This document shows positions 1 through 64,000 of a stretch of DNA of 64,000 nt, one piece after another. Made by a program: the position numbers and the translations under genes. The stretch is from SAR202 cluster bacterium (GTDB taxonomy: Bacteria; Chloroflexota; Dehalococcoidia; Lucifugimonadales; GCA-2712585), in the NCBI GenBank assembly GCA_016872285.1, contig VGZZ01000009.1, forward strand, positions 820 to 64,819, in the 5' to 3' direction. Position 1 is the first letter of the stretch. Each line of letters starts with the position of its first letter. The notes beneath the pieces are model-generated. The model searched no databases. It had not been told where the DNA came from and saw only the letters and a list, made by a program, of their open reading frames with translations.

Positions 1-463
1 TGATGTTGAAGAACTGGCCTTTGTACTCAAAGTTGCCGTCGGACTGCCAGATTTTCATGACAACGTCCATGACTTCGGCGGCGCGGGCATGGCGTTCGGG
101 CTCGGGGATGCCGAAGAGCTCGAACTCGGTGGGCATGCCGCCGGTGCCGATGCCGAAGTTGAACCTGCCCTGGCCCAGGTGGTCGAGGACGGCGATGCGA
201 TGGGCCAGCATGATGGGGTGGTGAAGCTGGAGGAGGATAACGCCGGTGCCGAGCTTGATTTTCTTGGTCCGGGCGAAGAGGTTGGCGATGAAGAGGTCGG
301 GGGCGGTGATAGGCTCGGTCCTGAGGGTATGGTGCTCGCCTATCCACGCTTCGTGGATGCCTAGCTCATCGGCCAGGGTGATGGTGGCGGTGTCTTCTTT
401 CATAACCTGCTGCCACGGTTTTTCGGGGGGATGGATGGGCATGACAAAGAGACCAAATTCCAC
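1..463 (-). CDS. LLM-class (luciferase-like) flavin/F420-dependent oxidoreductase, N-terminal part; the gene runs off the window start
   Basis: Not in the ORF track because it is open at the window edge. The minus frame is open from 463 to 1. The GTG at 463 follows an in-frame TAA. It reads MEFGLFVMPIHPPEKPW..LADELGIHEAWIGEHH..LLQLHHPIMLAHRIAVLDHLGQGRFNFGIGTGG, which is a typical LLM N-terminal half. Confidence 0.75.
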   Translation of the reverse strand, partial: MEFGLFVMPIHPPEKPWQQVMKEDTATITLADELGIHEAWIGEHHTLRTEPITAPDLFIANLFARTKKIKLGTGVILLQLHHPIMLAHRIAVLDHLGQGRFNFGIGTGGMPTEFELFGIPEPERHARAAEVMDVVMKIWQSDGNFEYKGQFFNI

Positions 464-597
464 AAAGTTCTCCAGAGATTATGAGTAGTAAATTGTGACG
501 ATTATAGTCTCGGCCAATATCAGAGGCAAGGAAGCGTTCTAGACATAGCCTGCGCACGAGGGTATATTTCGATAGATTTGGACGGTTGGAGGGGTAA

Positions 598-1782
598 ATG
601 ACGGTTTCTAAAAGGACGGTGCAGGCCATGGAGGAGGGCGGCTGGATACGCCGCATGTTCGAGATTGGCATCGAATTGAAGAAGAAGCACGGGCCTATGA
701 AAGTGTTCGACCTGTCGCTGGGGAACCCGGTGGTGGAGCCGCCGAAGCGGTTCAACGAGCGATTGAAGCAACTGGCGCTTTCGTCGACGCCGGGGACGCA
801 TAGGTACATGCCGAACGCGGGGTATCCGGAGGTGCGGGCGAGGGTGGCGCAGTCGATAGCGCGAGAGACGGGGCTGCCGTTTACTGCGGGTGAGGTAGTG
901 ATGACGTGCGGGGCAGCGGGCGCGCTTAACGTGATTTTTGAGACTATCCTCAATCCCAACGATGAGGTAGTTATCTTCGCCCCATTCTTTGGCGAGTTCA
1001 CTTTTTACATCGAGAACCATCGAGGGAAGGCTATCATCTGCCCTACCAACGACTCGTTTCTGCCTGACCTGGCGGCGCTGGAAGAGCTCATCACGAAAAA
1101 GACCAGGGCCGTGCTGATTAACTCGCCAAACAACCCTTCCGGCGTTATGTACCCGGAAGATGTCATTAAAGGGATAGGCGAACTTCTCGGCAAGAAGGAG
1201 AAGCAGTTTGGCACAGAGATATTTCTTATAAGCGACGAGCCTTACCGGCGCCTAATCTTCGACGGGCTGAAGTACCCGCGTATCTTCGGGCATCATCAGG
1301 CATCGATTGCTGTACATTCGCACTCCAAGGACCTGGCGATACCCGGGGAGCGCATAGGGTATATCGCGGTCAATCCCGGGTATGAGGACCGGGCGCAGCT
1401 TGTGGACGGGGCGATTTTTTGGAATCGAAGCCTGGGTTTTGTGAACGCGCCGGCGATTATTCAGATGGCGGTGGCGGACTTGCAGGGGACGTCGGTGGAC
1501 GTGATGGAGTACCAGAAGAAGCGAGACTTCCTCTACGGCCAACTGACGGAGATGGGGTACCAGATTGTGAAGCCCCAGGGGGCGTTTTATATGTTCCCGA
1601 AGTCGCCTATTGAAGACGACGTGGAGTTTGTGGGGGCATTGCAGGAGTGGAACGTGCTGACGGTGCCGGGGAAGGGGTTTGGCGCGCCCGGGTTCTTCCG
1701 CATATCGTACTGCGTGGAGGACTGGGTGCTGCAGGGGGCGATGAAGGGGTTCGCCGAGGCGGCGAAGAAGTTTGGGGTGTAG
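598..1782 (+). CDS. PLP-dependent aminotransferase, class I/II
   Basis: 394-aa ORF with NSPNNPSG and SHSKDLAIPGERIGY (PLP-lysine) motifs. Confidence 0.85.
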   Translation: MTVSKRTVQAMEEGGWIRRMFEIGIELKKKHGPMKVFDLSLGNPVVEPPKRFNERLKQLALSSTPGTHRYMPNAGYPEVRARVAQSIARETGLPFTAGEVVMTCGAAGALNVIFETILNPNDEVVIFAPFFGEFTFYIENHRGKAIICPTNDSFLPDLAALEELITKKTRAVLINSPNNPSGVMYPEDVIKGIGELLGKKEKQFGTEIFLISDEPYRRLIFDGLKYPRIFGHHQASIAVHSHSKDLAIPGERIGYIAVNPGYEDRAQLVDGAIFWNRSLGFVNAPAIIQMAVADLQGTSVDVMEYQKKRDFLYGQLTEMGYQIVKPQGAFYMFPKSPIEDDVEFVGALQEWNVLTVPGKGFGAPGFFRISYCVEDWVLQGAMKGFAEAAKKFGV

Positions 1783-1840
1783 GCAACCGTTTGGTAGGGG
1801 CGGGAATTTCTCTATCTCCAGGCGTTTGTTTCACGTACAG

Positions 1841-2110
1841 CCTTTGTATAAGCGGGATGCCCTCATCACCCTTAATCCCTCTTCTCCCGACTACGGGAGA
1901 AGAGGGAAAGAATAAAGAAATACCACAACCCCCTCCTTCGACCAGGCTCAGGACGGCGTCTAACTCCCCCTTCGCCTTTCAGGCCGAAGGGGGAGAACCA
2001 GATGGAAGACCCCACGCCCCACCCGTTAAAAAGGCCTGTAGTTTCTCATAAAGCGGCCTTCATGAAAGAAAAAGAGACTCAGAGATCCCTTGATCTATAT
2101 CGCAGTTCAA
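1841..2110 (+). repeat. Mosaic intergenic repeat, copy A (full: left arm, hairpin H1, middle, hairpin H2, right arm R1)
   Basis: H1 is a 12-bp perfect stem: ccctcttctccc (1877-1888) pairs with gggagaagaggg (1895-1906). H2 is an 11-bp stem: ctcccccttcg (1964-1974) pairs with cgaagggggag (1985-1995). The element aligns with copies at 12936, 20171 and elsewhere. Confidence 0.85.
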
Positions 2111-2193
2111 CAGGAGAGAGGGCCAGATAGTATTGGATGCCTTACGGTGCTACTTGATTCCTAATATACGCAGAAAATGTAACCGGCTGTAGT

Positions 2194-2715
2194 TTAGGCT
2201 TTGGGCCTGGTGGAGAGGCCGGCGGCTTTGAACCGTTTGGCGTTTTCCTTGTAATGCTCGGCGGCTGAATTAATTCGGTTTTTGAGCTTGGGTTTTAAGG
2301 GGTGGATTTTCCCGGGGACGCCTACGACGACGGAGTTGGGGGGCACAATGGTGTTAGCCAGGACTACGGCGCCGGCGCCGATGACGCAGTTGTCGCCAAT
2401 CTCTGCGTTTTCCAGCAGGACAGCGTTGACGCCGATCATGACGTTGCTGCCGACTTTGTGGCAGTGGAGGACGGCACCGTGGGTAACAGTCACGTTGTCG
2501 CCGACCTCCAGGTAGTCGTCGGCGTGGAGGACGCAGTTGTCCTGGATGTTGGTGTTGCTGCCGACGGTGATGCGTCCGTAGTCGCCGCGAAGGACCGCGC
2601 CGGGCCAGACGCTAGAGTTTTCGCCGATGGTGACATCGCCGACGATATAAGCGGCCTCGCTGACGAAGGCGGTGGGATGGACGCGAGGGGTCTTTTCATC
2701 CAAGCTTCGGATCAT
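2194..2715 (-). CDS. Gamma-carbonic-anhydrase-like / left-handed beta-helix (hexapeptide repeat) protein
   Basis: MIRSLDEKTPRVHPTAFVSEAAYIVGDVTIGENSSVWPGAVLRGDYG.. shows hexapeptide periodicity. I chose the ATG at 2715 because AAGGAG lies 7 nt upstream; the track start at 2769 is probably too long. Confidence 0.8.
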   Translation of the reverse strand: MIRSLDEKTPRVHPTAFVSEAAYIVGDVTIGENSSVWPGAVLRGDYGRITVGSNTNIQDNCVLHADDYLEVGDNVTVTHGAVLHCHKVGSNVMIGVNAVLLENAEIGDNCVIGAGAVVLANTIVPPNSVVVGVPGKIHPLKPKLKNRINSAAEHYKENAKRFKAAGLSTRPKA

Positions 2716-2832
2716 TAACAGTCTCCTTAGGCTTTGTAGGGATACGTCAGAAAATACTATCACCCCCACGGGTGTGGGGGTGATAGCGATCTGGCTATGT
2801 TAGAGGGCTGAGGCCCTGTTAACTGAGGGGAC

Positions 2833-3261
2833 TTACTTCTTTTCGACGACGAGGACGGGGGTGGAGACGATGGTCTCTTGACCGCCCTGGCCCCGCTTGA
2901 CCTGCATGGTCACGACGCCGCACTTGGTGACGGGGACGGTGACGTCGTCAACGAAGCCGCCGGTGTCGTCAGGGAAGCCGGCGCCGACGAAGATCTGGCC
3001 GGTGGTGGTGCGGACGGAGATGAGGACTACGTCGCCTTTCTCGAAGCCGCCGGCGATAACGTCGAAGGTGACGTTGCCGGTGCAGCCGGGCCTTTCGACA
3101 CGGGCGGGGTCAACCACGGCGGAGGGGACACGGCCCAGGCCTGTCGCAGCGCTGCCACTGCCGGAGCCGGCGCCGCGCACAACGGAAATACCGAGGACAA
3201 GGACTAAAATGCTGACTAGAAGTACGATTATGGTAGCTTTGGAACCCAGGAAGCGATTCAT
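2833..3261 (-). CDS. Hypothetical secreted or membrane-anchored protein
   Basis: 142-aa ORF with an AAGGAGG RBS and an N-terminal hydrophobic signal/anchor (IIVLLVSILVLVLGISVV). I recognise no family. Confidence 0.6.
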   Translation of the reverse strand: MNRFLGSKATIIVLLVSILVLVLGISVVRGAGSGSGSAATGLGRVPSAVVDPARVERPGCTGNVTFDVIAGGFEKGDVVLISVRTTTGQIFVGAGFPDDTGGFVDDVTVPVTKCGVVTMQVKRGQGGQETIVSTPVLVVEKK

Positions 3262-3523
3262 CTAACCTCCTTACGGATGCTTCGTTGTCGAAATTTCTAC
3301 GCTGAAGGGCCTCTGCTGGATGTCTTGCCTTTAGATTAGTTATTGAGGATTAATACTATAGGCTTTGTTGAGGACATCGCTTACGTTTTCTAGCTTTGGC
3401 GCCCCTTCGAGAGCCGCCGAATCGTAGCATAGGCAAAATTCCATTGTCAAGCGAAATTAAGTGTGAATTAAGATAGATTTTGGGGGTTTTATCAATAGCC
3501 GGTTTTATTTGAAAATCCGGCCA

Positions 3524-3685
3524 CTTTCTTAAGTCGGGGCGAACTCAACCCCCTTTGTCCCCCTTCTCTTTTCGAAGAAGGGGGAAAGAAAAAAGAAATA
3601 CCACAACCCCCTCCTTCGGCCAGGCTCAGGACGGCGTCGAGCTCTCCCTTCGCCTTCCAGGCCGAAGGGGGAGAACCTGAATGGG
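3524..3685 (+). repeat. Mosaic intergenic repeat, copy B
   Basis: The H1 variant stem is cccccttct (3559-3567) paired with agaaggggg (3576-3584). It is followed by ccacaaccccctccttcggccaggctcaggacggcg and an H2 hairpin. Confidence 0.8.
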
Positions 3686-3754
3686 ACATCACACTACCCA
3701 GGGCCCAACCTTGTCCCTTCGGCATATTTAGGGCGGCTCCTCAAAGGAGAGGGC

Positions 3755-4759
3755 CTAGCTGCTACTCTCAGCGGGGAGGGGAGCTTCTTCCACGCCGAAG
3801 CCTGAACGCCACAGGTCGTCCAGACGCGCCAGCTCGTGGGGGGTGAGGTTGGGGACGTCGGGGGCGGAGGTGTATTCGGCCAGCTCGCGAGGGTTGGTTA
3901 TGTTGGGGAGGACGGAGCAGATGGTCTCCTGGGCCAGGCAGAACTTAATGGCGGCCTGGGCGAAGGTGCGGTCAGCTTCGTCGGCGATGAAGCGCGATAG
4001 ATTTGCTTTCTTGATAGCTTTTTCCAGCCACTCACGCTTGCGGAAGGCGCGGTGGTCGGAGGGGTCAAACTGGGGCATGGTCTTGTATCGGTCGGTGAGG
4101 ACTTCGGACGCGTGAGGTACCCTGGACAGCAGGCCGACGTTTTTTTCTTTGGCGATGGGGAAAAAGCGGCGTGAGGGTTCCTGCTCAAGGATGCTGTGGA
4201 TTATCTGCATGGCATGAATGTTGCGATACTTTAGAGAGGCTTCGCCCTCCTCGAACCAACCGATGTCTGGGCCTAAGGCGACTGCGTAATACCGTAACTT
4301 GCCTTCCTTTACAAGCTCGTCCAGGGTTGCGAATAGCTCGTCATTTTCGATGGCAGGAAGTCGAGGGTTATGGAGCTGATAGATATCAATATAGTCGGTC
4401 TTGAGGCGGCGGAGGCTCTGCTCGCAGGCGAACCGTATGAAAGCGGGGTCCCATTTCTGGGACCGCTCTTTATGTCCTACACGAGGGGTTGTGTCATGGA
4501 TATCGTAGCCAAACTTGGTGCCGATGATGATGTCGCGGCGCTGTTTGGGGAAGGCCATGGCGAGGACTTCCTCGCCGTAGCCGGTGCCGTAGGTGTCGGC
4601 GGTATCAAAGAAGTTGACGCCGAGGTCGTGGGCCTTTTGCAGGAGATGGATGCCGTCCTCTCGGTCTATGTGGCCCCACCAGTCAGTAGCCACGGTCCAA
4701 ACACCAAAGCCTACCTCCGACAGCTTCAGGTCAGTACGGGGGAGGAGGCGATAATTCAT
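3755..4759 (-). CDS. Aldo/keto reductase
   Basis: 334-aa ORF with FFDTADTYGTGYGE and an AKR-typical layout. Confidence 0.85.
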   Translation of the reverse strand: MNYRLLPRTDLKLSEVGFGVWTVATDWWGHIDREDGIHLLQKAHDLGVNFFDTADTYGTGYGEEVLAMAFPKQRRDIIIGTKFGYDIHDTTPRVGHKERSQKWDPAFIRFACEQSLRRLKTDYIDIYQLHNPRLPAIENDELFATLDELVKEGKLRYYAVALGPDIGWFEEGEASLKYRNIHAMQIIHSILEQEPSRRFFPIAKEKNVGLLSRVPHASEVLTDRYKTMPQFDPSDHRAFRKREWLEKAIKKANLSRFIADEADRTFAQAAIKFCLAQETICSVLPNITNPRELAEYTSAPDVPNLTPHELARLDDLWRSGFGVEEAPLPAESSS

Positions 4760-4783
4760 GTAGAAGGGACTCCGGAAGTAGGT

Positions 4784-5374
4784 TTAGGCTTTGACGGACG
4801 AGAGGCTAAGGACATCCTTGACCTTTAATACTCCATTGTGGAACTGGGCGTCGGTTAACACCGGCGAGGGATCTCCCATGGACACCTGGGAGTCGAGGGC
4901 TACCCAGGACTTGCAGCCATCGTAGTGGGGCTTGAAGTCGACCGATTGAGGAATACCAAGACTATAGACACGGAGCAGCATTAATATTAAAGGTTTGCGG
5001 GGCTTCCAGTGGAGGCGTTTTTCAGCGTAGTCCTGAGTCCAGATATGGAAAGGCTGGAGAAGGGGAAGTGTGGCCTCGTCCCACAGTTCCAGGGTCTCTT
5101 CAACTCGAGCCCAGTGAGTAAAGGCGATTTTAGAAGGATTGGGGAGATGCTCAAGGGCAGGCTTGTATTCGAGACGATAGGACTCCTGGAGGAGGTCGGC
5201 GCGCTGATGCTCGTAGGTAGGATAGAGAAGAAACTCGTGGTGCTGGACCTTGAACTCCCTGCCCTCCTCTCTGATACCGCCCTTGCGCATGAGCAGGACC
5301 TGTTTGCCCTGGGCGAGGGCCCGGACGGTGACGGCCCATTCTTTGAAGGCGATACTGGTAGAGTAAGGGAGCAT
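4784..5374 (-). CDS. DUF1802-like protein
   Basis: 196 aa. The N-terminus AFKEWAVTVRALAQGKQVLLMRKGGIREE..EFLLYPTYEHQ matches my memory of the DUF1802 family. Confidence 0.5.
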   Translation of the reverse strand: MLPYSTSIAFKEWAVTVRALAQGKQVLLMRKGGIREEGREFKVQHHEFLLYPTYEHQRADLLQESYRLEYKPALEHLPNPSKIAFTHWARVEETLELWDEATLPLLQPFHIWTQDYAEKRLHWKPRKPLILMLLRVYSLGIPQSVDFKPHYDGCKSWVALDSQVSMGDPSPVLTDAQFHNGVLKVKDVLSLSSVKA

Positions 5375-5410
5375 CAGCCGACTCCTTAGATATAGCGAGG
5401 CTACCTCATC

Positions 5411-6661
5411 TTAGCATCCCCGGCAGGCCGCCTCAATGCTGACGAATTCATTCTTGAATTCCTGGTAGCTGGAAAATTTGGCTAGATCCCGGACGAACTG
5501 CCCTGGGGAAGAAACGGCGGCGCGGAAAGCCTCCAGCTCTTCATCTACGGTGCTGACGGAGGCGGCGCTTTGGGCGTAGGCGCCGTGGAAGGCGAAATAG
5601 GCCTGATTGAGCTTGCGGATGTAGTAACCGTTGTCGAGGAACAGCAAGCGGCGCTCCTCCATGATCCTTTCCGCAGTCTCAATCTCTCCCAGCGCCAGCA
5701 GTTCCTCTACTTCCAGTCTGGTGGTCTGCATTTCGCCTCGGAAATCAAAGATTTCAAGGATTTTCACCACTTCTTGAAGCTGGCCGTCTGAAAGAATGAC
5801 CGGCTTTGTCAGCGTCTTGCCGGTAATGATTTCATAGACCTTATCCCCAATTTCGCGGCCCGCGAGGTTGGCGGCGGACTCGTTGAGGGATGTGGTGTCA
5901 GAGTCGCGCCCGTAGTTCATACCCAGGGGCCGGAAGAACCAGTATTGGTGAAGCCACTCGTGGACGGCAGTGGACAGGGCGTGGCGGAGGCCGCCGTTGG
6001 GCGGGACTATGCTGGGGTAGGTGGCAATACCGCCGATGTCGACCACCAGAGCGGACAGACCTCTAGACTTAAGGATTTCGTGTTCCAGGGCTTCCCTTTG
6101 ATCGAGGCTGACATCCGGCCTGAGGGTGACGTTGCCCTGACGCTTGATGGCGTCCCGCGGGGAGGTGACCAGGACGGTGGGCGGCAGGACCAACTCCATG
6201 TCCACCGGCGGCCAGAGAAGGCCGAAGGGCCCGCCGAAGCCTTCCTGGACCAGGACCTTGCTCACCAGGGATTCGATGCGCTCTTCGACTCGGGCCTTGT
6301 CTCGGTCTTGAAGGGACTGCAACTCTTTTATAAGCTGCCTTGCGCCCGACTCCTCTCTATCCGAGGCTGTTTGAGAGTAAAGCACCTCTTCCAACTGGTT
6401 TATTTCGTCAGCCCGCTCGAAATACTGACGCACCCGGGCGATTTCCTCTTCTTCGCTCATGTTTTCGCTCCAGGGCATGGCACGGCCCAGGAGGTGAAGC
6501 CACTTCCCCATGAAATTTTTCATCTCCCAGCTTACGATTCCCCATTTGTAAGGAGTCGACGGGGAAGCGGACGACAGGGAGCCGCTGGAATCCTGGCCCA
6601 CGGAAAGCATCAGCATGGCGATGAAGAATATGGCGATGTATCGGTTCAAGAAAAGTCTCAC
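5411..6661 (-). CDS. Membrane-anchored hypothetical protein with an HExxH motif (putative Zn metalloprotease)
   Basis: 416 aa with an N-terminal TM segment (IAIFFIAMLMLSV), a charged coiled-coil-like segment and an AVHEWLHQY (HExxH) motif. Confidence 0.55.
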   Translation of the reverse strand: MRLFLNRYIAIFFIAMLMLSVGQDSSGSLSSASPSTPYKWGIVSWEMKNFMGKWLHLLGRAMPWSENMSEEEEIARVRQYFERADEINQLEEVLYSQTASDREESGARQLIKELQSLQDRDKARVEERIESLVSKVLVQEGFGGPFGLLWPPVDMELVLPPTVLVTSPRDAIKRQGNVTLRPDVSLDQREALEHEILKSRGLSALVVDIGGIATYPSIVPPNGGLRHALSTAVHEWLHQYWFFRPLGMNYGRDSDTTSLNESAANLAGREIGDKVYEIITGKTLTKPVILSDGQLQEVVKILEIFDFRGEMQTTRLEVEELLALGEIETAERIMEERRLLFLDNGYYIRKLNQAYFAFHGAYAQSAASVSTVDEELEAFRAAVSSPGQFVRDLAKFSSYQEFKNEFVSIEAACRGC

Positions 6662-6745
6662 GCTTAAAGAGCCTACAAATATTTTCCCACAAAATCTATG
6701 CAGATAATACGATTGTTCCTTATAAACGGCCTTCTAATCGCGTCG

Positions 6746-6774
6746 TTGCCACGCTGAAGGGTTTTGGCTACAAT
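6746..6774 (+). promoter_or_regulatory. Sigma70-like promoter upstream of the EF-G paralogue
   Basis: TTGCCA (6746-6751), a 17-nt spacer, then TACAAT (6769-6774), about 40 nt upstream of the ATG at 6816. Confidence 0.45.
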
Positions 6775-6815
6775 GACCTGGATAAGCTCCTGCCAGATTT
6801 GAGGTAACTTTTATC

Positions 6816-8867
6816 ATGCCTTCACCAGAAGCGAGCAAAATTCGAAACGTAGTACTTCTTTCACACAGCGGTTCCGGCAAAAGCGCCCTTTCAGAAGCGC
6901 TGCTTTTTGCCACCAAGGCCATAAATCGAATGGGAACCGCCGAGGCAGGTAATACAGTGTCCGACTATGAGCCTGAAGAGGCCAAGCGCCGCTCAAGCAC
7001 TCAAACATCTCTGGTGCCTTGCCAGTACAGCGGATTCAAGATTAATTTCCTGGATACGCCGGGATATGACGATTTCCGCGGCGAGGTTGTGCCGGCGCTG
7101 CGGGTGTGCGAGGGCGCGGTTATAGTCATAAGCGCTATATCTGGCGTGGAGGTAGGGACTGAGAATTCTTGGAACATGTGCAAGGAGAGGAATTTACCTC
7201 GAATTATTTTCGTCAACAAGATGGACCGCGAGAACGCCGATTTCCAGCGGACTCTCAACGGCATACAGGCCGCCTTCGGCAGAAGCTGCGTTCCGTTCCA
7301 ACTGCCTATAGGCAGCGCCCAGGACTTTAAGGGGATTGTGAACCTCCTGGGGAAGGGGGAGAACGCCACGGCTTCGATGAAGGATGAGGCGTCGAAGGCC
7401 AAAGAAAGGCTTATTGAGGCGGTGGCAGAGAGCGACGATGAACTGGCCAACAAGTACCTGGAAGGACAGGAGATAAAGCCGGAGGAGTTGGAAAAGGCGC
7501 TGAAGAAAGCGATTCAGAGCGGTGATCTGGTGCCGGTGCTGGCCGGGTCGGCAACCCAGGCCGCAGGAGTTGAGGAGCTGCTGCAACTGGTAACCGGCTA
7601 CATGCCTTCGCCGATGGAGGTTGGGAAGACGGAGGCGAAGAATCAATCGAACGGAGAAAAGGTAGAACTGTCGCCGAGCAAGGACGGGACCCTGGCGTCC
7701 CTGGTGTTCAAGACCACGGCGGACCCCTTCGTCGGCAAGCTATCCTTCTTCCGCGTGTATTCCGGTGTCTTCAAGGCGAACGGCGAGGTATGGAACGCCA
7801 ACAAAGGCCAGTCTGAGCGCATAGGGCAGGTGTATTTCATGCGCGGCAAGACGCAGGAGCCGACGCCGGAGGTGGGGCCCGGGGACATTGGCGCGGTGTC
7901 CAAGCTGGCGGTGACCACCACCAGCGACACGCTTTGCCAGAAGGACAAACCCCTGGTCTTTGATCCCGTCGTTTTCCCTGTGGGTTTCTATTCGATGGCG
8001 GTAAGCCCCAAGACCAAGGCCGACCTGGACAAGATGTCGCAGGCCTTGGCTCGCATTGTGGAGGAGGACCCAAGCCTGAAGCTGTCCCGCGAGGCGTCCA
8101 CCAGCGAGACCCTGCTGTCTGGGTTGGGGGACGTGCATCTAGAGACGACGGTGGAGAAGGTCAAGCGCAAGTTTGGCACAGAACTGACGCTGAACCTGCC
8201 GAGGGTGCCATATCGGGAGACCATTACGTCGGTGACGCGGTCAGAATACAAGCACAAGAAGCAGTCCGGCGGCCACGGGCAGTATGGACACGTGCTGCTG
8301 AGGCTAGAGCCTCGCGAGCGGGACTCGGGCTTCGAGTTTGCCCATGAGGTGGTGGGTGGTTCCGTACCCAGGGAGTTCTGGCCTGCGGTGGAGAAGGGCG
8401 TCACGAAGTCTCTGGGGGAGGGGGCGCTGGCGGGTTATCCGGTGGTGGATGTGAAGGTGGTGCTGTACGACGGCAGCTACCATGACGTCGACTCCTCTGG
8501 CATGTCTTTCGAAATCGCCGCGGTGCAGGCGTTCAAGAAGGGGATGCTCGATGGGAGGCCCACGCTGCTCGAGCCTATTATGAAGCTCACGGTGAAGGTC
8601 CCCGACGCCAACACCGGCGATGTCATTGGCGATATGAACGGCAAGCGGGGCCGCATTATGGGTATGATTCCAGAGAATGGCTTCACGACGATTGAGGCCG
8701 AGGTACCTCTTGCGGAGCTGCTACGGTACTCGAGCGACCTGAGGTCTTTAACTCAGGGCCGGGCGAGCTACTCCATGGAGCCTAGCCGCTATGAGCCGGT
8801 GCCGCCTGCTATTGGACAGAAGGTGGTAGAAGAGGCGAAGCGAGTGAAGGAAGGGGCTAAGGCGTAG
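6816..8867 (+). CDS. fusA: Elongation factor G paralogue (translational GTPase)
   Basis: 683 aa. The G1 motif is SHSGSGKS, G3 is DTPGYDDF and G4 is NKMD. The EF-G domain II-V layout is present (..GGHGQYGHV..). Confidence 0.8.
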   Translation: MPSPEASKIRNVVLLSHSGSGKSALSEALLFATKAINRMGTAEAGNTVSDYEPEEAKRRSSTQTSLVPCQYSGFKINFLDTPGYDDFRGEVVPALRVCEGAVIVISAISGVEVGTENSWNMCKERNLPRIIFVNKMDRENADFQRTLNGIQAAFGRSCVPFQLPIGSAQDFKGIVNLLGKGENATASMKDEASKAKERLIEAVAESDDELANKYLEGQEIKPEELEKALKKAIQSGDLVPVLAGSATQAAGVEELLQLVTGYMPSPMEVGKTEAKNQSNGEKVELSPSKDGTLASLVFKTTADPFVGKLSFFRVYSGVFKANGEVWNANKGQSERIGQVYFMRGKTQEPTPEVGPGDIGAVSKLAVTTTSDTLCQKDKPLVFDPVVFPVGFYSMAVSPKTKADLDKMSQALARIVEEDPSLKLSREASTSETLLSGLGDVHLETTVEKVKRKFGTELTLNLPRVPYRETITSVTRSEYKHKKQSGGHGQYGHVLLRLEPRERDSGFEFAHEVVGGSVPREFWPAVEKGVTKSLGEGALAGYPVVDVKVVLYDGSYHDVDSSGMSFEIAAVQAFKKGMLDGRPTLLEPIMKLTVKVPDANTGDVIGDMNGKRGRIMGMIPENGFTTIEAEVPLAELLRYSSDLRSLTQGRASYSMEPSRYEPVPPAIGQKVVEEAKRVKEGAKA

Positions 8868-8967
8868 CTGGTACCTGGAGCGCTGATGCTTGAGTAAGGT
8901 TGGTGAATAGCGGCTCACTGCCCACGCATCCCTGACTCCCGTCTCAAACTCTTCCACTCGAGACGTT

Positions 8968-9110
8968 TGATGCGCAATACAGGCCTGGTCATAATCGGGT
9001 CGCCCTCATCACCCTTAATCCCTCTTCTCCAGACTACAGGGGAAGAGGGGGCACCTGAGGGGACACCACCAACTCCACCCATCAAAAGGGCGTGTGGTTC
9101 TTCTATTGGG
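8968..9110 (+). repeat. Mosaic intergenic repeat, copy C (deletion derivative: left arm + H1 fused directly to right arm R1)
   Basis: tgatgcgcaatacaggcctggtcataatcgg + ccctcatcacccttaatccctcttctcc..ggggaagaggg, followed directly by ..ccacccatcaaaagggcgtgtggttcttc. The middle module and H2 are missing. Confidence 0.75.
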
Positions 9111-9216
9111 TAAGGCTTAATGTACATTAGTCGTTCGAGGGGGGAGGAGTCAAGGGGAATCCTCACTACCTACCTTGGTTGTAACGCTAGCCCAGCTAAA
9201 AGAATCGTTATGGGGT

Positions 9217-9786
9217 TTAGGGTTTGGTGGCTAGGGCGTGCTTGAGGGATAGGAAGGTTTCAGCCATGGAACGCGCAACTCGTAGGGCTGGCTCATTGTC
9301 GTAGTAGACGTTAAGCGTGACGAATACAGGCCCTGGCGCGCTCAGGACGTCTTCCATTGCCAGGGCCATTTCCTCGATGTGGTCAAAGACGAAGGAGCTA
9401 GAGTAGCCGGCGCTCCTGGCCATGGTGGGGAAGTCCAGGGCATCCAGCCCTGGGATAGAGGAACCGCCGGTGGAGGCGTGGCCGCTATCTCGAAATAGAA
9501 AATGCACCAGGTTGCCAGGCCCAAGAGTCCCGACAGTCGTCAGAGAGCTGACGTTGGAACGAAGGGTGGCGTCGGACTCCAGGGCGAGGATGCGGTGATG
9601 GGGCCGGGCGAGGGCGAGGCCCAGGGCGACGGCGGTTACGCGCTCTGGGCAGTCGGTCAGGTCCAGGTCAAGGTTTCGGCACTGGGAGGCGGGCGTCCAG
9701 AGGTCGAGGGCGCGGGATGAGGCGACGGCGATGGCGTCGCCACGGTGGAGGCTAATGATTCGGGCGGCCTCGTCGGCGGGCATCAT
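9217..9786 (-). CDS. Degenerate paralogue of the sulfopyruvate/phosphonopyruvate decarboxylase beta subunit (TPP motif lost)
   Basis: It aligns by eye to the ORF at 9984..10577 (RIISLHRGDA vs RVIEKHRGDA; SAGYSSSFVF vs SAGYASAYEF). The GDG..N TPP/Mg motif ILDGDGSLVMNLG is replaced by ILALESDATLRSNV. I chose the ATG at 9786, which overlaps the upstream stop as ATGA. Confidence 0.65.
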   Translation of the reverse strand: MMPADEAARIISLHRGDAIAVASSRALDLWTPASQCRNLDLDLTDCPERVTAVALGLALARPHHRILALESDATLRSNVSSLTTVGTLGPGNLVHFLFRDSGHASTGGSSIPGLDALDFPTMARSAGYSSSFVFDHIEEMALAMEDVLSAPGPVFVTLNVYYDNEPALRVARSMAETFLSLKHALATKP

Positions 9787-9977
9787 GGTCGGGGACCGTC
9801 CGATAGACCACGGCTTCGGGTGAACAACCACATGCCGGCCAGGATAACCAGCGCGCCGACTATGCCAAAAATGATGTTGTCGTCAAGGAAGGCCTTATAG
9901 AGGAGCCAAAAGCCTAAGGCCAAGGCGCTCATCCCAGCGACACGCCCGCCGATGGAGTCCAGGAACTGCTTCTTCAC
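9783..9977 (-). CDS. Small 2-TM membrane protein (64 aa)
   Basis: GTG start 6 nt after the comE-like stop. Two hydrophobic helices (MSALALGFWLLY, IFGIVGALVILAGMWLF). Its stop overlaps the next start (ATGA). Confidence 0.45.
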   Translation of the reverse strand: MKKQFLDSIGGRVAGMSALALGFWLLYKAFLDDNIIFGIVGALVILAGMWLFTRSRGLSDGPRP

Positions 9978-9983
9978 GCGCAG

Positions 9984-10577
9984 CTAACTGCTCTTCTGCA
10001 GGAGCTCGCGGACTTCGTTTACCGCGACGCCGGTACCGCGCCGGGGACGCTCCCGGAATTGCACCGGAATGTTCTCTATCTCGGGTTTGACGCGAAGATT
10101 GACCATCACCGGCCCTTTTTTCTGCAGGACCTGGGCGATGTTGGAGGCGAAGTCCTCCAGGTTGTCGAACTCATATGCGGAGGCGTAGCCCGCGCTCAGG
10201 GCCATCTCTTTGAAGTTCAGCTTGCCCTCGGCGGGGATAGGCTGGCCGCCGGTGACGGCGTAGCAGCCGTTCTCGAAGACGAAGTGATAGAAGTTGGCCG
10301 GGGCTTTTTCGGCGATGGTGGTGAGGGTGCCCAGGTTCATCACAAGGCTGCCATCGCCATCGAGGATGAAGACTTTCCTTTTGGGCTGGGCGAGGGCGAG
10401 GCCGAGGGCGAAGGAGGAAGCTTTGCCCATGGCGCCGCCCAGGGGGATGTCCAGGGACTCGTTGTGGGTGACAGTGGGCCAGCCGAATCGTGGGTTGCCG
10501 GCGCCCATGGTGGGGACGACGAAGGCGTCGCCACGGTGTTTTTCGATGACACGGCAGGCGTCCTGGTTCTTAATCAT
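9984..10577 (-). CDS. comE: Sulfopyruvate/phosphonopyruvate decarboxylase beta subunit (TPP-binding)
   Basis: 197 aa. The intact motif is ILDGDGSLVMNLGTLTTI..FENGCY (GDG-x-N TPP motif). Confidence 0.75.
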   Translation of the reverse strand: MIKNQDACRVIEKHRGDAFVVPTMGAGNPRFGWPTVTHNESLDIPLGGAMGKASSFALGLALAQPKRKVFILDGDGSLVMNLGTLTTIAEKAPANFYHFVFENGCYAVTGGQPIPAEGKLNFKEMALSAGYASAYEFDNLEDFASNIAQVLQKKGPVMVNLRVKPEIENIPVQFRERPRRGTGVAVNEVRELLQKSS

Positions 10578-10667
10578 TGGGACCTCCTATGCTGATGAGT
10601 GGAAGATACATGGGATAAACGCAGCGTGATGGGTGGAGGTGATAAAGGATCGTGCCTCTAGGGTTTA

Positions 10668-10725
10668 CCCCTCACCTTAATCCTCTCCCACAAGGGGAGA
10701 GGAAAGAAGAAGTAAAGCCCTCTGT
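10668..10725 (+). repeat. Mosaic intergenic repeat, copy D (H1-only short form) between comD and comE
   Basis: cccctcaccttaatcctctccc-acaag-gggagaggaaagaag; the stem spans 10682-10689 and 10695-10702. Confidence 0.7.
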
Positions 10726-10759
10726 TCTATTAACGATGCCTCCTTTCAAGACCAAAGGG

Positions 10760-11278
10760 CTAGGAGCCGTATTCGGTGCCCATGAGGACGGCGACAGGCT
10801 TGGAGGTACGCTCCGCTTCCTCCAGAGCAAGAGATATGCGGGAGGCGTCCTCATCGGTCTCGATGAGGTAGTAGTTGACGCCCCAGGCGTGAAGGATGTG
10901 CTCGATGAACTTGGCGGCGGAGTCGCGGGTGACGCCGTGGCGGTCCCAGCCTCGATAGCCGATGAGCATGACCAGGGGCTGGTTAATATCCAAGCAGAGG
11001 CCTCGGATAGAGTCGCCGGACTCAAAGACGCCGGTGTTCTGAATAAGAGCCACGGGCTTTTTCCCGCCCACCCACAGGCCGGCGGCGATGGCCATGGTCT
11101 CGCCCTCGCGGGCGACGGGGACGAGGCTCATGGTCGGCTCCGACATAAGCTGCTGGTACATGAAGTTTGTCTCGCTATCAGGGAGCCAGACCACGTGGGT
11201 GATTTTGTTTTTCTTCAGCTCTGAAATGATGGCCTGGGGATGCAGTACAGCCTCGGGAAGGGGTTGTTTCGTCGTCAT
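10760..11278 (-). CDS. comD: Sulfopyruvate/phosphonopyruvate decarboxylase alpha subunit (TPP enzyme N-terminal domain)
   Basis: 172 aa: ITHVVWLPDSETNFMYQ..VPVAREGETMAIAAGLWVGGKKPVALIQNTG. Confidence 0.75.
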   Translation of the reverse strand: MTTKQPLPEAVLHPQAIISELKKNKITHVVWLPDSETNFMYQQLMSEPTMSLVPVAREGETMAIAAGLWVGGKKPVALIQNTGVFESGDSIRGLCLDINQPLVMLIGYRGWDRHGVTRDSAAKFIEHILHAWGVNYYLIETDEDASRISLALEEAERTSKPVAVLMGTEYGS

Positions 11279-11334
11279 CCCTCACCTCCACAACGCGTTG
11301 GGGTAAGGGCAATTATAGGGACAGCGGTGGAGGC

Positions 11335-12810
11335 TTACAACCTGGAGGAATTTTCCGATGTGAGGGCGTCGATGGCGGCGGCGATGCGTTGGAGACACCG
11401 TTCACGGCCCAGGACTTCCATGGTCTCGAAAAGGGGAGGGGAGACGGTGGCGGCGGTGACGGCCAGTCGAAGGAGGCCGAAGAATTGCCGCGGCGAGAGG
11501 CCTAACTGCTCGCCCAGGGCGCGGAGCCTTTCTTCGAGGGTCTTGGAATCGAAGGCGGGAGCAGCTTTTAGGTTATCCAGAGTGCTGTTTAGAGCAGGCA
11601 AGGCACGGGAAGTATCCATAGCCTTTTGCATCTCTTTGACGTTGGGCGTGAAGCCCTGGTCGAAGAAGAATGAGATAAGGGATGCGGCCTCAGCCAGGTT
11701 TTTGAGGCGCTCGTGGATGAGGGGAAGGATGCGCAGAAGGTAGTCCTGGTCGAGGGGCTGAGGGATGCCGGCGGGCGGGTAAGCTTTCCAGAAGTCCAGC
11801 AAGGCCTGGCAAAGCTGCTCTTTATCCAGGCTGCGAATGTAGACGCCGTTCATCCAGTCCAGTTTTTCGATGTTGAAGATGGCGGCGGACTTGACGACGC
11901 GTTCCAGGGAGAAGTTCCCCTGGAGGGCGCGGCGGTCCATAACCTCCGTCTTATCGTCCAGGGACCAGCCGAGGAGGGCCATGAAGTTCAGCAAGGCGTC
12001 GGGCAGGTAGCCCTTCTCTCGATATTCGAGGACGGAGGTGGCGCCGTGGCGCTTGGAGAGCTTGGAGCGATCCGGCCCCAGAATCATGGGCATGTGGCCG
12101 AAGAAAGGGGGCTGCCAGCTAAAGGCCTCGTAGAGCTTGAGGTGTCGTGGAGTGCTGGGGAGCCACTCCTCGGCGCGGAGGACGTGGGTAATCTTCATGT
12201 GATGGTCATCCACCACGTTGGCGAGGTGATAGGTGGGGAAGCCGTCGGACTTGAGCATGACAAAGTCGTCGATAAGCTCGCTTTGCCAGGAGACCTCGCC
12301 CCGGATGAGGTCATCGAGGCGGATGATGCCTTCGTCAGGCATGTGGAAGCGCACGACGGAGGGTGTGCCGGAGGATTCCAAGACTTGTTTTTCGTCGGGG
12401 GCGAGGCGGAGGCAGCGGCCATCGTAGCCGGGGGGCTGCTTGTTTTGCATCTGCTCTTTGCGCATAGCTTCGAGGCGCTCAGGGGTACAGAAACACCGGT
12501 AGGCGTGGCCGCAGGATATGAGAAAGTCGACGGCGTCTTTGTAAATAGTGAGGCGCTGGGACTGGAGATAGGGCTTGTAGGGGCCGTCAACCTGGGGGCC
12601 TTCGTCCCAGTCGATGCCTAGCCACTTCAAGGATTCGAGGATGCCTTCCAGGGCGCCGGGCACTAGGCGCTGCTGGTCCGTGTCCTCGATTCGCACGATG
12701 AACTTGCCGCCGTGGCGGCGGGCGAAGAGCCAGTTGAACAGGGCGGTGCGGACGTTGCCAATGTGAGGCTGGCCCGTGGGGCTGGGCGCAAATCTAACTC
12801 TAACGGACAT
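11335..12810 (-). CDS. gltX: Glutamate--tRNA ligase
   Basis: 491 aa: FAPSPTGQPHIGNVRTA (HIGH motif), IVRIEDTD and KLSKRHG (KMSKS motif). Confidence 0.95.
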   Translation of the reverse strand: MSVRVRFAPSPTGQPHIGNVRTALFNWLFARRHGGKFIVRIEDTDQQRLVPGALEGILESLKWLGIDWDEGPQVDGPYKPYLQSQRLTIYKDAVDFLISCGHAYRCFCTPERLEAMRKEQMQNKQPPGYDGRCLRLAPDEKQVLESSGTPSVVRFHMPDEGIIRLDDLIRGEVSWQSELIDDFVMLKSDGFPTYHLANVVDDHHMKITHVLRAEEWLPSTPRHLKLYEAFSWQPPFFGHMPMILGPDRSKLSKRHGATSVLEYREKGYLPDALLNFMALLGWSLDDKTEVMDRRALQGNFSLERVVKSAAIFNIEKLDWMNGVYIRSLDKEQLCQALLDFWKAYPPAGIPQPLDQDYLLRILPLIHERLKNLAEAASLISFFFDQGFTPNVKEMQKAMDTSRALPALNSTLDNLKAAPAFDSKTLEERLRALGEQLGLSPRQFFGLLRLAVTAATVSPPLFETMEVLGRERCLQRIAAAIDALTSENSSRL

Positions 12811-12935
12811 GGCTTTGGAAGTGGCCTCCTTAGGCAGATTTTATCATGGGTTCTATATATGCAGCGGCAGTGACTAAGGAACCGACCACACCACCCTCCA
12901 CCACGACCCATCTCTAGCTCTACCCACAAGACGTA

Positions 12936-13216
12936 GGATTCTGATTACATTCCTGATCATAAGCGGTACTACTTCATCACCCTTAATCGCTCTTCTCCTT
13001 TCTGAGAAGAGGGAAAGAAAAAGAGACACCACAACCCCCTCCTTCGACCAGGCTCAGGACAGCGTCTAACTCCCCCTTCGCCTTTCAGGCCGAAGGAGGA
13101 GTACCAGTCCAGCCCCGAATTCCCATCTGATCAGATGGTTTGCAGCTTCTCATAAACCAGCCCATCATAGAAGAAAACGAAGGCTTGGAACCTCCGTTAA
13201 TGCGTATCACACGTTC
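12936..13216 (+). repeat. Mosaic intergenic repeat, copy E (full)
   Basis: gattctgattacattcctgatcataagcgg + H1 (ctcttctc/gagaagag) + ccacaaccccctccttcgaccaggctcaggacagcg + H2 + the R1 arm ..gcagcttctcataaaccagc..acgttc. Confidence 0.85.
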
Positions 13217-13249
13217 ACGGGGGAGATGACCAGGGGGGCGAGAGCCTCA

Positions 13250-14197
13250 CTACCTTGCCCTGTTTGTAGCACGCCCAAGCAAATCGTTTTCTACCACGCC
13301 TGCGCCGCCCACTGATTCCAGCAGGCAGCGTAACTCGTCGGGCAGGGGGGACTGGAAATCCTGCCACTGGCCACTGATGGGATGGGTGAAGCCGAGTTTG
13401 TGGGCGTGGAGGAAGTGACGGGATATACCCACATTCTTGCCGCTGTATAGCGTGTCGCCGACTAGGGGGTGGCCGAGATGGGCCATGTGGACCCGGATCT
13501 GGTGGGTGCGGCCGGTTTCGGGGCTGGCCTCGACTAAGGTGTACAGGTCGCATTGCCACAAAACGCGGTATCGGGTGCGGGCGTGGCGGCCCCAGGAGAG
13601 GACGGCCATTCGCTTTCGATGCCGCTGGTCGCGGGCGATGGGGGCGTCGACGACGCCTTCTTTGGATTTTACGCGGCCATGGACCAGGACTAGGTAGCCT
13701 TTCTTTATGGAGCGCTCTTTTAGCTGCCGCGATAACTCTCGATGGGCTTGCTCGGTCTTTGCGACCATGATGAGGCCGGAGGTGTCTTTGTCCAGCCGAT
13801 GGACTATTCCTGGCCGCTGCTCTCCGCCGATGCCGGGCAAGTCGGGATACAAGGCCAGGAGGGCGTTGACCAGGGTGCCGGATGGGTGGCCGGGCGAGGG
13901 GTGGACGGTGAGGCCGGCGGGCTTGTCCACTACCAGCAAATCGTCATCCTGATAAACGATGTTCAGGGGGATAGACTCCGCCGCCAGCCCAGCCGGGGCG
14001 GGGTCTGGTATGGTGACAGAAACCAGATCGCCGACGCGAACACGGTCGCTGGGGAGGTGCAGGACGCCGTTGAGGATGACGCGGCCCTGCTTTATGAGGC
14101 GCTGGGCCTGGGCACGGCTAAGGTTGAGGTCGGTGGCGGTGAGGAAGAGGTCCAGGCGTCGAGAGTCCTGGCGAGCGGTGAACTCCCTAGTCTTCAT
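13250..14197 (-). CDS. rluD: RluA-family 23S rRNA pseudouridine synthase
   Basis: 315 aa with an S4-like N-terminus (RLDLFL..LSRAQAQRLIKQGRV) and the catalytic motif HRLDKDTSGLIMVAK. Confidence 0.9.
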   Translation of the reverse strand: MKTREFTARQDSRRLDLFLTATDLNLSRAQAQRLIKQGRVILNGVLHLPSDRVRVGDLVSVTIPDPAPAGLAAESIPLNIVYQDDDLLVVDKPAGLTVHPSPGHPSGTLVNALLALYPDLPGIGGEQRPGIVHRLDKDTSGLIMVAKTEQAHRELSRQLKERSIKKGYLVLVHGRVKSKEGVVDAPIARDQRHRKRMAVLSWGRHARTRYRVLWQCDLYTLVEASPETGRTHQIRVHMAHLGHPLVGDTLYSGKNVGISRHFLHAHKLGFTHPISGQWQDFQSPLPDELRCLLESVGGAGVVENDLLGRATNRAR

Positions 14198-14831
14198 CGG
14201 TAGGACGGGCTGGGGGGCGGGTTTCCTGGGGGGCGGAGGTCGGAGGGGAGTCGGTGGGCTGGGCTGGGGGCGGGTTGGGGCCGGCGTCCAGGGGAGGAGA
14301 TGGCTCCGTTTGGAGTCGCGCGTCAGTGTCTTGCGCTTTCTTTTCGTCTTTATCCCCCGAGAGGATGAACACAGCGATGAGGATGATGATACCGATGACG
14401 ATGGAGGCGTCGGCGAGGTTGAAGACGGGCCACCAGGCTAGCTGCACAAAATCGGTGACCTGGCCGAAGCGGAGCCGGTCCGTGAGGTTGCCAATGGCGC
14501 CGCCGAGCTGCATGCCGAGGCTGAGCCGCAGCCAAGGGCTTGGGAAGGGCTGATGGCGATAGACCAGCAGGAGCACGCCCATGCCGATGAAGGAGGCGAT
14601 GATGAGGAGGATGGTCTGGTCTGGGAAGAGGCCGAAGGCGGTGCCGGTGTTATAAGTGCAGGTAAGCCGGAAGGAGCCTTCCTCAGGAATCGAGCGGGAG
14701 GGACAGAGGTTCTCCTCGGCCCAGTACTTGGTGACCTGGTCCAGGAGATAGATGATACCGATGACGGGCAGGAGGAGCCAGTCCTGATACCAGGGGACTT
14801 TCAGTTTTTTGGGGAGGTGAGGGTGGGCCAT
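14187..14831 (-). CDS. lspA: Signal peptidase II (lipoprotein signal peptidase) with a Pro-rich C-terminal tail
   Basis: Contains NTGTAFGLF and FNLADASIVIG. The last ~55 aa are Pro/Thr/Asp-rich. Confidence 0.85.
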   Translation of the reverse strand: MAHPHLPKKLKVPWYQDWLLLPVIGIIYLLDQVTKYWAEENLCPSRSIPEEGSFRLTCTYNTGTAFGLFPDQTILLIIASFIGMGVLLLVYRHQPFPSPWLRLSLGMQLGGAIGNLTDRLRFGQVTDFVQLAWWPVFNLADASIVIGIIILIAVFILSGDKDEKKAQDTDARLQTEPSPPLDAGPNPPPAQPTDSPPTSAPQETRPPARPTDED

Positions 14832-14835
14832 TAAA

Positions 14836-15486
14836 TCAGATTAACGTATCGATGAAGAATTGGGAAACGATGGCGGCCACCTCGCCCTCGCGTCCGCGCC
14901 AGAAATGGTTGGCGCGGGGAACCAGATGGAACCGCACGTCACCCTTGAGGCCAGCGACGCGCTCCCGGATGGTGTGGGTGCGAACCTGGGTGTCGTCCTC
15001 GCCGACGACGAAGAGGGTTGGCGATTTGACCTTAAACCTCAGGGGGCGGTCGACGGCGCCGCTGGGCGGCGAGACGATGGCGAAGGAACGCGCCCTGGGG
15101 TAAGCGGGGAGGACGGACATTAAAACCATAGCGCCGAAGGAGTAGCCAGCGACGCCAATCTTTGACTTATCCACGCCCGGCCATTGAGTCAGGAAATTCA
15201 TGGCCGCGTCCAGGTCCTTGGCCTCACCCTTGCCGTTGTCGAAGGAGCCCTGGCTGCCGCCCACGCCTCGAAAATTAAATCGAAGGGATACGATGCCTGA
15301 GAGGGCCAGGGAGTGGCTGATGGCGGCTACGACGGGGTTGTCCATGTCGCCGCCGTAGAGAGGGTGAGGATGACATATCACCACGCCGGGGGGGCTGTCT
15401 TTAATGACAGCGGGAGAGGTGATGACGCCTTCCAGGTCCAGCTTGCCGCTTCGCACCGAGATAGAGGTATGGCGGAGGGATTCCAT
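14836..15486 (-). CDS. Alpha/beta hydrolase
   Basis: Contains HPHPLYGGDMDN and the GYSFGAMV nucleophile elbow. I chose the ATG at 15486 because the track start at 15627 overlaps the divergent ltaE. Confidence 0.75.
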   Translation of the reverse strand: MESLRHTSISVRSGKLDLEGVITSPAVIKDSPPGVVICHPHPLYGGDMDNPVVAAISHSLALSGIVSLRFNFRGVGGSQGSFDNGKGEAKDLDAAMNFLTQWPGVDKSKIGVAGYSFGAMVLMSVLPAYPRARSFAIVSPPSGAVDRPLRFKVKSPTLFVVGEDDTQVRTHTIRERVAGLKGDVRFHLVPRANHFWRGREGEVAAIVSQFFIDTLI

Positions 15487-15568
15487 CAACGACCATATTA
15501 GGTGCGCGGCTTGGCCTTTGACAAGGCTGACTGTTAGAATAGCCAGAGTTTTCCGCAGGGAGGGCGGC

Positions 15569-16618
15569 ATGGGTTTCATTGACCTTCGCAGCGACACCGT
15601 GACCAAGCCTACGGAAGCTATGCGCAAGGCGATGGCGGAAGCGGAGGTGGGCGACGACGTTTACGGGGAAGACCCTACGGTCAACCGGCTGGAAGCCCTG
15701 GCTGCCGATAAGATGGGAAAAGAGGCGGCGCTTCTGGTGAGCAGCGGCACCCAGGGAAACCTCTTGGGGGTCCTGTCTCAGTGCCGCAGCGGCGACGAGA
15801 TTATCGCGGGGGCCAACAGCCACATATTCTGGAATGAGTCGGCAGGGGTGGCTACTCTAGGAGGCGTCCAGATCCACCTAGTCCCAAACCAGCCGCAGGG
15901 CGCCCTGGCACCGGGCGACGTAGAGAAGGCGATTCGTCCTAAAGGGAACCCGCATTTCCCGCCGACACGGCTGTTATGCCTGGAAAACACGCAGAACCGC
16001 AGCAACGGTGGGGTGATGACGGTGAGCGAGACCAAGGCGGTGTGCGATTTGGCTCACGGACACGGCGTCCGGGTGCATATGGACGGCGCGCGGATCTTCA
16101 ACGCCGCGGTTTATCTGGAAGCGCCGGTGGACAGGCTAGTGAAGGATGTGGATACTGTGACCTTCTGCCTGTCTAAAGGACTAAGCGCGCCGGTTGGTTC
16201 CATGCTCTGCGGCTCAAAGGAGTTCATTGGTGAGGCGCGTCGATGGAGGAAGATGGTGGGGGGAGGAATGCGGCAGGCGGGGGTTATTGCGGCGGCGGGG
16301 ATAGTCGCCATCGAGGATATGGTGGAGCGGCTGGCGGAGGACCACGCCAACGCGCGGCGGCTGTCCCAGGGACTGTCGCAGATCAAGGGCATCATCCACG
16401 ACCCTAAGACAGTTCAGACAAATATCCTCTTCTTTGATATTGACCCGAAATACGGGACTATGCCAGACTTCGTGAAGCGGGTGGATAAGGAGGGGGTGAA
16501 GGTGCATTACGTGTACGGCCGGATACGGATGGTTACGCATCGCCACATCAGTAACGCAGATGTGGACGCGACTTTGAAGGCGGTGGCCAAGGTAACGAAG
16601 TCGATGGGCCAGCCTTAG
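15569..16618 (+). CDS. ltaE: Low-specificity L-threonine aldolase
   Basis: MGFIDLRSDTVTKPTEAMRKAM..GDDVYGEDPT. I chose the ATG at 15569, which has a GGGAGGG RBS. Confidence 0.85.
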   Translation: MGFIDLRSDTVTKPTEAMRKAMAEAEVGDDVYGEDPTVNRLEALAADKMGKEAALLVSSGTQGNLLGVLSQCRSGDEIIAGANSHIFWNESAGVATLGGVQIHLVPNQPQGALAPGDVEKAIRPKGNPHFPPTRLLCLENTQNRSNGGVMTVSETKAVCDLAHGHGVRVHMDGARIFNAAVYLEAPVDRLVKDVDTVTFCLSKGLSAPVGSMLCGSKEFIGEARRWRKMVGGGMRQAGVIAAAGIVAIEDMVERLAEDHANARRLSQGLSQIKGIIHDPKTVQTNILFFDIDPKYGTMPDFVKRVDKEGVKVHYVYGRIRMVTHRHISNADVDATLKAVAKVTKSMGQP

Positions 16619-16634
16619 GCACCGATTTCAGTCG

Positions 16635-17603
16635 ATGAAGCCTTTTTTAAGCGTTTTTATCCTTTTGACCCTTTTGACTGTTCTCCTGGCCGGCTGCAAG
16701 GGCACGGGCGAGGCGGGGAGCAATAACGGGACACCAGATATTCCCGCAACAGTGCGGGCTGTTCTGGATAAGTACCCTTTTCCCACGCCGCCCGCGACCC
16801 TGGACACGGAGGCCCTGGCGGACGAGATCACCCAGCGAGTGCTGGAAGCCCTGGCATCGGTGCCGCCGACAGCGACGCCGACGCCAACGCTGGCGCCTAC
16901 ACTGACGCCAACACCCACTCCGACTCCCACGCCTACACCTACCCCTACACCGACACCTACGCCCACTCCCACGCCGCCAGTCACGCTTACAAGCATTATC
17001 CAGAAGACGCTGCCCTCCGTGGTCCGCGTCCAGGCTGAAGGAGCAGACTCAAGCAACATTGGCACCGGAGTCATCTACAGGGTGAATAGGGAGACCGGGA
17101 GCGCTTTTGTCTTGACTAATGAACACGTAATACGCGACGCAACTGAGGTAAATGTGATAGTCCGGGAACTCCTGGACTACAAAGCGACGGTAAGGGGAGC
17201 GGACCAGCAAAGGGATGTGGCGGTGCTGGAGATATGCTGCAGCCCGGGCTTTACATCGATAGCCCTTGGAGACGCGCTGACACTGCAGCCCGGGACCGAT
17301 GTCGTCGCCATAGGCTACGCGCTGGACCTAGAGGGCGGGCCGTCGGTAACGAAGGGGGTGGTCTCGGCCAATCGGTACGAGGCGACGGAGGACCGGTGGC
17401 TGGTGCAGACGGACGCGCCTCTGAAACCCGGCAATAGCGGCGGGCCGCTAATCTCCGCCGACGGACTGCTGGTGGGCATCAACACCTTCGGCATCCGAGC
17501 TATCTACGGCGTCAACGTGGAGAGCTTCGGGTTCGCCGTATCCGAGATAACCTTGAGTAAACTGTTACCTGGACTTGAGGGAAGATCTAGCCCGACTTCC
17601 TAG
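16635..17603 (+). CDS. Trypsin-like (S1) serine protease lipoprotein with a (Thr-Pro)n linker
   Basis: Lipobox LLAGC, TNEHV (His), GNSGGPL (Ser). No PDZ domain. Confidence 0.8.
   Translation: MKPFLSVFILLTLLTVLLAGCKGTGEAGSNNGTPDIPATVRAVLDKYPFPTPPATLDTEALADEITQRVLEALASVPPTATPTPTLAPTLTPTPTPTPTPTPTPTPTPTPTPTPPVTLTSIIQKTLPSVVRVQAEGADSSNIGTGVIYRVNRETGSAFVLTNEHVIRDATEVNVIVRELLDYKATVRGADQQRDVAVLEICCSPGFTSIALGDALTLQPGTDVVAIGYALDLEGGPSVTKGVVSANRYEATEDRWLVQTDAPLKPGNSGGPLISADGLLVGINTFGIRAIYGVNVESFGFAVSEITLSKLLPGLEGRSSPTS
16869..16980 (+). repeat. Imperfect ACNCCN hexanucleotide tract encoding a (TP)n linker
   Basis: Translates as PTATPTPTLAPTLTPTPTPTPTPTPTPTPTPTPTPTPP, within the protease CDS. Confidence 0.8.
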
Positions 17604-17979
17604 GGTCCGGGACGTTGACCACCATGAAGTCGCCTGCGTTGCGGGCCACGACTAGCTCCACAGGCTCCTTGGTCACGTTCTCTTCGACGTGGATAGTGAG
17701 AGGCGGCACGTAGAGGAAGTCACCGGCGCCGGCCTCCAGGGTATGCTGGAGCTTGTCGCCGTAGTACATGCGGATGCGGCCTTTCACGATGTAGATGCCG
17801 GATTCGGCGCCGCCGTGGTGGTGGGCGCCGCTGGGCCCGGGAGGCGCGGAGACAAAGCCCATCCAGAAGGACTTGCTATTGGTCAGGTCCGGGGCGATGC
17901 CGGCCTGTCGAACCATGCCTGGGGTCTGGGCGGTATTGGCGCTGCGCTGGCCAGGTTTAATGAGTCTGACGGGTTCCAT
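17587..17979 (-). CDS. Cupin-domain protein
   Basis: 130 aa: GAHHHGGAESGIYIVKG..GDFLYVPPLTIHVE. Its start overlaps the rarA stop (TAATG). Confidence 0.75.
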   Translation of the reverse strand: MEPVRLIKPGQRSANTAQTPGMVRQAGIAPDLTNSKSFWMGFVSAPPGPSGAHHHGGAESGIYIVKGRIRMYYGDKLQHTLEAGAGDFLYVPPLTIHVEENVTKEPVELVVARNAGDFMVVNVPDPRKSG

Positions 17980-19340
17980 TAGGCCTCCTTTTTCGAGTCG
18001 CTTCCTTTAGATTTAACGTCCCGCCACTTATTCAGGCGCTCCTGTGCTTCACCTTCCGCGCCCTGGCCGCTGGGCGTGTAGTAGCGGCGGCCCTTAAGGG
18101 ATGGCGGGAGATGCTCCTGGGCGGCGAAGTGGCCTTCATACTCGTGGGCATACTTGTACTCCTTGCCGTACCCCATTCTGCGCATCAAGCGAGTCACGGC
18201 GTTCCGCAGATGGAGGGGGACAGGCTCATTGCGGGTCTTCTGCACGTCCTCCATGGCGGCGTTGAGGGCGGCGTAGGCGGAGTTGCTTTTGGGACAGGTG
18301 GCGAGATAGACGGTGGCCTCGGCCAGGGGGATGCGCCCTTCGGGGAGGCCGATAAGGTGGACGGCCTGCTGGGCGGCGACGGCGATGGCCAGGGCCTGGG
18401 GGTCCGCCAGGCCGATGTCTTCGGCGGCGAGGATGATCAGGCGTCGAGCGATGAAGAGAGGGTCTTCGCCGGCCTCCAACATGCGTCCGAGCCAGTAGAG
18501 GGCGGCGTCCGGGTCGGAGCCCCGAACAGACTTTATGAAGGCGGAGATGGTGTCGTAATGCTGGTCGCCGGCGCGGTCGTAGAGGATGGCGCGGCGCTGC
18601 AGAGCGTCCTCGACGGCGGGCAGCGTCACACGGCGGGCGCCGTTCTCCGACGGCACAGCGGCCTGGGCGGCCAGCTCCAGGGTGTTCAGCGCTACGCGGG
18701 CGTCGCCGTTGGACATGTTGACCAGGAAGTCCAGAGCCTCGGCGTCTAATTCAACCCTCAAGTCGCCAAGGCCGCGTTCTGAATCGGTGAGGGCACGCTC
18801 CACCAGGGAGCGGATGTGCCGGTCGTCAAGCTGATGGAGAGTGAAGACCCGGCTGCGGGAGAGCAGGGGAGAAATGACCTCGAAAGACGGGTTCTCCGTG
18901 GTGGCGCCGATGAGGGTGATGGTGCCGTCCTCGACGTGTGGGAGAGCGACGTCCTGCTGGGACTTGTTGAATCTGTGAATCTCGTCGATGAAGAGGATGG
19001 TGCGCTGGTTGTGGAGGGAGAGGCGTTCTTTGGCTTGGGCGATGATTCGGCGCAGGTCGGCCACGCCGGAGGTGACGGCGCTGACAGGCTCGAAGTGAGA
19101 GCTGGTCAAGCCGGCGATGAGGTTGGCGAGGGTGGTCTTGCCGCTGCCGGGAGGCCCCCAGAGGACCAGGGAGGGCACCTGGTCGGCCTGGATGGCGCGG
19201 CGCAGGACCTTTCCCGGCCCCACCAGATGCTCCTGGCCTAGGAACTCATCCAGGGTGCGGGGCCGCATGCGTGCGGCCAGAGGGGCGTGTTCCTGGCGCC
19301 TCTGTTCGCCGCGCTGCTTGAAGATGTCTAGAATCTCCAA
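17979..19340 (-). CDS. rarA: Replication-associated recombination protein A (AAA ATPase)
   Basis: 453 aa: LWGPPGSGKTTLA, FIDEIHRFNK and the MgsA C-terminal domain. Confidence 0.9.
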   Translation of the reverse strand: MEILDIFKQRGEQRRQEHAPLAARMRPRTLDEFLGQEHLVGPGKVLRRAIQADQVPSLVLWGPPGSGKTTLANLIAGLTSSHFEPVSAVTSGVADLRRIIAQAKERLSLHNQRTILFIDEIHRFNKSQQDVALPHVEDGTITLIGATTENPSFEVISPLLSRSRVFTLHQLDDRHIRSLVERALTDSERGLGDLRVELDAEALDFLVNMSNGDARVALNTLELAAQAAVPSENGARRVTLPAVEDALQRRAILYDRAGDQHYDTISAFIKSVRGSDPDAALYWLGRMLEAGEDPLFIARRLIILAAEDIGLADPQALAIAVAAQQAVHLIGLPEGRIPLAEATVYLATCPKSNSAYAALNAAMEDVQKTRNEPVPLHLRNAVTRLMRRMGYGKEYKYAHEYEGHFAAQEHLPPSLKGRRYYTPSGQGAEGEAQERLNKWRDVKSKGSDSKKEA

Positions 19341-19453
19341 GGCTATTCTCCCTGGTTATACATCCAGCCAATCCAAACATGACAATTGTAGCACTTTAGG
19401 CCTGTCTTTCTTGTCGTGTTGCTCCCAGCTGGCGGTCATGCTACGGTTTAAAA

Positions 19454-20158
19454 GTGATACACACGGGTGAAACACAAGCCTCAAGGGCGCCGTGGCGCCC
19501 GCTGGACGTATTCCTGGCAATTTTGATGGCCGTAATGGGGATATTAGCCCTGGTGGGCGGGCTTTTCCTGTTGACAGGCGAAGACAACGACGAGTCGCCG
19601 GTGGCGCTGAATGGCGCGGTGGCGATCACCAGCGCATTGCTGCTGTTGAGCGCGGCGGCTTTAGGCCCGTTGAAATACAGAGTCGGCATCGGCAGCCTTG
19701 GGCTGCGACCGCCCGGCAGGTGGGGTCCGGCGCAAATAGGGCTGCCTGTGCTGGCGCTGACAGTGGTGCTGGTGCTCACGGCCCTTTATGTGCAGGCGGC
19801 GGACGCGCTGGGACTGGAGGAGCTTCAGCCGCCGGACCTGCCTTTTGACGAGTACAGTCTCTTATCAAAGATCATCACCGGGATACTGATAGTGGGCGTG
19901 GGACCGCTGGCGGAGGAGGTGTTCTTCCGGGGGTTTGTGCTGCCGGGGCTGGCGAATCGATGGGGCACGACTATGGGGGCGATTTTGAGCGCCGCGCTTT
20001 TTGCCGTGGCTCACGGCGACATCGCATTGTTCGTGCCGACATTTGCGGCAGGACTGGCCCTGGGGTGGTTGTATCTGCGGACGGGATCGCTTTTCAGTCC
20101 TTTTCTCGCCCATGCCGGCCAGAACGCCATCGCCTTCAGCGTTACTATATGGGGGTAG
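19454..20158 (+). CDS. CPBP-family intramembrane glutamic endopeptidase
   Basis: Multi-TM protein with EEVFFRGF and FAVAHG motifs. GTG start. Confidence 0.8.
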   Translation: MIHTGETQASRAPWRPLDVFLAILMAVMGILALVGGLFLLTGEDNDESPVALNGAVAITSALLLLSAAALGPLKYRVGIGSLGLRPPGRWGPAQIGLPVLALTVVLVLTALYVQAADALGLEELQPPDLPFDEYSLLSKIITGILIVGVGPLAEEVFFRGFVLPGLANRWGTTMGAILSAALFAVAHGDIALFVPTFAAGLALGWLYLRTGSLFSPFLAHAGQNAIAFSVTIWG

Positions 20159-20170
20159 GGTAACGTCACC

Positions 20171-20520
20171 CTTTGGGGTTGAGGGGCTTTGCACGGAAAG
20201 TGTATGTTGATCTCCTTCGGGGCCACCATTCCCTTTGTCCCCTTCCTCTTGACGCGTGATGCAAATTACATTCCTGGTCATAAGTGGGGCACCCTCATCA
20301 CCCTTTGTCCCTCTTCTCCCGACTACGGGAGAAGAGGGAAATAAAAATAAATTACCACAACCTCCTCTAACTCCCCCTTCGGCCTGAAAGGCGAAGGGGG
20401 AGAACCAGAGCAGCCCCCCCCCCATTGCCGCCTGCTAAATGGCTCGCAGCTTCCCATAAACAAGCATATTATGGGAGAAAAATAAGCCCGGAACTTCCTT
20501 TAATGTCCATCATACGTTCT
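20171..20520 (+). repeat. Mosaic intergenic repeat, copy F (a truncated left unit followed by a full unit)
   Basis: ctttggggttgaggggctttgcacgg..ccaccattccctttgtccccttcctcttg is followed by gtgatgcaaattacattcctggtcataagtgg, then an H1 identical to copy A, then H2 at 20371-20402 with its core inverted, then the R1 arm. Confidence 0.85.
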
Positions 20521-20965
20521 TCGCGAAGGGGAAAGAAAAAGGCCACTATACCCCCCTCCTTCGGTCAGGCTCCCCGACAAGTCGAGGGCAGGCAGGACGC
20601 TCCGATGGATCGGGCCGATCCTCCTACGGCGGACTGCCCCCTCTTTGAATAAATATCAAGGATGCGGAGACTCCGCGCTAAATGCTCAGTTAAGGTGGCA
20701 GAGCGTCTAACTGCCTCTTCATCCCTCAGGGGATACTCGGGACAGGTGCGATTCCATCGGACTCCGCTCCGATTATCATCGGGGTCTTGCGATTGAACAA
20801 AGATTAATGTGCTCGACACTGTATGTCAGTTTGGGGCGGAGCATTTCCAGGCCGAAGGGGGAGAACCAGATGGGAGCAGGCCCAAAGGTCCCCGCCGAAA
20901 TGTTACGCCTCGTATCTATTTCCGGACCAGGGGTACACTGAGTTTTCGTGCAAAGCTGGGGGTGA
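20521..20965 (+). repeat. Mosaic intergenic repeat, copy G (interrupted by ~260 bp of unrelated sequence; carries right arm R2)
   Basis: gaaggggaaagaaaaaggccactatacccccctccttcggtcaggctc.. then an insert (about 20575-20845) then ..tttccaggccgaagggggagaacc, plus a 93-nt R2 (20866-20958) that is 82/93 identical to 44277-44369. Confidence 0.75.
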
Positions 20966-21031
20966 GGGAGGCTAAGGCCTCAGCGCGGGCATGCTGTGAT
21001 ATACTGCTGTCATTTGGCGCCGAATTCAGTC

Positions 21032-21853
21032 ATGTCCGCCGACCGTATCAAAGAGAAATTCGACAGCATAAAGGCCGAGAAAAGAACCGGTCTTATTCTA
21101 TACCTAACCACGGGTTTTCCAGACCTGGCGGCTAGCCGGACTCTTGTGCCCGCCCTGGCTGAAGCTGGCGCCGACGCTATTGAGCTGGGCGTGCCTTTCA
21201 GCGACCCACTGGCTGATGGCGCGACTATACAGGCTTCCAGCTTTCAAGCGCTTAAGCAGGGTGTCACCTTGCAAGACTGTTTGGATCTGGCGGCAGGACT
21301 CAGGCCAAAGGTCCCGGACACGCCGTTAATTCTTATGGGATATTACAATCCTATCTATAGATATGGCCTTGAGAGGTTCTGCAAGAGGGCCCGGGAGGCA
21401 ACGGTGGATGGGATAATTGTGCCCGACTTGCCGGTGGAAGAAGCGGGGCCGCTGCTGGAGGAGTGCAGGCGTCACAAGATACATCTTATCCCCCTCCTGG
21501 CTCCCACCAGCACAGAGGCGCGGATAGAGCAGGCGTGCGCCACAGCGTCGGGTTTTATTTACTGCGTCAGCGTGACCGGCGTGACGGGGTCACGGGAGGC
21601 GGTGCCGGCCGACATGCACAGCCTGGTGTCGAGGGTGAGGAGACACACGCCGCTGCCGTTGGCGGTAGGGTTCGGGATATCGAAGCGGGAGCATATGGAG
21701 GCGGTGGGGCGGTCGGCGGACGCGGCGATAGTCGGCAGCGCGCTGATTAAGACAATTCAGGAGGCGTCCAGGGACAAGATGCTGGATAGGGCGTCGCGTT
21801 TTGTGAGGGAGCTGCGGGGCCTGGAACCCGCGCTGCCACAGGGCGGCGAGTGA
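21032..21853 (+). CDS. trpA: Tryptophan synthase alpha chain
   Basis: MSADRIKEKF..LILYLTTGFPD..GADAIELGVPFSDPLADGATIQ. I chose the ATG at 21032. Confidence 0.9.
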   Translation: MSADRIKEKFDSIKAEKRTGLILYLTTGFPDLAASRTLVPALAEAGADAIELGVPFSDPLADGATIQASSFQALKQGVTLQDCLDLAAGLRPKVPDTPLILMGYYNPIYRYGLERFCKRAREATVDGIIVPDLPVEEAGPLLEECRRHKIHLIPLLAPTSTEARIEQACATASGFIYCVSVTGVTGSREAVPADMHSLVSRVRRHTPLPLAVGFGISKREHMEAVGRSADAAIVGSALIKTIQEASRDKMLDRASRFVRELRGLEPALPQGGE

Positions 21854-22227
21854 TGGCAGGGTGCTGGGCTATTCGAGGCGCGACGACAGCGGAGGCGAAC
21901 ACCAAAGAGTCAATCCTTTCCTCCACCAAGGAGCTGCTGCAAACGATTGTCAAAGAGAACCGGATTGAGGCGTCGCAGATAGCGGCGGTCTGGTTCACCA
22001 CAACATCGGATTTGAATGCGGTATTCCCGGCGCTAGCCGCGCGGCAGATGGGCTGGATGAACGTTGCGCTGCTGTGCGCTCACGAGATGGCGGTGCCTGG
22101 AAGCTTGCCCCAATGTATCCGCGTCCTTATACTCGTAAACACCGACAAAAATCCTAAAGAGTTAAAATACGTTTACCTGAAGGAGGCCGTGGGCCTCCGC
22201 ACTCATGGACTAGAACCGCAGTCTTAG
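21853..22227 (+). CDS. aroH: AroH-type monofunctional chorismate mutase
   Basis: MAGCWAIRGATTAEANTKESI..WFTTTSDLNAVFPA. Its ATG overlaps the trpA TGA. Confidence 0.8.
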   Translation: MAGCWAIRGATTAEANTKESILSSTKELLQTIVKENRIEASQIAAVWFTTTSDLNAVFPALAARQMGWMNVALLCAHEMAVPGSLPQCIRVLILVNTDKNPKELKYVYLKEAVGLRTHGLEPQS

Positions 22228-22274
22228 AGACGGCGGCTGAATCGCAGACAAGCCAAATGGAATGGAGATTTTCC

Positions 22275-23306
22275 GTGATAGTGGTAATGAAGCGGGGCAG
22301 CACCCCGGAGCAAATCGAAGCTGTCAAACAGCGCATCGAATCGCATGAGGGCCTGCAGGGGCATCTGTCCGGGGGCGTGGAGCGGACGGTTATTGGAGTA
22401 GTGGGGCAGATATTCCCCGAGTTGAAAGACGAGCTGGAGCGGCTGGAAGGCGTGGCCGAGGTTGTGCGAATTTCCAAGCCTTACAAGCTATCGACTCGCG
22501 AATTCAGGCCCCACGACACCATGGTGAAGGTTGGCGACGCACTGATAGGCGGGGCCGAGCCTGTGATGATGGCAGGGCCCTGCGCGGTAGAGAGCGAGGA
22601 CCTGCTGATGGCGTGCGCCGAGCAGGTAAAGTCAGAGGGCGCTAAGATACTTCGCGGCGGCGCGTTCAAGCCTCGCACGTCGCCGTACAGCTTCCGAGGG
22701 ATGGGTGTCCAGGGCCTCAAGCTGCTGGCCAAGGCGCGGGAGAAGTACGGCCTGCCTGTGGTTACAGAGGTGATGTCTACCGAGGACGTTGGCATGGTGG
22801 CATCGTATGCAGACATGCTGCAGATAGGGACTCGCAACGCCCAGAACTTCAATCTCCTGGAGGCCGTGGGAAAGACTCGCAAGCCGGTTTTGCTGAAGCG
22901 CGGGTTCTCCTCCTCCTACGAAGAATGGCTGCTGGCTGCTGAGTATGTGCTGTCCGGCGGCAACAATCAGGTAGTGCTGTGCGAGAGGGGCATACGCACC
23001 TTTGAGCCTTTCACCCGCTTCACCGTGGATATCAGCGCCGTGCCGGTAATAAAGAAGCTGAGCCATCTGCCCGTGATTGTGGACCCGAGCCATAGCACAG
23101 GCTCCTGGGAGCTGGTCACGCCCATTTCCCTGGCGGCCATTGCCGCGGGCGCCCACGGGATTATAGTGGACGTGCATCCCAATCCGACTGTGGCCAAGTG
23201 CGACGGCGCGCAGGCATTGACCTTTGACAAGTTCCACGATATGTCGGCCAAGATAAAGGCCGTGAGCATGGCCCTGAAGCCCGCCAAGGTCAAACAGCCA
23301 GCCTAG
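22275..23306 (+). CDS. 3-deoxy-7-phosphoheptulonate (DAHP) synthase, type I-beta with an N-terminal ferredoxin-like regulatory domain
   Basis: (M)IVVMKRGSTPEQIEAV.. then AGPCAVES, KPRTSPYSFRGMG and VDPSHS. It aligns along its length with my memory of Thermotoga DAHPS. A GTG start at 22275 is likely; the track ATG at 22257 is possible. Confidence 0.85.
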   Translation: MIVVMKRGSTPEQIEAVKQRIESHEGLQGHLSGGVERTVIGVVGQIFPELKDELERLEGVAEVVRISKPYKLSTREFRPHDTMVKVGDALIGGAEPVMMAGPCAVESEDLLMACAEQVKSEGAKILRGGAFKPRTSPYSFRGMGVQGLKLLAKAREKYGLPVVTEVMSTEDVGMVASYADMLQIGTRNAQNFNLLEAVGKTRKPVLLKRGFSSSYEEWLLAAEYVLSGGNNQVVLCERGIRTFEPFTRFTVDISAVPVIKKLSHLPVIVDPSHSTGSWELVTPISLAAIAAGAHGIIVDVHPNPTVAKCDGAQALTFDKFHDMSAKIKAVSMALKPAKVKQPA

Positions 23307-23313
23307 CTAAATC

Positions 23314-24267
23314 ATGGCCTGGGCAATAGGCTTTGACCTGGGCGGCACCAACATGCGGTGCGGCCTGGTATCCGACCAGGGCGAGTTACTAGTCCACCGT
23401 ACCAGGCCGACGCTGGCGCATCGCGGCCCAGAGGCTGTGATCGCGGACATCGCCGCGCTCATACGGGAAGTCCTACAGGAGGGCGGCAGGCGGGTGGCCG
23501 GCGTCGGCATGGCGTCGCCTGGGCCGTTGAACCCCAAGACGGGAGTGGTGCTGAGGACGCCCAACCTTCGATGGAATAACGTGCCGCTGAAGGACAAGCT
23601 GGAGCAGGCGCTGGGACTGCCTACAACTGTCGACAATGACAGCCAGATGACGGCCTATGGGGAATGGTGGAAGGGGGCGGCGCAGGGTTACAGCCACGTT
23701 CTATGCTTAACCCTGGGTACGGGAGTTGGCGGCGGAGTGCTGATTAATGGCCGGATATACCACGGGTACAGTGGGTCGGCGGGACACATCGGGCACCTGA
23801 TAGTGGAGCCTGGGGGAGCGCGATGCGGCTGCGGCGCTGTGGGCTGCCTGGAGGCCTACGCGTCGGCGACAGCTATAGCCCGCCGGGCGCGGGAGCGGCT
23901 GGCGGAGGGGAGGAAGTCGGTCATCATTAGATGCGCCGGCAATTTAGAGAGCCTTACCTCTTACAATGTTTACCAGGCCGCTTTAGATGGGGACACGCTG
24001 GCGTTGGAGATATTTGCCGAGGTGGGGCATTACCTGGCGCTGGCGTTGACATCGGCCATACCGCTTTTCGACCCGCAGGTGGTGGTTATCAGCGGGCAGG
24101 CAGCTGAGGCTGGAGACTTTATTTTCAAGCCATTAAGGAAGCGACTAGGAGAGCTGCTGAAGCTGCGGCCCGCGGTGCCTGTACTACCCAGCACCTTGGG
24201 CGATGACGCCGGCATTATTGGCGCGGCGGGAGTGGTGTTTTTGGGCGGGCGTCCATCGATTGACTAG
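23314..24267 (+). CDS. ROK-family sugar kinase (glucokinase-like)
   Basis: IGFDLGGTN, LTLGTGVGGG and CGCGAVGCLEAY zinc motif. Confidence 0.85.
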   Translation: MAWAIGFDLGGTNMRCGLVSDQGELLVHRTRPTLAHRGPEAVIADIAALIREVLQEGGRRVAGVGMASPGPLNPKTGVVLRTPNLRWNNVPLKDKLEQALGLPTTVDNDSQMTAYGEWWKGAAQGYSHVLCLTLGTGVGGGVLINGRIYHGYSGSAGHIGHLIVEPGGARCGCGAVGCLEAYASATAIARRARERLAEGRKSVIIRCAGNLESLTSYNVYQAALDGDTLALEIFAEVGHYLALALTSAIPLFDPQVVVISGQAAEAGDFIFKPLRKRLGELLKLRPAVPVLPSTLGDDAGIIGAAGVVFLGGRPSID

Positions 24268-24290
24268 CGTATGACTGGAGGTGGTCGACA

Positions 24291-25790
24291 ATGACAAAGC
24301 GTACAGCGATTAAGGGCGGATGGGTGGTGGGCTGGGGCAAGAAGGGACATGAGATGCTGGAGGGCGGGTGCGTGGTGACGGAAGGGGACAGAATAGTCTT
24401 TGTTGGATTTCCTGATGACCCCGAATGCCCCAAAGCAGATAACACGATAGACGCGCGGGGCAAGATTGTTCTGCCCGGCCTTATCAACATTCATTGCGTC
24501 GCGAATATAGACATGCAGGTTCTCGGCATCGATGGACAGGCCTCGGGAGGCGGGTATAACAGGCCTGCTTCGACCATCGATCCATCCACGCCGCATATTT
24601 TCACCGACGAGGAGTTCAGGACGAGCGCCGACTTCAGCGTCGCTACGATTTTGAAGAGCGGGGCGGCTTCTTTCGGGTCGGTGGTGACGGGGGCGACGAA
24701 GAAGTGGGAGGACGAGGCGCCGGAGATGCATGCGCTGGCGGAGGCGTGCGAGAAGCTGGGGGCAAGGGCGTGGCTGGCGCACACGTACCAGGAGACATCT
24801 GACTATACCGAGCCCGATGGGACGCATCGAATAGTGTGGGACAGAAAGAAGGCTGACCAGGGGTTGCAGCACGCCATCGAATTCATAAAGTACCTGAAGG
24901 GACGCGCCGATGGCCGCATCAACGGCTTTCTCTTTCCCAAACGGACGGAGCGGTGTTCCGACGATTTGCTAAAGGAGACGCTGCGCCAGTCTAAGGGCCT
25001 GGGCGGAGTCCACGTGCGGACGCATTTCGCCCACTCGCTGCAGGAGCAGCGAAACTTTAAGGCCAAGCCTGAGAACAGCAATCGGACTATGGTGGAGTGG
25101 CTGCGAGACATCGGCTTCTTGGGGCCGCAGATATGCCTGACACATTCGATATTCATAGCCGGCCATAGCGCTACTGGCGAAGAGGCGGGGGAAGACCTGG
25201 AAATCCTGGCGCACAGTAAGACCAATGTATGCCACTGCCCGGTGGTGTATGCGCGGAGCGGTGTGTTTATGGAGTCTTTCAGCCGATACGTGGCGGCGGG
25301 GATAAATATGAGCCTGGGGACTGACACCTTTCCTACCGACCTGCTGGAGGAGATGCGAGTCGGCTCACTGGTGTGCAAGGTGGTGGACAGGAAGCGAGAG
25401 TCAGGGTTGGTGAAGGAGTTTTTCGACGCGGTGACGGTGAACCCAGCCAAGGCTTTGCGTCGGGAGGACATCGGGCGGCTAGCGGTAGGTTGCAAGGCGG
25501 ACGTGTCGATTTTCAACCTGCCAGTGATGGATGCGGGGCCAGTGGACGACCCGATGCGCAACCTAGTGCATCATGCCAACCGGCTGAACTGCGATACGGT
25601 GATGGTAGATGGGAAGGTGGTAGTGAAGGATGGACATGTGGCAGGGCTGGATGAGGAGGAGCTGGCGCACAAGACGCAGAAGCTGTGGGGGAAGTACAAG
25701 TCGGCGCTGGTTGGGTGGGACTATAAGAAGCGGCGCGCAGAGGAGGTGTTCCCGCCGACGCTGCCGGTGAGGCGAGGGCAGGGGAGGTAA
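24291..25790 (+). CDS. Amidohydrolase-superfamily protein (atypical N-terminal metal motif)
   Basis: 499 aa. PGLINIHCVAN occupies the position of the usual PGxxxxHxH. The later LTHS, CHCP and GTDTFP motifs are present. Confidence 0.7.
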   Translation: MTKRTAIKGGWVVGWGKKGHEMLEGGCVVTEGDRIVFVGFPDDPECPKADNTIDARGKIVLPGLINIHCVANIDMQVLGIDGQASGGGYNRPASTIDPSTPHIFTDEEFRTSADFSVATILKSGAASFGSVVTGATKKWEDEAPEMHALAEACEKLGARAWLAHTYQETSDYTEPDGTHRIVWDRKKADQGLQHAIEFIKYLKGRADGRINGFLFPKRTERCSDDLLKETLRQSKGLGGVHVRTHFAHSLQEQRNFKAKPENSNRTMVEWLRDIGFLGPQICLTHSIFIAGHSATGEEAGEDLEILAHSKTNVCHCPVVYARSGVFMESFSRYVAAGINMSLGTDTFPTDLLEEMRVGSLVCKVVDRKRESGLVKEFFDAVTVNPAKALRREDIGRLAVGCKADVSIFNLPVMDAGPVDDPMRNLVHHANRLNCDTVMVDGKVVVKDGHVAGLDEEELAHKTQKLWGKYKSALVGWDYKKRRAEEVFPPTLPVRRGQGR

Positions 25791-25793
25791 AGG

Positions 25794-26513
25794 CTAGCTA
25801 CCATCAAAGGCGGCTAGGACCTCTGGAAGCGCCAGGTCAGTCCATAGGGCGTATTGCTTTCCAGAAGGGTGGAGGCCGTCGCTGGCGATAAGGCTTGCGT
25901 CCTGCGCCGCTGTGCGCGATATGGGGGTTATGTCAACGTAGCGGGCACCAAGACGCAAGGTCTCATCTCGATTGATGGCGTTGAACTGGTCGATTTCACG
26001 GGCGATGAGCGTTTTGTCGCGGCTGGCGGCGAAGGGGGTGACGCCGTAGTCGGGGATGGAGAGGACGAGTACTTTGGGGGCATTGTTACCGGCCAGGGTG
26101 ACGGCTCTTTCTAACAAGGCGAGGAACTGGCCGCGGTACTCATGGGGGTTACGATTCCGGTACTGGTTGTTTACGCCAATAAGGAGGGTTACGAGGTCAT
26201 AAGGCGGCTGGAGGTTGGCGGTATCCATAGCTGTGGACAATTCGTCAGTGGTCCAGCCGGTGCGGGCGATGATTTGGGGGTCGGCCATGGGGAGGCCGCT
26301 GTCGCGGAGGCGACTCGCCAGCTGGACGGGCCATCGCTGGGAGGGGTCCACGCCTTCGCCGATGGTATAGGAGTCGCCGAGGGCGAGGATACGCAAGGAT
26401 CCGGCGGGCGTCATGGGAGCGCTATTATCTTCGGAGCCGCCGGCGCAGGCCCCGAAGAATAAGAGCGAGAGAACCGTGAGGCATAAGAATAGGGACTTAG
26501 CCTGGCTCCACAA
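25794..26513 (-). CDS. SGNH/GDSL hydrolase lipoprotein
   Basis: Lipobox FFGAC; ALGDSYTIGEG (block I) and GVNN. Confidence 0.75.
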   Translation of the reverse strand: MWSQAKSLFLCLTVLSLLFFGACAGGSEDNSAPMTPAGSLRILALGDSYTIGEGVDPSQRWPVQLASRLRDSGLPMADPQIIARTGWTTDELSTAMDTANLQPPYDLVTLLIGVNNQYRNRNPHEYRGQFLALLERAVTLAGNNAPKVLVLSIPDYGVTPFAASRDKTLIAREIDQFNAINRDETLRLGARYVDITPISRTAAQDASLIASDGLHPSGKQYALWTDLALPEVLAAFDGS

Positions 26514-27627
26514 AGGTCAGGACCCGCTTGGGGTTCTCCACCATCATTTTATGGATATGCTTTTCGCTGACGCCGACGCTCCGCAGATATGGGAGGAACT
26601 TTTCGAGGACGAAGGAGTAGCCGGTGCCGCCGTAGGCCTTGAGCTGAATCTTTGTACACACGTCCTGGGAGAGCAGGATTTTGTCTTCGAAGCCCTCGTC
26701 GATAAGCCTGGGGATGCACTCGGAGACCAGGACATCGTTGGCGACGTCGGGGCCTTTGGGGTTGTAGCCAGGGGGGTCGGGCTTGCGGGCAACGGGGGCG
26801 ACGACGCGGCCCAGGGTATCGAACTGGACGTAGCAGCCCATGTTAAGCAGCTCCAGCAGGAGGTCGATTTCGGCGGCGTAGGAGTTGCAGTGGCCGAAGA
26901 TAACGCGCTGGAGGTCGGCGCCCTCTTCGGCGAACATACGGGCCACCTTGGGCTTCTCCCAGTTGAAGCCGCCGCTGTGGAGGCTGATGGCGGCGCCGGT
27001 GGCGCGGCTGGCCCAGGCGGCGGAGCGGATGAGCTTCTCTTCGTTGGGAGTTATGGGGTTGCCGTCCAGTCCGACTTCGCCGATGATGCCGGGGCGGATT
27101 CCGGTATCGTCCACACCTTCAACCAGATCTTTGATGTTCTGCTCGGCAATCTCTTCGGCGGTGAGCTTGTCCATGAAAGGAGGATGGAAGGACTTTTTGT
27201 ACCAGTTGGAGCCCATGACCACGTTCAGGCCGGTGGCGTTGGACACTTTGAGGAGGGCGATGGGGTCACGGCCCAGGCCGATGCTGGTGACATCGACAAC
27301 GGTGTCGCCGCCGAGGTGGCGGAAGTCAGCGACTTCTCGGATGGCGAGGTCTATATCGGTCAGGAGGAAGTTATCTTTGATGGGCTTGCGGTCACGGGCC
27401 AGGTGGAGGTTCTCGAGGGTCAGCTTTTCGTCCCAGTGGCAGGCCTCGGTGGCGGGGGCGTTGAAGGCGGGCTTCTTGTCGTGCCAGAAGTCGATGAAGA
27501 TGTGCTCGTGCATAATGGTGGCGCCGAGTTTGGCGGGGTCGATGACGCCGTTTACGGATATGGCCTTGCCGGCCATGTTAGGGATTTTGCGGGGGGTGAG
27601 TTTTTTTCCGTTTGCGCGCTTAGCCAT
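26497..27627 (-). CDS. Phosphotriesterase-family (PTE/PHP) metal hydrolase
   Basis: 376 aa: ATIMHEHIFIDF (HxH), SLHSGG, IFGHCN and LLSQDV. Confidence 0.8.
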   Translation of the reverse strand: MAKRANGKKLTPRKIPNMAGKAISVNGVIDPAKLGATIMHEHIFIDFWHDKKPAFNAPATEACHWDEKLTLENLHLARDRKPIKDNFLLTDIDLAIREVADFRHLGGDTVVDVTSIGLGRDPIALLKVSNATGLNVVMGSNWYKKSFHPPFMDKLTAEEIAEQNIKDLVEGVDDTGIRPGIIGEVGLDGNPITPNEEKLIRSAAWASRATGAAISLHSGGFNWEKPKVARMFAEEGADLQRVIFGHCNSYAAEIDLLLELLNMGCYVQFDTLGRVVAPVARKPDPPGYNPKGPDVANDVLVSECIPRLIDEGFEDKILLSQDVCTKIQLKAYGGTGYSFVLEKFLPYLRSVGVSEKHIHKMMVENPKRVLTFVEPG

Positions 27628-27704
27628 GGGGCCTCCTAAATGTCACTTCTTGTTAACTATAGAACCGATTGAGTATGGCATCTCCAACTAAGCACCACAC
27701 TTTC

Positions 27705-27825
27705 CTCATTCGGGTCCACCATCCCCTTTATCCCCTTCCTCTTCGGGAAGGGGAAGGAAAAATAAGGAACCACAACCCCCTTTAACTCCCCCTTCGCCTT
27801 CCAGGCCGAAGGGGGAGAACCAGAA
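27705..27825 (+). repeat. Mosaic intergenic repeat, copy H
   Basis: ctcattcgggtccaccatcccctttatccccttcc-tcttcg-ggaaggggaagg..ccacaaccccc..ctcccccttcgccttccaggccgaagggggagaacc. Confidence 0.8.
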
Positions 27826-27884
27826 TAGGAGTGGGCATGGGATTCCTCTGTCACCACTTTGTACAAAATGAGACGGTTAAATAA

Positions 27885-29129
27885 CTACTTAGCCTTGATC
27901 CCGCCCTTGAAGACGGCGGCGACTTTTCGCAGGTCTTTTATCTCCTTGAGGGGGTTGCCGTCTACAACCAGGATGTCGGCCTCTTTGCCGGCTTCCAGCG
28001 TGCCGACGAGCCGGTCCATGCCGATGGACTTGGCGGATTCGCGGGTGGCGGAAAGGACGGCGTCCATGTTGCTCAAGCCAAGACCCGCCATGTCTTCTAC
28101 TTCCCACTGGAAGTAGCCCATGGGGTAGTTGCCCCAGCCCGAGTCCGAGCCTGACACCAGCTTGACCCCCATCTCGATGTATCTCCTGCAATAATCCTGT
28201 CGGTTGTGAATGCGCCGCTTGGTGGAATCCAAGAGGGCCACCTCTGGCGGGGTGAGACCCTGGGCCTTCTGCTTGGCCTCCAGGACGGTCACGGTGGAGT
28301 TGCCGACTCGCAGGGTGGGGTTGACCCAAACGCCCTGCTTGGCGATGCGCTCCGCGACTTTGGGGTGGAACTTATAAGTGCCGTCAGGCTCATGGAAGGT
28401 GCCGTGGATAATCATGTTGACGCCAGCATCCAGGGAGTTGACCATGCCCTGGGTGGCTGAGCAGTGGGCACCCACCAGCTTGCCGAAGTTATGGGCTTCG
28501 TAAGTGAGGACACGGAGCTCGTCCACGCTGTAGGAGGGGAGGCTGGAGTAGGAGGAGCGGGTGCCGCCGCCGGTGGTCATAACTTTGATCCAGTCCACGC
28601 CTTCTTTTATCAATCGACGCACGGCTTCGCGCACACCGTCCACGCCGTCGGCCTCGCCGTTCATGGGCCAGCAGTGGCCGCCGGTGATGGTGACGGGCCG
28701 GCCGCTGATGACCATTCGGGGGCCGGGGATGAAGCCGCGCTCGATGCCCTGCTTGAGATACATAGCGGTCATATTCTTGGCGCCGTTGTCCCGGGCGGTG
28801 GTGACGCCGGACTCCAGGTGTTTGCGGGCGTTCCAGGCGGAACGGAGCATTAATATTTCGTCAGGCTCCGCGCAGCCCTCTTCGACGGCGGTGCCGTCGC
28901 CTGGGAGGTTGGTGTGGGTATGGACGTCCACCAGGCCGGGCAGGACTGTCTTACCGGTGTAGTCGAAGGTTTCCACCCGAGCGCCCTCGGGGGCTTCCAG
29001 GTCTTTTTCAGCGCCTACCCATTTAATTTTGGAGCCTTCAACAAGAATTGCGCCGCGCTCTAGGGGTTTGGCCTGTATGGAGTCGATGATTCTCGCGCCT
29101 TTGATGACTTTGAATGCGGCTGGGCTCAT
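27885..29129 (-). CDS. Amidohydrolase-family protein (imidazolonepropionase / Xaa-Pro dipeptidase-like)
   Basis: 414 aa: PGLVDVHTHTNL, GAHCS and SGSDSG. Confidence 0.8.
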   Translation of the reverse strand: MSPAAFKVIKGARIIDSIQAKPLERGAILVEGSKIKWVGAEKDLEAPEGARVETFDYTGKTVLPGLVDVHTHTNLPGDGTAVEEGCAEPDEILMLRSAWNARKHLESGVTTARDNGAKNMTAMYLKQGIERGFIPGPRMVISGRPVTITGGHCWPMNGEADGVDGVREAVRRLIKEGVDWIKVMTTGGGTRSSYSSLPSYSVDELRVLTYEAHNFGKLVGAHCSATQGMVNSLDAGVNMIIHGTFHEPDGTYKFHPKVAERIAKQGVWVNPTLRVGNSTVTVLEAKQKAQGLTPPEVALLDSTKRRIHNRQDYCRRYIEMGVKLVSGSDSGWGNYPMGYFQWEVEDMAGLGLSNMDAVLSATRESAKSIGMDRLVGTLEAGKEADILVVDGNPLKEIKDLRKVAAVFKGGIKAK

Positions 29130-29220
29130 GATGCACCTCCCGAAGTGGACTGGTACTGGAGAACCAAAACGCCCATAACATACCCAGGGAGTGAGTAAAA
29201 TGCAAGGGAGCCCAAGGAAT

Positions 29221-29249
29221 AGGGCCGTCCGCCTACGGGGGACGGCCCT
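29221..29249 (-). terminator. GC-rich hairpin downstream of the binding-protein gene
   Basis: agggccgtcc / ggacggccct forms a 10-bp stem. The U-tract is weak (auuccuu). Confidence 0.4.
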
Positions 29250-29273
29250 ATTGTCAAAGCGTTTCTTTTCTGA

Positions 29274-31133
29274 CTACTTAACCTGGGCCTGAATCCATTC
29301 CAGATATCGAGCGGTGCCGAAGTTGGAGAAGTTGGCCTCATGCTTGGCAATGATGGCGGGGTTGTAGGCAATGGAGGAGAAGACCCACACCAAGGGTATG
29401 CTGAAGCCCTTCTGAAGCCAGGCATCGGCAAACTTTATGGCCGCGGCGTCGCGGGTGGCTATTGTCGTGGCGGAGCGGCAGGCGGTCCAGAGTTCGTCCA
29501 CCTCAGCCCACTCTCGATAACCTAGGCCCAGGGTCCAGACGAAGTTGAAGCTGATGCGATTGCAGATGGGGCTGTATCCGGGTGAGGAGCTGTACATCCA
29601 GTTAGGTGTATCAGCGGCCACAGCTTTGGCGCGGAAGTCGGCGAAGTCGTTGTCCGTTTCCAATCTGGCCGTGACGCCAATGGCGGCGAAGTATTTGACC
29701 ATGGCTTCGCAGTGGCCCGGCCAGTCAGGGATAACGTTGTGGCTGCGCAGGCAGTTGAGGCGGGTTGTGAAGCCGTTGGGATAGCCGGCCTTGGCCAGCA
29801 TGTCCTTGGCCTTGGCCACGTCAAAGGGGTAAGGCCAGCCGCCCTCTTTGCCGGTCTTGCCGTTGGGGCCCGGGACAGGGGCCCATCGGTCCTGCCAGTC
29901 GGTGCGCCAGGTGGGGTATTCGTCCACCAAGGGGAAGCCCTCACCATTATAGAAAACCTGGTTGAACTCAGTACGATTAATGGCGTGGTTCAACGCAACT
30001 CGGACTTCCGGCTTACGCAAGGGGTCGTTGGGGTCGTAGCCCTTACGAGCGCCGCAGGCAGACTGCCCTTGGGGCGGCTTGCCGTCCACGCAGTACCATT
30101 CAGGGCGGTAGTGGATGAAGGTAACGCCCTGGTTCACGCTGGGCAGGGTGCTCTTCTGAATTCTAAAGCCGCCTTGAAGAATCTTGGCCCGCTGGTCCTG
30201 CACCAGGGGTATCATGTCGGCTTCTTTGGCGAAGAGCATGGCCACACGAGTGGCGGCTTCTGCTATCTGGAACATCTGAACTTCTTCAAAGTCGGGAGTT
30301 TTGCGCCAATGGTTGGCGACCCGCTTGTGGAGGTAGTACTGGTTTATCTGGCGTTCCACGAAGGTGAAGGGGCCGGTGCCGATGGGGTCGGCCTGGTAAC
30401 CTTCCTCGCCACCTACGGCGGTCCAGTGGTCTGCGCTAAGAATGCCAGATTCCCATACGTCTGAAACGTTGAAGCCCAAGTCCAGGTTGACATTGGGGGA
30501 GGTAAGCACAACGGTGTAGTCATCGGGAGTCGCCCAGTTGGCAGGAAGGCCGAAGAGGCTTTCCCATCGGGCGGGGCTCTGGGAGAGCTTAGTATTAACA
30601 ACACCCTTTTCGCCGATGAGGAGGTCCCAGGATAGGAGGACGTCTTTGGCGCTAAAGGTGTCGTTGGTGGCCTTGCCGTCCTTGTAGAAGGGGACGTTCC
30701 TCTTCAAGTTGAAGGTCCATGTCTTGCCGTCAGCGGCGACGGACCATTTTTCCGCCAGCTCGGGTATCTCTTCGTTGCTCTTGATATCATGGCCGATGAG
30801 ATGCTCGTAGGCGGGCATCTTGGACCAGGTGACCTGGTTTCCAGCGTAGGGCACGGTGTACTGGTGGGCGTCCGGCGAGTTGACTATTCGCAGCCTTGCC
30901 TGCACGGGAACTCTGGCCGCGGCAGTGGGTGTCCTAGCGGCGGTAGCAGTGGGAGAGGGTGTTGTCCCCGATCCAGTAGTGGCGGTGGGAGATGGAGTAA
31001 CCCCTGGCCTGGTGGTGGCTGTGGGTGTCTCGTCATCGCCGCAGGCGGCGATGGTGAAAAGGGCTGCCAGGATAGCGATCAGGAACCAGGGAATTATAAA
31101 ACGAGGCCTACCTGGACTCCGAAGGGAACTCAA
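29274..31133 (-). CDS. ABC transporter substrate-binding lipoprotein, family 5 (peptide/nickel type)
   Basis: 619 aa with lipobox TIAAC, a Thr/Pro-rich linker and family-5 SBP length and features. No permease or ATPase gene is nearby. Confidence 0.75.
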   Translation of the reverse strand: MSSLRSPGRPRFIIPWFLIAILAALFTIAACGDDETPTATTRPGVTPSPTATTGSGTTPSPTATAARTPTAAARVPVQARLRIVNSPDAHQYTVPYAGNQVTWSKMPAYEHLIGHDIKSNEEIPELAEKWSVAADGKTWTFNLKRNVPFYKDGKATNDTFSAKDVLLSWDLLIGEKGVVNTKLSQSPARWESLFGLPANWATPDDYTVVLTSPNVNLDLGFNVSDVWESGILSADHWTAVGGEEGYQADPIGTGPFTFVERQINQYYLHKRVANHWRKTPDFEEVQMFQIAEAATRVAMLFAKEADMIPLVQDQRAKILQGGFRIQKSTLPSVNQGVTFIHYRPEWYCVDGKPPQGQSACGARKGYDPNDPLRKPEVRVALNHAINRTEFNQVFYNGEGFPLVDEYPTWRTDWQDRWAPVPGPNGKTGKEGGWPYPFDVAKAKDMLAKAGYPNGFTTRLNCLRSHNVIPDWPGHCEAMVKYFAAIGVTARLETDNDFADFRAKAVAADTPNWMYSSSPGYSPICNRISFNFVWTLGLGYREWAEVDELWTACRSATTIATRDAAAIKFADAWLQKGFSIPLVWVFSSIAYNPAIIAKHEANFSNFGTARYLEWIQAQVK

Positions 31134-31321
31134 ATTGCACCTCCTAAGTTAATGTATCTGAGGCAGAGGGTGATGAGCGCAAAAGCTACTACGAAGCGCA
31201 AACTACTACCATTCGTATCAAAAGTCAACCAGACACTAGCTAAATAACGTGACAGTAGGTTTGTGATGGCTTTAAATCAGATTTAAGCACCAATTTGACG
31301 AATAAGGACATATTTTAGCCA

Positions 31322-31888
31322 TCAGAAAGCGCGAATCGGCGTATACAAGGCGGGCTTCATATTAACGGAGTATTTAAGGGTCACGGTAAGAGCTTCCAGA
31401 GGGAAACTGTTTAAGAGAACAACCTTGTGTTCTCCGCTGGAAGCGACGGTTACTTCCAGGGAGCCGCTGGACTTGTCGCTCTGGTTCGCAAGCTCATTGC
31501 CGTCAACGTCCAGGACGGCAATCCGGATAGCGCGCTCCTGGGCGGCGGTGCCGCCGAACCCGGGGCTGACGCGGACCTCGGCTTTGTATTCAACTTTCAG
31601 GATATCCCCTTCTTTAAGGGTTAGCGGCACCTCCTCAAATCGGCCAGCACCAACAAATATTCTTTCCTCTTTCGAGAGCGATGTCGAATCCGAATTCGAG
31701 CCTGTGCCGGAGGGGGCGTTGGTGGCAGCACCGGCGGTTGGAGTGGAGGCCGGGCTATCACCACAGGCGACCGAGAGAAGGGAAGCAAGAAGGAGGGCGG
31801 GTAGGAAGGCGTTACGAATGAGAATAGCGAGGCGTGGATGAAGGTGAGGAGTCCTGGCAAACCTCTGGGTGGGCTTGGCTTCGCCCAT
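31322..31888 (-). CDS. Hypothetical lipoprotein
   Basis: 188 aa with lipobox LSVAC. I recognise no family. Confidence 0.5.
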   Translation of the reverse strand: MGEAKPTQRFARTPHLHPRLAILIRNAFLPALLLASLLSVACGDSPASTPTAGAATNAPSGTGSNSDSTSLSKEERIFVGAGRFEEVPLTLKEGDILKVEYKAEVRVSPGFGGTAAQERAIRIAVLDVDGNELANQSDKSSGSLEVTVASSGEHKVVLLNSFPLEALTVTLKYSVNMKPALYTPIRAF

Positions 31889-31940
31889 AATTCACCTCAT
31901 AGGGAGAATCGGGAAGAGGCCTGGTCACCAGAAAACTAGA

Positions 31941-32017
31941 TGGTGGGCGATAGAGGACTCGAACCTCTGACCTTCGCGATGTCAACGCGATGCTCTAACC
32001 ATCTGAGCTAACCGCCC
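31941..32017 (-). tRNA. tRNA-Val (anticodon GAC), CCA encoded
   Basis: The minus strand reads GGGCGGTTAGCTCAGATGGTTAGAGCATCGCGTTGACATCGCGAAGGTCAGAGGTTCGAGTCCTCTATCGCCCACCA. The cloverleaf folds by hand and the anticodon loop is TTGACAT. Confidence 0.95.
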
Positions 32018-32097
32018 GTACTGGTAAGTGTGCCAGCTATCTAATTTGGCGTCAAGACGCGTTTAGGTGTTATTGGCTTTGGACACAGCCAATGAGA

Positions 32098-32124
32098 AGG
32101 GGCCATTCGACTTGCATGGCCCCT
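32098..32124 (-). terminator. Hairpin downstream of rpoC
   Basis: aggggccat / atggcccct forms a 9-bp stem about 20 nt after the rpoC stop. The U-tract is modest. Confidence 0.45.
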
Positions 32125-32144
32125 ATGGTTATCTATTGCTAAGG

Positions 32145-35100
32145 CTACTTGTCTTCGGCCTCAGCCTCTTCCGATTCTTCCTCCGAATCCTCATCCGTGT
32201 CCACTGACTCGTCATCCAAATCGTCGTCGGAATCGGCCTCGATCTCATCTTCGTCATCGATGAGGCTGGCCTTGGGCTCCTGGCCGTTGCTGGACTCATC
32301 GTGGCCGTTGGTGAAGCGGGAGGCAAGCTCCTCTACCATGGCGCTGCTGAGCATCTCGCTCTCGGCGCCGGGGAGGGCCAGGCCTTCCGTACCAAAGGGC
32401 TCGCTGACTGGGGGCAGGGCGGTCTGGGACCGGGCGGGAATGAGGCGTCCGATGATGACGTTCTCTTTCAGGCCCTGGAGATGGTCGACGGCGCCGCTGG
32501 CCGCAGCCTCGGTCAGGACTCTAGTCGTCTCCTGGAAGGAGGCGGCGGCCAGGAAGCTCTCGGTAAGCAGGGACGAGCGGGTGACGCCCAGGAGGCCGGG
32601 GCGGGCGGTGGCAGGCTCGCCGCCCTCAGCGAGAACTTGGGCGTTTTTGGCCTGGAAGTCGAAGATGTCAACGGTGGCGCCGGGGATGTATTCGGTGTCG
32701 CCTGGGGTGTCCACCTGGACCCGGCGGAGCATCTGCCGGACAACGACTTCGATGTGGCGGTCATGGATAGTGACGCCCTGGGAGCGGTAGACCTTCTGGA
32801 CCTCCACGGCCAGGTAGCGTTCTACTTCCTCTTTGCCTTTGATGCGGAGAATCTCGTGGGGGTTGAGGGGGCCGGCGGTGAGGGCATCGCCAGCTTTGAC
32901 CTGGTCGCCGTCCTTAGCTAAGAGAACGGCGGAAGCGGGCACCATGTACTCGCGTTCCTCTATATCGGCCCACACGACGGAGATGTTCTTGCCTTTGATT
33001 TCCACGAGACCGCTGACGTTAGCCACGATGGGCTTGGCAGGTTCCTTGGGCTCCTTCTTGGTGGCTACGGGCGCAGCTAGGGTGTCGCCGGCCTGGACTT
33101 CCTGGCCGTCGGATACCACTAGCTCCAAGCCTTTAGTCAGCGAATAGTCTTCCTGGTACTCTTCCTTGCTGACAACGCGAAGCCTTCGACCCTCGGTCTC
33201 ATCCTTAACTTCCAGGATGCCATCGATATCCGAAAGGACGGCGGCGCCCTTAGGTATGCGGGCCTCGAATATTTCTTCAACCCTGGGGAGGCCGCTGGTG
33301 ATGTCCACGCCGGCGATACCGCCAGTATGGAAGGTCCTCATGGTCAACTGAGTACCGGGCTCCCCGATGCTCTGGGCGGCGATGATGCCTACAGCGTCGC
33401 CCATCTTCACCAGCCGGCCGGTGGCGGGGCTGCGGCCGTAGCACATGCGGCACAGGCCACGATGGGCCTGGCAGGTGAGGGGCGAGCGGACGTGGATGTG
33501 GGGTATCTCCAGGCCGGCGATTTTCTTCAGCGCCGCTTCATCGATTTCCTGGTCCTTGTCTACAAGGATCTCGCCGGTCTGAGGGTGAACAATGGGCGAC
33601 GCGGCCCTCCGGCCCAGGGCGCGCTCTTCCATGGACGCCACCAGCGGGTCGCTGGCGACGGCGTAGAGCCACACGCCTTCCGTGGTCTCGCAGTCCTCCA
33701 TCAGGATTATTACGTCCTGGCACACGTCGGTCAGGCGGCGGGTGAGGTAACCCGAGTCGGCGGTACGGAGGGCGGTGTCGGCGAGGCCTTTGCGGGCGCC
33801 GTGGGTGGATATGAAGTATTCAAGGGCGGTCAAGCCTTCCCGGAAGCTGGACTTGATGGGAAGGTCGATGATGCGGCCCTTGGGGTTGCTCATGAGGCCG
33901 CGCATGCCGGCCATCTGCTTAATCTGAGCGATGTTACCTTTGGCTCCGGAGGTGGCCATCATGGAGATGCCGCCGAAGCTCTTCATCTCTTCCTTAACGA
34001 TCTGCTCCATGGTGTCGCTGGCTTTTGTCCAGGCGGACACGGTGTGGGAGTACCGCTCCTCCTCGGTCATGAGGCCCTGCATGAAGTCTTCTTCATAAGC
34101 CTTCACCTGACTAATGGCTTCATCGATGACGGCCTTCTTGCGAGGGGAGACCTGGATGTCGTTGATGCCGATGGTAATGCCGGAACTCATGGCGTATTTG
34201 AATCCCAGGGCCTTGATGCGATCCAGCACCTTGGCGGTCTCAGCGTTGCCTAGGACGCGGTAGCATTCCGCCGTGAGGGCTTTGAGGCTGCCCTTGTCCA
34301 TGAGTCGGTTCTTGTATTCGATTTCAGGAGGCAGCACCTCGTTGAAGAGGATGCGGCCTACGGTGGTGTTAAGCCAGCCTTCCTTCTGCTTGGGGTCCCA
34401 GACCTTGACTTCGGCCTGGAGGTCAACGTGGCCGAACTCGTGGGCGAGGCGGGCTTCATCGAAGGAGAGGAAGGACTTGCCGGCGCCTCTGCCGTTGGGC
34501 CGCATGTCGGTTAGATAGAAGCAGCCGAGGACCATGTCCAAGGTGGGGGTCACCAGAGGCTCGCCGGAAGCGGGGGAGAGCATGTTGTGAACACTGAGCA
34601 TGGTCTCCTTGGCTTCGCGGACCGCCATTTGCGACAGGGGGACATGGACAGCCATCTGGTCGCCATCGAAGTCAGCGTTGAAGGCGGGGCAGACCAGAGG
34701 GTGGAGCTGGATGGCGCTGCCTTCGATTAGCACGGGCATGAAGGCCTGGATACCCAGCCGGTGAAGGGTGGGCGCGCGGTTAAGGAGGACGGGCCGCTCC
34801 TTGATGACCTCTTCGAGTATGTCCCACACCTCGCCTCGCGCACGCTCGACCATTCGCTTGGCGCTCTTGATGTTGGGTGCGATGGCCAGCAAGACCAGGC
34901 GGTGCATGACAAAGGGCTTGAAAAGCTCCAGGGCCATGCGCTTGGGCAGGCCGCACTGGTGCAAGTCCAGCTCGGGGCCAGCAACGATGACGGAGCGGCC
35001 TGAATAGTCCACACGCTTGCCCAGGAGGTTCTGACGGAAGCGGCCCTGCTTGCCTCTAAGCAGGTCAGACAGAGACTTGAGCTTGTGGTTATGGCTGCCC

Positions 35101-36299
35101 TGGATGGGCCGGCCTCGCCGACCGTTGTCGATAAGGGCGTCGACGGCCTCCTGCAGCATGCGCTTTTCGTTTCGAATAATAATCTCGGGAGCGCCGAGTT
35201 CCATGAGGCGCTTGAGGCGGTTGTTGCGGTTAATGACGCGGCGGTAGAGGTCGTTGAGGTCGCTGGTGGCAAAGCGTCCGCCGTCCAACTGCACCATAGG
35301 TCGGAGTTCCGGCGGCAGGACGGGCAGGACCTTTAGGACCATCCATTCCGGCTTGTTGCCGCTCTTGCGGAAGGCCTCAACCACACGCAGGCGCTTGATG
35401 GCCTTCTTGCGGCGTTGGCCGGAGGTAGACTGCATCTCCTGCCAAAGCTGCTCGCGGAGGGCTTCCAAGTCGATGCCCTTGAGGATTTCCAGCACGGACT
35501 CGGCGCCCATGCTGGCATGGAAGACGCTGCCGTAGCGCTCCTTGAGCTCGCGATAGCGGCTTTCAGTGACCAGTCGGAGGACGCGCAAGTCATCAAGCTC
35601 ATCAACGCGGGCTTCGTATTCGATTTCGACCTGGGCGATCTCCTCGTCGAGGGTGTCCCTGACCTGGTCCACCTGCTTCTTGATATCTTTAGGAAGGTCC
35701 AGAGGCTCGCCGTCATCAGCTTCTGAAGCGGTGATTTCCTCCTCGGTCTTGCCTGTGATCTGGACAAGCTGGGCCATAGCGGCGTCCTTGAGCTTTTTGA
35801 CCTCAGCATCAAACTTCTCTTTCTCCGAGTTGAGGGCCTGGGTGCGGGCCTCCTCATCGACGGAGATGATCACATGCTGGGCGAAATACAGAATGCGCTC
35901 CAGGTTCCTGGGCGAGAGGTCCAGCAGGAGGCCAAGCCGGCTGGGCGTGCCCTTGCTGAACCAGATGTGGGCCACGGGAGCGGCGAGTTCAATGTGACCC
36001 ATACGCTCACGGCGGACCCGGGAGCGGGTGACTTCCACGCCGCAGCGGTCGCAGATGACGCCGCGGTAGCGGACGCGCTTGTACTTACCGCAGAAGCATT
36101 CCCAGTCCTTGGTGGGGCCGAAGATGCGTTCGCAGAAGAGGCCGTCTTTCTCAGGCCTCAGGGTGCGATAGTTGATAGTCTCCGGCTTGGTGACCTCGCC
36201 GTGGGACCAGCTGCGAATCTGTTCAGGCGAAGCGACAGATATTCGAATGGCGTTAAAACTAGCCGAGTGGACTTCGCTTCTTTCTGCTATGCCTACCAT
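32145..36299 (-). CDS. rpoC: DNA-directed RNA polymerase subunit beta-prime
   Basis: 1384 aa with [12 protein letters not shown]. It has a ~50-aa acidic C-terminal tail. Confidence 0.98.
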
Positions 36300-36323
36300 T
36301 GTTTTTCTCAGTCCTTGTATAAG

Positions 36324-39300
36324 TTAATCGCCTTCAATCTTCATGGTCTCTTTGGAGTCACCGGGGAGGGCGGCGGGTTCATCTTCGTGCAGCAGCTCTA
36401 CGGCCAGACCAAGACTCTGAAGCTCCTTGACCAGCACGTTGAAGGACTCCGGGATGCCGGGCTGCACTATATCCTCACCCTTGACTATGGCCTCGTAGGT
36501 CTTGACGCGGCCCGAGACGTCGTCCGACTTGACGGTCAGCATCTCCTGAAGGTTAAAGGCGGCGCTGTAGGCCTCCAAGGCCCACACCTCCATTTCGCCG
36601 AAGCGCTGGCCGCCGAACTGGGCCTTGCCGCCCAGGGGCTGCTGGGTGATGAGGGAGTAGGGGCCGGTGGAGCGGGCGTGAATCTTGTCCTCCACCAAGT
36701 GGACCAGCTTGAGCATGTATATGTAGCCGACGGTCACAGGCTGGTCGAAAGGCTGGCCGGTCTTGCCGTCGCGCAAGACCATCTTGCCGAAGGTGGGAGG
36801 CGCGAGCCGCTGCTCGTTGTGGTATCTCAGGGCCTTCTCTTTCAGATCCTCGGGGGAGAGGGCGTCCACCTCCTTATCGCTGAGAATGCCGCCGTCCTTG
36901 AGCCATATGCGAAGGGCCGCTTCCGACGCCTTGCCGACAGCCTTCTCGTCCAGGAACTCGTCAAAGCTGCAACCCTTGGACTCAATCCATTCCTTAGCCT
37001 TGTCCCAGTCTATCTTGGGCGCGTTGTCGTCCGGGGAGATGTCCAAGGCTTGGGCCTGCTGGAGGCACCAGATACGGGCTAGACCGTCCTCAATAGTCTC
37101 ATCTCTCGCGCCGTCGAAGATGGGGGTCGCGGCGGAGAAGTTGAGGAGCTTAGCTACCCAGCCAAGGTGAGTCTCCAGGACCTGCCCCAGGTTCATGCGC
37201 GAGGGCACGCCGATGGGGTTGAGGATGATGTCGACGGGGGTACCGTCGGGGAGAAAGGGCATGTCCTCGGCGGGGAGGATGCGGGCCACGACGCCTTTGT
37301 TGCCGTGGCGGCCTGCCATCTTATCGCCGACGGAGATTTTGCGGGTCTGGGCAACCCAAACTCGGACGGCTTCGTTGACGGAGGCCGGCAGCTCGTCCTT
37401 GTTCTGGCGGCTGAGGACCTTCACGTCGATGACCTTGCCGCGCTCGCCGTGGGGAACCCTGAGGGAGGTGTCCTTCACGTCGCGAGACTTCTCGCCGAAG
37501 ATGGCACGGAGCAGCTTTTCCTCGGCGGTGAGTTCGGTCTCGCCCTTGGGGGTAACTTTACCCACCAGGATGTCGCCGGGGCCGACTTCGGCGCCGATGC
37601 GAATGATGCCGCGCTCGTCCAGGTCGCGCAGGCTTTCCTCGCCGACGTTGGGGATGTCCTGAGTGATCTCCTCGGGGCCCAGCTTGGTCTCGCGGGCCTC
37701 CATCTCATGCTTTTCGATGTGTATGGAGGTGAAGAAGTCCTTCTTGACCAGGTTCTCGCTGAGGATGACGGCGTCCTCGTAGTTGTAGCCGCCCCAGCTC
37801 ATGAAGGCCACCAGGACGTTCTGTCCGAGGGCGAGGCTGCCACTCTGAGTCGAAGAGCTGTCTGCCAGCACGGAGCCGACTTCGACCTTTCTTCCCTTCT
37901 GGACTACGGGCCGCTGGTTGAAGCAGGTGCCCTGGTTGGTGCGGCTGAACTTGGTCATCTTGTGGGGATGCTCTTTGCCGCCTTCATCGGTCACGATGAC
38001 TTCGCCGCCGGTCACCTGGGTGACGACTCCAGCGGCCTTGGAAAGCACCACCTGGCCGCTGTCCTGGGCCACGCGGTCTTCAATGCCGGTGCCGATGAGG
38101 GGCGCCTGGGGCTGAAGCAGAGGCACGGCCTGACGCTGCATGTTAGACCCCATTAAGGCACGGTTGGCGTCGTCATGCTCCAGGAAGGGTATGAGGGAGG
38201 CGGACACGCTCATAATCTGCATGGGCGAAACATCCATGAAGTCGACGCGGTCAGGGGACTCCTCGGCGTAGCGGTCGCCGACGCGCACCTCGACGCGCTC
38301 GCCAACAAGCTGGTTCTTTTCGTCAAGCTCAACGTTGGCCTGAGCGACGATATGGACGCCTTCTTTGTCCGCCGACAGGTAGAGGATGTCCTCATCCTTG
38401 CTGGAGACGAAGGCCCTAACGGGTATGGCACGTTTGGACAGAGCGGCGATCCTCTTGAGGGCCGCGGGAGTAATCTTGCTGCCCTCTTTGACGATGCGCT
38501 TCCCTTCTTTATCGTCGATGTCCTGGGTCACGTTGCGACCTACCAGGTCATCATCAGTGTTAGGCAGCTCCTTGAGGACCTTTCGATAGGGCGATTCGAT
38601 GAAGCCGAAGGCGTTGATGCGGGCAAAGCTAGCCAGCGAGCTCAGCAGGCCGATGTTGGGGCCTTCCGGGGTCTCGATGGGGCATATGCGGCCGTAGTGG
38701 GAGAAGTGGACGTCGCGTACGTCAAAGCCGGCGCGCTCGCGGGAGAGGCCGCCAGGGCCAAGGGCGGAGAGGCGGCGCTTGTGGGTCAGCTCGGCCAGGG
38801 GGTTGGTCTGGTCCATGAACTGGGATAGCTGGGAGCCGCCGAAGAACTCGCGGACGGCGGCCACCACGGGCCGGATATTAACCAAGGCCTGGGGGGTGGC
38901 CTGCTCGGGGTCGATTAGGGTCATGCGCTCCTTGACCATGCGCTCCATGCGCAGGAGGCCGACGCGCATCTGGTTCTGCACCAGCTCACCGACGGAGCGG
39001 ACGCGGCGGTTGCCGAGGTTGTCGATGTCATCAGGGGTGCCGTCGCCGTTATTCAACTGGACCATGGTGCGGACCACGGAGATCAGGTCGTCCAGGTCCA
39101 GGACGCGCTGATCCAGGGACTTATCAAGCCCCAGACGGGTGTTGAGCTTGTGCCGGCCGACTTTGTTCAGGTCATAGCGCCGGGGTTCAAAGAGGAGGTT
39201 GCGCAGGAGGGTGTAGGCGTTGTCCACGCTGGGAGGCTCGCCGGGGCGCAGGCGGCGGTAGAACTCCAGCTGGGCGCTGGCGATTTTTCGGGCGAGGGAG

Positions 39301-40100
39301 GCGTCGAAGGGTTTCTCGGGGCGGAGCCAGGCCCAGATTTTGCGCAGGTCATCGTCCTTAAAGAAGGCATCCTTCTCTTCAGGGTAAACGTCTCGCTCAA
39401 GAGTTGAACTGATGTAGCTATTGTTATCGTCATCGTCCACATCCTCGAAAAGCCGCTTCAACTCCTGGTCGTCGGCGATGCCGAGGGCGCGGAAGAAGAT
39501 GCTGACCGAGACTTTGCGCTTTCGGTCGACTTTAACGGAGAGGACGTTCTTGTTGCTGGTCTCGAACTCCAGCCATGCGCCGCGGTAGGGGATAAGCTTA
39601 GCGGAGCAGAGGCTGCGGTTGGTGGCGATGTCGCGCTCCAAAACGAAATAAACGCCAGGGGAGCGGACCAGCTGGCTTACCACCACTCGCTCGGCGCCGT
39701 TGACAATAAAGGTGCCGTCGCCGGTCATCATGGGGATGTCGCCCATGAAGATTTCCTGCTCCTTGATAACGCCCGACTCCTTGGCGACGAGGCGGGCCTC
39801 CACCCACAGAGAGGCGGAGTAGGTTATCTCATTCTGCTTGCACTCTTCCGTGGAATACTTAGGCTCCCGGAAAGTATGCTTGCCGAAGAATATCTCAAAC
39901 TTATTGGCTGTGAAGTCCTGAATCGGCGAGACTTCCTGGAAGACTTCGCTCAGGCCTTCTTCCTTGAGCCAGCTAAAAGAGTCTACCTGCATTTGAATGA
40001 GATGCGGGATGTCCAAGACTCTGGGGATGCGGGCGAAGGACTTGACTGGTCTGCTGCCGTTACCGTTGGAGGTAGATAAGGACAAAGCCATACTCCTCAT
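36324..40100 (-). CDS. rpoB: DNA-directed RNA polymerase subunit beta
   Basis: 1258 aa with [13 protein letters not shown] and [13 protein letters not shown]. The start could be 40100 or 40091. Confidence 0.98.
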
Positions 40101-40205
40101 ACTCCTAGAGGGGAAAGGATTCGGATCTCGAAAGGCGTGGGCCTAGTGCGGCTAGAAAAGAGCTAACGTGGGCAATTCTTGAAGGCGATAGAATCCGTAA
40201 CCTAT

Positions 40206-40233
40206 ATCGTAGCACTCTTCAGCATGTTGTCAA
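40206..40233 (-). promoter_or_regulatory. Sigma70-like promoter for rpoBC
   Basis: The minus strand reads TTGACA (40233-40228), a 16-nt spacer, then TACGAT (40211-40206), with an A/T-rich stretch upstream. Confidence 0.4.
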
Positions 40234-40429
40234 TAGCTTTTTAAACGAGTTTTTCCCTGTATTACTGTATTACTACAGCTTAAGCATGAGGGCGGCTTTG
40301 CCGCCAAGCGTCTACGAGTCGCAGGATACGGTAGCGTCGATGGCAGAACCGGCTATAGCCTGGCTGGTTGAGGCACACCGCCTTTGCGCAGCGTCAAACC
40401 CGGCTACTGGGCTATAAATAATTCCACTG

Positions 40430-40487
40430 TTGACTTAAAGCTTACTCTGGCGCTATGATACTTAAAACCCCTACCCAGGGGGTATGG
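40430..40487 (+). promoter_or_regulatory. csoR-copA promoter with a putative CsoR operator
   Basis: TTGACT (40430-40435), an 18-nt spacer, then TATGAT (40454-40459). The GC-rich pseudo-palindrome ccctaccc-a-gggggtatggg at about 40467-40487 is of the TACCC-N-GGGGGTA type. Confidence 0.5.
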
Positions 40488-40502
40488 GTTAAGGAGGCCA
40501 GT

Positions 40503-40769
40503 GTGAAGTCCGACGTGAAAAGGGAAGCGGGGAAGCGTCTCTCGTACATAGAAGGGCACATAGCCGGTGTGCGCAAGATGATTGACGAGGACCGCTATTG
40601 TGTAGATGTCCTTAAGCAGACCCACGCTATCAGGAAAGCTATTGAGAAGCTGGAGGCATTGCTGCTGGACGGACATCTGCAATCCTGCGTGGTGGAGGGC
40701 ATAAAGGGTGGGCGCGAGGAGCAGATTGTAAGCGAGTTGCGAGACCTCTATGACGTGAGGTCACGCTAG
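40503..40769 (+). CDS. csoR: CsoR/RcnR-family metal-sensing repressor
   Basis: [41 protein letters not shown] chose the GTG at 40503 (AAGGAGG 5 nt upstream) because the track ATG at 40455 lies inside the -10 box. Confidence 0.85.
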
Positions 40770-40798
40770 TCAGTTATACTTTATCGGCGGTATCAGAT

Positions 40799-43363
40799 AT
40801 GGCTCGACCTACTACAAGCACAAAACAATCTAATACAGGGCGATCTAGTAACGAGAAGAGGTTGACTATCCCTATAACCGGGATGACCTGCGCCTCCTGC
40901 GTCGCCACCATCGAGAAGGCGCTGGAGGGGGTCCCGGGCGTGGCTTCAGCGTCGGTGAACCTGTCGACCGAGAAGGCGACAATTACGTTGGAAGGCGAGT
41001 TGACAGAAAACCCGGCATCGCTGGAAGCGCTAACTAAGGCCGTCAGCGAGGCTGGATACGGCGTGGGCGGGCGAAGGACAACGCTGAGCATTGGCGGCAT
41101 GACCTGCGCTTCCTGCGTAGCGACGGTGGAGAAGGCTCTAAGAAGCGTCCCCGGTGTTCTTTCGGCGTCGGTTAACCTGGCGACTGAGAAGGCGACGGTG
41201 GAAATGGCGCCGGGCGCCGCGGGCGTTGAAGATCTCATACGCTCCGTCCAGGAGTCCGGGTATTCAGCCACGCCGGAATCGGCCTCGGAGGAAGAGGGCC
41301 TGGCAGAGGAGTCGCAGCGGTTAAGTAAGGTCAGGGAGGCCGCGGGGTTATGGCGCAAGTTCCTTGCAGCTGGCTTAGGCGGCGCGCTGCTCTTTATAGG
41401 CAGCTTTGATCCTTTCCCGTGGGTCCCGCCGCTGATGGCGAACTCCGCCTACCTACTGCTCCTTTGGGCTGTGGCAACACCTATTCAATTCTGGAGCGGT
41501 TCCAGCTTCTATCGATACGGCTTTGGGGCGCTCCAGCATGGTTCCGCCAACATGAACACGCTTATAGCCCTGGGGACTACGGCGGCCTATGTCTACAGCG
41601 CAGTAATGGTGGTGCTGGAGATCGCCGGGTCCGACGCGCTGCTCACCCGAGGGTTGGAGAGGGCAGTCTACTTCGACACCTCGGCTATCATCATCGCGCT
41701 GGTGCTACTGGGCCGATATATGGAGCTGCGGGCCCGAGGGAGGACGTCGGAGGCGATCCGGCGGCTTATCGGGCTGCGTCCCGAGTCGGCTCGAGTCGTG
41801 CGGGATGGAGAGGAGAGGGAGGTGGCTATAAGCCAGGTGGCGGTGGGAGACGTGGTGGTGGTGCGGCCTGGAGAGCGCATACCCGTCGACGGCGTGGTGC
41901 TGGATGGTTACACATCGGTGGACGAATCCATGATTTCGGGTGAAAGCCTTCCGGTGGAGAAAACGGTGGGGTCCAGTGTCATCGGCGCGACGATCAACAA
42001 GACGGGGTTCGTCAAGTTTCGCGCCACGCGAGTCGGCAAAGACACCACGCTTTCCCAGATTGTGCGGCTGGTGCAGGAGGCCCAGGGCTCCAAGCTGCCA
42101 ATTCAGCGCCTGGCGGACCTGGTATCCGCCTACTTTGTTCCTATAGTTATCGCCGTTGCCCTGGGCGCGTTTGTGTTCTGGCTATTCTTCGGCCCGTCGC
42201 CGGCCCTGACTTACGCGCTGCTCACATCGGTGGCGATACTGATTATAGCGTGCCCGTGCGCTATGGGCCTGGCGACGCCTACGGCGATAATGGTCTCCAC
42301 CGGCAGGGGAGCGGAAGCGGGCATCTTGATTCGAAACGGGGAGGCGCTGGAGAAGGCCAGCAAGATCACCACCGTGGTCCTAGACAAAACCGGGACGCTG
42401 ACTGTAGGCAGGCCGTCGGTTACCGACGTTATTCCGCTTCAAGGGAAAGATGACGAGCTATTGAGGCTGGCGGCGTCGGTGGAGAAGGGGTCGGAGCATC
42501 CTCTAGGAGAGGCCATTGTTCGAGAGGCGGAGGTCCGCGGCGTAGGGCTGCTTGAAGCCAAAGGCTTTCAGGCCGTGCCCGGCCAGGGTGTGCAGGCACA
42601 AATCAATGGGGCAAAAGTCCTTTTAGGCAATCGCGCTTTCATGGAGGCCCAAGGCCACGTGCTGGATGGACTCGTGAAGAAAGCCGAGGAACTGTCGACG
42701 CAAGGCAAGACAGCCATGTTCGTATCGAGCGGCGATGGAATGGCGGGGATTATCGGTGTGGCCGACACTATCAAGCCAGGCGCAGCCGAGGCTATCGCCC
42801 GACTAAAGGGGCTGGGCCTGGAAGTCATCATGCTGACCGGCGACAACAGGGTTACCGCCGAGGCCATCGCCCAGCAGCTGGGAGTGGACGAGGTTGTGGC
42901 GGAGGTGCTGCCTGGGGACAAGGCCGCCAAGGTGAAAGAGCTGCAGGAGCAGGGTAAGGCGGTGGCCATGGCCGGCGACGGCATAAATGACGCTCCGGCG
43001 CTGGCGCAAGCCGACGTATCGATAGCCATGGGGACGGGGACGGACGTGGCGATGGAGTCCTCGGACGTGGTGCTGATGCGCGGCGACCTTGCGTCGCTGG
43101 TAGGAGTGTTTGGATTAAGTCGAAGAACACTGCGCGTTATTAGGCAAAATCTCTTTTGGGCGATGTTTTACAATGTTGCCCTGATACCCGTAGCGGCCGG
43201 CGTTCTCTATCCTGTCTTTAAGGATGGGGTGCCGGGCGGTCTGGAGTTCTTCTTTGGCGACGTCGGTTTTCTGAATCCTGTGCTGGCGGCCCTGGCGATG
43301 GCGTTTAGCTCGGTGAGCGTGGTAAGCAACTCGCTAAGATTACGGAGGTTAAAGCTAACTTAA
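40799..43363 (+). CDS. copA: Copper-translocating P1B-type ATPase
   Basis: 854 aa with two [11 protein letters not shown] domains, CPC, DKTGTLT and GDGINDAP. Confidence 0.95.
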
Positions 43364-43364
43364 G

Positions 43365-43562
43365 ATGGCAGGCATATTTGAAAGGATTTTTCGGTCCGGG
43401 AAAGATAAAAAGATAGCGATAGACCCGGTGTGCAAGATGGAGGTGGACATATCCAACACTCCAGGAGGCAAGTCGGAGCATGGGGGGAAGGCCTACTATT
43501 TCTGCGCGCCAGGGTGCAAACGGGCCTTCGATAAGGAGCCCCAGAAGTATGCCGCGTCCTAG
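43365..43562 (+). CDS. YHS/TRASH-domain metal-binding protein
   Basis: 65 aa: DPVCKMEVD..YYFCAPGCKRAFDKEPQKY. Confidence 0.8.
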   Translation: MAGIFERIFRSGKDKKIAIDPVCKMEVDISNTPGGKSEHGGKAYYFCAPGCKRAFDKEPQKYAAS

Positions 43563-43621
43563 CCGCATAGGTTTAAAAAGAGGGCCGGATAGGCTATAAT
43601 CGTTTGCGAAAAGCGTAAGAG

Positions 43622-43861
43622 GTGCCGAGCTTGTCGGATACAAGTGCTCCGGAAATCATAGTCTATACCCATCCAGACTGCGGGTTCTCCGCGGCGGTGA
43701 AATTCGACTATGACAACAGGGGCGTTAAGTACCGCGAGATAGACATTTCGTTGCAGCCCGAAGCGATACCGGAGTTGGAGCGACTGGCCGGCGGCGAAAG
43801 AATTACGCCGGTGATTGTGGAAGGGGACAAGGTCACGGTGGGCTTCAACGGCATTGGTTGA
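43622..43861 (+). CDS. Glutaredoxin-like protein with a CxxS motif
   Basis: IIVYTHPDCGFSAAVK..ITPVIVEGDKVTVGFNG shows a thioredoxin fold pattern. GTG start. Confidence 0.65.
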   Translation: MPSLSDTSAPEIIVYTHPDCGFSAAVKFDYDNRGVKYREIDISLQPEAIPELERLAGGERITPVIVEGDKVTVGFNGIG

Positions 43862-43872
43862 AGCTTCTGAAG

Positions 43873-43891
43873 GCCGGGCCGTCGGCCCGGC
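43873..43891 (+). terminator. GC hairpin after the copper operon (no U-tract)
   Basis: gccgggcc-gtc-ggcccggc. Confidence 0.3.
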
Positions 43892-43918
43892 GCGAGCCTA
43901 GCTCCACCCTTGCCCGTA

Positions 43919-43947
43919 TTGACACTTAACAGCGCTAACCCTAGTAT
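43919..43947 (+). promoter_or_regulatory. Sigma70-like promoter for tRNA-Asp
   Basis: TTGACA (43919-43924), a 17-nt spacer, then TAGTAT (43942-43947), 16 nt before the tRNA 5' end. Confidence 0.55.
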
Positions 43948-43963
43948 CATTTTGTACGCTAAC

Positions 43964-44040
43964 GGCCCGGTGGTGTAGCGGCCAAACATACTGCCCTGTC
44001 AAGGCAGAGATCGGGGGTTCGAATCCCCTCCGGGTCGCCA
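43964..44040 (+). tRNA. tRNA-Asp (anticodon GUC), CCA encoded
   Basis: GGCCCGGTGGTGTAGCGGCCAAACATACTGCCCTGTCAAGGCAGAGATCGGGGGTTCGAATCCCCTCCGGGTCGCCA. The anticodon loop is CTGTCAA. Confidence 0.95.
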
Positions 44041-44054
44041 TGGTTTTATTAAGC

Positions 44055-44371
44055 TTTGGATAGAGGGGCTTTGCGCGGGCAGGTGGGGTGTTGGTCTCAT
44101 TCGGGTCCACCAGCTCCTTTATCTCGCCACGGCGAGCTTGCAGCCCCTTCCTTTTCGGGAAGGGGAAGAGAAAAGCCACCACAACCCCCTGCTTCGACCA
44201 TACTTAGGACGGTCCGATTGCATCGGACTGCGCCATATACGCTTAAAGATAGCGGATCTTTCAGGCCGAGGGAGGACCAGATGGGAGCCTGCCCAAAGGC
44301 CCCCACCGAGATGTTACGCTTCATATCCGCTTCCGGACCAGGGGTACACCGAGTTTTCGTGCAAAGCTGAG
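44055..44371 (+). repeat. Mosaic intergenic repeat, copy I (long left arm, H1 variant, middle, degenerate H2, right arm R2)
   Basis: ctttggatagaggggctttgcgcgg..ctcattcgggtccacca..ccccttcc-ttttcg-ggaagggg..ccaccacaaccccctgcttcgacc.. plus R2 at 44277-44369. Confidence 0.8.
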
Positions 44372-44451
44372 TGAGTAGAGTCAGATATTGTTTGGTTGGG
44401 GATGAGCGTGGTTCGGACAGAGGCACTTCGTAACTATGGATGTCTTAAGAA

Positions 44452-44850
44452 TTAATTCACGTCTGTCGTTTTACACAGGAGTTCTTTTAGCAGACCTTGA
44501 AGTTCTGTGATGCTAAAAGGTTTTTCTAGGAAATGTCTGATGCCGGACAGGGCAAGGCGTTCTTTGGTAACCTGGAGAGGCCACGCGCTGGTGAGGATGA
44601 TCGGGAGGTCAGGGTTCATCTCATGGAGGCGCTTGGCTGCTTCCAGGCCGCTGGCGTCGGGCAAGTTCAGGTCCATGAGCACCAGCGATACACCTTCAAG
44701 ACTAGCAAAGGCCACGGCCTCAGCGGCGGTAGTGGTAAGGATTGGAATGTAGCCTAGCTGCTCAAAAGTGGAAGAAAGTAAGCGGCCCACCAGCTCATGG
44801 CCTTCCACCAGCAGAATTCTAGCGCCCTGGGATGCGACGCCTTCAGTCAC
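44452..44850 (-). CDS. Single-domain response regulator (receiver only)
   Basis: ARILLVEGHE..LVLMDLNLPDASG..IILTSA..EKPF. I chose the GTG at 44850, 1 nt after the kinase stop; the track start at 44934 overlaps the kinase by 83 nt. Confidence 0.8.
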   Translation of the reverse strand: MTEGVASQGARILLVEGHELVGRLLSSTFEQLGYIPILTTTAAEAVAFASLEGVSLVLMDLNLPDASGLEAAKRLHEMNPDLPIILTSAWPLQVTKERLALSGIRHFLEKPFSITELQGLLKELLCKTTDVN

Positions 44851-44851
44851 C

Positions 44852-45619
44852 TTAGGGCTGTTGGACGGCGGGGAGCAGGATAGAGAAAGTAGTCCCTTTT
44901 CCTGCCTTGCTTTTGAAGCTGATGCGCCCACCATGGGCAGATACTACGTGCTTGACTACTGTGAGGCCAATGCCTGTGTGAGCATTGCCTTTTCCTGAGA
45001 AGAAGGGTTCGAATATTCTTGCCTGGTCTTCCGGATTAATCCCCGTTCCAGTGTCGCTAACCAAGACCTCCGTCATGGACTCTCTCGGGCTGGACGCCAC
45101 GGTCAAGGTGCCGCCCTTTTCGTTCATGGCGTCCAGGGCATTAATCAAGAGGTTGACCAGGGCCGACCGCAAAAGCACTTCGTCGCCGATGAGCGGCCGA
45201 TGGTCGTGTAATTCGATCTTTGCTTTGACATCGGCTCCGTATATTCTGGCCAGTTCGAGCCTGTAAGGTTCCACGTATCTGATAGCCTCAGTCAGCACTT
45301 TGTCCAACAGAACGACCTGCCTGGCCACTGGATTCTGGATCACCTCTTTGACTGAAAGGCGCTTAACCATCTCTTTAATGTCTAGAGTGACGCCCTTAAG
45401 AGAATCCAGCATGGACTTGCTCCCAGGCCGCTCATTAGACAAGGTCACAAGATCAATTGTGCCGCTTATGACCTGCAGCAAGTTGTTGATGTCATGAATC
45501 AATCCCTTAGCCATCAGCCTATTGGCCTGGGCCTCATTAGCCCAAGCTACCAGTGCCATCAGTTCCGTGTCCCACGGCTGGGCTTTAGCCGCGGTCATGT
45601 TTTGCGGCGCTGTCTTCAC
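44852..45619 (-). CDS. Cytoplasmic histidine kinase (HisKA + HATPase_c, no sensor or TM domain)
   Basis: H-box GLIHDINNLLQVISG at about residue 40; N-box LINALDAM; G-boxes DTGTGI and GIGLTV. Confidence 0.85.
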   Translation of the reverse strand: MKTAPQNMTAAKAQPWDTELMALVAWANEAQANRLMAKGLIHDINNLLQVISGTIDLVTLSNERPGSKSMLDSLKGVTLDIKEMVKRLSVKEVIQNPVARQVVLLDKVLTEAIRYVEPYRLELARIYGADVKAKIELHDHRPLIGDEVLLRSALVNLLINALDAMNEKGGTLTVASSPRESMTEVLVSDTGTGINPEDQARIFEPFFSGKGNAHTGIGLTVVKHVVSAHGGRISFKSKAGKGTTFSILLPAVQQP

Positions 45620-46227
45620 TGTTTCACCTCTTTAAGTTGATGCGCCGAAGTTAGTTTCTCCGTCGCGAGCGAGTGGTCAGCGGAACTGCCCGGCGAGGTA
45701 GATTTTTGCGGCGTCGAATTCGAGAGCAAGGCTCTGCCCAGCTTTAGCAGCACCAGCATCAGCCCGAGGATAATCAACAGGTCGCCGATGCTCCAGACAG
45801 AGTGGATAGGGAAGGTAGAGGGGATAATGTCCGAGAATAGCGCTAGGTTTGTTTCTTCTTCCAGCAGCAAGATGTTTTTTGGGTCTGGAAGCTGAGAACC
45901 AGGAGCGAAGACAGACTCTTCTATGAAGCCAGCCTTGCGCAGGGCTTCCGGCGTGACGGGCATTCGCCAACTGTTGAAGGCTATGACCAAAAAATTTAGC
46001 GCCGCGCCGGCAAACATTACCTTGAAGCCGAGGACTCTCAGGTTGGCGACTACACCCGCCAGCAGCAACAGATAGGAGCCTGCTAGAGCCGCGGTTATGA
46101 ACCCGCCGTAAGCCTCAATGGGCATGAGATAAATGCCGGCGAGTTGAAACAGCAGGGCCCCGCATAACACCCAAGACCATTTCAAGTGAGTGAGGGAGTC
46201 TATATTGATCAGGAATCCTTTTATCAA
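45616..46227 (-). CDS. Polytopic membrane protein (possibly DUF5317-like)
   Basis: 203 aa with about 5 hydrophobic helices and NFLVIAFNSWRMPV. TTG start. Its stop overlaps the kinase start by 4 nt. Confidence 0.55.
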   Translation of the reverse strand: MIKGFLINIDSLTHLKWSWVLCGALLFQLAGIYLMPIEAYGGFITAALAGSYLLLLAGVVANLRVLGFKVMFAGAALNFLVIAFNSWRMPVTPEALRKAGFIEESVFAPGSQLPDPKNILLLEEETNLALFSDIIPSTFPIHSVWSIGDLLIILGLMLVLLKLGRALLSNSTPQKSTSPGSSADHSLATEKLTSAHQLKEVKQ

Positions 46228-46254
46228 GAAAGGCCTCTTGAAAATCAGCGTACA

Positions 46255-46317
46255 TACAAAAATGGCACTGCGGCTTGCGGCTAACCACCACCGCCCCTCA
46301 GTGCCATAACTGTAAGA
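46255..46317 (-). terminator. Hairpin + U-run after the small-peptide ORF
   Basis: The minus strand reads atggcactg..(structured loop)..cagtgccat followed by tttttgt. Confidence 0.5.
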
Positions 46318-46334
46318 TTATTAGGTTATGAGAC

Positions 46335-46433
46335 TTATGGAGACCAGCTATAAGGAGCCAGGGCGGCCAACGCCGCAGCGGTAGCGACCAGCGCGGAGAC
46401 TAGGATAGCGATCTTTGCCTTTAAGTTCTTCAT
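46335..46433 (-). CDS. 32-codon small ORF: exported-peptide precursor or single-pass micro-protein
   Basis: Not in the track (<60 aa). A GGAGGT RBS lies 7 nt before the ATG at 46433. It reads MKNLKAKIAILVSALVATAAALAALAPYSWSP and ends in TAA. It is flanked by terminators on both sides. Confidence 0.5.
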   Translation of the reverse strand: MKNLKAKIAILVSALVATAAALAALAPYSWSP

Positions 46434-46474
46434 AACCCGACCTCCTAATTTCGTTGCACTAATGATGAAGGTCT

Positions 46475-46493
46475 ATGCTCACGAAATGCTCAC
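46475..46493 (-). promoter_or_regulatory. Two exact 8-nt direct repeats (GTGAGCAT on the minus strand) with 11-bp phasing upstream of the small ORF
   Basis: The plus strand has atgctcac at 46475-46482 and 46486-46493. The minus strand reads gtgagcatttcgtgagcat, then 8 nt, then tcatcattag (-10-like). Confidence 0.5.
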
Positions 46494-46504
46494 AAGGCGG
46501 GGAG

Positions 46505-46537
46505 AAAATAAAAAGGCTGCCCACTCTAGGGCAGCCT
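46505..46537 (-). terminator. Intrinsic terminator of the TPR/BTAD regulator gene
   Basis: The minus strand reads aggctgccc-tagagt-gggcagcct followed by ttttTattttc. Confidence 0.7.
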
Positions 46538-46562
46538 GATGCGTCATGGATAGCGGACCCTT

Positions 46563-48649
46563 CTAGCTTCTTGAGGCCGCTTCCACACGGAGCTGCTCAA
46601 GGCTTTTTGGAGGCTTAGCGCCAAGTTCTTTTAAGCTGACGTCCGAATAGAGCCTGTAGCGTCTCAACGCCTCCGGTCGATTACCGGCGAGGAAACACAG
46701 CTTAATTAACTCCTCGTGGGCGCCAATGTCGGTCCGGTCATAATGGAGGGCTTTCTCTAGAAGCGCAGCCGCTTCATCAAAGTTGCGTCTCGCCAAGTGG
46801 AATCCCGCTAATTGGGACAAGGCCCTTAGATATTGGATTTCGGCATCGTTGCGAATGGTTTCAGCCCACTCCGAGTAGAACTCTTTAATGAAACCGCCCT
46901 GGTATAGTTCGACAGCCTTGCCGAGCAGTTCCGTTCGCTCCGCATCCATGCGCGGAAGCTTCTCCGCCCGTTCGATTAAATCCCTGAACTCCTCCAAGTC
47001 GAACCTGAGAAGGCCTTTGGAGTTGATTTTATATGTTCCGCCTTCCTGGATAAGGCATTCTTTGTAGAGGGCTTTTCTGGCTCGATAAACGTTGTTGTAA
47101 AAAGCATTCCTGCTGAGGCTGGGCGAGAGCTCCGGCCATAAGATTTCCAGCAGCTCTTCTCTCCGCCTGCCTTCTCGATGGCACAAAAGGAAAAGAACAA
47201 CTCTTTGGCCTTCTGGCTCTCCCATTGGGCCTGAGTTATCTTTTCACCGTCTACCAGAACCTGGGCATCGCCGAAGCTGATGACTTCCAGCCTGGGGTAC
47301 GTGGGCGTCAACCTGGGCGAGATAATAGCAGGATCAGAGACCTCGATGTCCTTTTCCTGGGCGACTTTGAGACGAGCATACACTTCCACGAAGAGATTCT
47401 CGCCAATCTGCCTCTTGGCCCCGTATTTCATCACCTCAATCATTCGCCGGCCTTCAAGGCACAACAGCTCTTGGAGGTCCAGGCGGCGCACCAGGGTGGC
47501 GAGGTCCAGCAGGGATTGATCCAGCTCAGGCCAGCCGCGCAACCGGTAGAGAACATCCGCTTGGCCCAGCCTGGCCTTAACTACCTCCCGCACCGCTCCC
47601 GCGCCCTCCAGGGTGTCTATTGACTCCTGGATCTTGACCTTGGCCTTATCCAGATTCTTGTCGGCGGCGTCCAGGAAGCCCTGGGCCAGGGTGATCAGTC
47701 CGAGCTCATATTTGAGTCCCAACCGCCTGGCCTCATAATTAGCCTGCAGGAAGTGAGTCCTGGCCTGGTCACGACGTCCCACGGACATGTACACATTGCC
47801 GATACCCATGTTGGCGTAGCATAGGAGCCGCGGTTCCAGGGCGTCCCGGGCCGGGTCAAAGCTGCTGCGATAGTGCTCCAAGGCCTCATCGAAACGGCCC
47901 TTTTCCTTGAGGGCGTCGCCGATACCCATAAGCGCGATGGCTTCCACCCGCCGGTAATTGTGCTCTTTGGCCAAATTGAGGCCCTGGTGGAAATAGGTCA
48001 GCGCCTGCTCAAATAACCCCATGTCGGCGTAGGACTGGGCGAGATTGTTCAGCACCTCGCTTAGCTCCAGCCGGTTTCCAATCTTCTCGTAGCAGGAGCG
48101 GGCGTGGTTGAAATGCACCTGGGCTTCAGAGAGGCGACCCAGATGGGCGAAAGCCGTGCCCAGGTTGTGATGGACGGCGGCGCTCAGGTTCAAGTCCCCG
48201 GAGCGGGCGCAGAGACCGAGGGCTTCCTCCAGGTATTGTATGGCCTGGTCCAAATCGCCCGTGGCGCCGTAGATAAGTCCTAGCTGGCGAGAACCCTCTA
48301 TCCTCATCTCAGGAGCTTCAGCAGGACCTTTAAGCAGGGCCAGTCCGGCCTCCGCGTCTTCCAAGGCTACCTTGATATAACCTCTTAGACGAGAAGCCGA
48401 GGCCCTTAGCAGCAATGCCTTGGCGCGGACTGGCGTCGGAAGAACGTCGCCGTCGGACAGGATGCTGGTGGCTATGCTGACGGTCTCGTGAGGGCGCTGA
48501 AGCCTTAGCGCACATTCCGCTTGCAGCAGCATGAGGCCAGGGTCGAGCGTAGAGTCGGAGCCGGCCATGGCGCTGAGAGCAGCCTCCAGCTCCTGCCATC
48601 TTCCGCTGGAAGCTAGAGACTGGACCGCCTTATACCCAGTCTTGTTCAT
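46563..48649 (-). pseudogene. TPR-repeat + OmpR/SARP-type winged helix + BTAD transcriptional regulator, split into two frames by a 1-nt frameshift (pseudogene, sequencing error or recoding)
   Basis: Track ORFs 46976..48649 and 46563..47225 overlap by 250 nt. The winged-helix consensus runs across the frames: ..VLVDGEKITQAQWESQKAKELFF | LLCHREGRRREELLEILWPELS... The switch lies in a T-rich run at about 47185-47200. Confidence 0.7.
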
Positions 48650-48970
48650 TGTCCTCCAGGCCTTGAATCCGGCTTGACGAACTCAATCCTGTGTTCGAGG
48701 GCCTGTTGTTTATGCGCCAGGACTTGCCCTACCAGCCGAAAGAGGCAAGCCTGAAAGCGATTATGAAGCACCAGGGGTCTGGGCGACTTATAATGTACTG
48801 CGACTCTCCAAATAAGTCCACATTATTCACAGCATTCCCACACGATTTTACCGGCTATCACTCATTTTATGGAAACCCGCAGGCAGACGCCCAGTTAGAG
48901 CCATCGATGGATGCTGTACTATCGTACAGTATCAGCACTAGCTCTTGACGATCATTAGTGGAAGAATGAG

Positions 48971-51286
48971 CTACTTGCGGCCGTTCTTGCCGCGTCCGTT
49001 CTTGCACTCGCTCCACAGGGTCTCCAGGATGGCCCCGGGATTCATGGGCAGGCGCGTCATTCGCACTCCCAGGGCGCCGTGGATGGCGTTGGCTACAGCC
49101 CCCATAGGGGGCACGATGGAAGCCTCGCCGACGCCCCGCACACCGAAGGGGTGGCCGGGGTTGGGAACTTCGATAATAACGGTATCGATCATGGGCAGGT
49201 CCAGGCTGGTGGGCATTCGGTAGTCGAGGAGGCTGCTGTTGGCCATGTCGCCCTTGTCGTTGTAAAAGTACTCCTCGTTCAGCGCCCAGCCGATGCCCTG
49301 AACGCTGCCGCCCTGCATTTGGCCTTCCACGTAGCTGGGGTGCACGGCTTTGCCCGCGTCCTGGAAGGCGGTGAAGCGAAGGATATCCACCTTACCGGTC
49401 TCCGGGTCCACACGCACGTCCACAATGTTCCCCGCCACCGAGGCCCCGACACCTTTAGGATCTACCGTGCCCCGGCCCATAATAGGCCCGCCGGTGTCAT
49501 CCAGCTTGGCGGCCAGCTCCTTGAAGGTCATATTAAGTTCAGGGTCGGTTTTAGACTGGTAGACGCCCTTCTTCAACTCGACGCCCTTGGAGTCCACGTC
49601 CCAAATATCGGCGGCGCGCTGGATTAGCTGCCGCTTGGCGTCCTGGGCGGCCTCGTAGGCGGCGTAGCCGGTGGCGAAGGTGGTGCGGCTGCCGGCGGTT
49701 AGGGCGGTGTAACCGATGAGGTCTGTGTCCACTACTGTGGGGTGGACATCTTCGGCGGGGATACCGAGGACCTCGGCGGCCTGCATGGCGATGGAGGTGC
49801 GGGTGCCGCCGATGTCCGGGTTGCCTTCGACGAGGTTGATGGTGCCGTCTCGATTGACGGCGACATTGCAGCTGGAGGGCAGGCCCACGTTGAACCAGAA
49901 GCCGATGGCGACGCCGCGACCGGTGTTGGGTTCCTTCAGCTTAGACTTGTAGTGGGGGTGATCTTTCATGGCCTCTAGCATCTCGATGAGGCCGATGCGT
50001 TTTTGCGTAGGGCCGTCTACCCGCCGCGCACCTTCTTTGGAGGCGTTCATGAGACGGAACTCTATCTGGTCCAGGTCTAGCTTTCGCGCCAGCTCGTCGA
50101 CCATCTGCTCCATAGCGAAGGCGGCGTTGGGAGCGCCAGGGGCGCGGTAGGCGGCGGTCTTGGGCTTGTTCACCACCACGTCCAGGCCTTCCACCTCCAT
50201 GTTGGGGATGTCGTAGCAAGAGAAGATACACTGGGCCCCCGCGGATACGGGCGATCCCGGGAAGGCGCCAGCCTCGTAGGCGAGGCTGGCCTGGGCGGCG
50301 ACCATTTTTCCTTTCCTGGTGGCACCGAGCTTGACCTTCATGTAGGCGCCGCAGGTGGGGCCAGTGCCCTCCAGGACTTCCTTACGGGACATTACTATTT
50401 TGACGGGCGCGCCGGTCTTCTTGGAGAGGAGCGCCGCGACGGGCTCTAGATAGACAGGTATCTTGCCGCCGAAGCCGCCGCCGATTTCGGTGGGGATCAG
50501 ACGCACCTGGGAGGCTGGCATGTCCAGAAGCTCCGCCGTGGTGTCCCGGACGCCGAAGGGTGCTTGAGTGGTGCACCACACGGTCACACGTCCGTCCTGG
50601 TTCCAGTGGGCCACGGCGCTGTGGGGTTCGATATACCCCTGATGCACAGTCTTGTTAGTGAACTCGCGCTCGACGATGACATCTGCTTTGGCGAAGCCTT
50701 TTTCAACATCGCCCTGGGCGTGGAAAAGCCGCCGCGCCACGTTGCTGGGCTTGGAGGGCTTTTTGCCGCTGCCTTCAGTAAACAGGTTGTCGTGGAGGAT
50801 GGGGGCATTGCGGTCGGCACCTTCCGGGGCGGTAAGGACCGGCGGGAGGACTTCATATTCGACTTTGATAAGAGATAAGGCTTCCTCCGCGATATGGGGG
50901 CTGGTGGCGGCGACGGCGGCGACGGCGTGGCCTCTGTACAAGGCCTTGCGGCTGGCCATGACGTTCTCTCGGATGTAGTCGAGCTTATCCGAACCTTCGC
51001 CCAGGTTTATGGTCTTGCCGGCTTTCATGGACGGAAAGTCCCGGGCGGTAACCACGGCTTTGACGCCATCCAGCTTGAGGGCCTTGCTGGCGTCGATGGA
51101 CTTGATGCGAGCGTGGGCATGAGGGCTGCGGAGTATCCTGCCGTAGAGCAGGCGGACAGGGTTGAAATCGGCGCCGTATTTAGCCGCACCCGTCACTTTG
51201 TCAGTGCCGTCATGGCGCAGGGGACGGGTACCCACCACGTCGAAGGTCTTGGTGGCAAGGACAACGTTGGGCTTGTAGGCCGCCAT
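48971..51286 (-). CDS. Xanthine dehydrogenase / aldehyde oxidase-family molybdopterin-binding subunit
   Basis: 771 aa with a typical XDH large-subunit layout (GGGFGGK, ..GEASIVPP..). No FeS or FAD subunit genes are adjacent. Confidence 0.85.
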   Translation of the reverse strand: MAAYKPNVVLATKTFDVVGTRPLRHDGTDKVTGAAKYGADFNPVRLLYGRILRSPHAHARIKSIDASKALKLDGVKAVVTARDFPSMKAGKTINLGEGSDKLDYIRENVMASRKALYRGHAVAAVAATSPHIAEEALSLIKVEYEVLPPVLTAPEGADRNAPILHDNLFTEGSGKKPSKPSNVARRLFHAQGDVEKGFAKADVIVEREFTNKTVHQGYIEPHSAVAHWNQDGRVTVWCTTQAPFGVRDTTAELLDMPASQVRLIPTEIGGGFGGKIPVYLEPVAALLSKKTGAPVKIVMSRKEVLEGTGPTCGAYMKVKLGATRKGKMVAAQASLAYEAGAFPGSPVSAGAQCIFSCYDIPNMEVEGLDVVVNKPKTAAYRAPGAPNAAFAMEQMVDELARKLDLDQIEFRLMNASKEGARRVDGPTQKRIGLIEMLEAMKDHPHYKSKLKEPNTGRGVAIGFWFNVGLPSSCNVAVNRDGTINLVEGNPDIGGTRTSIAMQAAEVLGIPAEDVHPTVVDTDLIGYTALTAGSRTTFATGYAAYEAAQDAKRQLIQRAADIWDVDSKGVELKKGVYQSKTDPELNMTFKELAAKLDDTGGPIMGRGTVDPKGVGASVAGNIVDVRVDPETGKVDILRFTAFQDAGKAVHPSYVEGQMQGGSVQGIGWALNEEYFYNDKGDMANSSLLDYRMPTSLDLPMIDTVIIEVPNPGHPFGVRGVGEASIVPPMGAVANAIHGALGVRMTRLPMNPGAILETLWSECKNGRGKNGRK

Positions 51287-51475
51287 AGCTTCACCTCTTA
51301 GTCAAGTTACTACACGACCAGGCAGGGGCGTCACACCTAATAATAGTCGGATGGCGGGGGGCATTCAAGATTGCCTGCTAATGATTTAGGACGCCGCTAA
51401 CAGGTGATTACGTTATACTTACGATACGCGCGACTAGGAGAAGTGACCAGATTGAGTCTCAAGCAAGCAGCGAAC

Positions 51476-52144
51476 ATGCCTTCAAAAAGTCTCCGAGCCA
51501 TGGTCCTGGACTTCGATGGTGTGGTGCTGGAGTCCAATCAGATCAAGGCTGAAGCCTTTCGACGCCTTTTCTCGGACTACCCAGAGCATGGCGACGCCAT
51601 TGTGAAGCTGCACCTTGCCCACGGCGGCATGTCGCGGTTTGAGAAGTTCCGCATTATATACCGCGATTTCTTGAAGAAGCCTCTAGGTGACGATGAGATG
51701 GAGCGGCTGAACCGGGCCCTTGGCAACCTTGTCGACGGGCAGTTGATGGTGTGCCCATTTGTCCGCGGCGCTGAAGAGTTTTTGAAGACGATGGCGCCAA
51801 GGTACCCGCTGTTCATTGCATCGGGCACGCCGCAGGAGGAGCTTCGCGGCCAGATGAAGCGCCGGGGCATTGCCGGGTATTTCAAGGCGATATACGGGTC
51901 GCCCAGGAAGAAGGCCCAGATACTGAAAGACCTTATGGCTGAGTTTAGCTTGACGCCCGGCGAGGTGCTGTTCATTGGCGACGCCATTGACGATTACCAC
52001 GGGGCTGTGGAGGCAGGCACACCCTTCATAGCACGAGTGCCAAAGGGGAAAAACAGCCCATTTCCTAGCGAGGGTGTTCTGATGACTGTTCAAGATTTGG
52101 CGGACCTGACGCGGTGCTGGGACGCTCCGACAAAAACCAGCTAG
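51476..52144 (+). CDS. HAD-superfamily hydrolase
   Basis: MVLDFDGVVLESN (DxD motif I) and GDAIDD (motif IV). The start is uncertain: ATG 51476 or TTG 51452. Confidence 0.75.
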   Translation: MPSKSLRAMVLDFDGVVLESNQIKAEAFRRLFSDYPEHGDAIVKLHLAHGGMSRFEKFRIIYRDFLKKPLGDDEMERLNRALGNLVDGQLMVCPFVRGAEEFLKTMAPRYPLFIASGTPQEELRGQMKRRGIAGYFKAIYGSPRKKAQILKDLMAEFSLTPGEVLFIGDAIDDYHGAVEAGTPFIARVPKGKNSPFPSEGVLMTVQDLADLTRCWDAPTKTS

Positions 52145-52202
52145 ACCTGCGGACGTTCTTGCCCATCGCAACTCCCGCGCTATGCTATAATTGATTTATT
52201 AA

Positions 52203-52225
52203 CTGGCCCGAAGGCCAGTTTTTTT
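52203..52225 (+). terminator. Intrinsic terminator / possible typA leader attenuator
   Basis: ctggcc-cgaa-ggccag followed by ttttttt. It ends 14 nt before the typA ATG. Confidence 0.7.
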
Positions 52226-52239
52226 GACGTAAAGGGACT

Positions 52240-54069
52240 ATGGCCTTACCTCTTCGAAATATCGCTATCATCGCCCACGTGGACCACGGCAAGACTACAC
52301 TGGTGGACGCCCTGCTGAAGCAGGGCCAGGTCTTCCGGGAGAACCAGGCCGTGGGCGAACTCATAATGGACTCCAACGAGCTAGAGCGTGAGAAGGGCAT
52401 TACTATACTGGCCAAGAACACGGCTATCACATATCGCGGCGTCAAGATTAACGTCATCGATACGCCGGGGCATGCCGACTTCAGCGGCGAGGTGGAGCGG
52501 GTACTGAATATGGCCGACGGTTGCCTATTGGTGGTGGATGCCGTGGACGGGCCTATGCCGCAGACCCGGTTTGTGCTGCGCCATGCCTTCCGGAAGGGCC
52601 TGAAGCCTATTGTCGTAATCAACAAGATAGACAGGCCCTTTGCCAGACCACAGGAGGTGGTGGGGCTGGTGCAGGACCTGTTCCTAGAACTGGCGACGGA
52701 AGACAGCCAGCTCGATTTTCCAATTCTCTACGCCAACGCTAAGGGGGGCTACGCGCTAGAGAAGCTGGAGGACACGCCCAAGAGCCTAGAGCCACTTTTC
52801 GAGGCTATTCTCAAGCATGTGCCGCCGCCATCGGGCAACCTGGAGGGCGGGTTCCAGATGCTGGTGACGGCGCTAAACTATTCCAGCCACATCGGCCAGA
52901 TAGCCATTGGACGCATTGCGCGGGGCAAGATCAAGGTGGGCGACTCGCTGGCGCGCATCACCCGCTCCGGCGCGATGAGCAAACACAAGGCCACAAACCT
53001 TTACGTGTACCAGGGCTTGCAACAGAAAGAGGTCACCGAAGCCGAATCGGGCGAAATCATTGCGCTGGCGGGTTTGGAAGACGCTGCTATCAGCGACACC
53101 ATTACCGCCGAGGAGGCACCGGAGGCACTCCCAGGCATCGACATAGGAGAGCCGACGGTGCAGATGACCTTTGGCGTCAGCACATCGCCGTTCTCAGGGC
53201 AGGACGGCAAGTATTTGACCTCCCGACAGCTTAGGGACCGGTTGCAGCGGGAGCTACGGACCAACGTCAGCCTTCGAGTGCAGGATACGGACAGCGCCGA
53301 TGTTTTCCTGGTATCAGGGCGCGGCGAGCTTCATCTGGCGATACTCATCGAGACCATGCGGCGCGAGGGGTATGAGTTCCAAGTCTCCAGGCCTGAGGCT
53401 ATCATAAAGGCGGTAGACGGGCAGAAGATGGAGCCTTACGAGCAGCTGTTCCTGGACATCACTGAGGACTCCATTGGCCTGCTGACGGAGAACCTGTCGG
53501 CGCGGCTGGCGCAGATGACGGACATGCGGCCTACGGGACAGGGCCGGCTGCATGTGGAGTATAAGATTCCGACTCGCGGCCTCATTGGCTTCCAGCGGTT
53601 CTTTATGAAGGCGACGCGAGGCAACGGGGTAATGAACTCGATATTACTGGGCTACGAGGCGATGCAAGGGGACTTGAGGTCTACCAGGACGGGAGTGATG
53701 GTGGCGTCGGAGACGGGGACGGCGGTGGCCTACGGCCTCAATCACGCGCAGGAACTCGGGTCCACTTTTGTAGAACCGGGAATGGCGATTTACGAGGGTA
53801 TGATAGTGGGGATGCACGCGCGGGACCGGGATATGGAGGTCAACGTCTGCAAGGAAAAGAAGCTGACCAATATCCGATCATCGACCTCAGACATCGCTGT
53901 GAAGCTCAGCCCGCCAATTCGGATGACCTTGGAGGAGGCGCTGGACTTCATCGTCGATGACGAGATGGTGGAGGTCACGCCGAAGAACATACGCCTTAGG
54001 AAGCGCGTCCTATCCAATGCTGAGCGTTACCGCCAGGGACGCGATAAAGCTGTAGCGGGGCGGCGCTAA
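52240..54069 (+). CDS. typA: Translational GTPase TypA/BipA
   Basis: 609 aa: AHVDHGKTT, DTPGHADF and NKID. Confidence 0.95.
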   Translation: MALPLRNIAIIAHVDHGKTTLVDALLKQGQVFRENQAVGELIMDSNELEREKGITILAKNTAITYRGVKINVIDTPGHADFSGEVERVLNMADGCLLVVDAVDGPMPQTRFVLRHAFRKGLKPIVVINKIDRPFARPQEVVGLVQDLFLELATEDSQLDFPILYANAKGGYALEKLEDTPKSLEPLFEAILKHVPPPSGNLEGGFQMLVTALNYSSHIGQIAIGRIARGKIKVGDSLARITRSGAMSKHKATNLYVYQGLQQKEVTEAESGEIIALAGLEDAAISDTITAEEAPEALPGIDIGEPTVQMTFGVSTSPFSGQDGKYLTSRQLRDRLQRELRTNVSLRVQDTDSADVFLVSGRGELHLAILIETMRREGYEFQVSRPEAIIKAVDGQKMEPYEQLFLDITEDSIGLLTENLSARLAQMTDMRPTGQGRLHVEYKIPTRGLIGFQRFFMKATRGNGVMNSILLGYEAMQGDLRSTRTGVMVASETGTAVAYGLNHAQELGSTFVEPGMAIYEGMIVGMHARDRDMEVNVCKEKKLTNIRSSTSDIAVKLSPPIRMTLEEALDFIVDDEMVEVTPKNIRLRKRVLSNAERYRQGRDKAVAGRR

Positions 54070-54071
54070 GC

Positions 54072-55172
54072 CTAAGCCGCGGCGACCAGTCCAGTTACGC
54101 GACGGCCCATCTCAGCGGTGCTAAGGGGCTTGCTTCCTGGCTTGGCTATGTCAGCAGTCCTATAACCGTCAGCCAGAGCCAGCTCCACTGCCCGCTCTAT
54201 TGACTCGGCCTCTCGATTTAAGCCCAAGGACAGCCGCAGCATCATAGCGACGCTTAAAAGGGTGGCTACGGGATTTGCGATGCCTTTGCCAGCGATGTCA
54301 GGGGCGCTGCCGTGGATAGGCTCATAGAGTCCCAGTGCAGGCCCACCAGCACTCTTGGCGGAGGGGGCGAGGCTGGCGGAGGGCAGCATGCCCATGGAGC
54401 CTGCCAGCACGGCGGCTTCATCAGTCAAGATGTCGCCGAAGGTGTTTTCGGTGACTATTACGTCGAACTTGGACGGGGCGCGGACTAGCTGCATGGCTGC
54501 TGTGTCTACCAGCATGTGATCTAAGGCTACGTCCGGGTACTCTCTCGAAACTTCAACAGCTAGTTCCCGCCACAGGCGGGACGTTTCCAGCACGTTGGCC
54601 TTGTCCACCGAGATGAGTTTTTTACGACGCGTCCTGGCTAGTTGGAAACCTACATGGAGGATGCGGCAGATCTCGGCCTCAGTGTAGCGGAGGGTATCGA
54701 CACCGCGGCGGCCGGTGGGGGTCTGCCACCGACGTTTAGGTTTGGCGAAATAGAGGCCGCCGGTGAGCTCTCGCACCACCATCATGTCGACGCCCTTGAG
54801 GACTTCGGCCTTAACGGGGCTGGCGTCGATAAGCTGCGGGAACACTTTGACGGGCCGCAGGTTGGCGAAGAGGTTTAATCCCTTGCGCAGCGCCAGCAAC
54901 CCTTGCTCGGGTCGGACTTTGGCTTTGGGGTCGTCCCATTTGGGGCCGCCTACCGCGCCGAAGAGGATGGCATGGCTACGGCGGCACATCTCCAGAGTCT
55001 CGTCGCGCAAGGCGACGCCATGCTTGTCTATGCTTACTCCGCCGATGTCGCCGTAGGAGAGCTTGAAGGCATGACCGTAGAGGCCGCCCACGGCGCCGAG
55101 GGCTTTGACGCCCTGCTCGACGACCTCGGGACCGATGCCGTCGCCTGGGAGGACTGCGATGGAGAAGTTCAT
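54072..55172 (-). CDS. leuB: 3-isopropylmalate dehydrogenase
   Basis: 366 aa: [21 protein letters not shown] and [14 protein letters not shown]. Confidence 0.95.
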
Positions 55173-55765
55173 TAGGCTATGCCTGCCTTACGTTCGTAGG
55201 CAGTGATTTTGTCCTCATTCAGCAGGGAGAGGCCGATGTCGTCCAGACCGTTGAGGAGACAGTAGCGGCGGAAGGGGTCGACTTCGAAGGAGGCCTCGAA
55301 GCCCTCCGAGTCCGTAATCATCTGAGCCTCTAAGTCCACGGTCACCTTATACCCAGGCTTGGTCTTGGCCCTAGACATCAGAGTTGCCATCTGCTCATCG
55401 GTCAACTGGACGGGCAAGAGACCGTTTTGGAAGCAGTTGTTGCGGAAAATATCGGCGAAGCCGGAGGCGATGACGGCGCGGAAGCCGTAGTCGCCCAGGG
55501 CCCAGGGGGCATGCTCGCGGGAGGAGCCGCAGCCGAAATTGCGGCCGGCCAGCAATACCGTGGCGCCTTTATAGCGGGGCTGGTTCAGGACGAATTCAGG
55601 ATTGGGCTTGCCGTCGGGGAGGAAGCGCCAGTCGTTGAAGAGGAACTGGCCGTAGCCGGTGCGCTCGATGCGCTTGAGGAACTGCTTGGGGATGATCTGG
55701 TCGGTGTCGACGTTGACGCGGTCGAGGGGGGCGGCGACGCCGGTGTGTTTGGTGAAGGGTTGCAT
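55172..55765 (-). CDS. leuD: 3-isopropylmalate dehydratase small subunit
   Basis: 197 aa: [17 protein letters not shown]. Confidence 0.95.
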
Positions 55766-55987
55766 CTAGTTCTCCCTTGTCGAAAGCTTCTTCAATACAT
55801 CTTCAAAGCGAATATAAGGCTCATGGGCAGTTTCTTCAAAGGCAGCCAAATCCTCAGCGTCCTCTTCCAAAACGTGACGCACCGCCTCATTGACCAGGCT
55901 GGAAAATGACTGGCTGGTATTTGATTCCTTCAACCTAAGCGCCTCATAGAGATCAGCGTTTATGTAAACTGTGGTTTTCTTAAGCAT
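55766..55987 (-). CDS. Ribbon-helix-helix (CopG/antitoxin-like) protein
   Basis: 73 aa. The N-terminal pattern KKTTVYINADLYEALRLKE looks like an RHH beta-strand plus helix, and the tail is acidic. Its TAG stop abuts the leuD ATG. The region is AT-rich relative to its flanks. Confidence 0.6.
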   Translation of the reverse strand: MLKKTTVYINADLYEALRLKESNTSQSFSSLVNEAVRHVLEEDAEDLAAFEETAHEPYIRFEDVLKKLSTREN

Positions 55988-56133
55988 GGCGGCTTATTTT
56001 CTAGTGTCTAAAACCCTTACTCGTATAATGCCAAGCCTTGGCTCTGCATCCAATTTTTTGCAGTAAAATGGTCTACGATTATGTTCTTTTTTAAGGTGAT
56101 AGATAGCTGATGATTCTAACTTCGTACAACGAA

Positions 56134-56430
56134 TCAAGAATTGCTCCTTTGCATTGGGGAGTACCCTCCAGCGTCAAACCTGCCATCTGCAAGAAGAAAA
56201 CCGTAATATTCAAGAGGAGTTCGGTCCCCTTTTGTTTCGTTACATCCATCATAGCTTGAACAGTCATATGCTGTGTTCTCAGAACAGTCACAGCCACCAC
56301 GACCGTGCTTGTCCGGAATAATATGATCTCTTTCTCTTCTCAGATATCCGTTGCCGCTATTGGTGCTTGGAACGAAGAATCGCCTCCCACAGTATGCACA
56401 TGTTCTGCGATTGTCGTTTTGAGTTAGCAC
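56134..56430 (-). CDS. Small HNH endonuclease
   Basis: GTG at 56430 with AGGAGGTG 8 nt upstream. The ORF reads (M)LTQNDNRRTCAYCGRRF..RERDHIIPDKHGRGG..ENTAYDCSSYDGCNETKGDRTPLEY, fitting the CxxC / DH / N / CN..KG pattern. The track ORF 56134..56649 extends spuriously into leuC. Confidence 0.7.
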   Translation of the reverse strand: MLTQNDNRRTCAYCGRRFFVPSTNSGNGYLRRERDHIIPDKHGRGGCDCSENTAYDCSSYDGCNETKGDRTPLEYYGFLLADGRFDAGGYSPMQRSNS

Positions 56431-56465
56431 GAGCTTCTCACCTCCTAGGTTTGTAATAGGAGAAG

Positions 56466-57869
56466 TTATTTCCACTCCCTTATATCCACAAAATGGCCCG
56501 CGATGGCGGCTGCGGCGGCCATCTGAGGGCTGACCAGGTGGGTGCGGCCGCCTTTGCCCTGGCGGCCCTCGAAGTTGCGGTTGGAGGTGGAGGCGCAGCG
56601 CTGGCCGGGTTGGAGAATATCGGGGTTCATGCCGAGGCACATGGAGCAACCCGCCTCGCGCCAGTCGAAGCCGGCGTCCTTGAATACGCGGTCGAGGCCT
56701 TCAGCCTCGGCTTGCTTTTTGACCAGGGCTGAGCCTGGAACGACCATGGCGTAGACCTTAGGGTTCACCTTTTTGCCTTTGACCACCCCTGCGGCGTTGC
56801 GCAGGTCTTCCAATCGGGCGTTGGTGCAGGAGCCAAGGAAGACGCGGTCGATGGCAACGTTCTGAATGGGGACGTTGGGTTCCAGGCCCATGTAGTCTAA
56901 GGCCCGTTCCGCCGCCTGCTTGTCAGAAGTCGATTTGAAGGAGGCGGGGTCGGGGACGCGGCCAGTGACGGGGGCCACCATGCCCGGGTTGGTGCCCCAC
57001 GTCACGAAGGGCTCCAGTTTAGCGGCGTCGACATGGACTACTTTGTCATATTTAGCGCCAGGGTCGGTGGGCAGGCGGCGCCATCGTTCGACGGCTTCAT
57101 CCCAGGCCTTACCTTTGGGGGCGTGGGGACGGCCTTTCACATATGCGAAGGTAGTGTCGTCGGGGGCGATCATGCCTGCTCGGCCACCGGCCTCGATGGA
57201 CATGTTGCAGACGGTCATTCGGCCTTCCATGGACAGGCCTCGGACGGCCTCGCCGGTGTATTCGATGACGTGGCCGGTGGCGCCGTCGATGCCTATCTGG
57301 CCGATGATACCGAGGATGAGGTCCTTGGCGGTCACGCCGAAGGGGAGCAGGCCGTTAACCCTAATCTCCATGGTCTTGGGCTTGTTCTGCAGGATGCACT
57401 GAGTCGCCAGGACGTGCTCCACCTCCGAGGTGCCGATGCCGAAGGCCAGAGCGCCGAAGGCGCCGTGGGTGGAGGTATGGCTGTCGCCGCAGACGATGGT
57501 CTTGCCGGGCTGGGTGTAGCCCATCTCGGGGCCGATAATGTGGACGATGCCCTGGTTGGGGCTGGTCATGCCGTAATACTTGACGCCGAATTCCTTGACG
57601 TTCTTCTCCAGGGCTTTTATCTGAGCCAGGGCGATGTCGTCGGTGATGGGCTTGGTGCGCTCCCAGGTAGGGATGTTGTGGTCAACGGTGGCGATGGTGA
57701 GGTCGGCGCGGCGGAGGCGGCGGCCCGCCATGCGAAGGCCATCGAAGGCCTGGGGGGAGGTGACCTCGTGGACGAGGTGGAGGTCTATGTACAGGAGGGT
57801 AGGCTTGCCCGGTTCCTCATGGACTACGTGGGCGTACCAGATTTTTTCGAACGTTGTTTTGGGGGGCAT
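56466..57869 (-). CDS. leuC: 3-isopropylmalate dehydratase large subunit
   Basis: [11 protein letters not shown].., [14 protein letters not shown] and [12 protein letters not shown] chose the ATG at 57869. Confidence 0.95.
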
Positions 57870-57960
57870 AGTCACACCTATTTCGAATTCGGTCTTAAGC
57901 AGCATACGCAGGCTGTGGACGCCTGCGTATGCTGCTCGAACTAGTGTAAAGTCGATAATG

Positions 57961-59526
57961 CTATGGGTTAGGCATCCCCACCATGGACGAGCGTTTCTGT
58001 GCGCCTTCCATAGCCAGCAGTCTGTTAAGGGCGTTCATGTAGGCCTTGGCGCTGGCTACGATGATGTCCGTATCGGAGCCCTTGCCGACGTAGAGCCTAT
58101 CGCCGCTTTCAATGCGGACGGTGACCTCGCCCAACGCATCGATGCCCTCAGTAATGGCTTTGACGTTGTACTCGGCCAGCTTGTTGGGGGCTTTTACGAT
58201 TTGGTTTATGGCCTTATAGGCCGCGTCGATGGGGCCGGTGCCGGTGGCGGCATCGGTCTGGGGCTTGCCGTCGGGGCCGATGAGGCGCACCGTGGCTGTG
58301 GCTACCTGGTGGTTGCCGCAGGAGACCTGGACGTGGTCGAGGGTGTAGGCGGGGGCCTCGGTGGCGGCGCGGGTCTGGTCGGACATTAGCGCCTCGAGGT
58401 CGCGGTCAGTGACCTCGCGCTTCTTGTCGGCCAATCGCTTGAAAGACTCGAAGACCTGGTCCAGCTCGTCCTTGGACAGTTTGTAGCCCAGTTCCTCGAG
58501 ACGGGCGCGGAGGCCGGCGCGACCGCTGAGTTTGCCGAGGACCAGGGAGTTGCCGCTGTGCCAACCGATGGAGGCGGGGTCCATGATTTCATAGGTGTTG
58601 CGGGCTTTGATGACGCCGTCCTGGTGGATGCCTGAGGCGTGTCGGAAGGCGTTCTGGCCGACGATGGCCTTGTTTGGCTGGACTGGGAAGCCGGAAATGT
58701 CGCTGACTAGGCGGCTGGTGCGGTATATCTGGGTGGTGTCGATGTTGGTCTTGACGCCCAGGAAGTCCTTGCGGGTCTCGATGGCCATGATGATCTCTTC
58801 CAGGGCTGCGTTGCCCGCGCGCTCGCCAAGGCCGTTGATGCACCCCTCCACCTGCCGCGCGCCGGCCTGGATAGCGGCGATGCTGTTGGCGGCGCCGAGA
58901 CCCAGGTCGTCGTGGCAGTGGACGCTGATGGTGGCCTTGTGGATGTTGGGGACGTTCTCGCGGATGCGGCGGATAAGGTTGCCGAACTCCTCAGGGATGG
59001 AGTAGCCGACGGTGTCGGGTATGTTAAGGGTGGTGGCGCCGGCGTCGATGACGGACTTAAGCATGAGGTAGAGGAACTGGGGGTCGGTGCGGCTGGCGTC
59101 CATGGCGGAGAATTCGATGTCAGGGCAGTAACTCTTGGCCCGGGCCACCATGTTCACCGCCATCTCCAGGACCTCTTCGCGGTTCTTCTTGAGCTGGTGC
59201 ATGAGATGGATGTCGGAACTGGAGACGAATACGTGGATTCGAGGGCGCTCGGCCTCGCGGAGGGCTTCCCAGGCCTTGTCGACGTCGTTGGGGTGGGCGC
59301 GGGCGAGGGAGGCGATGGAGGCGCCGCGGACCTCGCGGGCGATGGTGGAGACGGCCTCGAAGTCGCCGGGGGAGCTGGCGGCGAAGCCGGCTTCTATGAT
59401 ATCGATGCCTAGCCTTTCGAGCTGTTTAGCGACCTCCAGCTTTTCGGAGGTAGTCATGCCTGCGCCGGCGGTCTGTTCGCCGTCGCGGAGGGTGGTGTCG
59501 AAAATCTTTACAATATCCTGCGCCAT
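57961..59526 (-). CDS. leuA: 2-isopropylmalate synthase
   Basis: 521 aa: [22 protein letters not shown] and the LeuA dimerisation/regulatory C-terminus. Confidence 0.95.
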
Positions 59527-59735
59527 GATGGTTTCCTTTCTCGCGTTGTCCTTTTTATTTCCTGGATGCGCCCGACCTCTTAAAGACCACTCCGATGAAT
59601 CGGAGCGGTCATCCCATCCCTAACTAAGGACAACGCAGGCCGCCAGAGAGAGCGCTGCCATAGCCCCCCTCCGGTCGGCGGTCTGCGCCTGCAACCTCCA
59701 AACTGTAGCAACCCTTCATACACCCAACCTTTTCC

Positions 59736-59980
59736 AAAATAAAAAACCCGTCCACAAAAGGGACGGGCATAATTCCCGCGGTACCACCCTACTTCCCCGA
59801 TAAAATCGGGACGCTCGGCGCTTTAACGGTGCGTTCCGTTCAGTCCTACGTTAAGTTTTCGGACTGGCCGCTCCGGGGCGAGTTCGCCACCTGGGCTTCC
59901 TGCCTTGCACCTACCGGCAGGTCTCTGAAAGGCCAGGGTAGAGCTACTGCTCCCCATCACTGCGTTTGCTTTTTTCGTAA
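59736..59980 (-). promoter_or_regulatory. T-box leader riboswitch (probable Leu, CUC specifier) with an intrinsic terminator
   Basis: The minus strand shows a GA motif (tgatggggagcagta) and an AGAGA bulge. It has a distal loop ggtaggtgcaa and a specifier-like gcgaaCTCgcc (CUC at 59882-59880). The T-box sequence gtaGGGTGGTACCGCGgga lies at about 59777-59792. The terminator is cccgtcc-cttttgt-ggacggg followed by ttttttatttt (59767-59736). Confidence 0.8.
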
Positions 59981-59987
59981 CCTTGGG

Positions 59988-60017
59988 ATAATACCACGAC
60001 GGTCAAGGGGGTGGCAA
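59988..60017 (-). promoter_or_regulatory. Possible promoter for the leu T-box leader
   Basis: The minus strand reads TTGCCA (60017-60012), an 18-nt spacer, then TATTAT (59993-59988). Confidence 0.35.
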
Positions 60018-60137
60018 CAAGGATTTGTCAGTGGTGCGACCAAAACGCTTCCAAGCTGCCTCAACTACCCTACATTGTCAATACTTCAACCCTTGGTGCT
60101 AGAATACCGCCATCTCTGAACCTTAAGGAGTCTCGAC

Positions 60138-62039
60138 ATGCCTGCCCATTACTCTCGCGGCGCTACATATAAGGAAGCGCCTCAACTGCCCGACGACCCC
60201 ATCATAGACCTTCTGGCCGCCACCAACTCGAAGGTGGAGCATCTCGACCTGTCGCCGGACGGGAAGCGCATCGCGTATGTTTCCGCCCAGAGCGGCGGCT
60301 ATGACCTGTGGGTGTGCGACATCGACGGGAAGAACAACCGGCGGCTGGTGGACATGTACCCGGAGGAGTGCCTGAACCCGTCGTGGTCACCAGACGGACA
60401 GTGGGTGGCGTGGACGGCTCGAAACGACGCTTTCAAGATACGGGCCGACGGCTCGGAGCCGCCCATCAACCTCACCTACGGCTGGGGACCGTCACGAGGG
60501 CACGAGTTCATTCGGTGGACACCGGACGGCAAGCGCATCGTGTTCATACACATCGGCGGCAACGGGTACATGCAGGTGTGCTCGGTGCCCACGGCGGTGC
60601 CGACGGGGAAGATACGGCCTCACTGGATTACCAATGAGGAGTTCAACTCGACGGACGTCTTCGTGTCGCCGGACGGCAAGCACGTGTGCTTCATGTCGGA
60701 CAGGTCGGGGTACGCGGACTTCAAGAGGATGGACGTATGGATAGCGCCCATCGAAGGCGGCGAGGCGCGGAACATGACGCCGAACACCTTCGAGCATTAC
60801 GACTACAGGCCCAGGTGGTCAACGGACGGGAAGAAGCTGGTGTTCACCAGCGACAAGAGCAACTTCAGGAAGGTTGGGGTCATCGACGTCGCTACGGGCA
60901 AGATAAGCTTCCCAACCAGCGGCGACTACGATGAGTACAATCCGCGGGTGTCGCCGGACGGGAAGTGGATTGCATACGTGGCGAATATGGGGTGGACGTT
61001 CCAGGTCATCAAGGTAGCCATCGACGGGTCCAGCAAGCCGGCGCAGCTGACCAAGGGGGACGCGGTCCATGGCGGCTTCGACGCCTACCAAGTGCGGGGG
61101 ACTATCCGGTGGACGCCGGACAGCAAGAGCATTGTGGCGACTCGGATGGACCACGCGCACACCAGCGAGGTCATCGTCATTCCGGCGGAGGGCGGCGAGC
61201 CGAAGCAGATAACCAACGTAATGCCCAAGGGCCTGGAGAACTTCAACTTTGTCAAGCCGGAGCTAATCAAGTACAAGAGCAAGGACGGGCTGGAGGTGCC
61301 GGCATTCCTGTACCGTCCTCCCAACGCGGGAAACAAGAAGACGCCGCTCATCATCTACGCCCGGGCCAACACCAAGGGACTTCACGTGCGGGGGTTTTAT
61401 CCCATCATCCAATACTTCGTGTCGAAGGGCTACTCGGTAGTCGCGCCGGAGGTGAGGGGGTCGGCGGGGCTGGGCAAGCAGTACGAGTTTTTGAACTATG
61501 GGGACTGGGGAGGCGGGGACATCGACGATTTCGCGTACTCGGCCTTACACCTCATCGAGCAGGGCTTGGTGGACAAGGACAAGGTTGTCATGCAGGGAGG
61601 CAGCACGGGCGGGTTCTTTGTGTGCGACATGATTTTCCGGTACCCGGACCTGCTGAAGGCGGCCATCTGCTTCTATGGCCCGCCGGACCTGATCCACTCG
61701 TGGCGGATGAGCAACGGGGCAGGTAAGCCGGTGCTGGGGGACGTGGTGGCTGGCGACCGGGGCGGGCCGGACATGAACCCGGAGCACTGGATGAAGCGGT
61801 CGCTCATCTACAACATCGATAAGGTCAAGACGCCGCTGTTGATACTGTGGGGCGATCGGGACGGGGTGCGAATATCGATGGCGGACGACTACTTCCGCGT
61901 CGCCAAGGAGAAGGGGCTGTACACCGAGTACATCCAGTACAACTGCGAGCCGCACGGCTGGTACCACTGGCGACCAGAGACGCTATCAGACTGCATCCGA
62001 CGGATGCACGCGCACTATAAGAAGTTTACCGGCGTGTAA
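60138..62039 (+). CDS. S9-family serine peptidase (beta-propeller + alpha/beta hydrolase)
   Basis: 633 aa with repeated SPDGK propeller motifs, GGSTGGF (catalytic Ser) and a C-terminal EPHGW. Confidence 0.85.
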   Translation: MPAHYSRGATYKEAPQLPDDPIIDLLAATNSKVEHLDLSPDGKRIAYVSAQSGGYDLWVCDIDGKNNRRLVDMYPEECLNPSWSPDGQWVAWTARNDAFKIRADGSEPPINLTYGWGPSRGHEFIRWTPDGKRIVFIHIGGNGYMQVCSVPTAVPTGKIRPHWITNEEFNSTDVFVSPDGKHVCFMSDRSGYADFKRMDVWIAPIEGGEARNMTPNTFEHYDYRPRWSTDGKKLVFTSDKSNFRKVGVIDVATGKISFPTSGDYDEYNPRVSPDGKWIAYVANMGWTFQVIKVAIDGSSKPAQLTKGDAVHGGFDAYQVRGTIRWTPDSKSIVATRMDHAHTSEVIVIPAEGGEPKQITNVMPKGLENFNFVKPELIKYKSKDGLEVPAFLYRPPNAGNKKTPLIIYARANTKGLHVRGFYPIIQYFVSKGYSVVAPEVRGSAGLGKQYEFLNYGDWGGGDIDDFAYSALHLIEQGLVDKDKVVMQGGSTGGFFVCDMIFRYPDLLKAAICFYGPPDLIHSWRMSNGAGKPVLGDVVAGDRGGPDMNPEHWMKRSLIYNIDKVKTPLLILWGDRDGVRISMADDYFRVAKEKGLYTEYIQYNCEPHGWYHWRPETLSDCIRRMHAHYKKFTGV

Positions 62040-62048
62040 GAGCAATCT

Positions 62049-62076
62049 CGGGCCGTCCGCCGCGGCGGACGGCCCG
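62049..62076. terminator. Bidirectional GC hairpin between convergent genes
   Basis: cgggccgtccgc-cgcg-gcggacggcccg forms a 12-bp stem, with tctagctttt on the plus side. Confidence 0.6.
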
Positions 62077-62084
62077 TCTAGCTT

Positions 62085-62369
62085 TTAAGCCACCTCAAAC
62101 CTTTCGGACTCCGGGGGCTTAGACCACAACGCCTCGGCGCCTTTCATGGCGGCGGCACGCTGTGGGCTGGCGCGCCAGCCTTCGTAGACCTCGTTGCTGG
62201 ACCACGTCACCAGGGTGGTGATTTTGGAGGGGTCCTTGTGGGAAACGAGGGTGACTCGCGTGCCAAAGCCGGGCCATCTGCTTTGGGCTTTGCCGTTGCC
62301 TTCCAGGAGGCGCTTGGCCTCAGGAATTTTGTCGGCCTTGGCCCAGTGGTGAGTTAAGACTCCAATCAT
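62085..62369 (-). CDS. Antibiotic-biosynthesis-monooxygenase (ABM) domain protein
   Basis: 94 aa with a ferredoxin-like ABM pattern: MIGVLTHHWAK..VTLVSHKDPSKITTLVTWSS. Confidence 0.6.
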   Translation of the reverse strand: MIGVLTHHWAKADKIPEAKRLLEGNGKAQSRWPGFGTRVTLVSHKDPSKITTLVTWSSNEVYEGWRASPQRAAAMKGAEALWSKPPESERFEVA

Positions 62370-62373
62370 GGTG

Positions 62374-62790
62374 TCACCTCGTAAGTAAGAATATGGCGCC
62401 GCCGGCCATCAAGATACCCATCACCTTAGTCGCCGAGGCGTGTTCACCCAAGAAGAGGAAACCAAGGACCGCGGCCACGGCCATGTTCATGGCGTAGATG
62501 GGCACCACCTGGGAGGCTGAGGCCTTGCTCAGGGCGGTATAGAATCCGATGACGCTGATGGTCAGGAACACGCCCGCGATTAGCAGCATCAGGGTGGCTT
62601 TATTACCGCCAAGGCCATCCGTGAAACTGGTGCCTTTGGCAGCCGCCCATATGATGGCAGCGGCGGTAAGGATGAGGTTGTTTATCACTACCGCGAGTTC
62701 GGGGGTGATATTGCGTAAGCTTATTTTGAGGAAGGTTATCATGAAGCCGTAGCTGACCATGGCGAGGAGGATCCAAGTCAGGTAACTCAA
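62374..62790 (-). CDS. EamA-domain (DMT superfamily) small membrane transporter
   Basis: 138 aa with 4-5 TM helices and an EamA-like ALSKASASQVVPI. Confidence 0.65.
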   Translation of the reverse strand: MSYLTWILLAMVSYGFMITFLKISLRNITPELAVVINNLILTAAAIIWAAAKGTSFTDGLGGNKATLMLLIAGVFLTISVIGFYTALSKASASQVVPIYAMNMAVAAVLGFLFLGEHASATKVMGILMAGGAIFLLTR

Positions 62791-62809
62791 AGGTTCACTC
62801 CTTATAGTG

Positions 62810-63229
62810 CTACGCTTTGGTGCCGTAGATGCGTTGGGGTTCGACGATGACGACGGCTCGTTTGTCTTTGGTCATGGCCTTGTCGTAGTCATTCCAGTCC
62901 GGGTGTTCCTGGCCCGAGGCGGCGCGGTAGACGTCTCGGAGGGCCAGTCGAAGCTCTTCGTGGTCGGTGTTGTCGCGGTCCATGATTTTGGCCTGGCCCT
63001 CCAGGACCACGTAGCCCCACCAGTCCTGCTGGGACACGAGGATAGAGCACTTGGGGTTGCGTTTGAGATTGGCGAGCTTGGCCCTGCCGGCGGTGGTGGT
63101 GAAGGCTACACCTTCTTTGAATGGGCCGCAGCTAACGAGGCTCATCTGTACGGCCCCGTCCTTGCGGAAGGTGGATACTACGCCGTAGTGGTTCTGTTTG
63201 ATGAAGCGTTTGACTTTATCTGGCAGCAT
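62810..63229 (-). CDS. PPOX-class (pyridoxamine 5'-phosphate oxidase-like) F420/FMN-binding protein
   Basis: MLPDKVKRFIKQNHYGVVSTFRKDGAVQMSLV..RAKLANLKRNPKCSILV. I chose the ATG at 63229. Confidence 0.7.
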   Translation of the reverse strand: MLPDKVKRFIKQNHYGVVSTFRKDGAVQMSLVSCGPFKEGVAFTTTAGRAKLANLKRNPKCSILVSQQDWWGYVVLEGQAKIMDRDNTDHEELRLALRDVYRAASGQEHPDWNDYDKAMTKDKRAVVIVEPQRIYGTKA

Positions 63230-63318
63230 ATTCGACCCCCACACTTGCGATGCCTGGATTTGCAGGCTATTGTACACGATGTCCTTTGAGGCTAAGGAAG
63301 GCTTGTAAGGGAGGGCGT

Positions 63319-64000
63319 ATGGTCTACGATTCGCCCAAGGGGAACATCAGCATCCTGGTGGCCGGCGACGCGATGATTACGCGTCGAATATCGATGTTCA
63401 AGGAGCCGTCTTTCACCGAGCTGGTAGACCTTATCCGCTCCACCGACGCCAGCCTAGTGAACCTGGAGATGCTGTTCCACAACTTTGAGATGAGCTGGAG
63501 CAACAAGGGCACTATCTCCTTCCAGGTCTCGGACCCGTCTAACCTGGCGGAACTGAAGTGGATGGGCTTCCGGGCGGTGACCACGGCCAACAACCACTCT
63601 TACGACTACAACGAAGCCGAGTTTATGACCACGCTGTCACACTGCAAGGAGCAGGGGCTGTTGCAGGCTGGGGGAGGCCGGAACCTGGACGAGGCCCGCG
63701 CGCCGGCGTACATCGACACGGCGGGAGGGAGGGTGGCGCTGATGAGCGCGACGACTACATATTCGCCGGAGTCGAGGGCAGGTTTCGGGCGGCCCGAGTT
63801 TCCGGGGAAGCCAGGCGTCAACGCGCTTCGCCACACACTTATACATAACGTGCCAAAATCGGCCTTCGAGGCGCTCAACGAGGTAAACCGGGGTCTTGGA
63901 TATGAGGACCTGGAGGAGGCGCGGCGCCGCTTTCTACCCACCGGCGCCGAGGAGTACGACCGCGCCGTGGAGACGCGGTTCTTCGAGAACCGGTTCAAGC
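63319..64000 (+). CDS. CapA-family (PGA_cap metallophosphatase-like) protein, N-terminal part; runs off the window end
   Basis: Not in the track because it has no stop in the window. An AAGGGAGG RBS precedes the ATG at 63319. The frame is open to 64000: ILVAGDAMITRR..LVNLEMLF..GFRAVTTANNHSYDY..QAGGGRNLDEA. Confidence 0.7.
   Translation, partial: MVYDSPKGNISILVAGDAMITRRISMFKEPSFTELVDLIRSTDASLVNLEMLFHNFEMSWSNKGTISFQVSDPSNLAELKWMGFRAVTTANNHSYDYNEAEFMTTLSHCKEQGLLQAGGGRNLDEARAPAYIDTAGGRVALMSATTTYSPESRAGFGRPEFPGKPGVNALRHTLIHNVPKSAFEALNEVNRGLGYEDLEEARRRFLPTGAEEYDRAVETRFFENRFK

Follow-up and report, generated by a model that had tools for sequence, protein, structure and literature searches.

The intergenic repeats of a lake Dehalococcoidia bacterium were strand-locked: all modules of a mosaic hairpin family, and with them the whole repeatome, kept essentially to a single strand with respect to local GC skew, regardless of the direction of the neighbouring genes. 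The family was described from a 64,000-nt stretch of one contig (the window) and followed through the 2.6-Mb draft assembly, which was 95.6% complete. The strand-locking is a new result; a sequence-only reading of the window had described the mosaic and is supported as a whole. We consider the probable explanation, at about 55%, to be that non-autonomous mobile DNA built on an older hairpin unit spread in a burst specific to this lineage, with insertion on one strand.

Hairpin unit and extent of the family

The base unit was about 55 nt long and ran from a C-rich leader through a CT-rich/GA-rich hairpin into a short tail. The two hairpins of the family, H1 and H2, were two direct-orientation copies of one older base unit, preceded by the leaders CCTCATCACCCTTAATCC and CCTCATCACCCTCTAACT, respectively, and their stems were identical in some subfamilies. 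The unit also had solo relatives, families F2 and F5, scattered genome-wide; the sister family F2 had 59 strict matches and about 60–90 copies. Pairing in the hairpins is kept across subfamilies. Among 147 H2-type units, five stem positions alternated between two Watson–Crick pairs with mispairs almost absent, such as C-G in 83 and T-A in 61 units at position 6, and T-A in 75 and G-C in 63 units at position 11. Five of 61 H2 copies had the hairpin tip in inverted orientation at its original site, which would be expected of a hairpin that folds out in vivo. Core-only copies began about 20–40 nt upstream of H1 and ended about 10–20 nt past H2.

All nine copies that had been reported in the window were found at or very near their coordinates, all on the + strand, and all of the reported modules held. 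The sequence-only reading hinged on further copies existing elsewhere, and the family proved to be genome-wide: a BLAST search of the entire assembly with the nine copies as queries gave 1355 alignments, which merged into 312 loci covering 32.7 kb on 58 contigs. Including linked families, the repeat network comprised 679 intergenic segments (F2 occurred in 93) and 93 kb, or 3.6% of the genome. The commonest 12-mers in the genome derived almost wholly from the repeat modules of the window, and 17% of the non-coding DNA occurred at at least five copies. Median identity among copies was only about 82%, and a large part of the family may therefore be old and no longer active. The statement that the repeats fill most non-coding DNA between 1.8 and 44.4 kb was too strong: by a crude gene model, they made up about 2.0 kb of about 5.5 kb (about 37%) in gaps of at least 40 nt between 1.8 and 44.5 kb, and 8 of these 19 gaps held copies. 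The peptides attributed to spurious reading frames were indeed read from the repeats, FQAEGGEP from ttccaggccgaagggggagaacca and PLIPLLPTTGEEGK from cccttaatccctcttctcccgactacgggagaagagggaaa.

The family, which had been left without a name, had no match in Rfam and was not a fragment of a gene. The full family was absent among the 40 relatives searched, and the 20-mer spanning H2 and its tail occurred in no other GTDB species representative; judged by these searches, the full family is apparently found only in this genome. The unit of leader and H1 was spread at low copy number over many families of the class. No orthologous empty site was found in the collections searched, which held no close relative (best flanking-gene match 61%), and an exact-protein look-up for one was negative.

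Miniature-transposon frames and copies in the window

The hairpin units were enclosed by two miniature-transposon frames, MITE-A and MITE-B, and the arms previously described as exchangeable are the terminal inverted repeats of these frames, which have target-site duplications. The elements were 120–770 bp long, non-coding and intergenic, with no transposase inside. MITE-A had a 14-nt terminal inverted repeat and target duplications of 8–11 bp, and its right arm was the module R2 of the sequence-only reading; seven paired copies had flanking duplications, e.g., GTTAAGTT, GGGTAAACCC and GGACTGTAG. MITE-B had an inverted repeat of about 20 nt and 5-bp duplications, and its ends were the former left arm and R1. 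Among the 14 copies with both inverted repeats, the duplication was perfect in five and near-perfect in two, and half of the intact copies had no matching duplication. The duplicated pentamer changed on the two sides together (TCAAG/TCAAG, TGCTG/TGCTG and TCGAG/TCGAG), which fits a true duplication and not a fixed element end. The flanks of MITE-B were the two halves of one F5/H2-type or H1-type hairpin, and unsplit hairpins of these types were present in about 20–47 copies elsewhere in the genome. MITE-B thus lay within the loops of sister hairpins, at the words TCAAG, TGCTG and TCTTG, and insertion of elements inside the hairpin loops of other copies accounts for the nested, arm-swapped, and fused or interrupted copies, the latter already noted in the window together with truncated ones.

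Copy 1 (1810..2130) was a decayed MITE-B-type element with a degenerate R1 arm. Its core (1861–2001) contained the leader CCTCATCACCCTTAATCC, H1, an A-rich spacer, module M (ACCACAACCCCCT), X1 (an optional insert of the family), H2 and the tail AACCAG, and the entire copy was enclosed by the halves of a split outer hairpin, CTCTATCTCC at 1810–1819 and TCAAC-AGGAGAGAGGG-CCAGATAG at 2107–2130. As a single strand, it folded at -35.2 kcal/mol (z = -6.4). Copy 2 (3524..3685) was core only, with a leader variant, H1, M, X1, H2, the tail AACCTG and no recognisable terminal inverted repeats, and was 92% identical to copy 1 across 105 nt. Copy 3 (8958..9139) was real and its end lay at 9134, not at 9110 as had been given; it was an intact short MITE-B at 8963–9134 with the left inverted repeat ACGTTTGATGCGCAATACAGG, one leader and hairpin unit with tail, a short R1 arm and the right inverted repeat TTAATGTACATTAGTCGT, flanked by a perfect (5/5) duplication of TCGAG at 8958–8962 and 9135–9139. 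The repeat placed at 10668–10725 (copy 4) was present at 10628..10712 and belonged to the sister family, being a solo F2 unit, ...GGGTTTACCCCTCACCTTAATCC-TCTCCC-ACAAG-GGGAGA-GGAAAGAAG. Copy 5 (12885..13236) was a full MITE-B at 12931–13214, with both inverted repeats, leader, H1, M, X1, H2 and a long R1 arm, inserted in a split F5-type unit whose left half was ...CCACCACGACCCATCTCTAGCT-CTACCCA-CAAG and whose right half was TCACG-GGGGAGA-TGACCAGGGG.

Copies 6 and 7 had been taken for two adjacent copies. They were one structure (20175..20968), a single 771-bp MITE-A at 20186–20956 with the terminal inverted repeats GCTTTGCACGGAAA and TTTTCGTGCAAAGC, the flanking duplication GGGGTTGAGGG/GGGGGTGAGGG, extra internal hairpin inserts (X1 with an insert, X2 and X3) and the 93-nt R2 right arm. 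A MITE-B of 266 bp (20252–20517, span 20247..20522, also + strand) was nested in its first hairpin loop, that of H1, where it split the host hairpin CCCCTTCC-TCTT^CG-..AAGGGG and was flanked by TCTTG at 20247–20251 and TCTTC at 20518–20522 (4/5). An unsplit H1 like this host was found at 27732–27757 in copy 8 (27705..27825). This copy was core only, with a MITE-A-type inner left arm (CTCATTCGGGTCCACC), the leader ATCCCCTTTATCC, H1, M, H2 and the tail AACCAGA at its end, and its outer inverted repeats were missing; it folded at -28.2 kcal/mol, with z = -4.3 and -3.2 on the + and - strands, respectively. Copy 9 (44068..44367) was a 300-bp MITE-A whose insertion site lay 30 nt downstream of a tRNA gene (43964–44037). 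It had the inverted repeats GCTTTGCGCGGGCA/TTTTCGTGCAAAGC, insert i1, H1, M, X1, X2, a decayed H2 and an R2 arm 88% identical to that at 20859–20958, and its flanks GGATAGAG/GAGTAGAG were a decayed duplication.

Strand polarity relative to GC skew

Co-orientation with the local GC skew was about 95–100% in every repeat family. Given as the written strand on the G-rich strand versus the C-rich strand, the ratios were 88:3, 85:4, 78:2, 66:0 and 108:1 for leader_a, leader_b, M, X1 and the H2 tail, respectively, 48:3 for F2 and 24:2 for F5. The inverted repeats of MITE-B gave 18:0 and 21:0 and the inner arms of MITE-A 13:0 and 6:0, while F3 and F4 gave 0:73 and 1:44, respectively. F4 was a classical GTAG-tagged REP family, equally polar. 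Genes were not co-oriented with the skew (539:586). Off-strand matches were mostly chance hits inside genes or copies near skew switch points, and element orientation flipped wherever the skew flipped within contigs. On the G-rich strand the elements themselves were C-rich, with a skew of about -0.2, so the correlation with the skew is not self-made. The genome skew was very strong, about 0.2, and flipped 16 times inside contigs, with dnaA not at a flip; that it reflects replication direction is assumed here. In another genome, G054, seven of the eight informative copies of the homologous unit lay on the C-rich strand, although the skew is weak there.

Explanations and related systems

Under the preferred explanation, a lineage-specific burst with one-strand insertion, insertion or copying would occur at the replication fork, on DNA that is single-stranded on one template strand only. 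On that exposed strand the hairpins would fold out and offer their loops, so that new copies would arise in one orientation only, and the strong skew and the repeat polarity may share one cause, namely that one template strand stays exposed for long. REP hairpins serve as targets for insertion sequences of five families (PMC1525189), and the lagging-strand template is the insertion target of IS200/IS605 elements (PMC6006769, PMC3971601).

The elements resembled MITEs in being short, intergenic and high-copy, with terminal inverted repeats, target duplications, truncated and nested copies and no internal transposase. They differed in that no parent insertion sequence sharing their ends was found here, MITE-A and MITE-B shared one internal two-hairpin cargo, and insertion was into hairpin loops of sister elements and in a single orientation relative to GC skew. 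No transposase with ends matching either frame was found. IS-2, a DDE (rve-type) insertion sequence with at least 6–8 unassembled copies, had 5-bp duplications, seen from matching contig ends, and a complete relative of it had the duplication GGGGT and an rve domain. It had only the terminal CGYRTGA in common with the MITE-B ends, overall similarity not being significant, and is a weak candidate for driving MITE-B.

A HUH-type single-strand enzyme would suit the units without inverted repeats, and the two-hairpin core might be a PATE/REP-like element that such an enzyme (Y1, of IS200/IS605 or RAYT type) mobilises in single-stranded form. H1 and H2 would then be left and right subterminal hairpins, the leaders guides and TCAAG the cleavage or target word, with the inverted repeats secondary. 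The hairpins are homologous, direct and on the same strand, each with a conserved 5' leader, the boundaries of core-only copies fit, TCAAG flanks most intact copies on both sides in a loop that would be single-stranded, and an equally polar GTAG-tagged family coexists. Strict orientation relative to replication-linked asymmetry, two similar subterminal hairpins on one strand and a short preferred word presented as single-stranded DNA are also found in IS200/IS605 elements and ORF-less PATEs, and near-absolute skew polarity is the signature of IS200/IS605-type transposition (PMC6006769, PMC3971601). However, HUH elements lack the inverted repeats of about 20 nt that intact copies carry, and the flanking pentamer covaries. 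Moreover, neither the RAYT or IS200/IS605-type gene that the sequence-only reading had suggested seeking nor any other Y1 (PF01797), TnpB, reverse transcriptase or serine recombinase gene was found in the assembly, which misses insertion-sequence bodies, and we regard this explanation as doubtful.

Shared with REP/BIME/REPIN systems and their RAYT (TnpA-REP) transposases are the intergenic position of the hairpin units, the conserved sequence on their 5' side, clustering into mosaics joined by linker modules, copy numbers in the hundreds, compensatory changes in the stems and scarcity in divergent promoter regions. In contrast, the F1 hairpins lacked the GT[AG]G tag, no RAYT gene was found, and the units were longer, carried inside inverted-repeat frames and never in inverted pairs, unlike the alternating REPINs and BIMEs. 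BOX of Streptococcus pneumoniae and the SNRs of Deinococcus are also mosaic intergenic repeats with exchangeable boxes and a variable number of internal modules but are unrelated in sequence; to our knowledge, neither has been reported as strand-locked or as nesting in hairpin loops. REP-targeting insertion sequences (IS1397/ISKpn1 of IS3; IS621 and ISPpu9/10 of IS110; PMC1525189) similarly split an extragenic repeated hairpin whose halves can be rejoined in silico, whereas the invader here was a non-coding miniature bearing the kind of hairpin that it targets (self-nesting). In this genome, the F3 palindrome was the target of an IS110-type element that splits it in the manner of those insertion sequences. 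F3 also had NTS-type ends (GTCATTC...GAATC), and a small GIY-YIG gene (contig C12:31434-31722) had X1-like modules on both flanks, recalling the NTS/SRM hairpins of Ssn GIY-YIG single-strand nucleases (PMC11893778); H1 and H2 did not fit the SRM pattern, and the link is through a neighbouring family and the shared X1, not the core.

Polarity could instead come from selection, with insertion either way round and wrong-way copies purged, possibly because a G-run-rich or hairpin-prone strand on the exposed template stalls replication, or with the host using the units, in the way of KOPS, Chi and BIMEs, to mark chromosome polarity or to bind proteins. Five unrelated families are all polar; the MITEs with inverted repeats and duplications are polar to 100%, which is hard to obtain through a DDE mechanism; the elements put their C-rich strand on the G-rich genomic strand, opposing the mutational trend; conservation of the leader and hairpin unit over many families of the class hints at retention; and copies are depleted between divergent genes (12% versus about 20% expected). 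Yet 99% purging over about 700 loci needs strong selection per copy, no wrong-way relics were seen, and confinement to one genome is typical of selfish bursts. We know of no binding protein or function for the units, and selection is an unlikely source of the polarity. That the elements act as RNA (mRNA 3'-end stabilisers, terminators or small RNAs), with covariation reflecting RNA structure, would agree with the compensatory stem changes, the strong folds, the bias to gene 3' ends (168 versus 86 on the H2 side) and the AT-richer relatives, in which the homologous unit lies directly downstream of stop codons, with a T-run and a second hairpin behind it. This is very improbable: orientation tracks the skew (108:1) and not the adjacent gene (56 sense and 104 antisense copies in tandem gene pairs), both strands fold about equally well, Rfam gave no match, and in this genome neither hairpin has a T-run behind it on either strand and a terminator scan does not detect them.

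For DDE-type elements, which have inverted repeats and duplicate their target, insertion is normally into double-stranded DNA and either way round; the mechanism that the MITEs seem to use does not predict their 100% polarity. An ordinary cut-and-paste transposon would not be expected to keep to one strand relative to a base-composition skew, as essentially all elements of this genome do.

Abundance and architecture of the repeat family

All nine repeat copies that the sequence-only reading had listed in the window were found, each of them on the + strand. Three segments of 105 nt (1898-2002, 3576-3680 and 13004-13108) aligned in register in the repeat finder with mutual identities of 85-100%, and the 93-nt right arm at 20859-20958 was 88% identical to that at 44270-44369. 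The outcome that would have refuted the family, a genome search without additional copies, was clearly not obtained: copies were found throughout the source assembly, a draft metagenome-assembled genome of 2.61 Mb in 83 contigs that is 95.6% complete. BLAST of the nine copies gave 312 merged loci covering 32.7 kb on 58 contigs, and the central modules gave 90-170 matches each across the whole assembly. The most frequent 12-mers genome-wide were also fragments of the repeat modules. Non-coding DNA, as delimited by a crude home-made gene model, was compared all-against-all; 17% of it occurred in at least five copies, and almost all of this belonged to a single network of 679 linked segments that totals 93 kb (3.6% of the genome). 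The family is real, very abundant and lineage-specific. The earlier statement that the repeats fill most of the non-coding DNA was too strong, as they make up about 37% of the gap DNA from 1.8 to 44.5 kb and occur in 8 of the 19 gaps. The repeats do produce spurious ORFs, as had been proposed, and both quoted peptides can be read straight from the repeat sequence. They also fragment assemblies, and they explain a large part of the long intergenic stretches of this Dehalococcoidia genome, which is compact in other respects.

The grammar of the family was derived from about 270 copies aligned on the tail of hairpin H2, together with an alignment on the leaders. The base unit consists of a C-rich leader (variants CCTCATCACCCTTAATCC and ATACCATCCCCTTTATCC), a hairpin with a CT-rich 5' arm and a GA-rich 3' arm, and a tail. 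The two hairpins H1 and H2 are homologous, being two base units in direct orientation with an A-rich spacer between them; H2 is preceded by ..CCCCCTCTAACT, and the stem CCCTCTTCTCC/GGAGAAGAGGG is common to both hairpins in some subfamilies. Small extra hairpins, named i1, i2, X1, X2 and X3, are optional and inserted at fixed places, and what had been described as the middle module is internal module M plus X1. Two sister families occur as solo hairpins: F2, ..GGGTTTCACCCTCACCTTAATCC-TCTCCC-ATCAAG-GGAGAG-GAAAG, to which the fourth window copy belongs, and F5, CCCCGACCCCCCTCTCTAACT-CTCCCCC-TCAAG-GGGGGAG-AGGACCAGA.

Single-strand folding was strong, with z-scores of -4.3 to -6.4 for the written strand and -3.2 for the complement. 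Five stem positions switch between two Watson-Crick pairs among 147 H2-type units, and the near-absence of mispairs at these positions shows that pairing has been maintained. Only a few independent changes, however, are enough to account for the subfamilies. Among 61 H2 copies, 5 had the tip of the hairpin inverted in place, the outcome that would be expected of a folded-out hairpin.

Two miniature transposon frames and the insertion sequences of the genome

The H1/H2 units are carried by two miniature transposon frames, MITE-A and MITE-B. MITE-A has a 14-nt terminal inverted repeat formed by right arm R2 and a left extension (GGGGCTTTGCACGGAAAGTG..), and 7 paired copies carry GCTTTGCACGRAAA at each end. 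At least 5 of these 7 are flanked by duplications of 8-11 bp, such as GGGTAAACCC and GGACTGTAG. Window examples lie at 20186-20956 and 44068-44367. The sixth and seventh copies, which had been listed separately at 20171-20520 and 20521-20965, are a single MITE-A whose H1 loop contains a MITE-B. The copy at 44068-44367 is located 30 nt downstream of a tRNA gene (43964-44037, +); the second tRNA gene of the window is at 31944-32017 (-), and a T-box leader (138 bits) is found at 59756-59969 (-), upstream of the leu operon region. The duplications of several further MITE-A copies are GGGTAAACC-like, which places these copies inside the GGGTGAAACCC word of F2 units and suggests a target preference for another sister repeat.

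MITE-B ends in the terminal inverted repeat ACGCGTGATGCAC..GTGCATCACGCGT, which closes the left arm and right arm R1, and both ends were found in about 14 copies. Among these 14, 5-bp duplications were perfect in 5 and near-perfect in 2. The duplicated word co-varies on the two sides (TCAAG/TCAAG, TGCTG/TGCTG and, in the third window copy, TCGAG/TCGAG), which argues for a true target duplication and against a fixed element end. TCAAG was the commonest flanking word. The outer flanks of MITE-B are the two halves of an F5/H2-type unit (..CTCTAACT-CTCCCC-TCAAG on one side and TCAAG-GGGGAG-AGAACCAG on the other) or of H1, and unsplit versions of the same hairpins occur at paralogous sites elsewhere in the genome; MITE-B is therefore located in the loops of sister hairpins. 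Either it hits hairpin loops repeatedly, or a small number of entries into a unit were followed by spread of that unit together with its insert. Many copies, including the second and eighth in the window, are cores that carry no recognisable terminal inverted repeats. Copy-to-copy identity averaged 82% and reached about 96% at best; because copies are only about 82% identical, element ends are fuzzy, and the attempt to define sharp ends from alignment end-points was dropped. With terminal inverted repeats in both frames (and core-only copies beside them) and target duplications of a set length in each, the family behaves like a MITE nested in REP-like targets.

Searches for Y1/RAYT (PF01797), TnpB (PF07282), reverse transcriptase (PF00078) and serine recombinase (PF00239) gave no matches in the 95.6% complete assembly; these negatives are weak because the bodies of multi-copy insertion sequences are missing from it. 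The assembly breaks at two such insertion sequences, and includes only about 130 nt of each of their ends. One is an IS110-family element in at least 9 copies, with about 115-150 nt of each end assembled, whose C-terminal peptide ..ACMRKLLTILNAMLKHKTPW matches NF033542. It always inserts at GTCATTC^TGAGCG in the palindrome of the co-resident family F3, in one orientation relative to the skew, and copies lie at contig ends, for example at both ends of C9 (the contig of the window), C33:1-183 and C29:1-169. The other is IS-2, which encodes an rve-type DDE enzyme and has ends CGCATGAC../CGTGTGAC.. and repeated GGTTACCG motifs. One end is found at C13_R, C19_L, C25_L, C2_L, C38_L, C51_R, C6_R and C33_R (end A) and the other at C12_R, C20_R, C45_R, C66_L, C67_R and C8_R (end B). 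Pairwise matching of contig ends gave 5-bp duplications of TATAC, CTTCC, TGGAC, GGTTG and GGGGA, which allow five contig joins (C12-C25, C20-C38, C45-C2, C66-C51 and C67-C13). In another genome, a complete relative codes for a protein of 423 aa with an rve domain, and its duplication, GGGGT, adjoins a TTGAC word. The insertion sites lie 5 bp away from such a TTGAC word, which resembles a -35 promoter box, both here and in a relative (locus L121). End alignments of IS-2 with MITE-B were no better than shuffles; IS-2 is a weak candidate parent of MITE-B, having in common with it the 5-bp duplication length and terminal CGYRTGA, and no more.

Orientation relative to the local GC skew

GC skew in this genome is very strong (about 0.2, with 2-kb windows reaching 0.35), and it is independent of gene strand. 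The polarity of each module was counted as copies on the G-rich strand to copies on the C-rich strand, as defined by local GC skew. The two leader patterns gave 88:3 and 85:4, and M, X1 and the H2 tail gave 78:2, 66:0 and 108:1, respectively. The solo families F2 and F5 gave 48:3 and 24:2. The ends of MITE-B were found at 18:0 and 21:0, the inner arms of MITE-A at 13:0 and 6:0, and inserts i1, i2 and X2 at 24:0, 52:2 and 16:0, respectively. Two unrelated palindrome families were locked the opposite way, F3 at 0:73 and F4 at 1:44. F3 (GTCATTCYGAGCG...GAAGAATC) comprises 73 strict copies of a polar palindrome, and F4 (GTAGGGGCGAGGTnACCTCGCCC) is a classical GTAG-tagged REP in 45 copies that never occurs in inverted pairs; neither is present in the window. 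Overall, the strand rule holds for about 700 loci in at least five sequence families with about 99% fidelity, 95-100% of units being on one strand. Nearly all of the apparent exceptions were matches that arose by chance within genes, palindromes read a second time, or copies located where the skew switches.

The elements flip together with the skew inside contigs C7, C18, C6, C16 and C33. Gene orientation was unbiased relative to the skew (539 vs 586 confident genes), and the direction of the elements relative to genes was mixed, with 56 sense and 104 antisense in tandem gaps, 64 in convergent gaps and 30 in divergent gaps. A skew correlation made by the elements themselves was ruled out, since their sequence had been masked when the skew was calculated and since, on the G-rich strand, they are themselves C-rich. 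With GC skew as the proxy for replication direction, orientation appears locked to the replication-linked strand. The skew changes sign at 16 points within contigs, for example near 4 kb and 36-40 kb on C7, near 32 kb on C18 and near 60 kb on C6, which reflects either many inversions or mis-joins at repeats. The dnaA gene (C14:36719-38113) was dropped as an anchor for replication direction, as it does not lie at a skew switch.

Origin of the family and of its strand lock

A search of 40 genomes from the same family and order did not recover the full repeat family, and a 20-mer spanning H2 and its tail gave only 3 single chance-level matches among about 185,000 species representatives. Among 400 sampled genomes of the class, 19 from many families matched a unit of about 40 nt, leader plus H1 and nothing more. 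Four of these 19 carried 7-18 copies each, vs 0-1 for a control pattern. There the unit adjoins other small hairpins; in some cases it immediately follows a stop codon and has a T-run after it. The leader+H1 unit is thus old, class-wide and low in copy number, and the two-hairpin MITE mosaic is a burst in the source lineage. An exact-protein look-up for strain-level relatives that might show empty sites was negative, and one metagenome scan for them returned nothing closer than 61% identity. In G054, a relative with a genome of 1.5 Mb and 49% G+C (loci L104-L112), the unit is embedded in a mosaic of small CT/GA hairpins of its own. Seven of 8 informative copies there are on the locally C-rich strand, opposite to the source genome; the skews in G054 are weak. 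Polarity of the homologous unit in G054 and in a second genome, G194 (loci L113-L119), was set aside as a test, the skews being too weak and the copies too few.

We favour a lineage-specific burst of non-autonomous mobile DNA, built on an older hairpin unit and coupled to the replication fork, and consider this explanation slightly more likely than not. Insertion or copying would use the template strand exposed as single-stranded DNA at the fork, where the hairpins would fold out. Use of a single-strand template would allow only one orientation to arise, and the extreme skew and the repeat polarity would then share one cause. This fits the behaviour of IS200/IS605 elements (PMC6006769, PMC3971601) and that of insertion sequences that target REP hairpins (PMC1525189). 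The mechanism is what we infer and is the weak part of the explanation, because elements with inverted repeats and target duplications are not expected to be polar.

A core of PATE or REP-like type driven by an HUH enzyme would share several of these features, and we regard it as possible if doubtful. Like PATEs derived from IS200/IS605, the family has subterminal hairpins on the same strand, with H1 and H2 homologous and in direct orientation, and a polarity linked to replication through the GC skew proxy. Unlike them, its intact copies have inverted repeats and a 5-bp repeat that depends on the target instead of a fixed word. REP/REPIN-RAYT systems differ further: the 5' GT[AG]G tag is absent from H1/H2, whose leaders are CCTCATCACCCT.. 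or ATACCATCCCCT.., with GTAG confined to the separate F4; inverted doublets are absent, the units of the family all being in direct orientation; and the draft assembly (95.6% complete) has no PF01797 match. Published surveys of REP elements report inverted dimers, with no mention of strand polarity (PMC3733652, PMC3116915). Ends of the Ssn-type NTS/SRM hairpin (CGTC/GTCATTC...GAATC type; PMC11893778) were found in F3, and X1-like modules flank a GIY-YIG gene; the H1/H2 core does not fit this pattern. The gene encodes a small nuclease of about 100 aa (C12:31434-31722, -; locus L124:1440-1722) and has X1-like CTTCGACAAGCTCA modules on both sides, one of which overlaps its 3' end; a second copy on C27 has a stop codon inside. 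The arrangement is like that of ssnA genes flanked by their target motifs, and X1 is an optional insert of the studied family too.

The strand rule might instead come from selection on orientation, or from a host function of the repeats as polar signals, which we consider rather unlikely. Function as RNA is the least likely of the rivals and would be surprising in spite of the strong folding, because the elements are oriented without regard to the gene next to them, the hairpins lack a following T-run and Rfam gave no match. Rfam families yielded nothing relevant at gathering or permissive thresholds, with weak chance-level microRNA-type matches to the palindrome. Intrinsic terminators were rejected as well, as the terminator scan included neither H1 nor H2, and A-rich or mixed sequence follows the hairpins. 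A broader and improbable reading is that the lock reflects general fork-coupled repeat propagation under extreme strand asymmetry and not the side effect of a known transposase, or else chromosome-orienting signals recruited by the host. Under general propagation, folded-out hairpins would be landing pads, and perhaps primers for template switching, so that any element could be copied into them one way only, whether hairpin units, elements with inverted repeats and target duplications, or REP-like and Ssn-type palindromes.

Small intergenic repeats are usually seen as orientation-free clutter. The strand rule described here holds even for families that resemble ordinary cut-and-paste miniature transposons, and it does not hold for genes. 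If it reflects single-stranded DNA at the fork, then extreme GC skew would be linked to the spread of mobile DNA, replication-coupled transposition would reach beyond IS200/IS605, and the rule would offer a ready way to read replication direction, and inversions in the past, from draft assemblies of bacteria that have not been cultured.

What the first reader, a model, noticed from the sequence alone, without database searches (positions are those of the whole stretch)
46335..48649. TPR-sensor / winged-helix-BTAD regulator followed by a terminator-flanked 32-codon exported-peptide-like gene: candidate peptide-signalling cassette
Seen in the sequence: the regulator gene (46563..48649, minus) ends in a strong terminator (46505-46537). 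Next come two phased direct repeats, a GGAGGT RBS and an ORF, MKNLKAKIAILVSALVATAAALAALAPYSWSP (46433..46335), that is too short for the ORF track. A hairpin plus U-run (46255-46317) follows. The peptide has a basic N-terminus, an ~18-residue hydrophobic core and an Ala-rich ALAALA stretch before a PYSWSP tail. That is either a Sec-type signal peptide releasing a 6-10-residue peptide or a single-pass micro-protein. Established knowledge: RNPP regulators (Rap, NprR, PlcR, PrgX) bind short secreted peptides through TPR domains, and the propeptide gene sits immediately downstream of the regulator. Inference: this could be an analogous circuit with a different architecture (TPR N-terminal, OmpR/SARP wHTH + BTAD C-terminal). 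It may control the downstream membrane protein-kinase-response regulator genes. I know of no described system with this layout.
Basis: partly seen in the sequence, partly recalled or inferred. Interest (0 to 1): 0.75.

Follow-up and report, generated by a model that had tools for sequence, protein, structure and literature searches.

The report
Conserved 32-codon membrane-peptide gene cassette
A 32-codon gene that annotation misses is real and conserved in SAR202-type Chloroflexi, always between a TPR/SARP-type regulator (broken by a frameshift here) and an uncharacterised membrane protein; whether the peptide is a secreted signal or a membrane subunit is still open.

Summary
The small features are all present: a terminator after the regulator, two GTGAGCA heptamers 11 bp apart, a GGAGG site, the 32-codon ORF and a hairpin with a U-run. 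The "regulator gene" is not one ORF. It is 2087 nt and has a -1 frame break at a T4 run (47191-47194) inside its DNA-binding domain.

The small ORF is a real gene. It recurs, 32-35 codons long, in about ten other contigs, always after an orthologous TPR-SARP regulator and before a DUF5317 gene. Among close relatives pN/pS is 0.10-0.20.

The heptamer pair lies 8 bp upstream of a NAnnnT hexamer in eight aligned loci, seven of them independent lineages. This is the published SARP promoter geometry. The C-terminal domain matches the AfsR SARP domain (E = 2e-8).

Best reading: a SARP-type activator drives an operon headed by an N-in/C-out single-pass micro-protein. Transcription then continues into DUF5317, a histidine kinase and a receiver. 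The peptide most likely acts in the membrane with DUF5317.

The RRNPP-like pheromone reading is not excluded (about 0.2), but nothing here shows export, cleavage or TPR binding. No Pfam or NCBIfam family and no paper in the library covers the peptide or this cassette. DUF5317 is a Pfam family that no paper there mentions.

The parts
46976..48649 (-). Regulator, 5' ORF (557 aa). It holds the TPR superhelix, a linker and the start of the wHTH, then runs out of frame.
   Evidence: TPR_12 4e-27, TPR_MalT 1e-16. P0021 is named 'MAG: tetratricopeptide repeat protein [SAR202 cluster bacterium]'.
47191..47194 (-). Frameshift site, a T4 run inside helix 1 of the winged-helix domain. One extra T restores KAKELFFFLLCHREG, as in the orthologues.
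   Evidence: The alignment to AfsR runs across this site. The same break is in L001.
46563..47225 (-). Regulator, 3' ORF (220 aa in the -1 frame). It holds the rest of the OmpR-type wHTH and the BTA domain, which together form the SARP domain.
   Evidence: BTAD 7e-13 in the repaired protein. AfsR SARP domain 8hvr_I, E = 2.3e-8.
46504..46537 (-). Intrinsic terminator of the regulator gene.
   Evidence: Equivalent hairpins with T-runs follow the regulator in L004, L007, L008, L028 and L032.
46476..46493 (-). Predicted SARP operator: GTGAGCA-tttc-GTGAGCA, two heptamers with an 11-bp period.
   Evidence: unique in the window; one exact copy per orthologous locus, at the same place; anchored comparison of 8 loci.
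46462..46467 (-). Predicted weak -10 hexamer CATCAT, 8 bp after the 3' heptamer.
   Evidence: all 8 loci have NAnnnT at this offset. The rule is quoted from PMC10936776.
46441..46445 (-). Shine-Dalgarno GGAGG, 7 nt before the ATG.
   Evidence: A purine-rich site (GGAGG in seven of the eight loci, GGGGGG in L029) is present in every locus.
46335..46433 (-). 32-codon gene for a micro-protein. It has a basic N-flank (+3), a 19-residue hydrophobic core (8-26, mean Kyte-Doolittle 2.49) and the tail PYSWSP.
   Evidence: (called as a gene in two assemblies).
46257..46307 (-). Hairpin plus U5 between the small gene and DUF5317. It is probably a leaky terminator or a transcript-stabilising hairpin.
   Evidence: The hairpin is conserved in L004 and L005, with 4 of 22 pairs compensated, but the U-run is found only here.
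45616..46227 (-). DUF5317 polytopic membrane protein (203 aa, TTG start about 30 nt after the U-run).
   Evidence: PF17248, 5e-28; invariant residues. AlphaFold2 model; fused to a kinase domain in P0004.
44852..45619 (-). Soluble histidine-kinase core (255 aa). Its GTG start overlaps the DUF5317 stop as GTGA.
44452..44850 (-). Receiver-only response regulator (132 aa).

Best explanation
This is a conserved chromosomal cassette of SAR202-related Chloroflexota.

Shown here:
1. The regulator is a cytoplasmic protein with about 11 TPR hairpins, a flexible linker and a C-terminal SARP domain (OmpR-type winged helix plus BTA). This is the reverse of the domain order in AfsR-type large SARPs.
2. The 32-codon ORF is a protein-coding gene under purifying selection.
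3. The ORF always lies between this regulator and a DUF5317 gene.
4. In front of the ORF are two GTGAGCA-like heptamers 11 bp apart. They lie 8 bp upstream of a NAnnnT hexamer and 42-54 nt from the start codon.

Inferred:
- The regulator binds these repeats as two protomers in place of a -35 element. It then recruits RNA polymerase, as AfsR does at afsS.
- The transcript encodes the micro-protein first. It then reads through a conserved hairpin into DUF5317, which is translationally coupled to a histidine-kinase core, and into a receiver protein.
- The micro-protein inserts N-in/C-out as a single helix, with its six-residue aromatic tail at the outer membrane face.
- It stays in the membrane and works with DUF5317. 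DUF5317 here serves as the membrane module of a split sensor kinase.
- The TPR domain senses an unknown cytoplasmic ligand or partner.

In this genome the activator carries a frameshift in its DNA-binding domain. The cassette may therefore now depend on basal transcription or on the two-component system.
For: Real gene:
- The ORF is called in two assemblies.
- Homologous ORFs of 32-35 codons are found in L004, L005, L007, L008, L010, L028, L029, L032 and P0099. One more 32-aa gene call of unseen sequence sits at the same place in the P0002 contig.
- pN/pS is 0.10-0.20 at pS 0.40-0.56 among the close relatives, while the neighbouring DUF5317 proteins are only 64-69% identical.
- Every locus has a purine-rich ribosome-binding site, GGAGG in seven of the eight and GGGGGG in L029.

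Membrane design:
- All members have an N-flank of +3 or +4, a 19-residue core with mean Kyte-Doolittle 2.1-2.9, and a short neutral or acidic tail.

SARP domain:
- BTAD scores 7e-13 and the AfsR SARP domain scores 2.3e-8.
- The AlphaFold2 model of orthologue P0026 has pLDDT 86.5.

Operator:
- The exact box is unique in the 64 kb window.
- It occurs once per orthologous locus, at the same place.
- The 8-bp offset to a NAnnnT hexamer holds in 8 of 8 loci. This matches the rule 'repeats 11 or 22 bp apart, 3' repeat 8 bp from the -10' and the weak afsS -10 CACTGT (PMC10936776).

Link to DUF5317 and signalling:
- Gaps between the small ORF and DUF5317 are 22-110 nt in most loci.
- DUF5317 is fused to a kinase domain in P0004, and its stop overlaps the kinase start as GTGA here.
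- DUF5317 paralogues sit next to HD-GYP-type membrane proteins.
- The peptide stays conserved in the clade where the regulator is broken in two different ways.
Against: - No transcript, protein or binding data exist for any part of the cassette.
- The regulator is frameshifted here, so activation may not operate in this organism.
- DUF5317 paralogues outside this clade have no such peptide, so the peptide is not a general DUF5317 subunit.
- The peptide looks very much like a Sec signal peptide with an AXA motif, or like SHP/PrgQ-type pheromone precursors, and its tail varies between lineages as pherotypes do.
- The most conserved stretch, AAxLA[AG][LVI]A, could be a protease recognition site rather than a helix-packing face.
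- The TPR domain's closest structural matches, LGN and Pins, bind extended peptides.
Confidence: 0.5

Rival explanations
1. RRNPP/SHP-like quorum sensing. The 32-mer is exported and cut to release its C-terminal 6-9 residues. The mature peptide re-enters the cell and binds the TPR domain. The regulator then activates the peptide gene through the heptamer box, giving positive feedback, and also activates the downstream genes. DUF5317 could be the exporter or the processing enzyme.
For: - The regulator and the small ORF are adjacent in every orthologous locus.
- The regulator's predicted box lies in front of the peptide gene, which is the layout needed for feedback.
- The peptide's size and design resemble SHP or PrgQ precursors. 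One member gives a sub-threshold hit to NCBIfam NF038244, 'quorum-sensing system DWW-type pheromone' (E = 0.0099, 16 bits against a cut-off of 29).
- Small residues at -3 and -1 (A/G-x-A) before the tail are conserved.
- The tail varies by lineage: PYSWSP, PYSWPI, PFDWSP, GYDWGP, GYDIGP, DFQWPI, DWQWGP.
- Weak sequence matches to NprR and RapH, and LGN-like peptide-binding TPR as the top fold match.
- DUF5317 has two invariant Asp residues and several invariant Asn and Ser residues.
Against: - Pro follows the AXA site in the window clade, L010 and L028. From general knowledge, Pro at +1 blocks signal peptidase I.
- The hydrophobic core is 19 residues with no helix breaker, which is anchor-like.
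- The transmembrane half is more conserved than the tail.
- The RNPP_C hit is below its cut-off and no RRNPP receptor appears in the Foldseek top 50.
- The TPR region also matches the MalT sensor type, and the larger paralogues are STAND/MalT-like.
- The regulator is disrupted in two lineages while the peptide stays conserved.
- No test supported a protease assignment for DUF5317.
Confidence: 0.22
2. An agr-like autocrine circuit. The peptide, tethered or released, is the ligand of the DUF5317-kinase sensor, and the receiver protein relays the signal. The TPR-SARP protein only controls expression.
For: - The gene order peptide, polytopic membrane protein, kinase core, receiver is found in the window clade.
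- DUF5317 is fused to a kinase domain in P0004.
- DUF5317 is linked to signalling proteins elsewhere.
Against: - The kinase and receiver are absent from the cassette in L007, L008, L029 and L032. There DUF5317 is followed by an ABM protein in L007 and L008, a 100-aa ORF of no known family in L032 and a transketolase gene in L029.
- The conserved core is therefore regulator, peptide and DUF5317, not the two-component system.
Confidence: 0.1
3. The small ORF is a leader ORF. Its translation, rather than its product, controls the hairpin/terminator and so the expression of DUF5317.
For: - In the window a hairpin with a U-run lies between the ORF and DUF5317, with no room for a second promoter.
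- The hairpin is conserved in the two closest relatives.
Against: - Selection acts on the amino-acid sequence (pN/pS 0.1-0.2).
- The protein design is conserved across lineages whose intergenic regions differ completely, with gaps of 22 to about 250 nt and no hairpin in L007 or L010.
- The U-run is missing in L004 and L005.
- The stop codon lies 20-28 nt before the stem, too far for a terminating ribosome to melt it.
Confidence: 0.04

Closest known systems
AfsR-AfsS of Streptomyces coelicolor (a large SARP and the small gene immediately downstream of it)
   Same: - The SARP domain is homologous (E = 2.3e-8 to AfsR structure 8hvr), and a TPR domain is present in the same protein.
- Both have a small gene directly downstream, behind the activator's own terminator.
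- The promoter has two direct repeats with an 11-bp period that replace the -35 element. They lie 8 bp from a weak -10 (rule from PMC10936776).
   Different: - The domain order is reversed: TPR-linker-SARP here, SARP-NOD-arm-TPR in AfsR.
- There is no NOD ATPase.
- The repeat sequence is different.
- The small product here is a 32-aa membrane peptide followed by DUF5317. AfsS is a 63-aa protein without such a hydrophobic segment (from my own knowledge).
- The host is Chloroflexota, not Actinomycetota.
RRNPP/Rgg peptide quorum sensing (Rap-Phr, NprR-NprX, PlcR-PapR, PrgX-PrgQ, Rgg-SHP, ComR-ComS)
   Same: - A TPR-containing cytoplasmic regulator lies next to a very small ORF.
- That ORF has a basic N-terminus, a hydrophobic core and a short C-terminal tail.
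- The regulator's predicted site lies upstream of the peptide gene.
   Different: - The DNA-binding domain is a C-terminal SARP domain rather than an N-terminal XRE-type HTH.
- The TPR similarity is generic.
- There is no evidence of export, processing or re-import.
- A DUF5317 membrane protein always accompanies the pair.
- The phylum is different.
MalT-type STAND regulators with a C-terminal SARP/BTAD domain (P0031-P0039, about 1050-1100 aa; split forms in L030 and L034)
   Same: They share a TPR_MalT-type sensor region followed by BTAD, at 25-31% identity over most of the protein.
   Different: - The window's family lacks the N-terminal ATPase and WHD.
- The two paralogues examined have neither the 32-codon gene nor DUF5317 downstream.
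Small single-pass membrane proteins that modulate sensor kinases or larger membrane proteins (for example MgrB/PhoQ, SafA/PhoQ, KdpF, AcrZ; recalled from general knowledge)
   Same: - It is under 50 aa, with one transmembrane helix and a positive-inside N-terminus.
- It is co-transcribed with a polytopic membrane protein and a two-component system.
   Different: - There is no sequence relationship to any of these proteins.
- No interaction has been shown.
- The gene comes first in the operon and sits under a dedicated SARP-type activator.

Membership tests
SARP-type transcriptional activators | An OmpR-type winged-helix DNA-binding domain directly followed by a bacterial transcriptional activation (BTA) domain. 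| tested here: met
   In the repaired protein, BTAD (PF03704) scores E = 7e-13 at residues 550-688. The C-terminal 248 aa align to the AfsR SARP domain across both sub-domains (8hvr_I, E = 2.3e-8). The AlphaFold2 model of orthologue P0026 shows strands and helices at 460-557 followed by an all-helical region at 558-681.
SARP-type transcriptional activators | Target promoter with direct repeats spaced 11 or 22 bp apart, the 3' repeat lying 8 bp from the -10 element. | tested here: met
   This is a sequence-level test only. GTGAGCA-n4-GTGAGCA, then 8 nt, then NAnnnT is found in 8 of 8 loci. The rule is taken from PMC10936776. Binding was not tested.
SARP-type transcriptional activators | SARP domain at the N-terminus, with any extra domains C-terminal to it, as described for 'large' SARPs. 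| tested here: not met
   The SARP domain is C-terminal, after about 430 residues of TPR and a linker.
SARP-type transcriptional activators | An intact reading frame in this genome. | tested here: not met
   A -1 frame break at 47191..47194 lies inside helix 1 of the winged-helix domain. It is also present in L001.
RRNPP/Rgg peptide-sensing regulators | A TPR-type domain of the RNPP kind that binds the mature peptide. | tested here: inconclusive
   TPRs are present. RNPP_C (PF18768) scores 22.8 bits, below its 26.5 cut-off. NprR (7e-8) and RapH (1.5e-4) appear among many generic TPR hits. The Foldseek top 50 are LGN/Pins, consensus TPR proteins and other eukaryotic TPR-repeat proteins, with no RRNPP receptor.
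RRNPP/Rgg peptide-sensing regulators | An N-terminal XRE-type HTH DNA-binding domain (or, in Rap proteins, a phosphatase/anti-activator function). | tested here: not met
   No HTH_3/XRE hit was found. The DNA-binding domain is a C-terminal SARP domain.
RRNPP/Rgg peptide-sensing regulators | An adjacent small gene whose product is exported, processed to a short peptide and re-imported. | not testable with these tools
   Adjacency and a signal-like design are shown. Export, cleavage and import cannot be assessed here. Pro follows the AXA motif in the window's peptide.
Sec signal peptide cleaved by signal peptidase I | A basic n-region, an h-region of about 7-15 residues, small residues at -3 and -1, and no Pro at +1. 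| tested here: inconclusive
   The n-region is +3 and A24-L25-A26 fits the -3/-1 rule. However, the hydrophobic stretch is 19 residues and +1 is Pro in the window, L004, L005, L010 and L028. It is Gly or Asp in the other members. No predictor was available.
DUF5317 (PF17248) | A match to the Pfam model above the gathering score (tested on the downstream gene 45616..46227). | tested here: met
   98.3 bits against a cut-off of 25, E = 5.4e-28. Invariant residues are S51, N62, G74, N78, N85, M89, P90, D133, S146, G148 and D149.
Lipoprotein signal peptidase (LspA, Peptidase_A8), considered as a possible identity for DUF5317 | Sequence or fold similarity to LspA, including its two catalytic Asp motifs. 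| tested here: not met
   Foldseek hit 6ryp has E = 2.6 and TM-score 0.22-0.26. hhalign probability against E. coli LspA is 5.4%. The PDB profile search returned no LspA.

The most novel reading that the evidence does not exclude
SAR202-type Chloroflexota may carry a previously unrecognised peptide-signalling system. In it, a 32-residue signal-like precursor would be processed or exported, possibly by DUF5317, to give a hexapeptide of the form x-[YFW]-x-[WI]-x-[PI]. A TPR-SARP activator would sense that peptide and feed back on the precursor's promoter. This would be an RRNPP-like circuit built from a different DNA-binding module, outside the Firmicutes.
Probability: 0.2. Interest if true: 0.8.

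Novelty: new variant of a known kind. Interest (0 to 1): 0.5.

Why it matters
The work identifies a conserved protein-coding gene of 32 codons that standard annotation tends to miss. It also gives that gene a concrete, testable cis-regulatory model: a SARP-type operator with the published spacing rules, found outside the Actinomycetota and attached to a SARP protein with reversed domain order.

It provides the first genomic context for DUF5317, a family that no paper in the searched library mentions. That context ties DUF5317 to signalling proteins: a histidine kinase here and HD-GYP-type proteins elsewhere.

If the peptide proves to be a diffusible signal, this would extend TPR-based peptide sensing to abundant uncultured aquatic Chloroflexi. 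If it is a membrane subunit, it adds a defined micro-protein and partner pair for study.

All of this is prediction from sequence. Nothing has been measured.

Tried and rejected
**Searches for more copies of the peptide**
- A back-translated pattern for the peptide tail gave 0 hits in genome contigs and only the already known L004 contig in metagenome contigs.
- The protein searches refuse queries under 40 aa.
- A tandem-duplicated peptide profile found only P0099, which is one more instance, and an irrelevant 48-mer.
- phmmer of the 32-mer against 1.84 billion representatives found one cluster.
- The family is therefore rare, or too short to detect at a distance.

**DUF5317 as an LspA-like or GxGD-like aspartyl peptidase**
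- I noticed motifs resembling F-N-x-A-D (FSIGD) and a second invariant Asp.
- Foldseek (E = 2.6), hhalign (probability 5%) and the PDB profile search gave no support, so the idea was dropped.

**Known RNA elements around the small ORF**
- Rfam at a relaxed threshold gave only chance miRNA-like hairpin hits.

**Known small-protein families**
- Pfam gave nothing.
- NCBIfam gave only sub-threshold hits.

**Programmed frameshifting at the regulator break**
- The site ttc-ttt-tcc is not an X-XXY-YYZ slippery heptamer, and the T-run is too short for transcriptional slippage.
- Intact orthologues have no shift, so this was rejected.

**DUF5317 paralogues**
- L013, L014 and the Clostridia loci L015-L027 lack both the peptide and the regulator.
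- More distant regulator paralogues (P0030, P0040) lack both the peptide and DUF5317.

**Literature**
- No paper mentions DUF5317.
- None relevant links RRNPP with Chloroflexi; the single paper holding both words is about a Streptococcus Rgg regulator.
- The SAR202 / small protein / quorum sensing search returned nothing on SAR202.
Full report
**1. What is in the sequence**

All features below are on the minus strand.
- The region downstream of the regulator holds a strong intrinsic terminator. Its 9-bp stem has 7 G-C pairs (46537..46514) and is followed by TTTTTATTTT.
- Next come two exact heptamers, GTGAGCA-tttc-GTGAGCA (46493..46476).
- A GGAGG site lies 7 nt before an ATG.
- The 32-codon ORF at 46433..46335 encodes MKNLKAKIAILVSALVATAAALAALAPYSWSP.
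- A hairpin at 46307..46262 is followed by UUUUU. It folds at -30.9 kcal/mol, with a z-score of only -2.1.

The "regulator gene 46563..48649" is wrong. That stretch is 2087 nt and holds two overlapping ORFs in different frames. One is 46976..48649 (557 aa) and the other is 46563..47225 (220 aa). The frames meet at ttc-ttt-tcc, a T4 run at 47191..47194. Adding one T gives a 695-aa protein reading ...KAKELFFFLLCHREG..., colinear with intact orthologues.

The break is also in a Logan assembly contig that is 100% identical to the window over 4885 nt (L001). It is therefore not an artefact of one assembler, although the underlying population is the same.

**2. Identity of the neighbours**

The repaired regulator has TPR matches over residues 120-310 (TPR_12 4e-27, TPR_MalT 1e-16) and BTAD at 550-688 (7e-13). 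Its last 248 residues align to the SARP domain of AfsR, covering both the winged helix and BTA (8hvr_I, E = 2.3e-8). That alignment spans the frameshift site.

An AlphaFold2 model of the intact orthologue P0026 has pLDDT 86.5. It shows about 11 helical hairpins (6-434), a disordered linker (438-456), a strand-and-helix winged-helix region (460-557) and a helical BTA (558-681).

Downstream of the small ORF lie three genes:
- a DUF5317 membrane protein (45616..46227; PF17248, 5e-28);
- a soluble histidine-kinase core (44852..45619), whose GTG start overlaps the DUF5317 stop as GTGA;
- a receiver-only protein (44452..44850).

The window is chromosomal. It also carries rpoB/rpoC, a leu operon with a T-box leader, typA and a CopA-type ATPase. 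The regulator's own database entry is named as a SAR202 cluster bacterium MAG.

**3. Is the small ORF a gene?**

An ORF of this size is not significant by itself, so the case rests on comparison with other contigs.

The exact peptide is called as a gene in two assemblies. In contigs whose DUF5317 proteins are only 64-69% identical to the window's, the same position holds these ORFs:
- MKSLKVKIAIIVSALVVTAAALAALAPYSWSP in L004;
- ...SKVRVAIIVSALVATAAALAALAPYSWSP in L005, cut by the contig end;
- a called 32-aa gene in the P0002 contig, for which no DNA could be fetched.

Between these close relatives pS is 0.40-0.56 but pN is only 0.06-0.08, giving ratios of 0.10-0.20. This is purifying selection on the protein sequence.

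Regulator orthologues of 38-46% identity were then traced to their contigs. Each one with downstream DNA is followed by a 32-35-codon ORF of the same design:

| Locus | Peptide |
|---|---|
| L010 | MGRLKNRLTVFIAVVLTLAAALAAVAPYSWPI |
| L028 | MQRVKRHLFVLLAIGLIVAAALAAVAPFDWSP |
| L008 | MKRVKRYLPTIIAIGMIAAAMLAALAGYDWGP |
| L032 | MRRFIKYWATIVGIVSVLAAVIGAIAGYDIGP |
| L007 | MKRNRFAKIALLVSTLLVLAAGLAALADFQWPI |
| L029 | MKLFAKKYTLFAILASTSLILAATLAGLADWQWGP |

. One more instance, P0099, came from a profile search.

All members share the same design:
- an N-flank of charge +3 or +4;
- a 19-residue hydrophobic core (mean Kyte-Doolittle 2.1-2.9);
- the stretch AAxLA[AG][LVI]A;
- a tail of the form x-[YFW]-x-[WI]-x-[PI].

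A DUF5317 gene follows in every case where the contig continues far enough. L028 ends about 420 nt after the ORF. The kinase and receiver are not conserved in the cassette. L007 and L008 have an ABM-domain gene after DUF5317, L032 an unassigned 100-aa ORF and L029 a transketolase gene. The conserved core is therefore regulator, micro-ORF and DUF5317.

**4. The promoter**

The exact pattern GTGAGCAnnnnGTGAGCA occurs once in the 64-kb window. About 5e-4 copies would be expected by chance.

It also occurs once in each of L004, L007, L010 and L029, always just upstream of the small ORF. L028, L008 and L032 carry one- to three-mismatch versions: GAGAGCA-n4-GTGAGCA, GAGTGCG-n4-GTTAGCA and GTGAGCA-n4-GTTAGCA.

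When the loci are anchored on the box, all eight have a NAnnnT hexamer exactly 8 nt after the 3' heptamer. The hexamers are CATCAT, CATTAT, AAAACT, CACACT, CACACT, CACAAT, CAAACT and TAAGAT. The start codon lies 42-45 nt after the box, or 54 nt in L029. The rest of the intergenic DNA does not align between the distant loci.

A structural paper on AfsR states the SARP promoter rule. The promoters have direct repeats separated by 11 or 22 bp, with the 3' repeat 8 bp from the -10 element. The same paper describes the weak afsS -10 as CACTGT (PMC10936776).

The geometry here matches that rule. I therefore infer that the adjacent SARP-domain protein binds this box and activates the small-ORF promoter. 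Binding itself has not been tested.

**5. Transcript architecture**

In the window only about 30 nt separate the U-run from the DUF5317 start codon. DUF5317, the kinase and the receiver must therefore be transcribed by read-through of the hairpin.

The hairpin is conserved in L004 and L005, with 4 of 22 pairs compensated, but neither has the U-run. L007 and L010 have gaps of only 22-45 nt and no hairpin.

The element is thus clade-specific. It may be a leaky terminator, which would give more peptide message than DUF5317 message, or it may be a stabilising hairpin. No Rfam family matches it.

**6. What the peptide does**

Two readings fit the data.

*(a) A single-pass N-in/C-out membrane micro-protein that works with DUF5317.*
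- It is invariably linked to DUF5317, often tightly.
- The hydrophobic stretch is 19 residues, the length of an anchor, with no helix breaker.
- Aromatic residues sit where a membrane interface would be.
- The strongest conservation is inside the helix.
- Pro follows the AXA motif in half of the family. From general knowledge, Pro at +1 blocks signal peptidase I.
- The peptide stays under selection in the clade where the regulator is damaged. The window has a frameshift. In the 84%-identical relative the TPR ORF stops at residue 409, and a separate 212-aa BTAD ORF follows.
- DUF5317 behaves as a signalling-associated membrane module. It is fused to a kinase domain in P0004 and translationally coupled to the kinase here. 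In Clostridia and another Chloroflexota genome it sits immediately after membrane HD_5/MASE9 proteins.

- The regulator-peptide adjacency is conserved.
- The box in front of the peptide gene gives a feedback-type layout.
- The precursor resembles SHP or PrgQ in size and shape.
- The tails differ by lineage.
- One member gives a sub-threshold match to the NCBIfam DWW-type pheromone model (E = 0.0099, 16 bits against a cut-off of 29).
- The top fold matches are LGN-type peptide-binding TPR domains.

Against (b):
- The TPR similarities are generic. The RNPP_C hit is below its cut-off. NprR and RapH appear only among many other TPR hits. No RRNPP receptor is in the Foldseek top 50.
- The larger paralogues are MalT/STAND-type regulators.

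I put (a) at about 0.5 and (b) at about 0.2. An agr-like variant, in which DUF5317-kinase is the receptor, gets about 0.1. A pure leader-ORF role gets about 0.04.

**7. DUF5317**

No paper in the library mentions this family.

An alignment shows invariant S51, N62, G74, N78, N85, M89, P90, D133, S146, G148 and D149. The AlphaFold2 model is moderate (pLDDT 67.6; five helices, the last four long enough to span the membrane, and a poorly predicted loop from 85 to 146).

I tested whether it could be an LspA-like aspartyl peptidase that would cut the peptide. Foldseek gave E = 2.6, hhalign gave 5% probability, and the PDB profile search gave nothing. The idea is not supported.

**8. Distribution and novelty**

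The peptide family is rare or hard to detect.
- One cluster was found among 1.84 billion representatives.
- One further instance came from the 5.8-billion-protein search.
- The tail pattern found nothing in the GTDB species genomes.

All instances whose origin is named are Chloroflexi or SAR202 MAGs, or groundwater metagenomes.

DUF5317 paralogues elsewhere, and more distant TPR-SARP paralogues, lack the peptide.

No Pfam or NCBIfam model covers the peptide. No paper links RRNPP-type systems to Chloroflexi.

The closest described arrangement is AfsR-AfsS. There a TPR-containing SARP activates the small gene immediately downstream through 11-bp repeats. The cassette here differs in four ways:
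- the domain order is reversed;
- there is no ATPase domain;
- the small product is a membrane peptide;
- a DUF5317 gene is always present.

I class it as a new variant of a known kind.

**9. Verdict**

The peptide-signalling interpretation remains a minority possibility. The more economical reading is a SARP-activated operon headed by a membrane micro-protein that partners DUF5317.

Interest is moderate (0.5). This is a well-supported new micro-protein gene and a regulatory cassette with clear experiments to do, but its function is unknown and the organisms are uncultured.

Noticed in passing
window 47191..47194 (-); the P0022/P0002 contig (JGI 3300056388): The regulator is disrupted in two related lineages at different places. 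The window has a -1 frameshift in the winged helix. In the 84%-identical relative the TPR ORF ends at residue 409 and a separate 212-aa BTAD ORF follows. The peptide and DUF5317 genes stay intact in both. This may be regulator decay in the clade that acquired the kinase-receiver pair.
   Followed up: partly
L003/L004 (protein P0004); window 45616..45619: DUF5317 is fused to a histidine-kinase ATPase domain in one groundwater relative (353 aa). Here it is translationally coupled to the kinase through a GTGA overlap. This suggests DUF5317 acts as the membrane input module of a split sensor kinase.
   Followed up: partly
L014 3422..5378; L015 3613..5489; L017 3481..6341; L019 3403..5306: In Clostridia and in another Chloroflexota MAG, DUF5317 lies immediately after, and overlaps, a gene for a membrane HD_5 protein (HD-GYP-like, with a MASE9-type N-terminus). 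In L017 the DUF5317 ORF runs on into a TrmK-like methyltransferase. This is a second, independent link between DUF5317 and signalling proteins.
   Followed up: partly
L007 8945..9328; L008 9153..10428: In two cassette lineages, L007 and L008, DUF5317 is followed by a small ABM-domain protein. In L008 a MEDS-domain protein comes next. These take the place of the kinase and receiver. In L032 an unassigned 100-aa ORF follows DUF5317.
   Followed up: partly
L034 about 5400..5460, with small ORFs at 5532..6336; L030 2706..5866: More distant paralogues of the regulator are split or full STAND proteins (AAA/NB-ARC, WHD_MalT or HTH_77, TPR, BTAD). Downstream of one (P0040) are four direct repeats TTCCTTGGGCnn with a 12-nt period. 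Unannotated ORFs of 72, 52 and 63 aa follow them.
   Followed up: no
window 59756..59969 (-): A T-box leader (138 bits) lies upstream of a leuA-like gene (57961..59526). An aconitase-family gene (56466..57905) and an Iso_dh gene (54072..55172) follow, making a T-box-controlled leucine operon in a Chloroflexi genome of 59% G+C.
   Followed up: no
window 29274..31133 (-); L010 11188..13971: Family-5 solute-binding proteins of the oligopeptide/dipeptide ABC type lie about 15 kb from the cassette in the window and about 3 kb from it in L010. They would be needed for any re-imported peptide signal, but they are common in these genomes.
   Followed up: no
L028 peptide (about 7424..7522): The peptide MQRVKRHLFVLLAIGLIVAAALAAVAPFDWSP gives a sub-threshold hit to NCBIfam NF038244, 'quorum-sensing system DWW-type pheromone' (E = 0.0099, 16.2 bits against a cut-off of 29). 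The other members give no such hit.
   Followed up: partly
window 34576..34593 (+): This is the only other near-match to the heptamer box in the window: GAGAGCATGTTGTGAACA, with 2 mismatches. It lies inside rpoC and is compatible with chance (9 of 100 shuffles give at least 2 matches).
   Followed up: no
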